In this document: piece by piece, positions 1-60,867 of the stretch
Numbering within the stretch: the first letter of the stretch is position 1
How the letters are laid out: each line of letters opens with the position of its first letter
Notes under the pieces: model-generated
What the model was told of the DNA's origin: nothing
Database searches by the model: none
Seen by the model: only the letters and a program-made list of their open reading frames with translations
Source: Chiloscyllium plagiosum
Taxonomy: Eukaryota
DNA: 60,867 bases
Direction: 5' to 3'
Assembly: GCF_004010195.1 (NCBI RefSeq)
Contig: NC_057719.1
Coordinates: 11,541,047-11,601,913, forward strand
Program-made: the position numbers and the translations under genes

Positions 1-224
1 GGACTGGGGCTGACTTTGAGTCATTGTGAATTCTCTTACTCATACCCAGACATGTCTCACCTGAGCTATCTCATCAACACCCAGACTAAAGGCAAGGTGG
101 ATTCACAAAACACATTGAATCTCAAATTTTAGACACAGAATTCAAATCAATTAATCTTTTCTGTCAAAGATGAGTTGTACAAATAAAATACAAGAGACCA
201 CAGATACACAACAACTAGATCATA

Positions 225-443
225 GGCAATCAAATCTGCACTGTCCCTCCGAGCAGCATCCCACCCAATCCCCACATGGGGCTTTGCCCCACAGCCAATC
301 CTACGCATCTTTGGGAGTGGAAACCGGAGCACCAGGCACAAGGATAATGTGCAAACTCCACACAGTCACCCAAGGCCGGAATTGTATCCAGGTTCCTGGT
401 GCTGTGAGGCAGCAGTGCTAACCACCAAGCCACCGTGCTGCCC
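225..443 (-). mobile_element. HE1-type tRNA-derived V-SINE, partial
   Basis: Reverse complement begins GGGCAGCACGGTGGCTTGGTGGTTAGCACTGCTGCCTCACAGC (A box head), then TGTGTGGAGTTTGCAC body shared with the other copies in the window. Confidence 0.8.
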
Positions 444-1007
444 TAAATCAGCTGGGGATGGTCATTAGAAGGCCCGGGAACTCTCAGCTAGCCTTGGAGG
501 TGAACTTCTTACCGTTCTTTCACAATCAAGTAATGATGAACCTCAGCTCCAGCTGGGGACATGAAGGTTTTTCGAGAAGGCACAATTTGACAAAGTAGTT
601 CCAGGAGTGGGGAACTTCAATTATGGTGACAGATTGGAAGCTGGGAGTTTTTTTCTGTCAAGAGAAAATTGAAAGGAGATTTGATTGAAGTGGTAGAAGT
701 TGTGAGGGGTCTGGACAGAGACGTTAGAAAGAAACTGTTCTTTCCTATTGGAATTGAAAAGAATACCAAGGTCAAGTGAATGCCAAGACAGCCAACATGC
801 TTGGCATGGATGTGAGGAGATGGATAATATTCCTTTTGAGATGTAACCATTCTATAATTCCCCTGTGTACATGAGTCAGCCAAAAAGAAAGAGCTTGCAG
901 TGTGTTCACTCTTTACTGGAGAATTGCTATATTCAGGCTACTACATTGATGTTACACACTGGATTGCAATTTGTGGAGTTCAATTATTCTGTGTACAATT
1001 ACATGAT

Positions 1008-1192
1008 TCATAGAATCATAGAGTTCCTACAATGTGGAAGCAGGCTATTCAGCCCATCGAGTCCACACTGCCCCTCCAAAGAGCATTCCACCCAGGCCCA
1101 CCCTATTCCTCTAAACCTGCATTCCTCATGTCTAATCCACCTAGCCTGCACATCCTGGACACTATGGATGATTTAGCATGGCCAATCCACTT
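1008..1192 (-). mobile_element. HE1-type SINE 3' portion
   Basis: CATAGAATCATAGAGTTCCTACAATGTGGAAGCAGGC tail and GCATGGCCAATCCAC V-domain. Confidence 0.75.
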
Positions 1193-1396
1193 TACAATTG
1201 ATGTGGACTGTGCTTTATTAGTTAAGCCTAAGTATGGAGTCAGTAAAGTAAACAAAGCTGTGAAAGGGCTGGGAGCCCAAGCTAAAAGCATGGAGTAAAT
1301 GTTTTAAAGCATTAGGAGTAAAGTTCCTCCACACATAGAAACTGCTGTGTCAGGTCTGCAGAGACATAGCATATGCACCAAAGTGGATGATGCAGA

Positions 1397-1735
1397 AATC
1401 ATAGAATCCCTTCAGTGTGGAAACAGGCCATTTGACCCAACAAGTCCACACCGACCCTCTGAACAGTATCCCATTTAGACCCATTCCCCTCCTCTATAAC
1501 TCTACATTTCCACTGACTAATGTACCTAGCCTATACACCACTGAACACTATGGGCAATTTAACACGGCCAATTCACCTGATCCACACATCTTTGGGAGGA
1601 AACTGGAGCATCCAGAGGAAACCCACGCAGACACGGGGAGAATGTGCAAACTCCACACAGACAGTCACCCGTAACTGGAATCGAACCCGGACCCCTGACA
1701 CTGTGAGGCAGCAGTGCTAACCACTGAGCCATCGT
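1397..1735 (-). mobile_element. HE1-type SINE, near full length
   Basis: Tail at 1397, V-domain, head GAGGCAGCAGTGCTAACCACTGAGCCA at about 1706-1731. Confidence 0.85.
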
Positions 1736-2075
1736 CTATTGACTCCTTTCGTTATTCATTCATGGGATGAGGGCACCTCTGGTCAGCATTTATTGCCATC
1801 CCAGAGGGCAGTTTAAGAGACAGTTAAGCTGTGGAACTGAAGTCACATGTAGGCCAGACCAAGTAAAGACAGCAGTTTCTTTTCCTAAAGCACATTAGTG
1901 AATCAGATGGGATTTTCCCAACAGTCAACAATGGATTCATAGTCTTCATTCAAGTCTTAATTCCAGATTTTTATTGATTTCAAATTCCACCATCTGCCAT
2001 AGCAAGATTTGAACCCAGGTTCTCAGAACATTACTTGGGTGTCTGAAGTAACAGTCCACCTATAGTACCACTAGG

Positions 2076-2282
2076 TTCTAGATTAGTGGTGCTGGAAAAG
2101 CACAGCAGTTCAGGCAGCATCCAAGGAGCTTCGAAATCGATGTTTCGGAATATTCCTGATGAAGGGCTTTTGCCCGAAACATCGATTTCGAAGCTCCTTG
2201 GATGCTGCCTGAACTGCTGTGCTCTTCCAGCACCACTAATCCAGAATCTGGTTTCCAGCATCTGCAGTCATTGTTTTTACCT
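2076..2282 (+). mobile_element. PLE-derived inverted-repeat element, family A
   Basis: Long inverted repeat with hammerhead core at the apex; 16-bp TSD CTATAGTACCACTAGG at 2060-2075 and 2283-2298. Confidence 0.85.
2152..2187 (+). ncRNA. Minimal type I hammerhead ribozyme motif (family A)
   Basis: ATTC-CTGATGA-A-GGGC TTTT GCCC-GAAA-CATC-GATT. Confidence 0.8.
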
Positions 2283-2627
2283 CTATAGTACCACTAGGCT
2301 GATGCCTCCCCATGCCATAGAGTTGATAGAGTTCAGGGTTCCACTTGCTTGCTACAGGGATGGACAGTCCAAATGTAAGGAACCACATGAAGATGAAGGG
2401 TTAAGGTGAAGATGATTTTGTCTTGGAGCAGGAGACGACTAGCAAATATCTGAGTAGCTCACAGAAAACAGGTCTGCATTTAACATAGCAGATATACTGT
2501 CAAAAGATACTTTGGGACAAAGAAAAATGTGTTGAGCAAATTATATACATTCAGTGAGAGATGACAGATAAGTGGTAAACCCATGAAACAATATGCTTCA
2601 GGAAAATTGGCTGCTTGCACGCTTTCC

Positions 2628-2860
2628 TTTTATTCATTTACAGGATGTAGGCATCACAGGCTAAGCCAGCGCTTATTAACCTCCATTAAAGGCTATGGGT
2701 CTGGAGTCACATGTGGGCCAGACCAAGAAATGATGGCCGATTTCCTTCCCTAAAGGAGATGACTGAACCACATTTATTCTTCCTGACAATGGTTTCACGG
2801 TCATCAGAATAACACGTGGATTCCAGTTTGATGGACTAGCGATACTATCATCATCTCCCC
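2628..2860 (-). mobile_element. Second tRNA-SINE type, decayed
   Basis: TTATTCATT...GGGTCTGGAGTCACATGTGGGCCAGACC homologous to 1752-2310. Confidence 0.6.
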
Positions 2861-2867
2861 TATAACT

Positions 2868-3092
2868 GGGTGCTCCAGTTACCTCCCACAGTCCAAAGAT
2901 GTGCAGGCTGGGTGAATTAGTCATCCTAAATTACCCATAGTGTTCAAGGGTGTATAGGTTAGGTGCATTAGTCAGGGGAAATGAAGAGTAATCGGGGAGG
3001 GGAATGGGTCTGGGTTGAATACTCTTCAGAGATTTGGTGTGGACTTGTTGGGCCGAATGTCCTGTTTACAAATGTAAGGATTCTATGATTCT
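2868..3092 (+). mobile_element. HE1-type SINE, 5' truncated
   Basis: CTCCCACAGTCCAAAGATGTGCAGG...GGATTCTATGATTCTA. Confidence 0.75.
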
Positions 3093-3799
3093 AACTTGTC
3101 ATCATGAATTTAAGGGGTGTTTAAATTCCACAAATAAGGAACAGTGTCTTCATAGAGGACAACAGTTTAACCTTGGGGTAGTAGGGGTGGGGAGAAAAAC
3201 CAGTATCTTGTCAGTCCAAATGAATCTTCTGTTCGTAAAAGCTTTTCACTGGAGGCTGTTTAAAGGGGGCATTTCATCATTGGAGGAACCGTATGTTAGG
3301 AAGAGGGTGGTGTGACTTGGGTGGTACCACACCTTTAAATGAGGAGGCAGTGCCCTTTTAAGAGAAATGACAGCAACTGAAACTGGCACCAGAGACTTAG
3401 TGATGGATTTGTTAGCACTCAATGTAAGCAGTCAGCCACTGCCAGGTCAATATGGAAGCTTTCTCAAAGTCTATAGACCTCTTTGTGAAGGGAGCAGGGA
3501 GTGAATATAAAATGTAAGCACACAATAATTATACAGGCAGCGAGGAGGATGCTGTCAGGCAGTTATTGATCTCCTGCAGTAGCACATGAATGCACAAGCA
3601 ACTTTGCCTAGCTGCCCCAAGCTCAGCTCTTTGTGTTTTATAACAGGGTAGAGCCATCCAGGCGAGATCACCCTCTATGGCCCTGTTGGTTCATACGTGT
3701 AAATTAGATATGGTGTTAAAGAATAAACAATTTCCCACATCCCCCCTTCCTGCAGAAGCTACCCCTGGGGGCCACGCGGCAAGATTGTGATTTATAAAG

Positions 3800-4230
3800 G
3801 GGTTCCAGGAACCAGAAACTTCAATAATGAGGACAGATTGAAAAAGTTGGGACTGTTCTCCTGGGAGAGCAGATCTGATAGCAGTTTTCACCATCACCAT
3901 GAGCTAGCTAGACAGAGTAGATAGGAAGAAACTGTAAAAGCGAAAAAGAACAAGAAATTGTAGACTTAAAGTGATGCGCAAATGAAGCAAGGGTGATGTG
4001 AGAAAATTCCTTTTCACACAGCGAGTAGTTAGGGTCTGGAATGCACTGCCTGGAAACATAGCATAGGCAGATTCATTTGAGGCATTCAAGAGGTGAATTA
4101 GATGACTATTTGGATAGAAATGGTGTCCAGAGATGCAGGAAAAAGGAAGAAGATTGACACTAAGTAACAGAACCGATATAGGCACGATAGACTGAACGGC
4201 TTCCTGTACTGTAGTAGTTCTGTGATTATG
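3800..4230 (+). mobile_element. Old CR1 LINE 3' fragment
   Basis: TTGGGACTGTTCTCC...TTTCACACAGCGAGTAGTTAGGGTCTGGAATGCACTGCCTG, the C-terminal FFTQRVV.VWNALP motif of CR1 ORF2. Confidence 0.7.
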
Positions 4231-4844
4231 TGAAGTGAGTGCTGCTCATATAATGTCCTTTGGAACTCATAAGGTGCTGCTGCAAAATTCCACAACAGCC
4301 CCGTTCCCTGACAAGATGCCAGTGACCAGAGATTTAACCCTCAGCCATCCCCTGTTCACAATTTGCTTCCAAAAGTGGGATCTCTGAAATTGCAGCACTG
4401 AATGAGAAGTGATCTAACTGAAACTCAGAAAATTCATATAGATTGCAACAGAGTAGTTGCAGAAAGGATATTTTCCCTGGCTATACGGAGGTTGTGAGAT
4501 GGTGGTTTCTAGAACCACGGAAGACAGACTTTGGATTTAGGACAGAAATGAGGAGGAATTTCTTCACTCAGAGGATGGTGAATCTTAAGTAATTGTCTAT
4601 CCCATCAGGCTCAGTCATTGAGGTTTGCTCATGACAGAGATCAATAGATTTCCAGGTATTTAATCTGATTTATTACAGTCACATATACAGGGGAACCTCG
4701 ATTATCCAAACGTGATGGGTGGGCACTATTTCATTCGGATAATCAATAATTCAGTTAATTGATTAATTGTCTTTCCTCAGGGGCTCGGAGTTTTTAAAGT
4801 CTGCTCCTCATTCAAGAGACTGCAGCAGCACACAGCGCATGAAG

Positions 4845-5110
4845 CCACACCCCAACACTGCCCCCCACCCCCGACCTCATCCGACACTGCACCCGCCCCC
4901 AACACCATCCAACACCACCTCCCCGCCGCCAACACCGCCCCCAACACCCTACCACCCTCAACCCCGTCCAATACCGCCGCCCGCCCCCATGCAACACCCA
5001 CTGCCCCAACTCCGTCTAACACCGCACCCACCCCCAATACTCCCCCATCCCCAATCCCATCCAACACCATCTCCCTGCCTGCCCCAAACCCCGTACACAC
5101 CCGCCCCCTC
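4845..5110. repeat. C-rich degenerate short tandem repeat inside the MITE
   Basis: Repeated CCCAACACCG/CCCCC units. Confidence 0.85.
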
Positions 5111-5181
5111 TCCTGGGCAGCTGGATTGAACACCAACAACAAGACTGCTGCAGTTGCCTTTGTGAAGTTAGTCTCTGAATA

Positions 5182-5226
5182 ACACACACACACACACACA
5201 CACATGCAGCCACAGCCACACACACA
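5182..5226. repeat. (CA)n microsatellite
   Basis: ACACACAC run. Confidence 0.9.
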
Positions 5227-5617
5227 ACTTTTTACTGCAACGTTTTGACAAGTTCCACCTGCCCTGTACAGGACAATGTTAGAGAGATGATGTGGGAAAG
5301 GGGAGGTTTAAGGTACACCCTTGTGTAGAACTCCATGGGAAGTGTGGGGGGAGAGAGAGGGCGGGCAGTCAGTCATTTGGAGACGGTGCCCGTTTAATCA
5401 CTGTAAACTAAAGATGCGATCACTGTTGGAAATACGACATTGATGTAATGTTTATATTGGGACCTCGAGATCTCCTTTGAGTAATCCCGATTTTCGGATA
5501 ATTGGTATTTGGATAATCGAGGTTCCTCCATATCAAGATACAGTGAAAATTATTGTTTTGCGTGCTATCCAGACAATACATATTTTACATAAGTACATCA
5601 GGGTAATAGAAGATCAA

Positions 5618-5818
5618 TGTGTTGCTGGAAAAGCGCAGTAGGTCAGGCAGCATCCAGGGAACAGGAGAATCGACGTTTCGGGCATAAGCCCTTCTTGGGA
5701 AGGGCTTATGCCCGAAACGTCGATTCTCCTGTTCCCTGGATGCTGCCTGACCTGCTGCGCTTTTCCAGCAACACATTTTCAGCTCTGATCTCCAGCATCT
5801 GCTGACCTCACTTTCTCT
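5618..5818 (+). mobile_element. PLE-derived inverted-repeat element, family A (CTGATGA lost at the apex)
   Basis: About 79-bp near-perfect inverted repeat 5616-5694/5699-5777; 14-bp TSD TAATAGAAGATCAA at 5604-5617 and 5819-5832. Confidence 0.85.
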
Positions 5819-6003
5819 TAATAGAAGATCAACCCTAATATATGAGAGGTCTGTACATTAGTCTAATAACAGCAGGGAAGAAGCTGTTCTTAAATCTGTT
5901 GTTTCGTGTTTTCAAACATTTGCATCAGAAGAGAGTATAATCAGGGTGGGAGGGATCTTTGATGATGTTGGCTGCTGTTCTGAGGCAGCAGGAAGTACAA
6001 TTG

Positions 6004-6240
6004 GAGTCACTGAGTTATACAGCACAGAAACAGACCCTTCAGTCCAACACGTCTGCTACGACCAGACATCCCAACCTGACCCAGTCCCATTTGCGAGCAC
6101 TTGGTCCATACCCTTCTGAACCCTTTCTATTCATATACCCACCTAGATGCCTTTTAAATGATGTAATTGTACCAGTCTCCACCACTTCCTCTGGAAGTTC
6201 ATTCCATACTTACATCACTCTCTGCGTGAACAAGTTACCC
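6004..6240 (-). mobile_element. CR1/HER1 LINE 3' end
   Basis: ACAGCACAGAAACAGACCCTTCAGTCCAAC...CTATTCATATACCC tail region. Confidence 0.8.
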
Positions 6241-6910
6241 AATGGAAGAAAGACTGGTTTGTGTGATGGACTGAGCTGTGTTCACAACTCATTGTCATTT
6301 CTTGCAATCTTGAACAGAGCAATTACCAAACCAAACTGTGATACATCTGGATAGGAAGCTTTCTACGATGCATCTATAAAAATTGGTAAGAGTCATTGTG
6401 GACATGCTGAATTTCCTTCGCCTTCTGAGGAAGCAGAGGGGTTGGTGTGCTTTCTTGGCTGTAGCATCGATGTAGATGGACCAGGATAGTGTGTTGATGA
6501 TACTTATTTTTAGGAAGTTGAAGATCTCACCTACTTCCACCTCAGCACCATTGATAAAGACAGGGGCGTATTCTCTACTCTGCTTCCTGAAGTCGATGCC
6601 CAGCTCCTTCATTTTACTGACATTGAGGGAGAGATTTATGCCTTTACACTGTGCCACTAGTTGTCTATCTCCTTTCTGTACTCTGTCTCGTTGTTGTTTG
6701 TGATTGACCCACCACAGTAGTGTCATCAGCAAATGGAGTTAGAGCTGAATTGCGCCACGCAGTTATGAACATGTGGCAGGGGGCTGAGTACACAGCCTGG
6801 TTGGGCACCGTTATTGAGGAATTTTGTGGAGGCGATGTTGTCACCTATACTTAATGATTGCAGTCTGTGGGTCAGAAAGTCAAGGATCGAATTACAGAGC
6901 AGGGAGCCGA

Positions 6911-7876
6911 GTCATAGAGTCATAGAGATGTACAGCATGGAAGCAGACCCTACGGTCCAACCCGTCCATGCCGACCAGATATCCCAATCCAATCTAGTCC
7001 CACCTGCCATCACCCAATCCATATCCTTCCAAACCCTTCCTATTCATATACCCATCCAAATGCCTCTTAAATGTTGTAATTGTACCAGCCTCCACCACTT
7101 CCTCTGGTAGCTCATTCCATACACACACCACCCTCTGTGTGAAAAAGTTGCCCCATAGGTTTCTTTTATATCCTTCCCCTCTCACCCTAAACCTATGCCC
7201 TCTAGTTCTGGACTCCCTGACCCCAGGGAAAACACTTTATCTATTTACCCTATCCATGACCCTCATGATTTTATAAAGCTCTATGAGGTCACCCCTCAGC
7301 CTCTGATGCTCCAAGGAAAACAGCCCCAGCCTATTCAACCTCTCCCTATAGCTCAAATCCTCCAATCCACCCTGGTAACATCCTTGTAAATCTTTTCTGA
7401 ACCCTTTCAAGTTTCACAACATCCTTCCAATAGGAAGGAGACCAGAATTGTGCACAATATTCCAACAGTGACCTAACCAATGTCCTGTACAGCTGCAACA
7501 TGACCTCCCAACTCCTGTACTCAATACTCTCACCCATAAAGGAAAGCATACCAAACGCCTTCTTCACTATCCTATCTATCTGCGACTCCACTTTCAAGGA
7601 GCTATGAACCTGCATTCCAAGGTCTCTTTGTTCAGCAACACTCCTTAGGACCTTACCATTAAGTGTATAAGTCCTGATTTGCTTTCTCAAAATGCAACAT
7701 CTCGCATTAATCTAAATTAAATTCCATCTGCCACTCCTCAGCCCACTGACCCATCTGATCAAGATCCCGTTGTTATCTGAGGTAACCTTCTTCGCTGTCC
7801 ACTACATCTCCAATTTTGGTGTCATCTGCAAACTTACTAACTATACCTCCTATGTTCATATCCAAATCACTTATAC
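6911..7876 (-). mobile_element. CR1/HER1 LINE 3' fragment (about 1 kb)
   Basis: GTCATAGA tail repeat; ORFs with QRDLG.QVH.SLK, LYRTLVR..LEYC.QFWSP, FFTQRVV.VWNELP. Confidence 0.9.
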
Positions 7877-8476
7877 TTACCATGGAATACAGCTGATCTA
7901 CAAAGTATAACAAAACATTATTTAGAAAAAATAGATCTGCAGACCGGAAGATTTAATACATTATAAATTATACCAGACAAGGGAAAATTGACACTTTCTT
8001 ATCATTGATTTACGAGATTTTTAATGGATGCACAAGTGTGTCTGAATAAATAGATCATTAGTTTGATGAGGTTAATTAATGGCAGTGAACTATAGTGCAT
8101 CCTTGTGAGCGTATCTTTGACTAGCTTAGAATAGGCATGTATGGACTAGTGACTACTTACTGCATGTGAGCTGCTGAGATACAACTCTGCTTAAACACAA
8201 GGGATAGAGTGGGGATTGGTGATAACGTGAGGGATAAGGTCTGTTCACAAATATTTGCAAAAGATCTTCAGAATATCTGTCATCTGCACTCTAACAGTCT
8301 GAGAATACACAAGAATCGAAGGCTATCAATTCAAATGAGCTAGTTTCTATTCGAGGAATTGAATGGGAATAGCTAGTTCCAATCCTCAGTAGGTTTCATC
8401 TTTGTCAATGCTAGAGAGGAACAAAGGCAATGAAAATTCTTTGATTGTCCATATGTACTTGGGCACCATCAAGTAT

Positions 8477-8610
8477 TGAATCATAGAGTCCTGCAGCATG
8501 GAGACAGGCCCTTTGGCCCAAACTGGTCCATGCCAACCAAAATGTCCATCGAAGCTAATCCCATTTCCTTGCACTTGACCCATATCCTTCTAAACCTTTC
8601 CTATCCATAT
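8477..8610 (-). mobile_element. CR1 3' tail fragment
   Basis: GAATCATAGAGTCC...GGCCCTTTGGCCC. Confidence 0.7.
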
Positions 8611-9196
8611 TGGTAAGGGATTGATGTCAATGTTTGCTAAGAGTAAGCCCTTGCAACCCACAATTCCTATACTGAAGGACTGCTCTGATTGAATGCAGAT
8701 CGCAAACAGAGTGCATCACCTTCTTTCACTTGTTCAGCAATAACCTGCTCACTAATGCTCAGTTTGGGCTGCACTAGGGATACTCAGCGTCTGACCTCAT
8801 TACAATCTTGGTCCAAACATGATCTCCAGAGGTGAGGTGAGAGTTACTGACCTTGACAATAAGGCAACATTTGACCAAGTGTGGAACTCAGGAACCCAAC
8901 TAAAACTGGAATCAGTAGGAATCAGGGGGAGAATTCTCCACTGGTTGGAGTCATACTTGACGCATAGGAAGATGGTTGTGGTTGGTGGAGGTCAATCTAC
9001 TCAGTTCCACAAAATGTCTGCAGGAGTTCCTCAGAGGTGGTCGTAGGTCCAGCCATCTTCAGCTGCTTCATCAATGACCTTCCCTCTATCATAAGGTCAG
9101 AATTAGGGATGTTCGCTGAAGATTGCACAACGTTCAGCACCATTCGTGACTCCTCAGATATTGAAGCAGTCCATGTTTATATGCAACAACACCTGG

Positions 9197-9575
9197 CCAA
9201 CTAGCCACGAAACGACATGACCAGCTATCCTTAGTAGCCACACACGCACAGATGACAAGCAACATGAGTTCGACTGGGACAACACTACTATTATAGGACA
9301 AGTCAAACAGAGAACAGCCAGGGAATTCCTAGAGGCATGGCACTCATCCACAGATTCTATCAACAAACACATCGACCCGGACCCAATATACCGACCATTG
9401 CAGCGGACAGCTGGAACTGACAACCGGAAGCGGCAGAGACAAACCACTATAAATGCCGGAGGAAAAATCACAGAAGCGCTTCACAGGAGGCTCCCAAGCA
9501 CTGAGGATGTCACCTAGACAGGGGATGAAACGTCTGCAATACAAATTCCCAGCTCGGCAATCAGAACCACAACAA
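9197..9575 (+). mobile_element. Penelope-like element 3' fragment (GIY-YIG C-terminal part plus pLTR), family C
   Basis: QLATKRHDQLSLVA..H...HEFDWDNTTIIGQ...AREFLEAWHS..SINKHID; followed by TATAAAT and a hammerhead. Confidence 0.85.
9498..9537 (+). ncRNA. Minimal hammerhead ribozyme motif (family C)
   Basis: GCA-CTGAGGA-T-GTCACC TAGACA GGGGAT-GAAA-CGTC-TGC. Confidence 0.8.
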
Positions 9576-9839
9576 TAATCAATTGTGTCACTATCACTGA
9601 AAATCCCACCATCAAAATCCTGAGAGTTATCATTCACCAGAAACTGAACTGGACCAGCTAAATAAATAATGTGGCTATGAGATCAGGTCAGAGCCTGGGA
9701 ACTCTGCAGGAAATAATTTACTTCCTGACTTCCTAATATGTCCTCCACCTACAAGGCTCAAGTAAAACATGAAATGCAATACTCTCCACTTACCTGAATG
9801 AGTGTTGGTCCAACAGCATTCAGAATAGCAATGAATTAA

Positions 9840-10115
9840 ATGATCTTGTTATCTGTTTTTAATAATGATAGATGTTAGGCAGCATATCAAGGCGAATTCC
9901 TCTGCTCACCTTTGAAATTGGGCCATGGTTTGTTTCACATCCATCTAAGAAAACAGAGAGGTTTAGTTTAAAACCTCATTCAGAAGACATCACCTCCAAC
10001 CAGGCAGCACTCCATTCAGTGCTACATTGGAATGTCAGTCGAAAATTTGTACTCAAGACTTCAGTGTGGAAACAAAACCCCTTGATTCATAGGCAAATGT
10101 GCTGTCCACTGAGTG
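9840..10115 (-). mobile_element. DeuSINE/SacSINE1-like old SINE
   Basis: GCAGCACTCCATTCAGTGCTACATTGGAATGTCAG...TGTACTCAAG, homologous to 18100-18455; family name recalled from resemblance. Confidence 0.5.
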
Positions 10116-11359
10116 TCACTTTATCCTTGTCACAAAATGTCAGTGCAGAAGAGTAAGTATTGCCAATTCCAGCCAATGATCTGATTAGTGTTGCACCTAT
10201 TGCCCTGATGAACAGTGTGCCCTGGGTCAACTCAAACCATTGTTCGGAAATTGGGGCTCATTAGTCTAAGGACATTTGAACCACATCAACTCAACCTCCT
10301 TAACAGTTACTGCACTAAATCGAATTTAAAATGGGAAGCACTTAGGGATGTTTTGATGCATTCAAGCACTGTATAATTGCAAGTGGTATTTTTATCTTCA
10401 GCCAGTGATCTGAGCGGTGTGAAGAATATTTTGATCAAAGACAAGTTTGCTTCCAATGGCTAATTGCAAGGGAATTGTCTCATAAATGATATTCCAATGA
10501 GGCCACAGCCATGGTATCCATTAGCAACCTGTTTTGATCATTTTATGTGAGACATCCCATTAATGAAACCATTGATTTTGTGCAGTGCTATGTAATTTTG
10601 GAAGAAGGTGTTCATGGGTCCCCTGCTGGGTCATCACCCTTTTTACAACAGGGCATTCCCCAGGAAGGAGTGCTCATCCTGGGAAATGTGTGCAGGCCAG
10701 ATGGTCAATGTCTTTCCCAGGCCAAGCCAGACCCATCTCATTGGATTATAGCTCCTTTTACCAGGACCACAGAAAAAGTAAAATGGGGATCATTTCCTTG
10801 AGGTTGACAAATCAGTAACAATAAGTCATGGATTGATTGTCCAGGGAGGAGTTCAGTTCTAATAACCTTTTTCTACGATACATGGAGTGTTTTGACTACA
10901 TGCTTTTGGGACAGAAACTGTAACATTATTCAAACAGGACTTTGGAAAACACAGAGAGCTAGGATTATGGTGGAAGAATCATCTCACAATGGAGGCAAAT
11001 TTGTCAAAGTCTCTTTCTATGTTAAGATTTCTGTGATTGTAACCTCAGAAAAATGCCCCAACAATATTTGTATGTTATTTTACCATTAGGTATTGCCTGG
11101 CTTCCATGGGGTAGACCAACAGTTAAGAGCCAGACTAAGGTTCGGTCTGTGCTATGGGTCCATGCTCCTTGGGAACTGGATTGCAATTGGTCAAACATTG
11201 TTAAAGTAAACCCTTAAATCAACTAGAATCTTCCACGTGAGTGCGAGTTGATAGTTGTGACTGATCTTTGGTGCTCAGTGATCTATGATTATTGGCATGA
11301 ATACTAGTGCATCAACTACCATTGTAAGTATATAAAATTCGACAGTGTATTTCTATATG

Positions 11360-11458
11360 GGACGGCTGATGAAGGGTTTAAGCCCGAAATGTCAATTCTT
11401 CTGCTCCTCGGATGCTGCCTGACCGGCTGTGCTTTTCCAACACCACATTCTTCAGCAC
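11360..11458 (+). mobile_element. PLE family A single-arm element with hammerhead core
   Basis: CTGATGA-A-GGGT TTAA GCCC-GAAA-TGTC at 11366; 14-bp TSD TGTATTTCTATATG at 11346-11359 and 11459-11472. Confidence 0.8.
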
Positions 11459-11564
11459 TGTATTTCTATATGATGTTTTTGAAACTTGAATTGAGTGTCA
11501 TTCACCACTACACTGAATTAGCACAGACACCAAACTTTCTGCTTGCTCATAATCAAAGTTGCCG

Positions 11565-11940
11565 TGATGTGGAGATGCGGGGATTGGACAAAGTCCACAT
11601 CACTCGGTTGTAATCCAACAGGTTTATTTAAAATCACAAGCTTTTGGAGCGCTGCTCTTTCATCAAGTGAAGTAGAGGGAGATGCACAGGCACAGAATAC
11701 AGAGGCGGAGAGATAATGGCAAGATAATTCTAAGTAATTAAGAGTGCCAACAGATCTACTCACACTATTTGTACTTAACTGTTGACACTCTTAAATACCT
11801 GGGATTGCCATTATCTCTCCACCTATTTATTCTGTGCCTATGCGCCTCCACTTCACCTGAAAAAGGAGCAACATTCCAAAAGCTTGTGTATTTAAATAAA
11901 CCTGTTGGTCTATAACCTGGTGTTATGTGACTTCTGACTA
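11565..11940. mobile_element. PLE family B long inverted-repeat element, decayed
   Basis: Arms CCAACAGGTTTATTT...GGAGCGCTGCTC.TTCATCA and CACCTGA..AAGGAGC...AATAAACCTGTTGG are reverse complements. Confidence 0.75.
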
Positions 11941-12039
11941 TGATCAAAATTCACTGCTCCATTGAGCGTGCTGCTAGCATTTGAAGTTAAAAGAACTAAG
12001 TGTTCAAGAAAATGATAGATATTCCAGTTATAAAGACCA

Positions 12040-12625
12040 AGAGGAGTTATAGAATCACATATTGCAAAAGTGGCCCTTCAGCCCATCAGGTCTGCACCCA
12101 CATGTGAGAAACACCTGATCTTCAACCTGATCCTATTTACCAGCCCTTGGCCTATAACCTGAATGTTACAACTTGCCAAGTGCTCATCCAGGTACTTTTT
12201 CAAGGATGTGAGGCAACTTGTCTCTACCACCCTCTCAGGCAGCGCATTCCAAACTGTCACAACTTTCTGGGTGAAAAAGGTTTTCCTCACACACAATGCC
12301 TCACTTTGAATCTGCGCCTCGTCGTAATCGACCCTTCAACTAAGAAGAACAGTGGCTCCTTGTCCACTCTGTCCATGCCCCTCATAACTTTGTACACCTC
12401 AATCAGATCACCCCCTCAGTCTTCTATGCTCCAATGATAACAACCTAGGCTTTTGCCACTTTTCCTCATCTCTTAAATATTCCATCCCAGGCTGCATCCT
12501 GGTGAATTTACTGTGCAAACCCTCCAAGTGTGATCACACCCTTCCTGTAATGTGTCGACCAGAATTGCTTACAGTACTCTAGCTCTAGTCTCACCAAAGC
12601 TCTGTACACTTTCAACATGACCTAA
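12040..12625 (-). mobile_element. Older CR1 3' fragment
   Basis: ORF: FFTQKVVTVWNALPERVVE...KKYLDEHL. Confidence 0.8.
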
Positions 12626-12865
12626 GCAGTCTTAGCAATGGAATGTATCCAATATTCTTCATTAAAGCAAACTACATTACCAAAAAAAACGCAAAAGAAT
12701 CTTACCCACGCAATGCTTATAATCGAATTGATGTGGACTTGTCCAGAGGCCAGAACACCCTGCTCTGCCTCAGCTTCTCATTGACTAATCATTGTCTTCC
12801 CCCAGCTTGCTAAATTTCCACTGGAAGTAAGCTGTACTTCCACTGTTGCTATTGGTAATGTCGAA

Positions 12866-13925
12866 GACAGAGGGTGGTGTTGGAAAGTTGCTTTTCAGAT
12901 TGGAGGCCTGTGACCAGTGGTGTGTCACAAGGATTGGTGTTGGGTTCACTGTTTTTTGTCATTTATATAAATGATTTGGATGTGAACATAGGAGGTATGG
13001 TTAGTAGGTTTGCAGATGGCACCAAAACTGGAAGTGTAGTAGACAGCGAAGAAGGTTATCTCAGAGTACAATGGGATCTTGATCAGATGGGCCAATGGGC
13101 TGAGGAGTGGCAGATGGAGTTTAATTCGGATAAATGTGAAGTGCTGCATTTTGGAAAGGCAAATCAGGACAGGACTTATACACTTAATGGTAAGGTCTTG
13201 GAGAATGTTGTTGAACAAAGAGACCCTGGAGGACAGCTCCATAGTTCCTTGAAAGTGAAATTGTAGGTAGGTAGGATAGTGAAAAAGGCGTTTGGTAAGC
13301 TTTCCTTTATTGGTCAGAGCATTGACGATAGGTGTTGGGTGGTCATGCTAAGGCTGCACAGGACATTGGTTAGGTCACTTTTGGAATATTGCAGGCAATT
13401 CTGGTGTCCTTCCTATTGGAAAGATGTTGTGATATTTGAAAGGGTTTAGAAAAGCTTTACAAGGATATTGCCAAGGTTGGAGGTTTGAGCTATAGGGAGA
13501 GGCTGAATAGGCTGGGGCTGTTTTCCCTGGATCATCAGAGGCTGAGGGGTGATCTTATAGAGGTTTATAAAATCATGAGGGACGTGGATAGGGTAAGTAA
13601 ACAAGTCTTTTCCGTAGGGTGAGGGAGTCCAAAACTACAGGATGTAGGTTTAAGGATTGAGGGGAAAGATATAAAAGGGACCTAAGGGACACCTTTTTCA
13701 CACAGAGGGTGGTGTGTATACCAAATGAGCTGCCAGAGGAAGTGGTGGAGGCAGGTACAGTTACAATATTTATAAGGCATCTGGATGGGTATATGAGTAG
13801 GAAGGGTTTAGAGGGATATGGGCTAAATGCTGGCAAATGAGACTAGATTTATTTTGGATATCTGGTTGGCATGGATGAGTTGGACCAAAAGGTCTGTTTC
13901 TGTACTGTACAGCTCTATGACTATT
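12866..13925 (+). mobile_element. CR1/HER1 LINE 3' fragment
   Basis: VTSGV.QG.VLG..FVIYINDLD...FAD.TK, WQMEFN.DKCEVLHFG; CTCTATGACT tail. Confidence 0.9.
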
Positions 13926-14008
13926 CTCTTTGCACACTAAGTAGCAATGCATTTTATATTATCCAGGCTCCAGAAAATGATCAGTTTGTCAACTGACAAA
14001 CATCAGAT

Positions 14009-14211
14009 TCTAACAGATGAAAAGCTTAACAGACAATCAATTTTTCAATGTATAATTTCAGTTACATCACAATGCAAATTTTTGCTATAAATTCTGTGTT
14101 ATGATCAAGCCCTCCACAATCACCTGATGAAGGAGTGTCGCTCCGAAAGCTAGTGTGCTTCCAATTGAACCTGTTGGACTATAACCTGGTGTTGTGTGAT
14201 TTTTAACTAAC
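14009..14211 (+). mobile_element. PLE pLTR-derived element, family B
   Basis: TATAAAT at 14086, hammerhead at 14121; 14-bp TSD GACAAACATCAGAT at 13995-14008 and 14212-14225. Confidence 0.85.
14121..14155 (+). ncRNA. Minimal hammerhead ribozyme motif (family B), core intact
   Basis: CAC-CTGATGA-A-GGAG TGTCG CTCC-GAAA-GCTA-GTG; predicted cleavage after A14152. Confidence 0.85.
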
Positions 14212-14326
14212 GACAAACATCAGATATGTGTCATGTTTTCCACACCATTTTGATCAGTTAACTTATGAACCTTTGTTTGTGTTTCTTGGAAAGGCACTTA
14301 TCTCTTGCCGTTAATGAACTTCAACA

Positions 14327-14612
14327 GGGTGGCACAGTGGCTCAGTGTTTAGCACTGCTGCCTCACAGTGCCAGGGAGCCAGGATTGATTTCAGCTTCAG
14401 GCGACTGCCTGGGTTGAGTTCACACCCTCCCCATGTGGGTTTCTGCCAGGTGCTCCAGTTTCCTCCTAGAGTCCAAAAATGTGCAAGTTAGATGGATTAG
14501 CCAGGGTGAAATGGAGGGTTATGGGGATAGGGTAAGGAGCTGAGATGGGTGGGATGCTCTTTCGGGAAGTCAGTGCAGACTTGATGGGCCAAATGGCCTG
14601 TAGGGACTCTAT
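14327..14612 (+). mobile_element. HE1-type SINE
   Basis: GGGTGGCACAGTGGCTCAGTG head through GGCCAAATGGCCTG tail. Confidence 0.8.
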
Positions 14613-15089
14613 AAAACTTTAGCTTGTTGTCACTGTTTGCTACTTATAGGTTATCCAATCAACTATATGATATTCACACAGTACAATTTCATGACAATCA
14701 GAAATTCAGCTGATAAATGGTCCATGTTATGATATCTGATTCATTATGTTTTAGTTTAAATAAAACTTCAGTTTGTCCAGAGGTAATGTGACAGCTTAGC
14801 TCATTATTACTTGTCGCAAATAAGTACACACATTTCTTTGGTCCAACACACACACTTTAAAAACCACCGATTGCTTCCCAATCACTCAATCATCATCACA
14901 TTTCATATCTTATCTCCTTTCCATTTCATTCTAATATAATTTCATTTTACTTCATTTCAGATAATCCAGCAAATTTTAGATTTATATCTACCCTATCTGG
15001 GAAACTTCTACTTGTGTCTTCCTGTCCATTTGGATGGGGCTAAGGTAGGCTGGGAGTAGGTGGGATGTGGTGGCAATAGACTCTTGCAG

Positions 15090-15225
15090 AAGACACTGGA
15101 GAAACTCAGCAGGTCTGACAGCATCTGTGGAGAGAGAAACAGAGTTAAGATTTCGAGTTTGGTGTGACCTTTCTTCGGAACTTTATTTCAGATCTCCAGC
15201 ACCTTTGCAATATTTTTCTTACATT
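15090..15225 (-). mobile_element. PLE-derived element, family E-like, decayed
   Basis: CTGGAGAAACTCAGCAGGTCTG...TTTCGAG...GACCTTTCTTCGG; minus strand gives a decayed C.GAAGA..GGTC...CGAAA core. Confidence 0.55.
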
Positions 15226-15427
15226 TCAGAGATACAAAGAGTAGAGGTGGCTGGGGTACTCTTCAGGGGGTCAGTATGGACTTGATGGGCCAAATGGCCT
15301 GCTTTCACACTGTATGGATTCTATAGTTCTCAATGGATTGCCACTTAGCTGAGAAGAACAACATCAGTGAGGAATCAGTGCAGAAGGAGAAAGCTACATT
15401 TTACTTAAGAAGTCTAATGCCTATTAT

Positions 15428-15735
15428 ACAATCCCTACAGTGCAGAAAGAGACCATTTGGCCCATCAACAATCCTCCAAAGAATATCCTACCCATAGTCC
15501 TGTGTGGGGTTTTTAACCACGGCTAACACACCTAATCTCACGGCAAATTCGGGATACTTTCGCATGACCAATCCACCTAACCTGCACAGTTTCAGACTGT
15601 GGGAGGAAACTGGAGCACCCAGAGGAAACCCACACATACACAGGGAGAAGATGCAAACGCCACACGGTCACCCAAGGCTGGAAATGAACCTGGTGCTGTA
15701 AGGCAGCAGTGCTAACCACTAAGCCACCGTGCTAC
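15428..15735 (-). mobile_element. HE1-type SINE
   Basis: GGCAGCAGTGCTAACCACTAAGCCACCGTGC head (minus). Confidence 0.8.
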
Positions 15736-16572
15736 CTAATTTATTTCCATTCAATCCTTATTCATAAAGAAAAGAAAATTTTATTTCCTCCCTCTTCCGC
15801 GGTCATCTCTGGCTGAGCTGGTTTGAACCCAGAGATTAACCATATTTGGTAATAAAGTAATAAAGTATCTTTGTTACTGAAGCATGAAAGAGCTGCGTTC
15901 ATCTTACACAGCAGAGCTAGTCAGCCTCAGTCCCTGTGGAAAGTTCAAATTTTCTGCATGGATCATGAGGAATGAGCTCGAAACATAAAGTTCAATTTGC
16001 TCAAAATGACATTCTCTAATGTTGTAGCATGGAGCAACGAATTGTGACCACTGATTTCAATTCCTCCTTCATGGAGAGAAAGAAGTCACATTAAGGGCTG
16101 TGTCCACGTGACATTTGAACAAACCTTGCTCATTTTTAAATCAATACCAGAGATTGATTGTGGGTTCTAGAAATAAAAGGATGTTCGATGAGACAGAGGA
16201 TAATGCATGCAGGACACATAGTCAGACAGGCCAATTGGACTAAAAGGATCTGTTAAAACGAATACAGAATACAAGCAAAGGCAAACAGATGTCCAGACAA
16301 TATCCAGATGGCTTTTCTCAAATGATTCATGTGATATCCATCTTGTAACAGAAGGGCCAGAGGTACTTGCACTGAACAGATAGGGTTCCTTAAGTTTTAT
16401 GTTTGAATGATGGAGGACCTACATTTATATATCCCCTTTTATGATTTCAAAATATCCCAAATTGCTTTTAGAAACATAGAAAAGAGAAGCAGGAGTGGGC
16501 CTTTTAGCCCGCTCCACCATTTAATATGATTACAGCTGATCGTCCAACTCAGTACCCAGTTCCTATTTTCTC

Positions 16573-16690
16573 CTGACGAAGGAGCAGTGCTCCAAAGCTT
16601 GTGATTTCAAATAAACCTGTTGGGCTATAACCTGGTGTCATGTGACTTCTAACTTTGTCCGCCTGAGTCCAACACCGGCACCTCCACATC
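16573..16690 (+). mobile_element. PLE family B fragment
   Basis: CTGACGA-A-GGAGC AGT GCTCC-AAAGCTTGTG...AATAAACCTGTTGG. Confidence 0.75.
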
Positions 16691-17222
16691 ATCCCCTCCA
16701 CAGTCAAACCACTTTACCTCAGATAAGGAGACCAAATTTGTACACAATACTTTAGAAGCATAGAATATAGAAGCAGCCCTTCGAGCCTGTTCCACCGTTT
16801 AATATGATCACAACGGATCATCCAACTCAGAACCCTGTTCCCACTTTATCCCCAAACTCTTTGATCCCTTTATCCTTAAGAACTACATCTAAGTCCTTCC
16901 TGAAAACATTTAATGCTTGGCCTCGACCACTTTCTGTGGCAGGGAATTCCACAGGAAGAAATTTCTCCTCATCTCAGTCCTAAATGGCTTATTTTGTATC
17001 CTTGGACAGTGACCCCTAGTTCTGGACTCCCCGGTCATTGGGAACAACTGTCCTCATACACCATGTCTTGTCCCATTAGAATTTCATAGGTTTCTATGAG
17101 ATCCCCCTCATTCTTCTAACCCCAGAGAATATAGTCTTAACCAATCCAGTCTCTCTTTGTGCATCAGTCCTGTGATCCCAGGGATCAGTCTGGTAAACTT
17201 TCATTTATCCCCTCCATAGTCA

Positions 17223-17365
17223 GAGTCAGAAGTCACACTTCACCTGATGAAGGGGCAGTATTCCAAAACCTTGTGATTTCAAGTAAATCCATTGGACTAT
17301 AACCTGGTGTCGTGTGACATCTGACTTTGTCCACCCCAGTCTAACACTGGCACCATCACATCGTG
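17223..17365 (+). mobile_element. PLE family B element
   Basis: CACCTGATGAAGGGG... core; 13-bp TSD CCCTCCATAGTCA at 17210-17222 and 17366-17378. Confidence 0.8.
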
Positions 17366-17625
17366 CCCTCCATAGTCAAAACAACATTCCTCAGATAAGG
17401 AAATCAAAATTGTACACAGTACTCCAGGTATAGTTTCCTTAAGGCCTTACATAATTGCAGCAAGACAACCCTGCTCCTGTATTCGAATCCCCTCACTCTG
17501 AAGGCCAACATCCTATTTGCCTTCTTCACTACCTGCTGCACCTTTATCCTTACTTTCAGTGACTGGTGTGGAGGATATCAAGATCTCTATGCTCCTCCTC
17601 CTTTGCTAATCTATCTCCATTCAGA

Positions 17626-17850
17626 TAACAGGAGCAAAATACTACAGCTGCTGAAATCTGGACTGAAAACAACAAATGCTGGAGATCACAGCGGGTCAGA
17701 CAGCAGCGTGGAGAAAGAGAACGCTAACATTTCGAGTCTCGATGACTCTTCATCAGAGCTCTTATGAAGAGTCATCTAGACTTGAAACATGAGCTTGCTC
17801 TCTCTCCATGGCTGCTGTCTGACCCGCTGTGATCTCCAACATTTGTTGTT
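17626..17850. mobile_element. PLE inverted-repeat element, family D
   Basis: About 90-bp arms centred on palindromic GAGCTC (17756-17761); flanking direct repeat TCCATTCAGA at 17616-17625 and 17851-17860. Confidence 0.85.
17723..17759 (-). ncRNA. Minimal hammerhead ribozyme motif (family D)
   Basis: Minus strand: GCT-CTGATGA-A-GAGTC ATCGA GACTC-GAAA-TGTT-AGC. Confidence 0.85.
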
Positions 17851-17907
17851 TCCATTCAGACAGTGGTCTGCATTCCTGTTTCTGCAATCGCAGTTGATAA
17901 CCTCGCA

Positions 17908-17989
17908 GATCAGAGTCTAGATTAGAGTGGTGCTGGAAAAGCACAGCAGGGCAGGCAGCAGGAACCTGATGAAGTGCTTTTGCCCGAAG
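17908..17989 (+). repeat. 82-bp copy of 18550-18631 flanked by a 47-bp direct duplication
   Basis: Identical to the neighbouring family A copy; direct repeats at 17861-17907 and 17990-18036. Confidence 0.85.
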
Positions 17990-18099
17990 CAGTGGTCTGC
18001 ATTCCTGTTTCTGCAATCGCAGTTGATAACCTCGCATTTATCCACATTATACATCATCTACCATGCACTTTCCCACTGGCTCAACCTGTTCAGATTGTT

Positions 18100-18455
18100 C
18101 AGCAATGGGGTAATTTTGAAGTGTACAGTTGTACTGTAGGAACCCAATTTTTCACACAGCAAACTGCCACCAGCAGCAATAAGTTAAATGATCTGATAAT
18201 CTATTCCTTTCGATTATTTGATTGAGAGATATCCATTGACCAGGTCACCCTTGCACTTCCTGAAGGAGTGCTGTTTTATGCCCAACTGAGAGGGTAGATG
18301 AAGCCTCAGTTTAACATCTCATTCAAATGGCAGTGCCCCCCTCAGTATGGTAATTGTTGGCACTCCAGTTTGTCATTCTCAAGTCCTGGAATGACACCCA
18401 AACAACAACCTTCCAACTTAGAGGTAACGATGTTAACCAATGAACTATAGCTAAC
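18100..18455 (-). mobile_element. DeuSINE/SacSINE1-like old SINE
   Basis: GCCTCAGTTTAACATCTCATTCAAA...CTCAAGTCCTGGA...ACAACCTTC. Confidence 0.5.
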
Positions 18456-18457
18456 AT

Positions 18458-18980
18458 GGAGGGAAATGATGGTACTGTGGAAGTGTCACTAACAATCCAA
18501 GGACTCAGGCTAATACTCTTGGGCAAAAGTGAGGACTGCAGTTACTGGAGATCAGAGTCTAGATTAGAGTGGTGCTGGAAAAGCACAGCAGGGCAGGCAG
18601 CAGGAACCTGATGAAGTGCTTTTGCCCGAAGCGTTGATTTTCCTGCTCCTCGGATGCTGCTTGACCTGCTGTGCTTTTCCAGCACCACTCTCATCTAGAC
18701 TCTAATACTCTTGGGGACATAGGTTCAGATAAATGCATGGCAACTGGTGCCATTTAAGTTCAATTAATAAAAATCTGGAATTAAAAGCCAGTAACCATGA
18801 CCAGTTGGATTGAGTAACTTCCAGTTGGGAAGAAAATCTATCATGAACATGGTCTGACCTACGTGTCCGTAACTTCACTGACACCTCTGAAATGTTTGTG
18901 CAGGCCACTCAGTTCAGGAATAATTAGACATGGGCAGCAATAACCAGCCTTGCCAGTGACACCCACATCTTAGAAAAAAT
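18458..18980 (+). mobile_element. Second tRNA-SINE type, interrupted by a PLE hairpin
   Basis: AATAAAAATCTGGAATTAA...GCCTTGCCAGTGACACCCACATC tail. Confidence 0.6.
18524..18701 (+). mobile_element. PLE family A inverted-repeat element
   Basis: CTGATGAAGTGCTTTTGCCCGAAG core (mutated); 14-bp TSD CTAATACTCTTGGG at 18510-18523 and 18702-18715. Confidence 0.85.
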
Positions 18981-18996
18981 GTAATCAGCAGCCACA

Positions 18997-19215
18997 GGGC
19001 AGCACAGTGGCTCAGTGTTTAGCACTGCTGCTTCACTGTGCTAGGGACCTGGGTTCCATAATGAACCCTATACTAATAGGGACCCATAATGTCCAGGGAT
19101 GTGCAGGTTAAATGCATTAGTTAGGGTAGTAGGGGAATGGGTCTGGATGGTAGCTCTTCAGAGGATCAGTGTGGACTTGTTGCGCCAAATGGCCTGTTTC
19201 CAATCTATAGGGATT
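18997..19215 (+). mobile_element. HE1-type SINE, internally deleted
   Basis: GGGCAGCACAGTGGCTCAGTG head and GGCCTGTTTCCA tail. Confidence 0.75.
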
Positions 19216-19520
19216 TTAAGTATTCCAACGCTGAATTTAAAAAGGAAGGGAACCTTTATAACTTGGTATTTTTTTCCACATCTAGACAGGATTCTTATTA
19301 GGAGGAGCATTGGATTGGGAAAGTGTTACCCTGAAAGATCTGAATGGCAGCAACATTGTGTGTAAATGGTTCTACTGTTCTCGGCTGTTGTGATGCAGTA
19401 TCCAGGGAAGTGAGTAAAGCAGAAGAGAAACTTTTGCCTTTTTGACTGAGACAGAAAAACAGGTAGCCTAAGAATTTCTTTTTTTTTTATCTCCTTTTCC
19501 CAAAATGTATGTGCTCCCAG

Positions 19521-19689
19521 TGGCTTTTTAACAGTGACCAGCTTCCAACTCAGCATCTCAGAAACCTGGCTGTAGTTAATCCTTTATGCCTCAGGGGTGA
19601 CTGCCAATGGCCAGTTCATTCTGCTCTCCACAAAGAAAACATCGATGCCAAGTTTGAGAGAACGTTTCAAACCAAAAGGAATGTTTCGG
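19521..19689 (+). other. Candidate internal exon of an unidentified gene
   Basis: Non-repeat sequence with a polypyrimidine tract (19476-19500), CAG at 19518-19520, open frames, and CGG|GTGGGT donor at 19689/19690. Confidence 0.25.
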
Positions 19690-19829
19690 GTGGGTGTTAG
19701 GAATGGGGTTCTAGACCGTAGAGCTGAAGATGGGCAAGGACTTTGCCAACATTGGAACAGAGGGAGGGGTGCACAAGAAGCAAGAGTCGGAGGGTCAAAG
19801 GTCATGGACCTGGCTGATTGTAGAGATTA

Positions 19830-20300
19830 TGCAATTGTGAGAGCGCGAAAGAAGGCCATTCAGTGTATCGTGCCTGTATCTGTTCTACTACCTAGTGCCA
19901 ATCTCCCGAACTTTTCCTGTGTCTCTAGACACCTTTTCTATCCAAATAATCATGCAATGCCCTCTTGAATACCTCAACTGAACTTGCCTCCCCCACATTT
20001 CAGGATAGTGCATTCCCTACCCTAACTACTTGCTGTGTGACGAAGATTTTTTATTGTCTCACATCATCCTTACTTTATTTGTAAAGCACTTTAAATCTGT
20101 GCCCTCTCATTCTTTTCTTCTTTTACAAGTGGGAGAAGTTTCTCCCAATCTAATCTGTCCAGCCCACTCATGATGATGAAAACCATGATCAAATCGCCTC
20201 TCAGCCGTCCTCTCTGCAGGGAGAACAGTCCCAACCTCTTCAATCTATCCCCACAACTAAAGTTGCTTATTCCCGAAACCATTCTTGTAAATCTCGTAGA
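19830..20300 (-). mobile_element. Old CR1 3' fragment
   Basis: RFTRM..G...FS..DRL.RLGLFSL..GRLRGDLI.VF.IM.GLDR. Confidence 0.8.
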
Positions 20301-21786
20301 TAGACTGACACAGGACATCTGAGAACTAAACTTCTACTCTACAAATGGATCTGTTCTCCATCATATAAAAAAGGAGAGAGAAACATCATGGAAGGTGCAA
20401 CTAACGATGTACTCGGCTTAAACCAGAAAAGAGAAGTCAGAGGGATGAAGTTTTTTTTTAATTAGTAAAGGGTTTGATAGTATAGATATAAAGAAGATTA
20501 TTTTCACTTAACTGGCAAGACCTGAATTAGGATAATAGCTAAGAGATAAATCCAGTAAGATATGCAGGAGAAGCATTTTTACCCAGAGACTGGTGAGTAA
20601 GTGATACTCACTATTGCAGAGAGTGATTCAAATGAATGACATAAACAAGGGGTAGTGATAAGTTCGAGAGAGGAAGGAATAAAAGGATATCAAATGGGAT
20701 CAGATGAAGAGGGGCAGAAAGAGAAATAAATGCCAGCATTCAAGTGAAGGGGCAAATGGCCTACTTCGGTGCTATTAAATACAATTTCTGTTCAATACAG
20801 CGGGTAATGGGGAAGTTCACTGGTTTGTATCAACTTGCCTTCCAACCAACACCTTATGATTTTCCGTGGTGGGGAGTTTATACTTGCTGATGCATCATTG
20901 AAAAAAATTTGAGAACGTTGGAAACGAGAAGCAGACCCTCCATTGTAAATCCTCTGTCGCCACCCGAAACCAATTTCATGGCCATTGCCATGAAGTTATT
21001 AGGAAATGGGAAGAGAATTTTTGTGGCAGAGCTTCCTGAATTAGGACAGCAGGAATTGGCATAAAAAGCAAAACTTTATGGGTTAAAATCAGATGTGAGA
21101 ACTGGAAAGGTGTTGAATTTTGTATATTCCACAACTTTGTGTCGGATGTAACTATGTTTGTCCAAAGCCAAAATCTTCTGCACAGTTCGCAAGACATTGA
21201 GAACATATTTGAGACAGGTGTCCTCCTCTGAGCTACTTTGCACGGTACACAGGCACCAGCAGAGGAGTCAAGATGGAGTGTATGTCAGTGTGGGGACTGC
21301 ACAAATGAAGTTTGCTATTTACTGCCAGTGGAAATGTGGGAATTGATGTCAAAGGCCAGCAATGCTGTTATTTTCTGAGTCATTCACCAGAGACTCCAGC
21401 ATGGAGAAGACACCGTGTGTGTGTGGAGAGACACATCATTCTGTGTGCGCTCAGTCAAAACATTCCCACAAACCTGATTTATATTCCTGACGAGTAGGGC
21501 CTGCATGATGGCCTGTTAATTGCATTGCCTGAACAACTGTTACTGCAATGAATAATGGTTTTTGCATTTCTCGCACAGACTTTAACCCATTGAGTGCTTT
21601 CACTGCATCTATTTCCTACAGTCCATCCCCACCAGACACAAAAAGGGCTGTAATAAAAACTGTGGGCAACAAGCCCACTGAGGACCAGAAGGGTTACTTT
21701 CTGCAGTTTCCTTTCTTATCATTCTCTCTCTCTCTCTTTTTCTCTCTCTCTTTTGATGATTGTCCCCCTTTCCCCTCCTTTAAGTT

Positions 21787-22715
21787 ATAGAGTCATAAAG
21801 ATGCACAGCATGCAAACAGACCCTTCGGTCGAACTCGTCCATGCCGACAAGATATCCTGACCTAATCTAATCCCACCTGCCAGCACCTGGTCCATATCCC
21901 TCCAAACCCTTCCTATTCATATACCCATCCAGATGCCTTTTAAATGTTGCAGTCATACTAGCCTCCACCACATCCTCTGCCAGCTCATTCCATACCCGTA
22001 CCACCCTCTGCGTGAAAGATTTGCCCCTTAGGTTTCTTTAATATATTTCCCCTCTCACCCTAAACCTATGCCCTTTTTGTCTATTTATCCGATCCATGCC
22101 CCTCATGATTTTATAAAGCTCTATAAGGTCACCCCTCAGCCTCCGGCGCTCCAGGGAAAACAGCCATAGCCTATTCAACCTCTACCTATGGCTCAAATCC
22201 TCCAATCCTGGCAACATCCTTGTAAAACTTTTCTGAACCCTTTCAAGTTTCACAACATCCTTCCGATAGGAAGGAGATCAGAATTGCATGCAATATTCCA
22301 AAAGTGGCCTAACCAATATCCTGTACAGCCGCAACATGACCTCCCAACTCCTGTACTCAATACTCTGACCAATAAAGGAAAGCATACCAAACGCCCTCTT
22401 CACTATCCTATCTACCTGCGACTCCACTTTCAAGGAGCTATGAATCTGTCTTTGCTGTCTATGAATCCAAGCTGTCTTTGTTCAGCAACACTCCCTAGGA
22501 TCTTACCATTAAGTGTATAAGTCCTGCTCTGATTTGCTTTCCCAAAAATGCAGCACCTCACATTTATCTGAATTAAACTCCATCTGCCACTTCTCAGCCC
22601 AATTGGGCCCATCTGGTCCAGATCCTGTTGTAATCTGAGGTAACCTTCTTCGCTGTCCACTACACCTCCAATTTTGGTGTCATCTGCAAACTTAATAACT
22701 ATATCTCTTATGATT
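21787..22715 (-). mobile_element. CR1/HER1 LINE 3' fragment
   Basis: Same family as 6911-7876; ATAGAGTCATA tail. Confidence 0.9.
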
Positions 22716-22857
22716 GAACCTACAGGAGTTTGGACACCTGTCCTAATATTCCCCTTTGAGGTTCAGTATATCAGTTCATTATAGCAGCATGGGATGTTTT
22801 ACCAGAATATCAGGTGTTATATGAATGCTAGTTGTTATTGTTGCAGTAGTGGATGAG

Positions 22858-22945
22858 TGCTGAAAATGTGTTGCTGGAACAGCGCAGCAGGTCAGGCATC
22901 ATCCAGGGAACAGGAGAATCGACGTTTCGGGCATAAGCCCTTCTT
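22858..22945 (-). mobile_element. PLE family A single arm
   Basis: GAAAATGTGTTGCTGGAA...GAATCGACGTTTCGGGCATAAGCCCTTCTT. Confidence 0.8.
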
Positions 22946-23199
22946 TTATGAGTAACCTAGAAGTGTTAAGTTCAAATCCCACTGTAGTGAGTTATGGAAT
23001 TAAGTATGCGAATTTGGTCATTTCTGTGATTACCTAATCTAATCCCACCTGCCAGCACCTGAAGATCAAAATTGAACAGAAAAGCTGCCAGTAAATTTCT
23101 GTAAAAGACTCACCAAGTTAATTCTACTTTTGTATTTCAGGGTGTTCAGAGGGAAAGTGTGCAGGAACTTAACGTGATATTTGTGGGCACAGGCTCAGA

Positions 23200-23465
23200 G
23201 TGAAGGGACGATCTTTGAGAACTGAGATGAGAAGGGATTCTTTTACCCAGTGGGTGGTGAATTTGTGGAACTTACTGCTGCAGAGAGGTGTGGAGGCCAC
23301 GTCATTGAGTATGTTTTACATAAGTTATTGATGATTAAAGGGATTAAGGATTACAGGGAGAAGGCAGGAGAATGCTGTTGAGAAACATATCAGCTATGAC
23401 CAAATGGTGGAACAGTCCCAATGGGCCAAAAGGCCTAATTTTACTCTTGTGTCTAATGGTCTTAT
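23200..23465 (+). mobile_element. Old CR1 3' end
   Basis: GAGATGAGAAGG.ATT.TTTTACCCAG.GGGTGGTGAAT..GTGGAA. Confidence 0.7.
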
Positions 23466-24415
23466 TTTCATCTCACTTAATTAAGTCAGCCTGTATGCCA
23501 TAGTTCCCACTCTTATCAACTCCATTAACAACCACGACCAAGGGTTTCATGAGCAGAATGTTTGAGTTCTTGCAGAATATTGGCTTTTAGTAGGAATAGG
23601 AGTTTATTGGAAGAATGTGTGACCTTCTCTCAATCCATAATACCAATCCATTATTCACGCTGCTCAGTTACCAGTGAAGGTGAATGAATCCCACCCCATC
23701 CCCACCTCCCCACCCCCAACTGCACGCTCCATGCCCCACACACAAAGGAGCTATTGGACCTGTGTGAGTCAGACAGCCACCATTCTATCTGATGGTAGGT
23801 CAGAGCATTAAACACCAGTCCATAGTTAAAAAAGATGAGACAAAGCAAACTAGATTCTGTCTCAGAATGGGACAGAAGATGTGATAAATCAAGGGGTCAC
23901 AGCAATGACAGTGAGGTAAGCTAAAGACATTGATTGCTCAGTAATGCAGAACTGAAGCATTGTTAAAAAGAGGACATGACATTGAAACATTTCATCTCAT
24001 TACAACTTAGAAAGGAAGCAATAGGTTACACAGTCTGGGTTGACTATGGTTGACATGGAGATGCAGCTGTAGCAGGAGCTGTTAACTGTCATTGTTACCT
24101 GATTAAATTGATGTTGTCTTGGCTGTGCAGCAAGGATTGGCTGTCTCCATAGCCGTTTCTTCAGCGAAAAAGATGCATTGTGCAAATATTTACACATTCT
24201 GCCGACAAAGTACAGGGCCTTTAGTGAGAATAAATGTATCATCAGAAGGCACAGATGAATCACATTGCAAGCCTGACTGATAAACATAACTTGATACCTG
24301 GTGTATTTCAGTCAGGATTATTTTGTAAATGTTGTCCAATAGCAGGACAATTGCATTTTGTGAATGCAAGCTGGTTGAACACAGTCAGTACATTGCTCGC
24401 AGCAGTCAAAGGAAT

Positions 24416-24730
24416 AGTGGCACAGTGGTTAGCACTGCTGCCTCACAGCGCCAGAGACCTGGGTTCAATTCCCGCCTCAGGCGACTGACTGTGTGGAGTT
24501 TGCACGTTCTCCCCATGTCTGCGTGGGTTTCCTTCGGGTGCTCCGGTTTCCTCCCACAGTCCAAAAGATGGGCAGGTCAGGTGAATTGGCCATGCTAAAT
24601 TGCCCGTAGTGTTAGGTAAGGGGTAAATGTAAGGGTATGGATGGGTTGTACTTCGGCAGGTCGGTGTGGACTTGTTGGGCCGAAGGGCCTGTTTCCACAG
24701 TGTAATGTAATGTAATCTAATCTAATCTAA
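24416..24730 (+). mobile_element. HE1-type SINE, young, with (TAATG/TAATC)n tail
   Basis: GTGGCACAGTGGTTAGCACTGCTGCCTCACAGCGCCAGAGACCTGGGTTCAATTCCC. Confidence 0.9.
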
Positions 24731-24959
24731 TGAATGTGTTGCTTAACAGTCATTGGTGTGTATGATCTATATTCCTGGCATTGCACTGGCACTGAAACTC
24801 ATATATCACACACATGTGCCATTCTGCACTAATAGGATGTTGCAATCAAGCCAAAAACATTTTTACCTACCACACAAGTGATTAATGTGACATATGATTT
24901 AAACACATTCTCTTGACCATTCAAAGTGGGTTGCACATTGCATTTTTTTTTTCACCTGT

Positions 24960-25215
24960 AGAAATGGCTTTAGAGACAGCCAGTCATCTCTCTGGCAATA
25001 CCCTGACAAATCAAAATCAACTTACCTGGTTTTAATTTAATCAGTCAACAAAGATAGTTAACAGTTCCTACTGTCCCTGCATTGTCCAAGCAGTCAGCAC
25101 TTTCCCTTCATGCTGTATAAATAATTGTGCCCTTTGTAAGTTGGTTTTGTTGTGTTTCAGTCCTGATGAGTGCAAGTCAAAAAACAAATTTACTATGTGT
25201 TTCTGTTTAGCAATA
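24960..25215 (+). mobile_element. Possible decayed PLE pLTR (further family)
   Basis: TATAAAT at about 25116, then GTC-CTGATGA-GTGCAAG at 25160; a related reversed piece at about 49340-49435. Confidence 0.35.
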
Positions 25216-25309
25216 TATATGCATCTTTCCATCATGTAAATATATGCATATTATGTCCATATTTAAACTACTTCCAACCTGTTCACTCATGTGCTACATC
25301 TCTGAACCC

Positions 25310-25670
25310 TCTGCTCATAGAGATCTACAAAGAAAAGCCCTTCCACCCATTGAGTCTGCACAAGTCAAAAACAAGCATCGAACTGTTCTAATGCCATTTC
25401 CCAGCACTTAGCCCATAGCCTTGGCATTGCAAGTGCACATCTAAATACTTCTTAAATGTTATTATGTTTTCTGCCTCTACCATCTTGTAGGCAGTGAGTT
25501 TCAGTTTCTCATGACATTCTGGGTCAATTTGTTTTTCCTCACATCTCCTCTAATTCTCCTGCACCTTATCGTAATCTGTGATCCGTCGTCATTGATCAAT
25601 CCATCATGGGGAAAAGTTACTTGCTGCCTACCCTGTCTATGGTCCTCATAATTTTACAGCTCTCAACTAA
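25310..25670 (-). mobile_element. Older CR1 3' fragment
   Basis: CCAGCACTTAGCCCATAG...GGCAGTGAGTTTCAG. Confidence 0.7.
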
Positions 25671-25676
25671 TCTTAT

Positions 25677-26002
25677 GGGTGGCACAGTGGTTAGCACTGC
25701 TGCCTCACAGAGCTAGGGACCTGGGTTCAATTCTTGCCTTGGGCAACAGTCCGTGTGGAGTTTGCAAATTCTCCCCATGTCTGCGTGGGTTTCATCCAGG
25801 TACTCCGGTTTCCCCCACAATCCAAAGATGTGCAGGTCAAGTGAATTAACCATGATAAATTGCCTATAATGTTAGGTGCATTAGTCAGGGGTAAATATAG
25901 GGTAGGGGAATGGGTCTGGGTGGGTTACTCTTCAGAGGGTCAGTGTGGACTTGTTCAGCCGTACGGCCTGTTTCCATACTGTAGGGAATCTAGTCTAATC
26001 TA
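25677..26002 (+). mobile_element. HE1-type SINE
   Basis: Head GGGTGGCACAGTGGTTAGC through GGGAATCTAGTCTAATCTAA tail. Confidence 0.88.
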
Positions 26003-26799
26003 ACCATTCCCACACTGAAAAACCTCTCTCCACTGATACTATCCATGGTGCTGAAGAGGGAGTCTCCTGAATAAAAGCTCAGGGCAATTGCTCAAAGCAA
26101 CATGTAACAAGAACTAACTATAAACTTAGAGCTTGCAATTGCAGTGGTTTGTGATTGCACTTCCCCACATACAACAGATGCTGTCAGTACCTATTTATGA
26201 AGAACGATCATTACATTTTAGCAGTCTACATTTTGCTTAATAAGGGATTGTGTCAGGGTCATTTATGCCCCTTAATCATCATAATTCTCTCTGAGCTGTA
26301 TGAAGATTTTTTAAAAATTCATTTCCAAGGACCAAAAAGAAAGATCCTTGTTTGGTCAGAGCAACAGCACAGGCAATATTTCTCTGAAACTAGCAGATTG
26401 TCTCTCCTCAGAACTCGCAGTAAGAACAGTCTATCGGTGCAGAGAAGATCACAGGTGATAGCGTCACTAGCCCCTCGTCAGTGAAATTGAATAATTTCCC
26501 CTATCTCTCCAATTTGGCAAAGAGGGTTCTCAAAATCTAAGCACCTCAGTGAATAGAATTAAATGAGGTGGTGCAAAATGGAATTCCAATGTGGGAAGAA
26601 AGAGGGATGAAGATATTTTCATCCAGGGTTCTTCAGAAATAACAGTGAAATCCAGCTGCTGTCCTGATTTGAAGCCAGAGATCCAATTTTACATCAGGGA
26701 GGGTAACAGGGGCTCAGGCAAAAAGAGGTGACAATCTGACCCCAAACAACTTCCCAAACCTTGAGACCTTCATGGGTTTAATCTTTGGGCCTCATTTTC

Positions 26800-27200
26800 A
26801 CCAGCCTCCCTGTACTCTCCCCTCCACTTCACTCACTTCTCTGTCCCTGCATTCACCTGTCATTCAGATATCCACCTTCTCTCTACCACTCATCCACTTT
26901 TCTGAGTCTCTATCTCCCTTGCCTACCTACCCTCTCCTCAGTCCACCCTCTCCCTATATCCCTATACCCTAAGCACCCCTCACTGATCCTCCACCCACCT
27001 TCCCCTCTCCTCCACACAATCTCACTCATCCTCCATTCACTTGCTTGTCTCCTCCACATCCCCTCCTTTACCCTCACCCACCCTCCACCTACCCTTACTC
27101 ACCTGCCTTCCCCTTTACTATCTTCGATTTTGAAATCTTGTGTAGAACTCCCTCCCCTCCTCTCACCAGCTCACAGCACTATTTCCTCTTTTTGATTCTC
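26800..27200. repeat. Pyrimidine-rich low-complexity tract
   Basis: C/T-dominated degenerate sequence. Confidence 0.75.
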
Positions 27201-28039
27201 TCTGGTTCTACTGCTTCTGATTGTCTAGCTTTGGATAACGCTATATTCAATGGCTATCCATCTCTGACTCAACCCTCCCATGTTCTCTTCTTGCCCCATA
27301 CCAACTCCCTTTGTTTCATTTTACTCAGTCTTACGTAAACTTCTAACTTCTTGCTTTACAGATGGACTTACATTTTAGCCTACACTGGTAGAGCAGTTAG
27401 TAGTACTTCCAGAATTTTCTGTAGCCAGGACTCCACGTTCCTTGTTTAGTACAGTCAGAAGTTTAGTTGCTGACTTGACTGGTATTTTGCTCAAATGGCC
27501 CAAAGTGCCTTTGTGCCAGTGTGACAGCCTCATAGTTAATATGTAGCAGGAGGATTAAATTGCAGCCTATCACGGGTATAAGTTATTTGCTAAACCATAT
27601 ATTTCACCAGAACATATTTCATACATGGTCATCTCTAGTAATTACGCCAACAAGATTTATGTTCTGAAATCTTTACACTCAGCAGTATAAACCGAGCCAT
27701 TAGTTAGCCATTTATAATGAAAAAATAATGTTATAAATTACACTAGATTCATAAATCTAATGTGTTCAATTTCCAGCAATAACTATTTTTATTCTCAGAG
27801 AAGACACAAATGTCAGGCTTGGCTTTGTAGTCAGGTGACTCAGAAAGCAGCACACTTAGATATAGTTCTTTGAGCTAAAGGGATCAAAGGGTATGGGGAG
27901 AAAGCAGGAACAGGTTTAATGATCATATTGAATGGTGGTACAGGCTCGAAGGGCCACATGACTTACTCCTGTCCCTATTCTCTATGTTTCTTGCCTCTGA
28001 CAACAGAGTAATCAGACCAGCCATGATGTTTATGGAATA

Positions 28040-28323
28040 GCAGATCAGGCATGAGGGGCTGGGTGGCCTCATCCTGTTCATCATTCGTACAGTTCATCAT
28101 TTTGAGGAGTGTGAGATGTAGCCTCACTCTAGAGACCTGAGCACAGCACTCAGACTGTCACTCAATTGCCAACACCGAGGAAATTTGGCGTTAGCTGGGC
28201 CAGTAGCCGTGCTTGGGACAGGGGCAGGGTCATAGGGACAAGGTCTGGGTGAGGAGCAGTATTCCTGAGTTCAATTTCTGGTCTCTAGTTAGAAGTGAGA
28301 GGAGATGATAAACTGAGCTCCCA
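28040..28323 (+). repeat. 284-bp donor segment duplicated at 29431-29714
   Basis: Sequence reads identical by eye, GCAGATCAGG...GAGCTCCCA. Confidence 0.92.
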
Positions 28324-28479
28324 TCCATTCTCAAAAAACAGCTAACACTTACACCTCATCAATGTCATGAAATTATCCAGTTGCTATCACGTTGCTGCTT
28401 GTGGGATCCTGGTGTACCCAAATTGGCTGATGTATTCACCCATTCACCACAGTGATTACATTTCAAAATCTTGGATCAA

Positions 28480-28625
28480 CGTCCTGGAATTCCTCCCTAA
28501 GGGCTTCGGGGTCTGCCTGCATCAAATGGGCTGCAGCGGTTTAAGAGGCAGCTCACCACCACCTTCTCAAGGGCATGTAAAGACTGGCAATAGGCCCAGT
28601 GATACCCACATCCTATAAAAATAAC
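28480..28625 (+). mobile_element. 3' tail of a CR1/L2-clade LINE (tail resembles the second SINE type)
   Basis: CTGCAGCGGTTTAAGAGGCAGCTCACCACCACCTTCTCAAGGGC...CCCACATCC. Confidence 0.6.
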
Positions 28626-29048
28626 TACTTCAATGTCGGTAAAGAGACAGCTGGACTTTGTGAGAGATGCTAGATAAATGCAAGGTTTGTTTTGGTCAGT
28701 GAACATTAAGTTTGCAATTGGAAGAAGGTTGCAACGACATCAAAGAATCATATTTCTATCTTCTAATCAGAGGAAGTAACTCAGCTGTAAAACTGCATCA
28801 CAGCCCCCAATAATTAATACTGTCTAAAATCAGATGGAAAGTCCATCGACAGTGACATTCATGGGAATTGCGAAATGTGCTGCGCTAGCTTGAGGTATTA
28901 GTTTGACTCAGTTTGGTTAGATGCTCATCTCTAACTGAAGATTCATGGGTTCAAGCCCCACCAGGTGTTGCACTGTTAGACTTCCACACTCTTTTGGGTA
29001 AGGCCTTGATCCCAGGATCTGTAGCCTCTTCTAATGGGCTGAGTGACT

Positions 29049-30126
29049 TTTTTGCAAGGTCTGTGAAGGTTTGTAGCTCAGGTTGAGGTTTAGGGTGTAG
29101 GTTTGCTCGCTGAGCTATAGGTTTGATATCCAGACATTTCATTACCTGGCTAGGTAACATTGTCAGTGGCGACCTCCAAGTGAAGTGAAGCTGTTGTCTC
29201 CTGCTTTCTATTTATATCTTTCTCCTGGATGGGGTTCCTGGGGTTTGTGGTGATGTCATTTCCTGTTCGTCACAGTCGAAAGAAAGGACAATGGAGAACT
29301 ACAAACCTGCGTATACAGAAAACCGACAAACACTGACCAAATACTTAACTACACCAGCAACCATCCCAACACACACAAACAAAGCTGTATCAGAACACTA
29401 TTCCAACGAGCCACCACACACTGCAGCACTGCAGATCAGGCATGAGGGGCTGGGTGGCCTCATCCTGTTCATCATTCGTACAGTTCATCATTTTGAGGAG
29501 TGTGAGATGTAGCCTCACTCTAGAGACCTGAGCACAGCACTCAGACTGTCACTCAATTGCCAACACCGAGGAAATTTGGCGTTAGCTGGGCCAGTAGCCG
29601 TGCTTGGGACAGGGGCAGGGTCATAGGGACAAGGTCTGGGTGAGGAGCAGTATTCCTGAGTTCAATTTCTGGTCTCTAGTTAGAAGTGAGAGGAGATGAT
29701 AAACTGAGCTCCCAAAGTTAGCCACCAGGATACACGAACACCAGCTAGCCACAAAAAGACACAACCCTCTCTCCCTCTTAGCCCCACACACGGATGAAAA
29801 AAACCACCATTTCAACTGGGACAACACATCTATCCTGGGACAGGCTAAGCAAAGACATGCCAGAGAATTCCTAGAGGCCTGGCACTCCAACCACAATGCC
29901 ATAAACAAACACATAGATCTAGATGCCATCTATAAGCCCCTCAGAAAACAAACAGGAAATGACATCACCACAAACCCCAGGAACCCCATCCAGGAGAAAG
30001 ATATAAATAGAAAGCAGGAGACAACAGCTTCAGTTCACTTGGAGGTCGCCACTGATGATGTTACCTAGCCAGGTAATGAAATGTCTGGATATCAAACCTA
30101 CAGCTCAGCGAGCAAACCTACACCCA
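29049..30126 (+). mobile_element. Penelope-like retroelement, 5'-truncated, inverted pLTR + RT thumb + GIY-YIG end + pLTR (family C)
   Basis: Inverted pLTR at about 29068-29270; VYRKPTNTDQILNYTSNHPNTHKQSCIRTLFQRATTHCS; RIHEHQLATKRH...HHFNWDNTSILGQ..RHAREFLEAWHS; 13-bp TSD GGGCTGAGTGACT at 29036-29048 and 30127-30139. Confidence 0.92.
30049..30088 (+). ncRNA. Minimal hammerhead ribozyme motif in the Penelope pLTR
   Basis: CCA-CTGATGA-T-GTTACC TAGCCA GGTAAT-GAAA-TGTC-TGG. Confidence 0.85.
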
Positions 30127-30789
30127 GGGCTGAGTGACTGTTGAGGGTCCCTTTGGCTCCACATTAATAAAAACTCAAAGCTTATCAAGTGATATGACAG
30201 AGAAGGCTCCCACCCAGACTATCATGCCAACTCTCCTGATATCTTTGCCAACATGCCTCCCTTGAACAGGCCCAACAATTAAGAAACCTCATTATTTCCT
30301 TCCTTCCTATCTCAAAGTGGTTGGCTGTTTGCTGGGGTTATGATTTATGACAGAGGGGCTCCAACACGCTAACTGGATCAATAACAGAGGAGAGGCAAGT
30401 TCCATCCTTGGCCGATGCTGGCACTTTCTACAAGGGGAGCTGGATAGCAATCTTTACTATCCACCCTACTGTGGCATGAAAGAAAGAATTGCATTTATAC
30501 AGTGCCTTTCACAACCTCAGGATGTTCCTGGTGCACTTTCCAGTCCAATGAAGTACTTTAGAAGTAGAAAACACTGCAGCCAATCTCATAAAAATGACCA
30601 GATATGCATTTTTTGTAAAGTGATGTTAGCCAAGGAACTGATGTCAGTGTTGCAAGGATCTGAAAGGTTATTACCAAAGAATAGCTTCAACACCACCCAC
30701 TATAACAATCTCATTCAGACTGGTTTAAAGGGAAGGACAGCTTAGGACATTCAAGGATGTCCAAGTTTCTCCTCAGAATCTATTTTGGA

Positions 30790-31110
30790 ATTTTTCATGG
30801 AATGTGGGAGTTGCTGACAGCATTAGTTGTTCATACCTAATTGCCCTTGATCTAAGTGACAGAGTCAACCAAATCGCTGTCTGTCACATGTAAGCCAGAC
30901 CAGGTAAGAATGGAAGATTTCCTTTCCTCATGGGCTTTAGGGAACCAGATAGGCTTTTAATCACAATCAATAATGATTTCATAGTCACCATCATTGTTAA
31001 CTCACTTCAAATTCCAGACTTGTCGATTGAACTTAAATTTATGCCAAGGTGGGATTTGTACACGTGACTCCTTGGTATTAGCCCGATCCTTTAGATTACA
31101 TTATGATTGT
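30790..31110 (-). mobile_element. Second tRNA-SINE type, decayed
   Basis: GTCACATGTAAGCCAGACCAGGTAAG...GAACCAGAT. Confidence 0.6.
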
Positions 31111-31189
31111 GACACCTTTCTTTAAAGTGATGTTGGGCCAGACACTGGGAATCTCTGAAACACTATCCATCATATATCAATCACAAATA

Positions 31190-31860
31190 TATAAAATAGT
31201 TGCGACACTAGACCTTTCGGTTCTTTAAAGCTTCTCTGCTATTCAATAAAATCGTGGCTAATCTGTTGATATTCTATATTCCACATTCCCATCTAACTTG
31301 ATAGCCCATGGTTCTCTTACCCAATGAGAATCTATCCATCGCCACCTTAAAAATAATCAATGACTCCACCTCCACTACCAACCTGAGGCAGAGAGCACCA
31401 AAGTCCCATGATCCTCTGACAGAAAATATTTCCACTTGTCTCACTCCTCAAGGGCGACCCCTAATTTTAAGCAGCAATCTTTTTCTCATCCGCCTTGTCA
31501 AAATCATTCAGAATCTTTTACTCTTTAATCAATGTGTACTCTTCTAAAATCTAGTGGATGTAAGCCCAAAATGTCCAATCTTTCCTCATAACACAATGTA
31601 CTTATTCTGTGTATCAATCTAGTAAAACTCCTTTGAGCTGTATCCAACATATTTACATCCTCAAACAACTGAACAAAATATTTGCAATTTGGTGTCAACA
31701 ATGCCTTGTATAAGTGAAGTATTGCATCCTTTTACGTTCAATGCCTTACATAATAAAGAACAGCATCCCATTAGTCTTCTTAATTATTGGCTGTACCCTG
31801 AATACTAAAATTTTGTGACTCAGGTACTAGAATGTCTAGATTCCTGTGCATCTCAATTAA
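31190..31860 (-). mobile_element. Old CR1 fragment
   Basis: AATCTATCCATC.CCACCTTAAAAATA...CCAATCTTTCCTCATAA...CCCATTAG. Confidence 0.6.
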
Positions 31861-32267
31861 TCAGTGTAACTTATACATCATTTCTATCATGTAATAAACT
31901 ACATATTGTTTAAGGCAAGAACTGCTTTTTGTTAGTCAAGCAAGTGGATTCCTCTGCCGCACCAAACTAAGCAGGTCCTGCAGATCCCTCCTGTAAAGGA
32001 GGATGGTGATAGCAGACCTAGCCCCATAGTGAGCCATAGGGCAGACAGTCCTGTGCCACCCAGTGGATAGCAGTGAGAAGTGTTCTCAGAACAGTCAATT
32101 CCTGTGCTCTGCTTTGAAAGACTGAAATCTTTTAAGTCCACCCAAGGAGACAGAGATGTCTTTGGTGAAGCAACTCATCCAAAAACAAAAGTAGGATCCC
32201 TTCTAGTATTTCACTGAGCCCCCAGCTTCAATGATGATCTCCAATCTCCTGAGCGGAATTCACATGT

Positions 32268-32770
32268 AGAGTCATAATGTGCTACAACACGGAAACAGAC
32301 CCTTCAGTCCAACTCGTCCATGCCAACCAGATACCCAAAATTTATCTAGTGCCATATGCCAGCATTTGGCCCATATCCCTCCAAACCTTTTCTATTCATA
32401 TACCCAGCTGAAAATGTGTTGCTGGAAAAGCACAGCAGGTCAGGCAGCATCCAAGAAGCAGGAGAATCGACGTTTCGGGCATGAGAAGAAGGGCTTATGC
32501 CCGAAACATCGATTCTCCTGCTCCTTGGATGTTGCCTGACCTGCTGCACTTTTCCAGCAACACATTTTCAGCTCTGATCTCCAGCATCTGCAGTCCTCAC
32601 TTTCTCCTATTCATATACCCATCCAGATGTCTTTTATATGTTGTACCAGTCCCTTTAGCAGTTCATTCCATACTTAGATGATCCGCTGCATAAAAGGTTT
32701 GCCCCTTAGGACTCTTTTAAATCTTTATCTTCTCCCCTTAAACCTATGCCCTCTAGTTCTGGACTCCCCC
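32268..32770 (-). mobile_element. CR1/HER1 3' end, interrupted by a PLE hairpin
   Basis: GGAAACAGACCCTTCAGTCCAAC...CTTAAACCTATGCCCTCTAGTTCTGGACTCCCC. Confidence 0.85.
32407..32606 (+). mobile_element. PLE family A inverted-repeat element
   Basis: Inverted arms; 15-bp TSD CTATTCATATACCCA at 32392-32406 and 32607-32621. Confidence 0.88.
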
Positions 32771-33635
32771 CACCCCACACTAAGGAATCAGAAAACATCT
32801 TTAAAGCCTTTCACCAGAAATTGCATTGTCCATGCAAATATGTTGCAGAGAATTTCTTCTGTCCATCAATTGCATCCTCTTTAACATCTTAATAGGGGTA
32901 CTTATCTGGGCCATCACTGAGGCTGGGAAAAATACTCTTTCCCTATAAACAAAAAAAAATTGCCAAACACTTCTTCACGAAAACAGTGACATCTTTAAAG
33001 TGGCTTTATGTCTGCAACTATTCATCTTGCTTCATTTCATCTAATAATCCACCAAAGATATTGCATGTTACATTCTAAGTGAATATGGGTCACAGTTACC
33101 ATTAAGATCACTGAAGCATATGCTGTCTGTGTGATAGGTAATTTGCTAGACTTTCACTAGTCTGCCCTTGAATTGACTTCAGATTAATTAAAACTATCTT
33201 TTTGAGAAGGGGAATATATGCTGAACTTGATTGGAAATGATTTACTCCAATATTTTATTACTTTAATTTTCTTTTCTGAGTGATCTAGTTAGGTCATATA
33301 TTGAAATACTAAAACATTGATTGAGTTTTTGCATCAACGTTATCTGCTTTACTTTACAAGGGTGAAAAAGACAACTTTTTATTAATTCACCCATGGGTCA
33401 TGGGCATCACTGGCTGTGCTAGTATTTATTGCCCAACCCCAGTTGCCCTAGACTGGCTGTGAATGACAGACAAGTCAAAGCAAAATTCTACAGATGCTGC
33501 TAAAGTGTCCAACAAAGCTCAGTGCAAGATGGGGGAAGGCTTCACTTCCTGCTCAGGCCCTTTACAGGCTGTAGCACTCAAAATCACATTCCATAATTTC
33601 AAAGCAAAACCTCTGTCTTCCATTTTTACAGAACA

Positions 33636-34062
33636 GGGAGAAAGTGAGGAGTGCAGATGCTGGAGATCAGAGTCGAGAGTGTGTTGCTAGAAAAGCACAG
33701 CAGGTCAGGCAGCATCCAAGGAGAAGGAGAATCGATGTGTCGGGCGTAAGCCCTCCTGTGCTTTTCCAGCACTACACTCTCGATTCTGATCTCCAGTATC
33801 TGCAGTCCTCACTTTCTCTCAGTTGATTTTAACCTTACTGCGAAGCCTCTTCCAAGGGTGCCCACCTTGAAGAAGTTCTCCTCCTTTCTCTACAAAGATC
33901 TCAGTGAGTCCCTCTCTCACTGTACCCACCAAGTCCTCTCCTCTGCCCTGAAGTTTTTCAGCCACGTTCTCAAGCAAACTCGCTACCACAGCCATATCTC
34001 CTTCCTCAGTGTCTGCCTACGGTAAGAAGGGCTTATGCCTGAAACATCGATTCTCCTGCTCC
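33636..34062 (+). mobile_element. PLE family A hairpin followed by a probable PLE ORF N-terminus and another pLTR piece
   Basis: Hairpin 33636-33820; frame from 33858 ...SSALKFFSHVLKQTRYHSHISFLSVCLR; AAGAAGGGCTTATGCCTGAAACATCG at about 34024. Confidence 0.65.
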
Positions 34063-35215
34063 CCAGAGATAATGGAGGCGTTAGTGGTGATCTTTCAAGA
34101 ATCACTGGAGTCAGGAAGGAATCCAGAGGACTGGAAAATCTGTAAAGAAACTCCTCCCCCCCACATCCCCAAGCCAAATCAGCCTGACCTCAGTCACTGG
34201 TACGATATTGGAGCACATTGTGAAGGATGAGATTTCTGGATACTTGGAGCATGGTAGACAGGGCAAAGTCAACTTGGTGTCATCAAGGGGAGGTCATGCC
34301 TGACAAATCTGCTAGAATTATTTGAGGAGGCAATGATCAGGTTACACCAAGGAGAATCAATGAATGTTATCTACTTGAACTTCAAGAAGGCTTTTGACAA
34401 GGTGCCGCACAGGAGGCCACTGAGTTAAGATAAGGGCCCATGGTGTCAGAGGCAAGGTGCTAGCGTGGTTTGAAGCTTGGCGGTCTGGCAGAAAGCAGAG
34501 AGTGGGGATAAAAGGGCCTTTCTCAAGATGGCATCCGGTGACAAGTGGTGTTCCGCAAGGGTCAGTGTTGGGACCACAACTTTTCACTTTATACATTAAC
34601 GATCTCAATGAAGGAACTGAGGGCATTCTGGCTAAGCTTTCAGACAATACAAAGATAGAGGGCATTCTGGCTAAGCTTTCAGACAATACAAAGATAGGTA
34701 GAGGGACAGGTGGCATTGAGGGGGTAGGGAGGCTGCAGAAGGATTTGGACAGGTTAGGAGAGTGGGCAAAGAAGTAGCAGATAGAGTACGAACTGAGGGC
34801 ATTCTGGCTAAGCTTTCAGACAATACAAAGATAGATAGAGGGACAGGTGGCATTGAGGGGGTAGGGAGGCTGCAGAAGGATTTGGACAGGTTAGGAGAGT
34901 GGGCAAAGAAGTAGCAGATAGAGTACAACGTGGGAAAGTATGAGGTTATGCACTTTGATAGAAGGAATAGAGGCATGGACTATTTTCTAAATAGGCAGAA
35001 AATTCAGAAATCTGAAGTGCAAAGAGACTTGGGAGTTCTAGTCCAGGATTCTCTCAAGGTAAACTTGCAGGTTGAGTCAGTAGTAAGGAAGGCAAATGTA
35101 ATGATAGCAATTATTTTGAAAGGACTTTAAAGTAAAAGCAGGGATGTACTGCTGAGGCTCTATAAGGCTCTGGTCAGACCACATTTGGAGTACTGTGCAC
35201 AATTTTGGGCCCCAG
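34063..35215 (+). mobile_element. CR1 RT fragment (left half of the host element; continues at 46274-46660)
   Basis: [57 protein letters not shown]. Confidence 0.88.
34614..34926 (+). repeat. Nested tandem duplications (137 bp and 39 bp) within CR1
   Basis: GAGGGCATTCTGGCTAAGCTTTCAGACAATACAAAGATA occurs three times. Confidence 0.9.
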
Positions 35216-35414
35216 AAAGGTAAGTTCTCCATTTAAAAAGTTACCTCGCAGTAGCCTTCATTTCTGCAGCGGGAGCAGCAAGAGAGGAAACCAGGGTGCT
35301 GTTGGGAAGGTAAATTCTTCATTTAAAACTTACCAAAGCGCAGAGGCTTCTGGGATATTTTTTCCCCTACAGGTATATAATTTGGGTATTTCCTAAACCC
35401 AAGAGCCTACGCCT

Positions 35415-36140
35415 TGTTACGACCCAAAGTAAACCCCCTCTTCCCTCAGTATTTTAAACCAGCAACACAGAAAAGATTTACCCCGTGCGGTAATCTGTGA
35501 AAATTTGTGAGGCCAAGAGTTATTCCCAAAGGTCACTTATTAAAGTAAAAATTAACAATTTTATTTCTTGAAGTGTAACAGAGAATAATTAACTAACAGC
35601 TATTTACAACTTCTTTCTCTAACCTATCTTTAACCTTCCCCTTCTACAATACTTACCCAACAAAACCCCCTGATTAAGATTTCCCAAAAATTCAAATTTC
35701 AAAACCAGACAGCTGCCAAATCTTCTCTTTATATCTTCCTCAGTCTTCTTCTTAGGGGTTTCTGTTTCACAGGTCACTGATCAATAAAGTTACCTTTAAG
35801 AGAACTGTTTTCTGGGCACTCTGTACATGCTGATAGCTTGGCAGTTCTCTCCCAACTGTTCAATTTTCCCAGTCTTATACCCCCAAAGCATCAGATTGTG
35901 TCATTGCCTTTTAATATTGTCAATATACTAAATTCAAACTTTATTGGAGTTTGGTTTTATTTGAGATATAATTTAAACTGATTGGCCTAATTCAAATTTG
36001 CTTTCATCTCCAGGCAACCAGCTACACTGGCTGACCAAAAGGTTACATTATATCTTGTTCAGATCACTTGGTGCTGTCAGGTAGTTCTGCTAGTCTTTAA
36101 CTTTCTTAAGAGAACAGAACACTTCTACACCTTCATAACA
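35415..36140 (-). repeat. 3' LTR (726 bp)
   Basis: TGTTACGA...TCATAACA; PPT (minus AATGGGGGAGG) at 36141-36152. Confidence 0.9.
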
Positions 36141-36507
36141 CCTCCCCCATTAAGAAAAAATGAACCATATTAATGAAAAGATGGCTCTTTTTATCTATTC
36201 TTTAAATACGTTACCCTAACGTACTGATAACTTTAATCTAAGTTCACTTTAACTTCATCCTATATTCCTATATATATAAAACATTAAATAAATACAAATC
36301 TGATCTAAACTTTATTAGTTAAATCCGTGATAACGCATCTGCGATTATGTTCTTACAACCCGCAACATGTACGATTTTAAAATTAAAAGTCTATAACATA
36401 AGACTCCAATGAAATAGTCTCATATTCTTGTCTTTAAAGCATTCTAAGAATGTAAGCAGATTGTAATCCGTGTACACAACTGTCTCCAACACACTATTCG
36501 TGACATA

Positions 36508-37094
36508 AGACCATAAGAAATAGGAGTGGAAGTAAGGCCATTTGGCCCCACTCCACCATTCAATCAATGCTGATGGGCATTTCAACGACACTTACCTGCA
36601 CTCTCCCCGTATCTCTCAATTCCTTGCGAGATTAAGAATTTATGAATCTCTGCCTTGAAGACATTTAACATCCTGGCCTCCACTGCGCTCCTTGGCAATG
36701 AAGAAATGTCTCCTCATTTCCATTCTAAATTGACTCCCTCTAATTCTAAGGCTGTGCCCACGAGTCCTAGTCTCCCCGCCTGATGGAAACAATTTCCCAG
36801 CGTATGCCCTTTCTAAGCCACGCATTATCTTGTAAGTTTCTATTAGATCTCCCCTCAACCTTCTAAACTCGAATGAATACAATCCCAGGATCCTCAGCCG
36901 TTCATCGTATGTTAGGCCTACCATTCCAGGGATCATCCATGTGAATCTCTGCTGGACACGCTCCAGTGCCAGTATGTCCTCCCTGAGGTGTGGGGCTCAA
37001 AACTGGACCCAGTATTCTAAATGGGCCTCGCCAGAGCTTTATAAAGTCTCAGTAGCACATCAGTGCTCTTACAGTCCAACCCTCTTGATATAAA
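36508..37094 (-). mobile_element. CR1 3' fragment inserted in Gypsy RNase H
   Basis: LGLYSFEFRRLRGDLIETYKI; flanking TGACATA at 36501-36507 and 37095-37101. Confidence 0.88.
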
Positions 37095-37782
37095 TGACAT
37101 ACACATTAAAATGTTGTAAGGCCAGTACAAAACACAATAGTTCTTTTTCGATCGTGGAGTATTTCCTGTGGTGGGTGTTGATCTTCTTTGAAAAGTAGCC
37201 AACTGGCAGTTCAATCCCATTCTCATCCTCCTGTAGGAGTACAGCTCCAACTCCTATGTCACTAGCATTGATGGCGACTTTGAAAGGTTTTTGAAAAGTT
37301 TGGTGTCGCTAAAACTGGTTTGGTTGTTAATATTAATATCAACCTCTTTCTTCGAGGTTGATCGTGGAAATTCCTCGATGGCCTTCGTCTTTGCATTCTG
37401 TGGGGTCAACCTTCCATGACCGATGTTATGTCCCAAGACTGTCACCTCTGCTTTCGTGAATTCCGTTTTATTTTAAGTTTATCACCAGATTTGCTTCTCG
37501 TAGTCGTTCAACGAGCTCTGCCAACTGCACCATGTTATCTTCCCAGGACTTACTAAAGATCACTACATCATCCAAATAAATTGCACAGTTTGTTATACCA
37601 GCCACAACTCTAATCATAAGTGTTTGGAATGTGGCGGGTACATTCTTCATTCCAGAGGGCATCACTTTAAACTGATACAGACCTTTTGGGGTTACAAACG
37701 CAGACATTTTTTTCACTGTGTCTGATAAAGGTACCTGCCAGTAACCACGCATTAAGTCCAACTTGGCGATATGACTGGCTTG

Positions 37783-37870
37783 AAATTGTGTTGCTGGAAA
37801 AGCGCAGCAGGTCAGGCAGCATCCAAGGAGCAGGAGAATCAACGTTTCGGGTATGAGCCCTTCTTCAGGA
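37783..37870 (-). mobile_element. PLE family A single arm with hammerhead, inserted in Gypsy RT
   Basis: Minus: TTC-CTGAAGA-A-GGGC TCAT ACCC-GAAA-CGTT-GA; 14-bp TSD ATATGACTGGCTTG at 37769-37782 and 37871-37884. Confidence 0.9.
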
Positions 37871-38379
37871 ATATGACTGGCTTGTCTGACTTTCTCGATG
37901 CAGTCCTCCAATCTAGGAATTAGATATGAGTCTAATTTTGTAACAGTGTTGACCTTCCGATAATCCATGCGAACTAAGACAATCGGTGAACTCCACTTGC
38001 TCTGGCTGGGTTCGATGATATCCTCATCGAGCATGGCCTCCACCTTCATCTGGACCTGTCTGGCTTTGAAAGGATTAAGCCGATGCGGTGTTGTTTTATC
38101 GGACCAGCATTCCCTCCGTCAACTTCATGTACAATAGCATTAGTCCTCCCCATCTCATTCTTACATACGTCCTTATACTGCAGTAACAAATCTTTCAACT
38201 GCGTTCTTTGCCCCTGAGACAGATAGCTTACTAATCTATCCCACTCCTCAAGGACTTCTCCATTTTTAAATCTATTTTGAGGCACATCAAAATTCATATC
38301 ATCTGGATTTGATTCCTCACTCTGTGTGGCAGTAACTAACACCTGTTTCTCCAGTTCTTTCTCTCTAGTTTAATATGGT

Positions 38380-39480
38380 TTCAACATGTTCACATGACAT
38401 ACCCAATACCTTTTCTTTCCCTAACTGGCATCTTTACTAGATAGTTCACTCGACTCAACTTTTTCTCAATTTGATAGGGACTACTAAACCTAGCTTTGAA
38501 GGGATCTCCTATCATTGATAACAGTACTAACACATCATCCCCTTCACAATAACATCTGAGTCTCAGAGCTTTTATCTGCTACCTGCTTCATTCTACATTG
38601 TGCCCTCATTAGGTGCTGTTTAGCTAACTCACCTACTCAATTTAATCTCTCCCTCAACTCAGATACATAATCTAACTGTGAGATCTCTGACTTTGGTCCT
38701 GTTAATGTTTCTTTAATTAATTTTAAAAGGCCTCTCACCTCATGCCCAAATATTAATTCGAAGGGAGTGAACTGAATACATTCGTTTGGCGCATCTCTAA
38801 TGATAAACAATATGAATGGGATACCTTTATCCCAATCATTCGGGTAATCCTGATAGTATGCTCTCAACATGGTCTTCAAGGTCTGATGCCACCTTTCTAA
38901 AGCTCCCTGGGATTCAGGATGATACGCACTGGATTTAAAGTGCTGTATTCCTAAGCTATCCATAACCTCCTTAAATAGCTTAGCAATAAAATTTGACTCT
39001 TGGACCAACTGAATCTCTTTGGGCAGTCCATACTCTGTGAAGAAAGCTACTAACGTCTCTACTACCCTTTTTGCCTTGATACTCTGTAATGGAATTGTCT
39101 CCGGAAATCTGGTAGACACATCCATTAAGGTTAACAAGTACTGGTTCCCACTTTTAGTTCTCGGGAGGGCACGTGCGAACAGTTCTTCAAATGTGGGAAT
39201 TGGCAACAAAGGGGCTGGATTTATTACAGCCTGTGGCTTACCGACCATTTGGCATGTATGACACGTACAGCAAAAGTTAACCACATCCTTATGCATTCCA
39301 GGCCAATAAAAATGTTTTGCTACCTTAGCCGGAGTCTTTTGTTCCCCTCAGTGACCTCCTACAGGTCGTTCATGTGCTATCCTTAACACTTCCTGTCTGT
39401 ATGCTACCGGCAACACAATCTGGTGCATTTTGGCCCATTTCTCCTCTGCACTAACCTGCCATGGTCTCCATTTCCATCTT
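38380..39480 (-). pseudogene. Gypsy integrase (HHCC + DDE core + GPY/F)
   Basis: AHERPVGGH...CHTCQ, MDVSTRFPE, YGLPKEIQ..Q.SNF, YHPESQGALERWHQTLK, TPFELIFG. Confidence 0.9.
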
Positions 39481-39849
39481 AAGATTTTATCTTTCAGATA
39501 ATAACCCTCCGGAATATACTCTGCCTCCTTTTCAGAGGACACATCCACATATGTATCTTTTATTGTCTTGTCTTGCTGTTGCAAGTCTCTTAGCCTTCCA
39601 GGTCTAAACACCTCTATCTGACCCTCTGCCTGTTCAGGTTTTTCCTGCACCATAATGTCAAGCAGGGTATCCGCTAACTGAACCTCAACTCCGTCATCTT
39701 TCTCTTTACTTTTCACTTTGTCCTGTAATGTATGGGATCAGTGGGATCTGGTTAGCACACAGTCTGGGAAAATACCAAGATGTTTCTGTTTTAACTCCTC
39801 AGTTGCTTGGTGTTCCTTGGGCTTGTCCACAACAAAGGGTGTCACTCCC

Positions 39850-41472
39850 ACTTTGGACCCTGCCAAGTCATTCCCAAGAACAAACTGAATTCCTGGAACT
39901 GACACTCTGTCAATCACTCCGTAACTTCTCCAACCTGATCTTGTATAGGGGAACGCTAAATTTCTGTCCATCTATCCCACAAAATACCACAATCTCGGGT
40001 AACAGATCAGAAAGGTTGCATATTCTCTCAGCCCTTACTATCAGCGACTGGTTAGATCCTGTATCTCTCAAAATTATGACTTCTTGTCCTTCTCTCCCAG
40101 TTCTTTCTGAGTAAACTTTACCCACGGAGGTGAATTCTTTGTAGAGATCGTGTACTAACTCTATACCCAGCCCTTGCCTAGGCTGTGCACTCTCCTGCAG
40201 CAGCTCAGCTCTTCTTGGGCTCTCTTTTACTACCTTCACGAATGCCACTGGCTTAGCTTCTTTACCACATCTTTTCCCACAGCACCTTTTTTTTGATGAC
40301 CAGCGCTGTGAAATTATGTGTCCCACTTTACCACAGTGGAAACACCTGAGTCCTTTCACCTCCTTTCCATCCTCTTGAGCTTCTTTGTTATCCTACTGTA
40401 AAATCTTACCAGTGCTCTGTACACTTGGTTTAGTAGTGTAGGATCTCCCCTTCTCCCCACTTCTATCCCTCACAGGACGAAATTCTGGCCGAAAGCTTGT
40501 CTTATGCACCAGCATGTACTCATCTGCTAATTCTGCTGCTCTTCTCAATTCCTGAACTTTTTGTTCCTCCATGCTAATTCTTACCATCTCTAGAAATTTT
40601 AATTTTTTTTTATTTAAAAATTTTAAATTTTAAACTTCTCCAGCAGAATAATCTCTCTGAGAGCCTCAAATGTCCTATCTATTTTCAAAGCACGCACCCA
40701 TCTGTCAAAATGACTCAGTTTAATTCTTTTGAACTCAACATAAATCTGACTCGGTTCCTTCTTTGTTTTTCTGAACCACTGTCTGTATGCTTCTCGTGCC
40801 AATTCATAAGCACTTCAAATAGCTTGTCAGCGCAGCAAATACCTCACTAGCTCTGCCTACCAGTTTAGTCTGAACTAGCATTACCCATAAATTCTCAGAC
40901 CACTCCATCTGCCTAGCCAATTTTTCAAATGAAATAAAGAAGGCTTCAACATCTTTCTCATCAAAATGTGGCAGAATTTTGACATATTTGTATATATGAC
41001 TACCTTCTCTTTTAATCTCATTCCTGTTAACTTGACTTTGCTGACTAAATGCAACTTCTCAAGTTCAAATTCTCTCTCTTTTTGCTCAGCTAAGAACCTT
41101 CTCTCTCTTTTTTCCCCTCTCTCTTTCTCTCTTTTCTCTCTCTCTTTCTCTCTCCCTTTCTCTCTCCCTTTCTTCTCTCTCTTTGCTCAGCTAAGAGCCT
41201 CTCTCGCTCGGTTTATCTTCTAACTCCATTTTCCTCAATTGTAATTTAAGTTTTTCTACCTCTACTGCACTTGTCTGTTTCTCTGACACACCTAAGTGTT
41301 TGAGTAACCCCATTACAATTTCAGCTTTACTTTTGTCCTTGGGGTTAAACCCAAATCTAACTTATTTGCTAATTCTAAAAGTACGGCCTTTCTCATTCCT
41401 TCTAAAGTTTTTTTGGCAAATTTGAGAAACATCTTCAAATCCCAGAACCTCTTTAGCAATTTTAAGAGCCAT
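39850..41472 (-). pseudogene. gag: Gypsy gag (E/K/R-rich coil, CCHC knuckle) and aspartic protease
   Basis: ATG at 41472 (MALKIAKEVLGF); AAELADEY; CFHCGKVGH; ILRDTGSNQS; LGNDLAG. Confidence 0.85.
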
Positions 41473-41716
41473 TTCTCTCACTTTTAATTTAATCAACCAC
41501 AAGTCCCCAAAATTCAACAAATTGTCTCACCTACGTTTTATTTAAAGATCTAGGACACTAACCTGCAAGTGTTTTATTCTGCTGGGATTTTTCATACTCC
41601 AAATCTATTCAAATCTGTCTAAATCAGTTCAAATCCCAAATCCAAGACCCAAACTGTTCAAATCGCAGACAAAAGTCTGCTAAACCATTCAAATTCCAAC
41701 AATGATTCCCCAAAGC

Positions 41717-42397
41717 TGTTACGATCTAAGGTAAACCCACTCTCCCCTTGCTATTTTAAACCAGCAACACAGAAAAGATTTATCCCATGCGGTAATCTGT
41801 GAAAATTTGAGAGGCCAAGAACTATCCCAAAGGTCACTATTTAAAGTAAAAACTAACAACTTTATTTCTTAAAGTATAACAATGAATAATTAACTAACAA
41901 CTATTTACAACTCCTTTCTCTAACCTATCCTTTACCTTCCCCTTCTACAATACTCGTCCGTTTAAATCCCCCCAATTAAGATTTACCAAAACATAAAATT
42001 TCAAAACAAACCAGCTGTCAAATCTTCTCTTTATATCTTCCTCTGTCTTCTTCTTTGTCACTGATCAATAAAGGTACCTTTAAGAGAGCTATTTTTCAGG
42101 CACTCTGTACATGCTGTTGGCTTGGCAGTTCTCTCCCAACTGTTCAATTTTTCCCAGTCTTATACCCCCAAAGCACATTGGTTTTTAATATTATCAATAT
42201 TTTTTGGTATCTTTTGGAGTATAGTTTAAACTGATTGACCTAATTCAAATTTATTTTTGTCTCCAGGCAACCTACTACACTAACTGCTGGACCAAAAAGT
42301 TACATTAAATATTGTTCAGAACACTTGGTGCTGTCAGGTAGTTCTGCTAGCTTTTAACTCTCTTAAAGGTACAGTACACGTCTACACCTTCAGAACA
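41717..42397 (-). repeat. 5' LTR (681 bp)
   Basis: Homologous to 35415-36140 with substitutions and indels. Confidence 0.9.
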
Positions 42398-42505
42398 ACC
42401 TGTAGGGCCTCCCAGCCACCCACCTCCTTTAACCTTACACTACTAGAGAGAAATCAGATAAGCTTTTTTTTCTCTTTCGTTTCTTAGTAAAGGAGGTTAA
42501 CAGGG

Positions 42506-43400
42506 ATGGCAATGCAGGCAGTGCAATGTTCCTCCTATAGGACGTCTGAGGTGAGGGTAGTGTCCCAGCTGAGTACACCTGTAGGAAGTGCACCCAACTC
42601 CTGCTCCTTGAAGACTATGTTAGGGAATTGGAGCTGGAACTGGATGAACACAGGATCATTCAGGAGGCAGAGACAGTTACAGATAAAGGCTACAGGTAGG
42701 TAGTTACTCCTAGAAATGCAGATAGTTGGGTGACTGTTAGATGGGATAAGAATCAATCAGTGCAGGGATCTCCTGTGGCCTCTCCCCTGTATAGCAAGTA
42801 TGCCATTTTGGATACGGTTTGGGGGGAGCAACTTACCAGGGGTAAGCCATGGGGCACAGGTTGTGGCACAGAATCTGTCCCTGTTGCTCAGAAGGGAAGG
42901 GGGAGAGGAGTACAGCATTAGTCATTGGGGACTCCATAGTTAGAGGAACAGAAAAGAGAGAGACTCGCGGTTGGTGTGTTGCCTCCCAGGTGCCAAGGTC
43001 TGTAATGTTTTGGATCGTATTTTCGGGATCCTTAAGGGGGCGGGGGAGCAGCCCCAAGTCGTGGTCCATATAGGCACCAACGACATAGGTAGGGAAAGGG
43101 GTGGAGATGTACGGCAGAAATTCTGGGAGCTAGGGTGGAAACTTACAGCTAGAACAGAGTTGTGGTCTCTGGTTTGTTACCCGTGCCACGTGCTGGTGAG
43201 GCGAGGAATAGGGGGAGAGAGCAGTGGATCCCGTGACTGCAGGGATGGTGCAGGAAGGAGGGTTTTGGATCCCTGGATAATTGGAGCTCATTCTGGGGTA
43301 GATGGAACTTCTACAAATGGGATGGTCTACACCTGAACCAGAGGCGTACCTATGTGCTGGGGGATGGGAAATTTGCTCATGCTGTTCGGAAATGTTTAAA
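42506..43400 (+). pseudogene. CR1 ORF1: Cys finger, coiled coil, SGNH/GDSL esterase
   Basis: AVQCSS, ALVIGDSIVRG, VCCLPGAKV, VVVHIGTNDIG, DGLHLN. Confidence 0.85.
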
Positions 43401-43519
43401 CTAATTCAACCTGAGGAATGGAAACCGAATTGTAGCTCCAGTGTACAAGAGGTTGAGAGTAGTGAGGTCATGACTAAACTTTCAAGATCGCAGGAGTATA
43501 CCGGCAAGCAGGAAGGTGG

Positions 43520-46257
43520 TTTAAAGTGTGTCTACTTCAATGCCAGGAACATCTGGAATAAGGTGGGTAAACTTGCAGCATGGGTTGGTACATGGGACTT
43601 CATTGTTGTGGCCATTTTGAAGACATGGATAGGGCAGGGACAGGAATGGTTGTTGCAGGTTCTGGAATTTAGATGTTTCAGTCAGAACAGAGAAGGTATT
43701 AAAAGAGTGGGAGGTGTGGCATTGTTAGTCAAGGACAATATTACAGTGGCAGAAAGGACATTTGATGAGGACTCATCTACTGAGGTAGTATGGGCTAAGG
43801 ATAGAAACAGGAAAGGAGAGGCCAACCTGTTGGGAGTTTTCTAAAGGCCTCCAAAAAGTTCCAGAGATGTAGAGGAAAAGATTGTAAAGATGATTCTGGA
43901 TAGGAGCGAAAGTAACAGGGTGGTTGTTATGGAGACTTTAACTTTCCAAAGATTGACTGGACACACTATAGTTTGAGTACCTTAGATGGGTCTGTTTTTG
44001 TGCAATGTGTGCAGGAGGGTTTCCTGACGCAGTATGTACATAGACGAACAAGAGGTGAGGCCACATTGGATTTGGTACTGGGTAATGGACCAGGCCAGAT
44101 GTTAGATTTGGAAGTGGTGAGCACAATTCAGTTACATTTACTTCAGTGATGGAAAGGGATAGGTATATGCCGCAGGGCAAGAATTATAGCTGGGGAATGG
44201 CAATTTTGATACGATTAGGTAAGATTTATAATGCATAGGACGGGGAAGGAAACTGCAGGGGATGCACACAATTGAAATGTGGAGCCTATTCAAGGAACAG
44301 TTACTGCATGTCCTTAATAAGTATGTACCTGTCAGGCAGGGAGCAAGTGGTCGAGCAAGGGAACCACGTTTACTAAAGAAGGTAATCTCTTGTCAAGAAG
44401 AAGAAGGAGGCTTATGAAAAGACGAGACTTGAAGGCTCAGTCAGGATACTTGAGAGTTACAAGTTAGCCAGGAAGGACCTAAAGAAAAAGCTAAGGAGAG
44501 CCAGGAGGAGACATGAGAAGTCTTTCGCAGGTAGAATCAAGGAAAACCCTAAAGCTTTCTATAGGTATGTCAGAAAGGAAAGAATGACTACAGTAAGATT
44601 AGGGCCAGCCAAGTAAAGTCGTGGGAAGTCGTGCTTGGAGTCCAAAGAGATGGGCAAGGTGCTATATGAATATTTTTCCTCATTATTCACACCAGAAAAA
44701 TACAATGTTGTCAAGGAGAATACTGAGATAGAGGCTATTAAACTAGATGGGGTTGAGATTCATAAGGAGGAGATGTTAGCAATTCCCAAAAGTGTGAAAA
44801 TAGACAAGTCCCCTGGGCCAGATGGGATTTATCATAGGATTCTCTGGGAAGATAGGGAGGAGATTGCAAACCCTTTAGCTTTGATCCTTATGTCGTCATT
44901 GTCTACAGGAATAGTGCCAGAAGACTGGAGGATAGCAAATGTTCTCCCCTTGTTCAAGAAGGGGAGTAGAGACAACCCTGGTAATTATAGACCAGTGAGC
45001 CTTACTTCTTTTGTGGGCAAAGTTTTGGAAAAGATCTGAAGAGATAGGATTTGTAATCATCTAGAAAGAAATAATTTGATTAGGGATAGTCTACACGGTT
45101 TTGTGAAGGGTAGGTCGTGCCTCACAAATCTTATTGAGTTCTTTGAGAAGGTGACCAGATAGGTGGGTGGGGGTAAAGCAGTTGATGTGGTGTGTATGGA
45201 TTTCAGTAAAGCATTCAATAAGGTTTCCCACGGTAGGCTATTGCAGAATATATGGAGGAATGGGATTAAGGGCAGTTTAACGGTTTGGATTAGAAATTGG
45301 CTAGCTGAAAGAAGATAGAGGGTGGTGGTTGATGGGAAATGTTCATCCTGGAGTTCAGTTATTAGTGGTGTACTGCAAGGATCTGTTTTGGAGCCACTGC
45401 TGTTTGTCATTTTTACAAATGACCTAGATGAGGGCGTAGAAGGATGAATTAGTAAATTTGTGGATGACACTAAAGTCAGTGGAGTTGTGGACAGGGCGGA
45501 AGGATGTTGCAGGTTACAAAGGGACATAGATAAGCTGCAGAGCTGGGTTGAGAGGTGACAAATGGAGTTTAATGTGAAAAAGTGTAAGGTGATTCACTTT
45601 GGAAGTAGTAATAGGAATACAGAGTACTGGGCTCATGGTAAGATTCTTGGTTGTGTGGATGAGCAGAGAGATCTCAGTGTCCATGTGCATAGATCCCAAA
45701 AAGTTGCCACCCAGGTTGATAGGGTTGTTAAGAAGGTATATGGTGTGTTAGCTTGGTATTGGTAGAGAGATTGAGTTTTGGAGCCATGAGGTCATGTTGC
45801 AACTTCACAAAACTCTGGTGCGGCTGCACTTGGAGTATTGTGTACAGTTCTAGTCACCGCATTATAGGAAGGATGTGGAAGCACTAGAAAGGGTTCAGAG
45901 GAGATTTACCAGGATGTTCCCTGGTATGGAGGGAAAGTCTTATGAGGAAAGACTGAGGAACTTGAGGCTGTTTTCTTTAGAGAGAAGAAGGTTAAGGGGT
46001 GACTTAATAGAGGCATATAAGTAGATCAGAGGTATACAGTGAGAGCCTTTTTCCTCGGATGGTGATGGCTAGCACAAAGGGACATAGTTTTAATTTGAGG
46101 GGCGATAGATACAGGACAGATGTCAGCGATAGGTTCTTTATTCAGAGAGTAGTAAGGGCATAGAATGCCCTGCCTGTAACAGTAGTGGACTCACCAATGT
46201 TAAGGGCATTTAAATGGTTATTGGATAAACATATGGACAATAATGGAATAGTGTAGG
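43520..46257 (+). pseudogene. CR1 ORF2: APE endonuclease + RT, with stops and frameshifts
   Basis: CVYFNARNI.NK, GGVALLVK, MGDFNFP, KSPGPDGIY, NYRPVSLTS.VGK.LE, FSKAF.KV.H, F.DDTK. Confidence 0.9.
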
Positions 46258-46273
46258 TTAGATGGGCTTTGGA

Positions 46274-46660
46274 TTGGAGTGTGTTCAGAGGAGGTTCACG
46301 AGAATGTTCCCTGGAATGAGGAATTCCTCAATATGAGGGATGTTTCAGGACTCTGGGTTTATACTTGATGGACCCAAGGGCATAGCCTTAGAGCAAAGGA
46401 GATTAAAATGGAGATAAGGAGAAACCTCTTCAGCCAGAGAGTGGTGACTCTATGGAATTCATTGCCACAGAAGGCTGTGGAGGTCAGTCATAGAGTGTAT
46501 TTAAGACTGAGATAGATAGGTCCTTAAGTACCTGGGGGATCAAGGGCTACAGGGAGAAAGCGAGAGAATGGGTTTGAGAAAATTATCAGCTATGACTTAA
46601 TGGCGAAGCAGACGTGATAGGCTGAATGGCCTAATTTCTGCTCTTATGTCGTATGGTCTA
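46274..46660 (+). mobile_element. CR1 3' end (right half of the host element)
   Basis: Resumes at LE.VQRRFTRM.PG, just downstream of where 35215 stops; TATG tail. Confidence 0.8.
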
Positions 46661-46944
46661 ATTTGTGGCCTGTTCTGGGTCTGGAAAGTTTCTTTCAACC
46701 TATGAGTGACTTATTTCAAATAGCGTTGAGTTTCTTCATAACATCTTTATGTATTTTCTAATCAATAAGGGAATCAACGGGAATAAGGCAGGAAAATGGA
46801 CTTGAGGATTATCAGATCGGTCATGTATTCATCAAATGGCATAATGGACACCAAGCGGTCTACTTCTGCCACTACATCTTGTGGGGTCTTATACTGTAGA
46901 ACAATCTACACTTCCAAGTAAGGATGTCTCTCTTTCTTGTACAG

Positions 46945-47048
46945 AAACAATCACAGAAAATCCTGGGAAAATTGGAGGTCTGGTTGCATCTGTGGAGACA
47001 GAAACAGCATTAATGTTTCAAGTCTGGTGTGACCTTTCTTAAGAACTT
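46945..47048 (-). mobile_element. PLE family E-like fragment, decayed
   Basis: Homologous to 15090-15185. Confidence 0.5.
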
Positions 47049-47539
47049 CTTGTTTGGAAATGAGATGTTGTTCAAAGCGAGAACAAGCTTGGCCAGGCCA
47101 GGGAGGGTAATGGTCCACGGAGACTGTACGGGCTTCTTTTCAAGGAAGAGGCAAAGAGCCTTTGGATTATCTCAATGGGAGGTGCATGTGAAGAAGGATC
47201 GCACATCCCTAGTGAAGGAGAAGAGACTAGGACTTGAAAACTAGAAATTATGAAATAGACAAAAAGTATCAGAAGAATCACAAATGTAAGTGAGAAGAGA
47301 CTGAACAAGGGAGTGGGGGTGTGAATAAAGTCAAGATAAGACAAAATAGGTTCAGTAGAGGAACATGAAAGATCTACTGGGAGAGTGCTGTTTCTGGATT
47401 TTGGGAAGGAGGCAGTGTGGGATTGGGTTCAATGGAGGAGACATCACCAGAGGAGATGAGGTCTGTGACAATCCTACAAACAACAGCTCGATCCATATTG
47501 TACAGACTGTTCCATCTCCCTTGTCAGACTCAAGTATAT

Positions 47540-47878
47540 GGGGTAGCTCTGTGGCTCAGTGGTTAGCACTGCTGCTCACAGCGCCAGGGGCCTGTCTTCA
47601 ATTGACAGACATACTATCTACATGAAGTCTGCACATTCTCCCCATGTCTGCGTGGGTTTCCTCCAGGTGCTCTGGTTTCATCCCACAGTCCAAAGATGTG
47701 CACGTGAAATGGACTGACCATTCTAAATTTCTTACAGTGTCCAGGAATTTGCAGACTAGATGGGTTAGCAATTGGAAATGGGAGGTTATGGTGATAGGGT
47801 CTGGATGGGATACTGTTTGGAGGATCAGTGCAGACTTGATGGGCCAAACGACCTCTTTCCACACTGCAGAGATTCTAC
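47540..47878 (+). mobile_element. HE1-type SINE
   Basis: GTGGCTCAGTGGTTAGCACTGCTG head. Confidence 0.82.
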
Positions 47879-49434
47879 ACAACTGATCACCATCTCATGC
47901 CTGTAACCATGAACCCATTGCACTATAATCTTTCCCATTTCCTCCTTTCCCACAGCCCTGCAATCTCATTCCTTTTCAAATGTCTAAGTTCCTTCGGCTA
48001 ATTAATACTGAATCTGCCTTTCAGGCAGTGTATTCCAGATCATAAAACTTACACTGGAAATAAAAAAGGTCCTCATCTCCCGACATCCATGAGTATTGAG
48101 GTGGGGTGGGGAAGGAAGGTAGTTATATCCGTCTGGCTTTGAAGTTGATAGTTTTGTGTAGTTATCTTGTTGGGGAGATTCACATCTGTGAAGCCTGAGC
48201 AGACACTTATCTCCTTTTTTGTAAATAGAGCGGTAAGCTTGTGATTAACTTGCTTGCAATTCTATGGATCAGGACCACATCCTTTGCAGCTGTAGCAATC
48301 TGCGGCTCCTGACATTTCCCCAGCAACGGGAGACAATGACTGTGAAGCAGTGAAGAAGAGCAAAGAGCTTCTGTTTGAGCTATTATTCCTTCAAACAGGC
48401 GCATTCTGATCAAGCGTATAGTCTTATCAGGAGCTGCCACATGTCGGCCTTGGGAGGCTGGCACTAATGAGGCGTTTGTGATCTCGCAGACCATCACTTT
48501 TGTGCGTTATCAGGGGGCTGACACCAATCTCCTTGAGTGACATTCTGCCTGTGTAATTACAAAAAGCAGTTGAAAGTCAACACAAACAAGAAGCAGCCGC
48601 TCAGATTCTGCTGGGCAACACCATTGTTTTGAATAACAGAATTTTTTTAAGGCAGACCGTGACAGTTACAAATCAGTACTGCATACCCAAGTTTGATAAA
48701 AAAATAATAACAATCATTTTCATTCTGTAGCATTTAATCAGAACCCTGCAGAGTTCTCAATCATACGCCTGCATGTGTCAGAACATTTATCCTCTTATTT
48801 AAGATAAATACAATATGGCTTTAACCAATAAATCTAAGATTCTATACATACGTGACTGTCTCTATTGCAGCTCAGCTAACTCACCCCTCAGACATCACCT
48901 TTGACCTGTGTCATATATACATGATTCGCATAAATTTCATATTCGTCAAACTGAAATTGAGGAAAATTTGCATTAACCAATGTATAAGGGGGAATGAAGG
49001 CAGCCAATCACAAAGTTCAGGAAAAAAAGCTACCAATCAAATGGTGTGGCAATTAACAAACAGAAAGCAAGAAGAAAATCTGTCTGGGGCAATTAAAGCA
49101 CTGTAAATCCCTTCAATAATTTTTACTATCATTCAACTTAACTTTGTCATTCCCTTCCCTCCACTCCTAGTGCACTGTGGCAGCAATGTGAACCATCAAC
49201 AAGATGCATTCATCAAGCCTTCTTTGACAATATTTCCCAGGCCTGTCTTCTCTAACATCTGAAAAGACAAGGGTTCAAAATCTCCAAGAATAAATGCACC
49301 CTCTAGTCACACACCATCCTGATTTGGAGCTATGTTACTGAAAAGGCAGCCATTTTGCCTGAAGCTTTTTACCTTGAATTCTAAAGGACATATGCAGGAA
49401 TGCCAAATTTCAAACAATCATAACTTATACAACA

Positions 49435-49745
49435 GGATGGCAGAGTGGCTCAGTGGTTAGCACTGCTGCCTCACAGCGTCAGGATCCCAGGTTTGATTCC
49501 ACACTTGGGCATCTGTCGGTGTCTGCATGGGTTTCCTCCAGGTGCTCCAATTTCTTCCCACTGTCCAAAGATATGCACATTAGGTGGATTGTCCATGCTA
49601 AAATGCCCATTGTTTCCAGGGATGTGAAGGTTAGGTGGATTGGCCATGGGAAATGCTGGGTTACAGGATTAGGGTAGGGGGGTGGGATGCTCTTTGGTAA
49701 GTTGCTGTGGACTGAACGCCCTGCTTCCACGCTGTGGGGATTCTA
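49435..49745 (+). mobile_element. HE1-type SINE
   Basis: GTGGCTCAGTGGTTAGCACTGCTGCCTCACAGC head. Confidence 0.82.
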
Positions 49746-50069
49746 GGAGAAAGAGGTGTGGCTTGGTTGGCAAACCTATGCAGATTTACAATATTCACAG
49801 TAAAGGGAATATCTGGAAATATATTACCATTGTTGCTGGGTCAAAAAACATTTAGGGTGTTAGAATCATAGAATCCCTAAAGTGTAGGGGTGGCCATTCA
49901 GCCCATCAAGGCATACATTTCCCACACACAGTGGTGCAATGATTCATGAGGGGAATGCTGATCTCACCAGCTTCTCAAGGACAAACCTTTCAGATTTAGT
50001 TAAGGAACTCCAAGCCTTTTCTAATTCTAAAATGTTATTGCTTTTACTCGACAGTTCGAGAATTATCAG

Positions 50070-50577
50070 AAGGATGTTGTGAAACTTAAAAGGGTTCAGA
50101 AAAGATTTAAAAGGATGTTGCCAGATTTGGAGAGTTTAAGCTATAGGAAAAGGCTGAATAGGCTTGGGCTGTTTTCCCCAGAGCGTCGGAGGCTGAGGGG
50201 TGACCTTATAGAGGTTTCGAAAATCATGAGGGGCATGGATAGGGTAAAGAAACAAGGCATTTTCCCTGGGGTCGGGGAGTCCAGAAATAGAATACATAGT
50301 TTAGGGTGAGAGGGGAAAGATATAAAAGAGACCTAAGGGGCAACCTTTTCATGCAGAGGGTGGTGCGTGTATGGAATGAGTTGCCATAGGAAGTGTTGGA
50401 GGCTGGTACAATTACATTTAAAAGGCATCTGGATGGGTATATGAATAGGAAGGGTTTGGAGGGATATGGGCCAAGTGCTGGCAAGTGGGACTAGATTAGG
50501 TTCAGATATCTGGTCGGCATTGATGAGTTAGACCGAAGGGTCTGTTTTCGTGCTTGACATCTCTATGACTCTATGAC
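50070..50577 (+). mobile_element. CR1/HER1 3' end
   Basis: RLNRLGLFS.ERRRLRGDLIEV.KIMRGMDRV; CTCTATGACTCTATGAC tail. Confidence 0.9.
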
Positions 50578-51074
50578 AACTAGGTATAGCCAATAAACGC
50601 TGACCTGAGGCAGCAACTGTCAAACCCTCTGAAAATATGTGTTTTTTTCAGAAACACCTGATACTATAAAGGTTTCTTTGTATAGAAATTAACAACTTCA
50701 TAATTCACAAAACATCAAACATGTGTCTGGGCTAGTATTAAACTATTAGGTTATAATAGAAAAGAGTGCTTCCAATGGAGTATCATGCTTCGAATGATCC
50801 AGGCAAAGAGGGAGTCTGAGACTATTAAACCCTCAGATCATACAATGGTGACATTATGAGCGTGTTGTTTAACGGTGTTCCTCTCATACTGATTGTGACA
50901 CAGTAACACAATACCTGTCTTTTAACAGAATTAAAAACTTCTCCCAAACACATGTACATGGTTTTACATAATCACATTATCATTTCAGCAGTTGTACAAG
51001 CAGGTTAAACTGTGTTTACAAGACAAACTTACCAAATTTCAATGTAAGACTTTAGAGATTTGTTGTTTGTATAA

Positions 51075-52325
51075 AACGATCTAGAGGAAAATGTAGGTGG
51101 TCTGATTAGTAAGTTTGTGGATGACATCAAAATTGGCAGAGTTGCAGATAGTGAGGAGGATTGTCAAAGGATGTGGAGGGATATATATAGATTGAAGATT
51201 TGGGCAGAGAAATAGCAGATAGAGTTTATCCAGACAAATGTGAGTTAATGCATTTTAAAAGATCAAATTCAGGTGCAAATTATACAATGAATCACGGAAT
51301 CCCTACAGCATGGAAGCAGGCTATTCAGCCCATCAAGCCCACATCAATGCTCGGAAAAGCATCCCACCTAGATCCCTGTATTTTCCAAGGCTAATCCACC
51401 TAGTCTGCACACCATGGGTTATTTAACATGACCATTCCACCTAACCTGCACATCTTTGGAATATGGGAGGAAACCATAACATCTGGAAGAAACCCACACC
51501 GACATGGTCTGAATGTGTAAATCCCACACAGACAGTGGCCCGGGTGTGAGGCAGCACTAGTAATCACTGAGCACCATGCCATCCCTTAGATGGCAGAGCC
51601 CTTAGGAGCATTGACATACAGAGGGATCCCTGTATGTTTTCAGATCCCTGAAAGCAGCAACACAGGTGGATAAGATGGTCAAGAAGGGATACAGCACACC
51701 TATCTTCATCGACCAGGACATCGAATATAAAAGTTAGCAAATTATGTTACAGCTGTATAAAACTTTAGTTAGGTCACATTTGGAATATTGCGTGCAGTTC
51801 TGGTTGCCACACCATCAGAAGGACATGAATGGTTTGAATAGGTTTCAGAGAAGATTACCAGGATGGTGTCTGGTCTGGAAAGTTTTATTTATGAGAAGAG
51901 GTTGAATAAACCTGGATTGTTTTCATTGGAAGACAAAGTCTGATAGGCAACCCGATAGAGGTCTACAAAATTATAAGAGGCATATGTAAGATGGATTGTC
52001 AGAGGCTTTCTCCCAGGGCAGAAAGGTCAACTACAAGAAGGCACAGGTTCCAAGTGAGAGGGGGAAAGTTTAGGGGAGAAGGAAAGGAAAGGCTTTTATC
52101 ATGCAGAGGGTGGTGGGTGTCTGGAATGCACTGCCATTGAAGGTGGTGGAAGCAGGTACATTAGCAACGTTTAAGGCGTATCTTGATAGACACATCAACA
52201 GGAGGCAAACAGAGGGGTAGAAACTGCATATAGGCAATAAGTAGTGGGTGTAAATAAAGATGAAGAACTGGCGCAGGCTTAGTGGGTCAAAATACCTGTT
52301 CCTGTGCCATATTGTTCTTTGTTCT
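51075..52325 (+). mobile_element. CR1 3' fragment with an HE1 insertion
   Basis: NDL.ENV.GLISKF.DD.KI, LYKTLVR.HLEYCVQFW; (TGTTCTT)n tail. Confidence 0.8.
51290..51585 (-). mobile_element. HE1-type SINE inside CR1
   Basis: GAATCCCTACAGCATGGAAGCAGGC tail and GTGAGGCAGCA head. Confidence 0.75.
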
Positions 52326-52619
52326 TTGTTGTCCCTTTCTGATGTGAGATGGTTACATTTTTTAAAAATTTTGCTGGTACCGAAACATTTGTATTTGTAT
52401 TTCTATCCAAATGTCTCTGCTAATCTAATCTGTAGGGAATCTAATTTCATTAGTAGGGGAATGGGTCATGGGCGTGTTACTCTTTGGAGGGTCAGTGTGG
52501 ACTTGCTGGGCCGAAGGGCCTGTTTCCACACTGTAGGGAATCTAATCTCTAATCTTAGTGTACACTTTTGGAGTTCGTCACCTGCTCATGTTTGTGTGTC
52601 TCTTTCATTCTCCTCTTAC

Positions 52620-54950
52620 TTTGAAAAAAAAAGGATATCATGTGTCTCAGAATTGTTGGTTGTCCAGCAAGGTTGTTCACACTTGCCTTCTGAGTATAGA
52701 TTGTGCTGAAAATAGTAATCCCTTCTCCAGTGGTGTTGCACAAAATGCTTGACACATGGCAGTCATTGGTGTAATTGTACATTAATATTCATTCTGCTTT
52801 GACTATTTGAGTATAGATAATGGGTGATGCTGTGATCTGGGTCACCCCATTTAGTACGCCTGTCTTGAAATGTCGGTGAACTGTAGTCTGTTGTCAGACA
52901 GTATCTGATCTGGTATACCAGATAAAATGAGAATAGAGCACATTCTGACAGCAACGGTCTCGCATGTGTTGCTAGCTTGTCGAACAAAGGGAAATGTGGA
53001 GCAGTAATGTCAATTTAATCTCCCCCATGCACTGTGAATTCAACCTGCTACCACTTTTCTCCAAACACTGGATAGAACATCACATGGATGTAAAGGCTGC
53101 AGCCGGGTTAATGTATTTGTCATGTCTCACAGGTATTCACTTGCCATTGATGAGCCCGATTCATCTCTGACCACACACAGATTCATGGTCTAGTTATCTG
53201 GTGCCTTAGCTAGCCATGTGTCCGTGGTGTTACCTTGGCATTACATTTTTCTTATTAGGATTTGTCGGTCATTGAAAATGAATTGTTGTGATATACCCAA
53301 GCTCATTTGTCTATAACAAAAGTGAATGTATCTTCTCAGGAACTTCTTTAGTACTGTCAGGAAATTCCTGGACAAGGGTCTTTTGTAACTCTTGTTGTTG
53401 CTCATCTTCAGCAGTTGCTGATTGCAATTGTTCACAAAAGGCTCTGGCCAAAGTGTAACAGTGCACCCTCGAAAATGTTGTTCTACCTCAGCCTAGAGCA
53501 CCAACATGTAGACTAAGAGGAGTATCTTGGTCTTTATGTGGGTTGAGTAATTTTTTCAGCGTGTCAGACATAAACACCCATGGACTGGTCTTACATCTCA
53601 CATCAATATTACATCCTTGAAAACCATTGACTGATTCAATTCCATCATGTGGGTGCGGTTTAGTTCTCTGCTTTCTAAATATACCAAGACCTGTGCAAAT
53701 GTAATCTTTCCACTGCTGAACCATTGGTATCTACCAGGTGGAAGATTTTGGGAAGCCAGGATGAGCTGGTGTATTAGTATAGCATGATTATTTAGTCAAT
53801 GCATGGAATTCATGATCCATTATATACTGTGTGGTTGTCCCTCATAACATGTTACACGGACCACCATTTGCTGAGGTACAAGTCCTTCAGAATGCTTTTG
53901 AATAATGTATTGGCACCAGCAATGGCATCGATTTTAGTTTTTAGTGTGTATTGTCGTGCCTTTTTTAGGACATGTGATATTAATGATTGCTTAAACTGCT
54001 GATTGTCTTATACCATATTGTTAATTTGACATTGTATGTCAAGTTAACAATATGGAGAGCTTGATCAGCTTTTGAAATTTGTTATTCACTTGTTTAATTC
54101 AGATCCTCATTAATGTGCTTGCATTTCTGTATCTCTCAATACTTTTCTTGCTGCCAATGTTATGTTGATAATCACACAACACCAGGTTAAAGTCCATCAG
54201 GTTTATTTGGAAGCACTAGCTTTTGGAGCGCTGCTCCTTCATCAGGTGGTTGCAGCGCTCTGAAAGCTAGTGCTTCCAAATAAACCTGTTGGACTAGAAC
54301 CTGGTGTTGTGTGATTTTTCAACTTTGTACACACCAGTCCAACACTAGCATCTCCAAATCATAATGTTATGTTGTCCCATCTTGTTGGTCACCTCACCTT
54401 TGCTCTGGGATCTGGTGTGGCCTGTGGAACTAAATTTCCTGTACACGTATGTCCAATGTCCTTTGGTGCCTCATGTTGTAGAAATCAAGAGAAGCTGGAC
54501 AGCTTTTTGAATAGATGTAAAAAACCATGTTACAAATTTTATTGGTTCACTTTCTCTGCTGTCCATAGCAATAGAATTGGCTGCACCTAAAGTATGTCAA
54601 TGTGGTTGGTGTGCCACAAAGACTTCATACTTGCCTCCATCCTCAAGTTATGGGTCAATGTTACTGCACTTTATCATTGTCCAACTGATTCTTCCTAAAG
54701 GCTTTAACTGGTGTGGAGACAATGAATAATGACTGAGCCTCTCTGAACAGTTCCTCTTCAGAAAAGTCACACTCATGCCCTTTGCTAAGAATCTTCTGAA
54801 GTCTGATCAATTGATGCTGGGTTTGTTCTCTGTGTAAATCGAGTTGGAATCTTTTAATCTTAAAATTAATTCTGACCTTTGAGTTGGTCTTCAATTACTT
54901 TCCTGATATATTCAGGATCTTTCTGATCATCATTGTAAAGACAGAATGAG
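52620..54950 (-). mobile_element. Old Gypsy internal region (gag-PR-[RT deleted]-RH tail-IN)
   Basis: Minus frames: CPA...KGHWT.V.RK knuckle (about 54450), KIDAIAGANTL protease-like (about 53920), DVR.K...MSDTL..L.NP, HHGHM...ESVW..MN...C.T, DY.S.FPFVRQ, GIPDQILSDN. Confidence 0.7.
54168..54362. mobile_element. PLE family B inverted-repeat element
   Basis: Minus CAC-CTGATGA-A-GGAGC AGC GCTCC-AAAA-GCTA-GTG; 12-bp TSD AATGTTATGTTG at 54156-54167 and 54363-54374. Confidence 0.85.
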
Positions 54951-55007
54951 TTAAGTCTGCGAAGATCCTCCTTTCCAGTGGTAAGCAAGATAGTTTGAGA
55001 TTTTTTT

Positions 55008-56131
55008 CATAGAATTACCTATTGCTTAGTCTGTAAAATAGTACTGCAGACATTTTCTTTGAGCAGTTGCAATACAGTAAAGGTGTCACTCTATGCCAGA
55101 TCCATGTTGAGGTTTCTGCTATCCATGATTCCACCTGAAAAATGTTTCATCATGTCATCTTAAGCCATGAATTTAAATTGGCCATGTCTTAATAATGAAA
55201 TCTTTACAGTTATTGTTATGAGAAATTGTTACTTCTGGATCACCAACTGCCAGAAACAGAGTCTTCTAGCTTTCTATACCTCTCAGTATTTTCCTTGCTG
55301 CCTATGTTAGCTTGATAATCACACAACACCAGGTTATAGTCCAACAGGTTTATCTAGAAGCAATAGCTTTCAGACCTCTGCTCCTTCATTAGTTGGTTGC
55401 AGCGTTCCAAAAGCTGTTCAAGCATATGAATACACTCCAGGTTTTTTTAAATCTAAAATATTTTTTTTTAAATTATTTTATTTGAATGAACTTATATTCA
55501 AGCCAAAAAGAAATTATCTTTGCTTCTTGCTGGTTAATGCCCTATCTATGACCTCTACATAGAATTACCTATTGCTTAGTCTGTAAAATAGTACTGCAGA
55601 ATTTTCTTTTAGCAGTTGCAATACAGTAAAGGTGTCACTCTATGCCAGACCCATGTTGAGGTTTCTGCTATCCATGATTCCACCTGAAAAATGTTTCATC
55701 ATGTCACCTTAAGCCATGAATCCCTGATTTTGTGTCAGTGTAAATTTAAATTGGCCATGTCTTAATAATGAAATCTTTACAGTTATTGTTATGAGAAATT
55801 ATTACTTCTGGATCACCAACTGCCAGAAACAGAGTTTTCTAGCTTTCTATACCTCTCAGTATTTTCCTTGCTGCCTATGTTAACTTGATAATCACACAAC
55901 ACCAGGTTATAGTCCAACAGGTTTATCTAGAAGCAATAGCTTTCAGAGCGCTGCTCCTTCATTAGTTGGTTGCAGCGTTCCAAAAGCTGTTCAAACATAT
56001 GAATACACTCCAGGTTTTTTTAAATCTAAAATAATTTTTTTTTAATTATTTTATTTGAATGAACTTATATTCAAGCCAAAAAGAAATTATCTTTGCTTCT
56101 TGCTGGTTAATGCCCTATCTATGACCTCTAC
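55008..56131 (+). repeat. Tandem duplication, about 550 + 574 bp
   Basis: CATAGAATTACCTATTGC starts at 55008 and 55558; both copies end ATGACCTCTAC. Confidence 0.92.
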
Positions 56132-56207
56132 AGCTGTCCGTACTCACAGAAAATTATGCTGCTTAAAGGTGAGAAACTTCCCTTTCTTTAGATTCAAAGC
56201 TTTCCAA

Positions 56208-56520
56208 GGGTGGCATAGTGGCTCAGCAGTTAGCACTGCTGCTTCATAGTGTTGGGACACAAGTTCAATTCTACCCTTCAGTGGCTGTCTGTGTGGAGTT
56301 TGCATGTTTTCCCTGTGTCTGTGTGGGTTTCCTTGCACAGTCTAAAGATGTGCGAGTTAGGTGTATTAGCCATGCTAAATTGTCAACAGATTGCAGGCTA
56401 GGTAGATTAACCATGGGAAATTCAGGGTTACAGGGATAGGGTGGGATGCTCTTCAGAGGGTTGGTGTGGACTTGATGGACTGAATGGCCTGCTTCCACAC
56501 TGTAGAGATTCTATGATTCA
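56208..56520 (+). mobile_element. HE1-type SINE
   Basis: GGGTGGCATAGTGGCTCAG head; GATTCTATGATTC tail. Confidence 0.82.
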
Positions 56521-57204
56521 AAGCTATTGTCTTAGGTTAGTTTTCCTCAAAGGTATTGAAGTCTTTTATAGACAACCACCGAACAAACATGCTGTGAGTT
56601 CACCCCCAACAGGGTGCAGCATTGGTTATGTTACTCCCTACAACTCATGAAACCAGGGGAGTGTGGTTTATATTGTGTATTGAAGAATCCAACAGGTATT
56701 TATTGGAATCAATCATTACGTACAAGCAATACATTCTTCTGGCATAAAAGTGTCTGGGCTAATGTTAATCTGTTAGAATAAACAGGAGCAATCATGCACT
56801 GGAGTAATGCTTCAAAAGATCCAAGATAAAATGAAGTTGGAAACTTTATGTCCTCATGTTATGTATTGTAATACAGTGATGTTAAAATGAGCAAGTCTCT
56901 TAAAACCATTCTAACATTCTCACTACAAGACATAATACAATAGAGTCTGTGCCATGCACCTGAACTGACAAATAGGCACCAAGCCTAAACCTTATACCAA
57001 GCACCTGGAGCAATGTAGCAGCCCACTGGACTGCACTATCAGAGCTAAAAGGATTAAGCTGCAAAAGTAGGTTATCCAGAGTGGGTTTGTGGTCCCTTGA
57101 GTGTAAAAAGATTCAAGAGTGATCTTGTTGAAGCATTTAGATAATTAAAGGAGTTGATAAAGTACAGTGAGAGAACATGTTTTTTTCTAAGTCTGAAAAA
57201 TAGG

Positions 57205-57325
57205 ACACATTACAGGTAGAAATCAGAATTAACGTTTTGGGTTGAGAGACGCTTCCTCAGAGTTTTTCCAACAATTTCTATTATTCCTTCTGATTTACAG
57301 CATCCATAATTCTTTCAGTTTTTAT
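57205..57325 (-). mobile_element. PLE family E element with decayed hammerhead
   Basis: Minus: CT-CTGAGGA-A-GCGTC TCTC AACCC-AAAA-CGTT-AA. Confidence 0.55.
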
Positions 57326-57432
57326 TTCTCTTTCCCAAATGGCTGTTGAAGCTAGGGGTCAATTGCAAATTTCAGAACTAAGATTGATAGATTTCTGTTA
57401 ATGGTTACAGAATCAGGACAAATAAATGACCT

Positions 57433-57782
57433 CATAAGGGGCATGGATAGGGTGAATAGCCAAAGCATTTGTTCTCGGATGAGGAAGTCCAAAACTAGAA
57501 GGCATAGGTTTAAGGTGAGAGAGAAAAGATTTAAAAATGACTTGAAGGGTAACTTTTTTACACAGTTGGTGGTGCATGTACACAATGAGCTGCCAGAGGA
57601 GGTGGTGGAGGTTGGTACAATAACAACATTTAAAAGGCATCAAGATGGGTATATGACTAGGAAGGGTTTAGAGGGATGTGGTCCAAATGCTGGCAAATGG
57701 GACTAGGTCAGAATGGGATGTCTGGTTGGCATGGATGAGTTGGACCAAAGGGTCTGCTTCCATATTGTATGATTCTATGACT
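57433..57782 (+). mobile_element. CR1/HER1 3' end
   Basis: IRGMDRV...GNFFTQ.VV.V.NELPEEVVE. Confidence 0.88.
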
Positions 57783-58746
57783 CAATTGTCCCAATTGAGT
57801 GGTGGGTCAGGCCTGAGCCTTATTCGTTCAGATATTTTTATGAATTGTCAGTCTGAACTGGGGCCCGAAACATACACATAAAGAAAAATAACTGATACAT
57901 GGAAAATATAACTTGCTAAAATACTCTGCGAGAAACTTTGCAGAAGGTCATTTATTAATAAAAATTCTGTTAACTGAAAGGGCCATCTGTTACACTCCAG
58001 AGACTCCTCTCACTTCCCAAGTTAGCATCTACCACAAATGGTTAAAATATTCTGAATCTAAATAATGAAGTGGCCAAGTGCAGAAGTTAAATAGAGGATC
58101 ATGTGGAGCTGACATTACAAATAACAGCATAGAACAAGAGAGGAGGAGAACGATGTCATCGGCTGGCTAAATTGTTAAGTACATCCAGATTTAATTTCTT
58201 GCTATGAATATAACAGATTATAGTTATTAAAGGTCTTTTAAAATATCTGCGCTTTTAAACTTCATTGTGTCACTTTGCTTTCAATGTAAATTCTGGTAGG
58301 GAGGAGATATGATTGCTAATGTTGGTGCATTATTTTCTGTCACTATCATTTATACAATTGTTTTGGGGACCAGTGATAAATAACAATCCTTCTGAATCTG
58401 CAGAGACTGGATGTGCTTTCAGCATTTATCTTACCTGTCCTCCAGCCTTATATCCTCACGTTCTTCTGCTCTCTCGGTATTACTCTCTCCCCTTGTCCCA
58501 CACTATGGATTGAGAACAGGGGGATGGGTTGGGGCAGAGTCATCAGTCTCCAAGTTTGACTCTCTCTCTGCCTTCCTGAACTTTTTGCTCACTCCACTTC
58601 TCTCTCCACTTCCATCTCTTCACAAAATTCTCCAAACTTGGTCAGCCTTCCTCATCTCTATCTTCTAAGTATTATAGGGATGTGCTATACAGATTAGTAA
58701 TTTGTTATTTCATTCATTGACGATCCTGCATATACATATTAAGCCC

Positions 58747-58866
58747 AAGTTTTGAGAAGATTTGTAGTTCAGGCTGAGGTTCTGGATGTAGGTTTGCTCG
58801 CTGAGCTGGAAGATTTGTTTCCATGAAAATGAACCTTTCAGCTCAGTGAGCAAACCTACATCCAGA
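58747..58866. mobile_element. PLE family C terminal hairpin remnant
   Basis: GTAGGTTTGCTCGCTGAGCTG / CAGCTCAGTGAGCAAACCTAC as in 29049-30126; flanking ACA(T/C)ATTAAGCCC. Confidence 0.8.
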
Positions 58867-59029
58867 ACACATTAAGCCCCTTTAGAAACAGACAATTTTG
58901 TTAAACCAAGGACACTCATGTGAAGTAATTTACAGCTGTGGGATCACATTGCCATTTGAGGTAAACATAAACTCTATTGAGACCCCAACACAGACAATCA
59001 CTCCCTTGAGGTGTAAATAAGAATCCATT

Positions 59030-59355
59030 TGTTCTAGAAACAGGCCATTCAGCCTATCGAGTCCACCTCACCCCTCTGAAGAGTATCCCACCACATCCCT
59101 GTAACCCTGCATTTTCCATGGCCAATCCACCATACCTGCACATCCCTGAACACTATGGGTAATTTAGCATGGCCAATTCACTCTAATCTGTACATCCCTG
59201 AACACTATGGGCAATTTAGCATGGCCAATTCACCCTAACCTGCACACCCCTGAACACAATGGACAATTTAACATGGCCAATCCACATAAACTGCACATCT
59301 TTGGACTGTGGGAAAAAAACAGAGCACCCAAAGGAAAGCCACACAGGCACATGAA
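59030..59355 (-). mobile_element. HE1-type SINE with an expanded internal repeat of about 52 bp
   Basis: CATGGCCAAT at about 59117, 59168, 59220, 59272. Confidence 0.8.
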
Positions 59356-60280
59356 TAGAAGATTTGGCTGGTTAACAGGAAGTAAATGGCTCTTGTACAG
59401 GTTGCATTGTAACAAGTGGTGTGCCACAGTGAGTGATACTGGGACCTCAGTGTTATAATTGATAAATGACTTAGGTGAATGGACAGAAGGTATGGTCACC
59501 AAATTTGTTGATGACTCAAGGCAGGACAAAGGAGGTTACAAAACATATTAATCTGTTAAATTAGTGCGGCAATATGTGGTAACCTATGTATAATGTGGGA
59601 ACATGTGTAATTGTGAATTTGGTAGAATGATTAATAAAGAACCATGTTTCCTAAATGGTGAGCGATTACAGAGCTCTGAGATAATAAAGAGTCAGGTATC
59701 CTCATGCATGAATCAGAAAAGGTTAGTATGCAGGTACAGCGAGTAATTAGAAAGCTAATAGAGTGTTATCATTGATCACAAATGAGAATTGAACACAAAT
59801 GTATGGATGTTAGGCTTCAGTTATTCAGGTCACTGGAGAGACCATATCAAGAGTATTCTGCACAGTATTGTCACCTTATCTAGGGAAAGATGTAAAACCT
59901 TTGGAGGCAGTTCAGAGAAGATTTACTAGACTAATGCCTGGAATGGGAGTATTGTGTGATGAGGATTGTATCTGCTGGAGTTTAGACCAGCAGCAATGAC
60001 TTGATTGAAACATGTAAATTTCTGGCATGTCTTAACAAATGTGGATGTCGAAAGGATGTTTCCTTAATGAAAGAACCTAGAATTAGGGCTCTCTGATTAA
60101 AATTCAGAGATCATCCAAGATAGAAGTGGTTAGATTCTTGTTAAGCTAGGGGGCGAAATGCTATTAGAGGCAGGCAGGAATTGGATCTGAAGTTACAATC
60201 AGATCAGTCATGATCTCAGTGACTGGTGAAGCAGGTTCAATGGGCTGAATGGCCTACTCCGGTCCTGGTTTGTACCCTTG
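59356..60280 (+). mobile_element. Very old CR1 RT/3' fragment
   Basis: VTSGVP..V.LGP, INDL, KFVDD, LEAVQRRFTRL.PG. Confidence 0.7.
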
Positions 60281-60594
60281 TGTGAACACAGATGCTGCAG
60301 GATTGCTGAGTGCTTCCAGCATTCTCTCACTCGGTTTTGATTCAAGCAGTCTGAGTTCCATTTGAGGTTTTAACACTCCATCCACACACTGCATGACCCT
60401 AGGCTTTAAAACAGGCTGAGAAACACCGGAAGAAAGAGGACGTGTAGACCCATGATTGGACTGAGGTCTCTCTGTGGTTGGCCATACTGTGTATCCATCA
60501 ACAATCTCTGAACTTGCACGTGTTCATCTCAGGATGAACGAACGACACTTAGAAGTCCCAGTGAGCAAATTAGTATTTTAGCAGGATGCAGGGG

Positions 60595-60867
60595 AATGCG
60601 TCAGAATTTACAGAGGGCCCAGGGAGTATGTCAGTATTTACAGGCGGTCCTGGGGTGTGTGTTAGTATTTACAGGGGGCCCTGGGCAGTGTGTCAGTATT
60701 TACAGGGGTCAAGGGAGTGTGTCAGTATTTACCCGGGGTCCTGGGGAGTGTGTCGGTATTTCCAGAGGTCCCAGAGAGTGTGTCAGTATTTACAGGGGGG
60801 TCCTGGGAGTGTGTCAGTATTTACAGGGGTCCCAGAGAGTGTGTCAGTATTTACAGGGGTTCTGGGG
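60595..60867. repeat. Minisatellite, unit about 30-32 bp, runs off the window end
   Basis: GTGTGTCAGTATTTACAGGGG.TCC unit about 9 times. Confidence 0.9.

Follow-up and report, generated by a model that had tools for sequence, protein, structure and literature searches.

The window analysed here is a 60,867-nucleotide stretch of the genome of the shark Chiloscyllium plagiosum (NCBI RefSeq GCF_004010195.1, contig NC_057719.1, positions 11,541,047–11,601,913). Across it we counted 24 insertions in five families (A–E), or one per 2.5 kb, a total that takes in two fragments without the downstream part. These figures are in line with a sequence-only reading of the same DNA, which had described about 20 short insertions in at least five families at about one per 3 kb. 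An optional tail of 30–40 bp at one end and an adjacent inverted, truncated copy were both observed. Below, arm start positions are numbered relative to the hammerhead cut site.

Family A occurs as head-to-head pairs, single arms and fragments. The A2 pair at 2076–2282 (+) joins a short inverted arm, which ends at 2148, to a tailed forward arm (2151–2282) with a complete core at 2156–2183, and is flanked by a 16-bp target duplication (TSD; 2060–2075/2283–2298). The arms of the A1 pair at 5618–5818 (+; 14-bp TSD, 5604–5617/5819–5832) start at −25 and −23, both within the core, so that no complete hammerhead is present; those of the A1 pair at 32407–32604 (+; 17-bp TSD, one mismatch) start at −17 and −26. 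The pair at 18524–18701 (+; 14-bp TSD, 18510–18523/18702–18715) combines a tailed minus-strand arm starting at +20 with a short plus-strand arm in which one core A is changed. An exact copy of the centre of this insertion lies at 17905–17991 between 47-bp duplicated flanks, and is either a local duplication or an assembly patch. In the pair at 33637–33953 the plus-strand arm passes through the tail into the ORF start of the parent element (+229), and a 39-bp fragment is found at 34024–34062 (+). Single arms lie at 11360–11455 (+; complete core 11366–11393; 17-bp TSD, one mismatch), at 22852–22945 (−; starting within the core at −25) and at 37783–37870 (−; complete core 37868–37841; 14-bp TSD), the last inside the RT part of a Gypsy-type remnant.

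Family B comprises an old head-to-head pair at 11585–11942, with decayed cores and 165 nt between the arms, and a second pair at 54168–54362 (−; core 54245–54217; 12-bp TSD, 54156–54167/54363–54374). The single arm at 14009–14211 (+; 14-bp TSD, 13995–14008/14212–14225) retains about 115 nt of 3′ UTR and a complete core (14124–14152). Tailed single arms are located at 16568–16704 (+; decayed core) and 17223–17363 (+; core 17244–17272; 15-bp TSD, one mismatch), and two decayed arms at 55317–55399 and 55882–55972 (both −) are copies 1 and 2 of a local tandem duplication.

Family C is represented by longer remnants. At 9197–9576 (+; subfamily C2) a C-terminal GIY-YIG coding remnant is followed by a terminal repeat (pLTR) with a complete core (9501–9534); a search for a TSD found none. 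The C1 inverted pair at 29052–30126 (+; 16-bp TSD, one mismatch) consists of a minus-strand arm (29050–29270), an RT-thumb remnant near 29270–29430, a GIY-YIG remnant (29714–29940) and a pLTR with a complete core (30052–30085), together with an inserted 284-bp host piece. A small C1 pair at 58747–58866 has a 13-bp TSD with one mismatch and no hammerhead. The family D head-to-head pair at 17626–17848 (−; 12-bp TSD, one mismatch) carries a complete core (17756–17726) on its tailed arm. Family E includes old single arms at 15096–15182 (−; decayed core) and 46953–47047 (−), and a broken head-to-head pair at 57218–57327 (−), in which an inverted tail piece adjoins a hammerhead arm with its core at 57260–57231. 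In the cores beginning at 54245, 57260 and 17244, G12 is changed to A.

The sequence-only reading held that most insertions carry an intact or decayed hammerhead motif. The motif is present at all nine positions that it cited (cores beginning at 2156, 9501, 11366, 14124, 17756, 30052, 37868, 54245 and 57260), but a core with all its letters is kept by only 7 of the 24 insertions, and many are truncated within it. Its two family C examples, at 9498 and 30049, both have the motif, but belong to distinct subfamilies that are 75% identical. In both, GIY-YIG coding sequence precedes the motif.

The insertions are not confined to the window. A random genome sample of 966 kb contained 241 of them, or one per 4 kb, which extrapolates to roughly 0.9 million in the genome; the arms of families A–D made up about 4% of the sampled DNA (40,971/965,984 bp). 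A descriptor of the minimal hammerhead, strict in that it required the core, at least 4 bp of helix II, palindromic positions 15.1–16.1 and at least 2 bp of helix I, matched five times in the window against a mean of 0.17 over 30 dinucleotide shuffles, and 16 times in 378,902 random bases against 0–2 in five shuffles. One of the matches in the window, at 35743, is probably due to chance. An Rfam search of the window gave 12 matches, all of them below-threshold hairpins, and the Rfam hammerhead models had no match there at E-values up to 5.

Coding parents and the hammerhead core

Families A, B and C are the pLTRs of coding Penelope-like elements (PLEs) with RT and GIY-YIG in this genome. The family A pLTR lies 678–1329 nt downstream of a same-strand PLE RT at 25 of 30 RT loci; it occurs both after the ORF and, in partial tandems, before the ORF start, where short stretches of pLTR are linked to the beginning of the ORF. 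Atlas protein clusters assign its parent to HTH_animal/GIY-YIG (score 0.94). Upstream of the family B pLTR, a 3′ UTR of roughly 700 nt connects it with GIY-YIG at 8 of the 25 loci and with RT at 3 of them. The family C pLTR is contiguous with RT and GIY-YIG. Pfam scores for GIY-YIG were 19.8–20.2 bits, under the cut-off of 22.6, and RVT_1 scored above its cut-off for C. Families D and E are probably PLE pLTRs as well, D on the evidence of one locus read by eye and E on a single weak match to coding sequence (E = 0.003). The long open frames examined were assembly gaps and none was an intact full-length ORF; two apparent 765–768 aa frames of family C proved to be N-gap artefacts.

The presence or absence of a CX2-5CxxC linker before GIY-YIG separates PLE clades (PMC8557442). 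A CX4CxxC linker is present in the A and B parents, as in Neptune-type elements of that study, and absent from the C parent. Judged by this motif, the A and B parents are of the Neptune/Nematis type, with these two taken together, and the C parent is of the Penelope/Poseidon type.

The identification of the motif as the type I minimal hammerhead of PLE pLTRs was borne out. Pairing was taken from per-family majority sequences, in which helices I and II are maintained with different sequences. The conserved core and palindromic positions 15.1–16.1 are kept in six subfamily majorities, across families that cannot otherwise be aligned, while the pairs of helix I, only 2–4 bp long, differ by family. 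As monomers the motifs are predicted to fold weakly (−3.7 to −14.2 kcal/mol), and MFE co-folding did not yield the active hammerhead fold. The head-to-head arrangement of pairs places the two motifs on opposite strands, within long hairpins in which 75–95% of the sequence is paired.

Decay of the catalytic G12 keeps pace with neutral CpG decay: G>A occurs in 41 of 185 copies and in 73 of 376 instances of other CpGs (P = 0.50). The copies thus decay neutrally. Subfamily A1 diverges by 3% at the core and by 8% at downstream positions. This gap stems from differences among source subfamilies and was not read as selection on the copies; the G12 comparison shows neutral decay. The ribozyme is likely functional only in source elements, where it may act as a weak cutter dependent on a dimer or a protein.

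Arm ends and a model of insertion

TSDs vary from 10 to 19 bp and were found for 12 of the 22 window insertions tested; medians at random loci were 15 bp (A) and 12 bp (B). Copy lengths form a continuum from stubs to coding fragments, and 52 of 54 head-to-head junctions were distinct. The 3′ ends are bimodal, falling at two sites about 35–40 nt apart, which correspond to arms without and with the tail. Among 57 pairs, 46 consisted of one tailed (long) and one untailed (short) arm, compared with an expectation of 50% (P = 1.5e-6). Of 15 pairs, 12 had the same loop-II variant on both arms, where 22% would be expected to match.

At the 5′ end, 69 of the 108 arms in tight pairs start at −45 to −22, the hammerhead front, while 2 of 108 start at −2 to +4, the cut site. 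This count was limited to tight pairs (54 or 55 of 79, wider pairs being left out) because older subfamilies, with a 3′ UTR unlike the references used, inflate the BLAST-defined 5′ ends of single copies. Most paired arms start just before the hammerhead in A, B and D/E; family C, with few copies, had no such pile-up. In partial tandems, too, the downstream piece often starts 3–5 nt before the core. The copies show no sign of hammerhead-cut RNA as the usual template.

We consider it about 70% probable that the insertions are hammerhead-bearing pLTRs of coding Penelope-like retrotransposons, heavily 5′-truncated and likely made by the parents' RT and GIY-YIG from uncut RNA. The pieces are likely truncated copies made by parent elements rather than a separate class of mini-elements. 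The GIY-YIG nuclease would make a staggered cut, and each free DNA end would then serve as primer for cDNA synthesis, which would begin at one or other of two internal sites lying downstream of the hammerhead, pass through the uncleaved hammerhead and stop near its front. The simplest reason for this stop, judging from the copy ends and from an initiator-like motif at the hammerhead front, would be that the RNA made from the pLTR promoter has its 5′ end there. End-joining of the two cDNAs would produce the palindrome. Both the start-point pile-up and the pairing of long with short arms would fit such two-strand priming at two internal sites of uncut RNA. Transcription and renewed copying of some of the solo pLTRs is also conceivable.

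Close parallels exist in vitro. For Poseidon of Anolis carolinensis, the tail is bounded by two internal sites of RT initiation, and the protein, a predicted dimer, cuts and extends both strands of the DNA with uncut RNA as the main template (Frangieh et al., 2024; PMC11167929). The bimodal 3′ ends in the shark match these two start sites and the cleavage and extension of both strands. In the available text of that study, however, the strands showed no difference in start site and palindromic insertions are not treated, whereas genomic pairs here mostly combine the two start sites. Tentatively, the hundreds of thousands of stubs may be a fossil record of Penelope insertion, in which a protein dimer primes both strands of one staggered cut on the uncut mRNA that encodes it, using two different RT start sites within the 5′ pLTR, with the cap site of this mRNA at the initiator-like motif by the edge of helix I. 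If this is true, dimer two-site priming would explain the head-to-head palindromes, the one-sided tail and the glut of solo pLTRs in one step.

In a rather improbable alternative, RT stalling at the folded hammerhead or at a bound protein causes the 5′ pile-up, and palindromes arise by fold-back of one cDNA or by self-priming on an antisense template, as already proposed for the latter (PMC3846280). The peak does lie at the outer edge of helix I, and arms in long pairs tend to match in length (for example −229/−245 and −275/−301), which two independent cDNAs alone do not explain and which counts against our preferred model. Yet RT comes upon helices I and II from their 3′ side and has traversed both by the time it stops, and the monomer folds are weak. 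Fold-back of a tailed cDNA also predicts that the short arm never extends further 5′ than the long one, but of 44 pairs it does so in 17, and the long arm is the further-reaching one in 9.

Relation to known elements

Lone and opposite-strand pLTR hammerhead copies are on record from other animals. Metazoan PLE pLTRs with minimal type I hammerheads were published by Cervera and De la Pena (2014; PMC4209133), with the same CUGANGA-N-helix II-GAAA core, palindromic 15–16 positions, short helix I and several families per genome. As here, most motifs were single, "probably related to truncated PLEs", and some formed opposite-strand pairs 100–700 bp apart. Their counts were about 4,000 motifs in coelacanth and 9,000 in Xenopus, against about 150,000 here, extrapolated from 16 in 379 kb. 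In the available text and supplement of that paper we found no shark hammerheads and, unlike here, no mapped 5′-end positions. Insertions of EN+ PLEs consist of a pLTR, an inverted 5′-truncated copy and a 30–40 bp tail at one end (PMC8557442, PMC3846280), and share with the shark copies head-to-head arms, a one-arm tail, partial tandems and long TSDs. They differ in that most insertions here are pLTR only, with arm starts piled up at the hammerhead front; a count of such start points was not found in the available parts of either paper.

The shark families thus belong to a known class, to which the long-plus-short arm rule and the start-point pile-up add something. Searches of the literature, mainly open-access papers, found none on these families or this rule. 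As a discovery the families are of modest value, and what is offered is scale and a testable mechanism. With about 4% coverage by A–D, few other genomes would be as rich in natural variants of the minimal hammerhead. On the way in which PLEs form head-to-head repeats and one-sided tails, the arm rule and the pile-up give two predictions directly testable in the existing in vitro system.

The sequence-only reading had favoured non-autonomous, SINE- or retrozyme-like elements. True non-autonomous families, in which solo pLTR RNAs of about 130–270 nt from short masters are mobilised in trans like SINEs, are unlikely. Their sharp 5′ start is as expected of a short master, and 155 of 212 random insertions reach no further than −60, a count by A–D references that unmatched 3′ UTRs inflate. 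In a rotifer, pLTRs suffice for trans mobilisation (PMC3846280), and pLTR-derived non-autonomous forms are reported in vertebrates, including one cartilaginous fish (bioRxiv 10.64898/2026.07.22.740005). Against this, the same pLTR sequences are found on coding elements, lengths are continuous, partial tandems link short pieces of pLTR to the beginning of the ORF, and the anole template depends on ORF sequence beyond the RT start (PMC11167929), which solo stubs lack. A fixed unit amplified from its own master and distinct from an autonomous partner is not what we find, given the nearly always distinct junctions and the parent's own pLTR sequence.

Retrozymes, hammerhead-cut units that are circularised and re-integrated, are a very unlikely source. 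Non-LTR retrozymes are head-to-tail tandem repeats of 150–450 bp that make circular RNA; they share type I hammerheads and a relationship to PLE pLTRs with the families here (PMC7229834; bioRxiv 10.64898/2026.07.22.740005), and were found in the sole chondrichthyan sampled (bioRxiv 10.64898/2026.07.22.740005). Occasional head-to-tail partial tandems would also suit this origin. Copies here, however, are dispersed, single or head-to-head with motifs on opposite strands; there are no unit tandem arrays in the window, helix I is minimal and 5′ ends are not in excess at the cut site. TIR MITEs unrelated to PLEs, with a hammerhead likeness by chance, an origin the earlier note had itself raised, can be practically dismissed: despite near-perfect palindromes of 160–200 bp, the TSDs are long and variable, arms are often single or unequal, the core is kept across unalignable families, and continuity with RT/GIY-YIG ORFs refutes this reading.

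One poly(A) single-cell run, possibly from a different species, contained 1,986 matching reads, 94% of which continue into unlike sequence, with no pile of read starts or ends; a second run had no matching reads. Partial tandems at first seemed to break at one fixed position, about 235 nt beyond the cut site, but this disappeared with another query and was due to query bias. A splice site as the 5′ boundary was considered, given the pyrimidine-CAG context there in families D and E and a D. virilis intron that ends at helix I, but was set aside, as the AG is retained in many E copies and inspection by eye revealed no upstream exon in common. A non-templated cap G was also looked for: in 81 family A rows, the base before the start motif was G in 16 and A in 6, and the cases inspected could mostly be put down to TSD, microhomology or inverted arm.

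Hammerhead-bearing insertions in the window and across the genome

The sequence-only reading had placed hammerhead motifs at nine positions (2152, 9498, 11366, 14121, 17723, 30049, 37840, 54214 and 57228), and a plain motif scan with manual reading of the window bore out all nine; seven retain every letter of the core, and two carry A in place of G12. It had suggested descriptor and Rfam searches as checks. A strict hammerhead descriptor gave 5 matches in the window vs 0.17 per shuffle (30 shuffles) and 16 matches per 378,902 bases of random genome vs 0–2 in 5 shuffles, exceeding the shuffles in both settings; the Rfam hammerhead models returned no match in the window.

The motifs belong to five families (A–E), which are terminal repeats (pLTRs) of Penelope-like elements (PLEs) in the case of A–C and probably so for D and E, with 24 insertions in the window, and target duplications (TSDs) of 12–17 bp were found at 12 of the 22 tested. 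For a random sample, one hundred 10-kb stretches were taken from large contigs at round coordinates, giving 965,984 non-N bases; they contained 241 insertions (A 121, E 58, B 39, C 16, D 7), or one per 4 kb, and the reversed-sequence control contained none. Insertions of these families are real and abundant in this genome, with a rough extrapolation from the sample giving ~0.9 million. Their density in the window is somewhat above the genome average, yet not special.

Minimal hammerheads in PLE pLTRs are already published (PMC4209133), and the available text of that study reports single motifs as well as motifs on opposite strands, relating them to truncated PLEs. Excerpts of other studies describe inverted PLE arms with a one-sided tail (PMC3846280) and non-autonomous repeats that derive from pLTRs in several vertebrates, one of them a chondrichthyan (bioRxiv 10.64898/2026.07.22.740005). 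The value of the present finding lies in mechanistic regularities rather than in the existence of the elements; no paper on the long+short rule described below, or on these particular families, was found in the largely open-access literature covered. On the features tested, the insertions do not qualify as retrozymes, SINEs or MITEs, and the SINE/retrozyme-like affinity proposed earlier is not supported.

Coding parents and hammerhead structure

Family A lies on the same strand as a PLE reverse transcriptase (RT), 678–1329 nt downstream of it, in 25 of 30 loci from a genome search. These loci were found with a second PLE RT fragment as query, and one insertion contributes both of its arms as separate loci. 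At one locus (L120), gapless sequence joins RT, a CX4CxxC linker, GIY-YIG and the A repeat in that order, and the Atlas clusters closest to its protein are HTH_animal/GIY-YIG proteins. Because the A repeat also occurs ahead of the ORF start in partial tandems, it qualifies as a pLTR. The upstream extension of family B is a CA-rich 3' UTR, which reaches GIY-YIG in 8/25 loci and RT in 3/25, and the B parent carries the CX4CxxC linker as well. Family C is preceded by RT-thumb and GIY-YIG coding remnants in the window, and by RT and GIY-YIG at another locus (L073). The available text of PMC8557442 gives a criterion separating Neptune/Nematis from Penelope/Poseidon type PLEs, by which the sequences assign A and B to the former type and C to the latter. 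Families D and A have 3' sequence in common, and a 3' UTR with a GIY-YIG-like C-terminus was read by eye at one D locus. Family E is an older relative of the same layout, its coding link being one weak match. No intact full-length ORF was seen; most long copies are interrupted by assembly gaps.

Six subfamily majorities all keep CUGANGA, an unpaired base, a helix II of 4–6 bp, GAAA and a palindromic ACGU or AGCU, the same motif as the minimal hammerhead in the available text of PMC4209133. Helix I is 2–4 bp, with base pairs that vary between families. This retention points to selection in the source elements. G12, the general base (PMC6155905), is part of a CpG; 41/185 copies have lost it, vs 73/376 losses at other CpG guanines, an equal rate (P=0.50). 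All core letters are kept in 63/111 (A), 15/39 (B), 10/18 (C) and 6/18 (D) of the core-spanning random arms. Head-to-head pairs of arms are predicted to fold into long hairpins and carry their motifs on opposite strands, and are therefore unlikely to cut.

Insertion anatomy and a possible mechanism

Counted from the hammerhead cut site, 3' ends are bimodal in A (about +50–68 or +93–101), B (+53–63 or +93–96), C (+40–45 or +73–77) and D (~+61 or ~+95), the two sites corresponding to absence (short arm) or presence (long arm) of an optional tail. Among 57 tight random pairs, 46 were long+short, 7 short–short and 4 long–long, an excess of mixed pairs over the 50% expected under independence (P=1.5e-6). 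Junctions were distinct in 52/54 pairs, so the palindrome is built anew with each insertion; both arms had the same loop-II variant in 12/15 pairs vs 22% expected. Arms in tight pairs started at −45 to −22, the front of the core and helix I, in 69/108 cases and at the cut site in 2/108. This count rests on pairs whose arms lie close enough for each to set the other's boundary, and excludes ~25 wider pairs of 79; single-copy BLAST ends were not used because older subfamilies carry other 3' UTRs. Many pieces in partial tandems begin 3–5 nt ahead of the core, and the few family C copies showed no clear pile-up of arm starts.

Palindromes could arise by simple fold-back, which the similar arm lengths of long pairs favour; against it, in 17/44 pairs it is the short arm that extends further 5'. 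According to the available text of PMC11167929, both target strands are cut and extended in vitro by the Poseidon protein of an anole, which takes uncut RNA as template and begins reverse transcription at two internal sites, these marking the limits of the tail. Applied to the present families, these results suggest that a staggered target cut would yield the TSD, that each target strand would be primed at one of the two internal start sites, and that reverse transcription would pass through the intact hammerhead, the cDNAs stopping near its front before being joined. The simplest reason for this stop would be the 5' end of the RNA. PLE promoters have been located in the pLTR (PMC2377424, PMC3846280, available text). 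Families A, D and E have pyrimidine-pyrimidine-A four bases ahead of the core. This resembles an initiator, a likeness that is only a lead for the RNA start, since the three families are relatives and the A is itself base-paired in helix I. Where a non-templated cap G was sought ahead of this motif, 81 family A rows showed 16 G and 6 A, but the cases inspected were mostly attributable to the TSD, microhomology or the inverted arm; 1,986 RNA reads from one poly(A) single-cell run, possibly of another species, showed no pile-up of starts or ends.

Neighbouring sequence and local copies

Within a family C insertion whose own arms differ by 3%, a 284-bp piece (29431–29714) shows 100% identity to a stretch of host DNA (28040–28323) that lies 1.4 kb upstream; it is either a recent local copy, a later-homogenised capture or an assembly patch. 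The segment 17861–18036 consists of 47-bp duplicated flanks around an exact copy of the centre (~18549–18631) of a family A insertion, and we suspect a local templated copy or an assembly patch. Elsewhere in the genome, near-identical partial tandems (pLTR, ORF start, 3' UTR, pLTR) at several loci (L080, L084–L091) share a start base after an N gap and differ in their 3' flanks; a small family with an internal deletion, or an artefact of gap filling, could explain them. At another locus (L034:7026–7257), arms of families A and B stand head to head, an arrangement that suggests nesting of the A copy within a B insertion rather than a hybrid pair.

Gypsy-type LTR retrotransposon remnants on the minus strand (37468–40392; RT, integrase and zinc knuckle by Pfam) hold a family A stub within their RT region, and a tandem duplication (55170–55469 and 55743–56042, 98% identical) carries two family B stubs. 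An abundant SINE-like family with a tRNA-like head, which may resemble the shark HE1 SINE, occupies 18 window segments (e.g. 14322–14601, 24411–24728, 25678–26003 and 49430–49748). LINE RT fragments lie at ~6910–7875, ~12863–13922 and ~21783–22712, and minisatellites with periods of 30–31 bp and 52 bp at 60551–60867 and 59117–59299.

Follow-up and report, generated by a model that had tools for sequence, protein, structure and literature searches.

Matched stem changes in minimal hammerhead motifs of Penelope-like elements from the shark Chiloscyllium plagiosum

The window analyzed here, a stretch of 60,867 nt of Chiloscyllium plagiosum DNA (NC_057719.1, positions 11,541,047-11,601,913 of the forward strand, assembly GCF_004010195.1), contains motifs that, by their sequence, are minimal type I hammerheads, carried by three Penelope-like lineages in their pseudo-LTRs. 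Between subfamilies, matched variation affects both stems (I and II), the core pair 3-8 and the self-complementary tetramer that stands in place of helix III. The changes probably became fixed in the few active source elements, where selection acted on an RNA with weak self-cutting, and the scattered copies simply decay. An earlier note on this DNA had proposed that the two stems covary between families and that RNA structure was under selection in the active ancestors; the first is borne out by 107 paired stem cells out of 112 across 16 flank-defined subfamilies, and the second is supported by shuffles, a tree simulation and the decay of stems at the rate of their flanks.

Hammerhead motifs and their host elements

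A motif scan returned 13 window sites with a score of at least 31, whereas six dinucleotide shuffles gave 0, 0, 2, 0, 0 and 0 such sites. Lower scores, of 27-29, were mostly noise (39 observed, 13-30 shuffled). No Rfam hammerhead family matched the window motifs, whether the gathering score or a limit of E 10 was applied, and the Rfam miRNA matches in the window were rejected as fold-back insertions. Penelope-like pseudo-LTRs reach about 350 copies per Mb and motif-covering copies about 230 per Mb. Families A and D are homologous and putatively Neptune-type, B is of the zinc-finger linker type and C is putatively Poseidon-type. The window features are the following.

2153..2186, plus strand: A6 hammerhead motif (TC/GA) within an insertion that folds back, outside the range of the earlier note; the U6 fusion in L366 has this flank type
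9198..9575, plus: 5'-truncated C1 element, approximate ends; end of the GIY-YIG frame and pseudo-LTR tail, stop codon at loop II
9498..9537, plus: minimal type I hammerhead motif, C1 (Poseidon-type); stem I GCA/TGC, predicted cut after 9534
11363..11396, plus: family A copy, stem I 5' strand removed by the 5' junction
11635..11669, minus: decayed lineage B hammerhead motif
11854..11888, plus: B2 hammerhead motif, decayed, facing the 11635..11669 copy head to head
14121..14155, plus: hammerhead motif, B1 (zinc-finger linker type); CAC/GTG, AGCT tetramer, A17, predicted cut after 14152
15144..15181, minus: decayed D2 hammerhead motif, stem I GTT/AAC
16570..16603, plus: B2 hammerhead motif, 1 nt lost at G12
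17241..17275, plus: B2 hammerhead motif, G12 decayed
17723..17759, minus: hammerhead motif, D1 (Neptune-type, homologous to family A); GCT/AGC, predicted cut after 17726
17758..17794, plus: fold-back partner of the D1 copy, the arms joining in the stem I 5' strand
18605..18638, plus: decayed family A copy
22852..22945, minus: family A copy beginning within the core
29130..29169, minus: inverted C2 partner copy, core damage at positions 7 and 8
29715..30125, plus: 5'-truncated C2 element, approximate ends; carries the endonuclease C-terminus
30049..30088, plus: hammerhead motif, C2 (Poseidon-type); CCA/TGG, source G10.1-U11.1 wobble, predicted cut after 30085
32398..32585, no strand assigned: family A head-to-head pair joined within the motif
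33659..33756, minus: family A copy beginning within the motif
37783-37870, minus: whole A1 insertion between 14-bp target-site duplications (37769-37782 and 37871-37884)
37838..37871, minus: A1 hammerhead motif; TC/GA, predicted cut after 37841

The five stem I pairs listed by the earlier note (GCA/TGC, CCA/TGG, CAC/GTG, GCT/AGC and TC/GA) were all found where it had placed them, as were its four stem II types (GGGC/GCCC, GGAG(C)/(G)CTCC, GAGTC/GACTC and GTTACC/GGTAAY). The whole A1 insertion, whose 5' end is the base of stem I, interrupts a fragment of an LTR-retrotransposon-like RT frame. The majority states of C1 were derived from 23 copies; B1 was sampled in 55 copies and has an endonuclease frame upstream in copy L155.

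In lineage C, longer relatives matched RVT_1 at E 4e-5 and, weakly, GIY-YIG at E 0.054, in each case short of the Pfam cut-off. Upstream of A, B and D, endonuclease-like frames were recognized by motif reading and pairwise likeness, the B frame being 29% identical to that of A; those of A and B had no significant Pfam match, and no RT frame was seen for A, B or D. The upstream frames of A, B and D1 contain a C-X4-CxxC-type linker and CCHH-type residues. According to PMC8557442, a CX2-5CxxC linker precedes GIY-YIG in the clades Neptune and Nematis; A, B and D would be Neptune-type in a sense embracing both. Lineage C, which lacks this linker and whose ATG is positioned as in PAc, the Poseidon element of Anolis carolinensis, is on these two features putatively Poseidon-type. 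As in endonuclease-bearing (EN+) Penelope-like elements, copies are truncated at the 5' end, about half have an inverted partner, and a tail of 30-40 nt may be present or absent.

Covariation of the stems and variation of the core

Shuffling among all subfamilies left 64.5 paired cells out of 112, shuffling within lineages 96.0 and shuffling within family letters 102.8; the observed 107 was reached in 0 of 10000 within-lineage and 28 of 10000 within-family-letter shuffles. Slid registers paired in 30-45 cells. Subfamily D2b (8 mixed copies) was left out of all counts. When the weak B4 row was dropped (7 copies, the first 50 flank nucleotides identical to those of B3), 100 of 105 cells paired, a value reached in 0, 0 and 88 of 10000 shuffles. 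A tree simulation on the same 15 subfamilies gave 9 extra Watson-Crick types against a neutral mean of 2.1 (P 1e-4) and 2 unpaired states against a neutral mean of 20.8 (P below 5e-5); the surplus of double changes weakened to P 0.01 once branch lengths were doubled. Nine real copies of A and D were 92.6% paired, with double changes at six of nine pairs and a covariation of 0.475 versus 0.256, and when 253 column pairs were ranked on corrected mutual information, the first five were all hammerhead pairs. The mismatches are U-U at 2.3-1.3 in four A subfamilies and A-G at 10.4-11.4 in C1.

Such a pattern could be an artefact of picking motifs by their stems and counting a few inherited changes repeatedly. 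The seeds came from the motif scan, so that between-lineage comparisons are partly circular; the flanks of the three lineages are unrelated, independent events are few (about 9 double changes in three lineages) and the five-row alignment of lineage C, taken alone, was borderline (11 of 500 shuffles). The subfamilies, however, were drawn up from 3' flank sequence that excludes the stems, one of them (D4) was found via its flank and fails the core of the scan, and chance is still rejected both by shuffling within lineages and by the simulated tree, which leaves the artefact highly improbable. A model built from A and D found B weakly (E 0.16 and 1.6) and did not find lineage C, and hence lends no support to homology of the stems across lineages. 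The flanks, described earlier as largely dissimilar, are so between the three lineages but homologous within them: where shuffled comparisons averaged 48.5 with a 99th percentile of 60, the 50 nt that follow stem I agree to 60-78% between family A and the 17723 family and to 60% between the 9498 family and that of 30049, the endonuclease tails of the last two being 69% identical over 83 aa.

The core is more variable than had been thought. All 16 subfamily majorities have the boxes CUGANGA and GAAA together with U16.1 and H17, the 3-8 pair being U-A in D4; positions 3 and 8 are accordingly constant in 15 of 16 subfamilies, with U3-A8 replacing C3-G8 in the remaining one. Positions 7, 9.1, 17 and 15.2/16.2 vary too, and the claim of a fixed core fails there: the unpaired 9.1 is A or U, position 17 is C, U or A and in no majority G, and, helix III being absent, the palindromic 15.2/16.2 is CG in A, C and D (estimated from CG, TG and CA counts in D1, D2, D3 and A4) and GC in B, giving a tetramer ACGT or AGCT. 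The 10.1-11.1 pair is G-C in 14 of 16 majorities and G-U in C2 and B4. The G-U of B4 is probably CpG decay. That of C2 is the source state and not decay: the final T of GGTAAT in the 30049 family is found in 31 of 32 copies.

U3-A8 was carried by all 21 flank-anchored D4 copies that reach position 3, and genome-wide 1051 of 1140 pattern matches had U3-C7-A8; D4 has no copy in the window. The swap is active in vitro according to PMC3088659, and a literature search for it turned up nothing beyond the papers cited here, with the proviso that subscription journals and supplements may hold more.

Two other constraints, protein coding across the C motif or DNA hairpins used in integration, might produce paired changes. 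The C upstream frame does end at loop II, with TAG in 148 of 162 copies, and a further frame, which reads alike in C1-C3, begins with an ATG at A9-U9.1-G10.1; no full-length C element joining this ATG to the RT frame was recovered. As for hairpins, an inverted partner lies upstream in 163 of 325 copies. Against coding, the C change at 2.3-1.3 alters the encoded residue on both strands while the pair is kept, and in the translated copies of A, B and D the motif lies well past the stop codon. Against DNA hairpins, G-U wobbles occur in three well-sampled subfamilies (C2, C3 and D4) and would be A-C on the opposite strand; they point to sense-strand RNA rather than DNA. We give these constraints very little credence as sources of the pattern.

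Decay of single copies

Within single copies, stems decay at the flank rate (observed/expected 0.98-1.03), fastest at CpG, which implies that selection acted in the source elements. The earlier note had attributed most core damage to CpG-type decay. This holds when C11.1 and ACGT are counted (15 of 23 changes in 16 window copies, 185 of 298 in 203 random copies) but not at the strict catalytic positions (49 of 148).

In favor of genomic copies being individually selected as host ribozymes, non-CpG core positions change less than context-matched flanks (87 changes observed, 134 expected). This count, however, took copies on condition that they align through the core, and its flank rates are raised by variation in the source. 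Almost the whole deficit falls on A residues, and flank-anchored C2 copies have none (15 of 264 versus 53 of 960). With stems decaying neutrally and core and stems both intact in just 66 of 219 copies, selection of individual copies is extremely improbable.

Copy starts, cutting and known systems

Cutting by the fold would take place after nucleotide 17, in a dimer or with help from the element's protein and not otherwise, and may serve the processing of element RNA. In vitro, the hammerhead of PAc cuts only when protein is present and is not needed for insertion (PMC11167929). Copies nearly always span the uncut motif, which suggests that the RNA copied into DNA was mostly uncut. Among 128 family A (Neptune-type) insertions, 80 start at the base of stem I and 5 within 3 nt of the cut; starts this near the cut number 1 of 36 in B and 2 of 26 in C. 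The hint in the latter of C copies starting exactly at the cut was not borne out in 60 flank-anchored C1/C2 copies, one of which lay within 3 nt, at +2, and none exactly there. For Neptune-type families, the template's start was probably the first stem I base. An extra G before this base, as a cap would leave, was seen in 7 of 10 D1 copies (P 0.005), 5 of 9 D2/3 (P 0.06), 6 of 18 D4, 5 of 33 A and 0 of 3 B, a mixed result overall. RNA was searched in two single-cell polyA runs from one sample, of which one provided reads (1803 and 204); these showed no pile of starts or of ends, the cut included. Loose read ends at -4 reflect transcribed genomic junctions and were rejected as evidence of a start site.

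U6-type 3' ends joined to an A6 flank fell at N1.1, the predicted scissile bond, in 4 of 4 pattern hits, a count without denominator as the search pattern required the N1.1 letters. In U6/LINE-1 chimeras, RtcB ligation requires a 5'-OH, such as hammerhead cleavage leaves (PMC6789731). Both there and in the shark, the U6 3' end is joined to retroelement RNA; in the shark, LINE-1 is replaced as partner by a Penelope pseudo-LTR, joined at the predicted scissile bond by presumed ligation.

The fold could instead be kept as a protein-binding or promoter-linked RNA element, its cutting incidental or lost. The A-U pair at 2.4-1.4 is invariant in nine of nine A and D copies and sits in what we take to be an initiator-like context. 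The predominance of uncut copies also fits, as does the dispensability of the hammerhead in PAc, whose mutation does not harm in vitro insertion (PMC11167929); Naiad elements, moreover, thrive without the motif (PMC8557442). An element of this kind accounts poorly for a U3-A8 swap that preserves the catalytic-core pair, for the sameness of the other catalytic positions in all 16 majorities and the absence of G at 17, or for U6 fusions coinciding with the predicted scissile bond, and we regard it as unlikely.

Tentatively, and with more doubt than confidence, the first stem I base of Neptune-type elements may be the transcription start and the ribozyme a switch removing the capped leading 32-35 nt from the element's RNA: uncut RNA would yield the hundreds of thousands of short copies starting at stem I, and the rarer cut RNA the 5'-OH recorded as U6 fusions. 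If so, the spread of U3-A8 in D4 would be a natural rescue experiment, in which selection in a vertebrate germ line acted on catalysis and not on shape alone. No literature on this start-site link was found beyond the papers cited, although subscription journals and supplements may hold more.

Covariation itself will not surprise a specialist, because minimal hammerhead families with compensatory changes and U3-A8 were described in Penelope-like elements, and selection on RNA structure inferred, by Cervera and De la Pena in 2014 (PMC4209133). In its accessible part that work does not cover sharks, Table S1 lists no cartilaginous fish, and neither a formal covariation test nor 5' junction mapping appears; a search found no report on sharks, within the same bounds of subscription journals and supplements. 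The density in the shark far exceeds the 4,000-9,000 motifs of coelacanth and Xenopus, which were counted with a strict descriptor. Alone, animal Penelope minimal hammerheads show scant activity, and in one in vitro system insertion proceeds without them. For cleavage assays the shark genome offers a panel of at least 15 well-sampled variants, in which stem changes are matched, wobbles occur as intermediates and a core swap is compensated; the panel and the junction map contribute tests rather than a new kind of system.

Non-LTR retrozymes also carry type I hammerheads related to pseudo-LTRs and are present in the one chondrichthyan genome sampled (bioRxiv 10.64898/2026.07.22.740005), but they form tandem arrays, whereas window copies are dispersed or head to head and no head-to-tail array with a hammerhead per unit was seen in the window. 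The activity of PAc has been demonstrated (PMC11167929), that of the shark elements being predicted, and in both uncut RNA appears to be the main template. PAc and lineage C further share a start codon placed where stem II begins, as well as two 3' ends some tens of nucleotides apart, those of C2 clustering near +72 and +108 to +112, about 36-40 nt from one another.

Hammerhead motifs and their host elements

A stem-aware scan of the window returned 13 hammerhead-like sites scoring at least 31, against 0-2 in each of six shuffles, and the stems listed in the earlier note are present at all five sites it named. A matching hammerhead model was absent from Rfam when the window was searched. With profiles built on the motif and its 3' flank, the window yielded 33 copies or fragments, and a sample of genome stretches at even spacing, 1.17 Mb in all, yielded 412. 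The density in this sample is about 350 per Mb, with about 230 per Mb covering the motif itself. Extrapolated to the 3.56-Gb genome from large contigs only, the total would be of the order of one million copies or fragments.

The motif, its families and compensatory changes across animals have already been described, in a study whose Table S1 is without cartilaginous fish (Cervera and De la Pena 2014, PMC4209133). We found no report of these hammerheads from sharks in the literature searched; one chondrichthyan was sampled for tandem retrozymes in a 2026 preprint (bioRxiv 10.64898/2026.07.22.740005). What is added here is a quantified subfamily panel, a vertebrate U3-A8 family and a junction map.

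Endonuclease-type reading frames lie upstream of the motif in longer copies. Sharks account for most named relatives of an element-encoded protein, with bamboo sharks closest (83-90% among top hits), and a shark is accordingly assumed as host. Lineage C (sites 9498 and 30049) carries reverse transcriptase (RT) and GIY-YIG frames, both with Pfam scores below cut-off, lacks a zinc-finger linker and would be Poseidon-type by the definitions of PMC8557442. A C-X4-CxxC-type linker marks families A, D (17723) and B (14121) as probably Neptune-type. The flanks had been called largely dissimilar, which holds between lineages but not within them: 3' flank identity reaches 60-78% between A and D and 60-82% among C1-C3, and B is at background to both, so that three lineages rather than five unrelated families are present.

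The upstream frame of lineage C has its stop codon at loop II, a TAG in 148 of 162 copies, and an ATG at A9-U9.1-G10.1 starts a frame reading alike in C1-C3. Counted from this ATG, C2 copies terminate at about +72 or about +108 to +112. This anatomy matches the anole Poseidon element, in which the frame begins at stem II, reverse transcription starts from two internal sites and the ribozyme cleaves only with protein and is dispensable for insertion in vitro (PMC11167929).

Several arrangements were seen in passing. LTR-retrotransposon-like pol fragments lie at 37468-40392 (minus strand); their RT and integrase-like frames were recognised from motifs, and the RT frame is interrupted by an A1 hammerhead copy. 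Between two inverted C2 arms, a segment of about 280 nt occurs twice, at 28045-28323 and 29435-29714 (ends placed by eye), and may be captured flanking DNA. Family A flank pieces at 17908-18030 and 18545-18692 are arranged inverted and direct, beside an unrelated segment duplicated at about 17862-17906 and 17991-18037. Two C3-type flanks stand head-to-head at 58754-58869, and both start close to the cut site, 3' of the catalytic core. Tandem duplications of 39 nt and 137 nt lie within a LINE-like fragment at 34619-34926, and a minisatellite with a 30-31-nt unit closes the window (60591-60867). Elsewhere in the genome, two direct A1 copies 334 nt apart (L064:2200-2600) are possibly a short tandem of retrozyme type, and one more motif related to family A, in which the stem II insert is shorter and the flank is its own, was sighted once and left unclustered (L023:4334-4400).

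Stem covariation between and within lineages

By 3' flank columns only, 481 of 482 copies were assigned to 17 subfamilies; with the mixed group D2b dropped, 16 majority motifs were counted. Standard pairs fill 107 of the 112 cells (seven stem pairs by 16 motifs). When the 3' partners were shuffled, the mean was 64.5 with all rows pooled, 96.0 when exchange was confined to lineages (107 reached in 0 of 10000) and 102.8 when it was confined to family letters (28 of 10000). Slid registers gave 30-45. Without the weak B4 row 100 of 105 cells pair, a figure reached in 0, 0 and 88 of 10000 shuffles over all rows, lineages and letters, respectively.

The exchanges can be followed pair by pair. Across C1-C3, 2.3-1.3 reads G-C, C-G and U-A, and 10.3-11.3 reads C-G, U-A and U-G; within D, 2.2-1.2 is C-G or U-A and 10.2-11.2 is A-U, G-U or G-C; between A and D, C-G and U-A are exchanged at 2.1-1.1 and 10.4-11.4. 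Nine real A and D copies are 92.6% paired with double changes at six of nine pairs (0 and 5 of 500 shuffles); for the C rows by themselves the outcome is borderline (11 of 500). Neutral evolution on flank-built trees yielded a mean of 2.1 extra Watson-Crick types against 9 observed, and 20.8 unpaired states against 2; with branch lengths doubled, the former excess is weaker (P 0.01) and the latter is still unreached. Ranked by corrected mutual information, the top five of 253 column pairs were 2.3-1.3, 2.2-1.2, 2.1-1.1, 10.2-11.2 and 15.2-16.2, the last entered per lineage from separate letter counts. Its swap preserves a self-complementary tetramer unable to pair inside one motif, a property consistent with the dimer model proposed in PMC4209133.

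Against covariation stand the U-U mismatch retained at 2.3-1.3 in four A subfamilies and A-G at 10.4-11.4 in C1; the events are also few, and stem homology across lineages is only putative. In one C1 variant (L310, L311, L314, L323, L324, L328, L329), which carries U7 and U17, the A-G at 10.4-11.4 is mostly replaced by G-G, so the internal stem II mismatch is kept with a different letter.

In individual copies, 155 stem changes were observed against 157.6 expected at the flank rate; pairing is therefore not selected there. Paired majority stems and neutrally decaying copy stems support the selection on RNA structure in active ancestors proposed in the earlier note, whose observation of covariation between families was mostly right.

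Core decay and the U3-A8 swap

Changed sites amount to 24-30% at CpG and 5-9% elsewhere. That most core damage is CpG-type is true of the extended core (185 of 298 changes) but not of the strict catalytic positions (49 of 148). Core changes are fewer than expected (87 versus 134), a deficit that may come from copy choice and variation among sources and was not seen in flank-anchored C2 copies. Core and stems are both intact in only 66 of 219 copies.

Nor is the core wholly fixed, as had been claimed: subfamily D4, recovered via its flank and with no copy in the window, reads U3 and A8. Among 30 flank-anchored copies, all 21 reaching position 3 have U-A at 3-8. With positions 3, 7 and 8 open, a genome-wide pattern gave U3-C7-A8 in 1051 of 1140 matches, and C3-G8 was absent from the 100 matches listed. 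The end of the D4 upstream frame resembles that of other Neptune-type frames. Since C7 and G8 form a CpG, a plausible route is that G8 was lost first and position 3 compensated afterwards. Schistosoma elements are reported to have the same swap (PMC4209133), and PMC3088659 describes it as active in vitro. D4 copies with this core lie at L032:4821-4860, L248-L272 and L333-L362; the centre of D4 fold-back insertions is often the palindromic AGCT of stem I.

Insertion junctions and U6 fusions

The lineages differ in their 5' junctions. Of 128 A insertions, 80 begin at -12 to +8 of nucleotide C3, four at -50 to -13 and five within 3 nt of the predicted cut; stem-base starts number 19 of 36 in B and 0 of 26 in C (some subfamilies in the A, B and C counts had no reference). 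In D4, 18 of 30 begin at -6 to +5; position -4, where stem I starts, accounts for six of these. The pile of starts at the stem base would mark a transcription start, given that its context is initiator-like and A2.4 is invariant; a test for cap-derived G upstream of stem I had a mixed outcome, and RNA reads are compatible with either view. Solo copies are bounded by target-site duplications in 4 of 22 cases for A and 4 of 15 for D4, compared with none in controls, so at least some short copies are whole insertion events, and insertion templates were mostly uncut. One such pair is:

Around 37783-37870: 14-bp target-site duplication pair of an A solo copy

An A6 fold-back insertion at 2059-2299 lies between 16-17 bp direct repeats that look like a target-site duplication.

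A pattern search gave four matches in which the U6 3' end is followed by the first letters past the family A cut:

L363-L366, around position 1500: U6-type 3' end and A6 pseudo-LTR flank, joined at the predicted cut

All four continue as A6-type flank from N1.1 onward, the only junction the pattern permitted; Rfam confirmed U6 in two, and the other two hold a short 3' piece only. The fusions fit ligation to the 5'-OH left by the predicted cleavage, comparable to that described for U6/LINE-1 chimeras (PMC6789731). An inverted pseudo-LTR piece lies upstream of the fusion in L364 and L365, and L366 holds two tandem U6 pieces.
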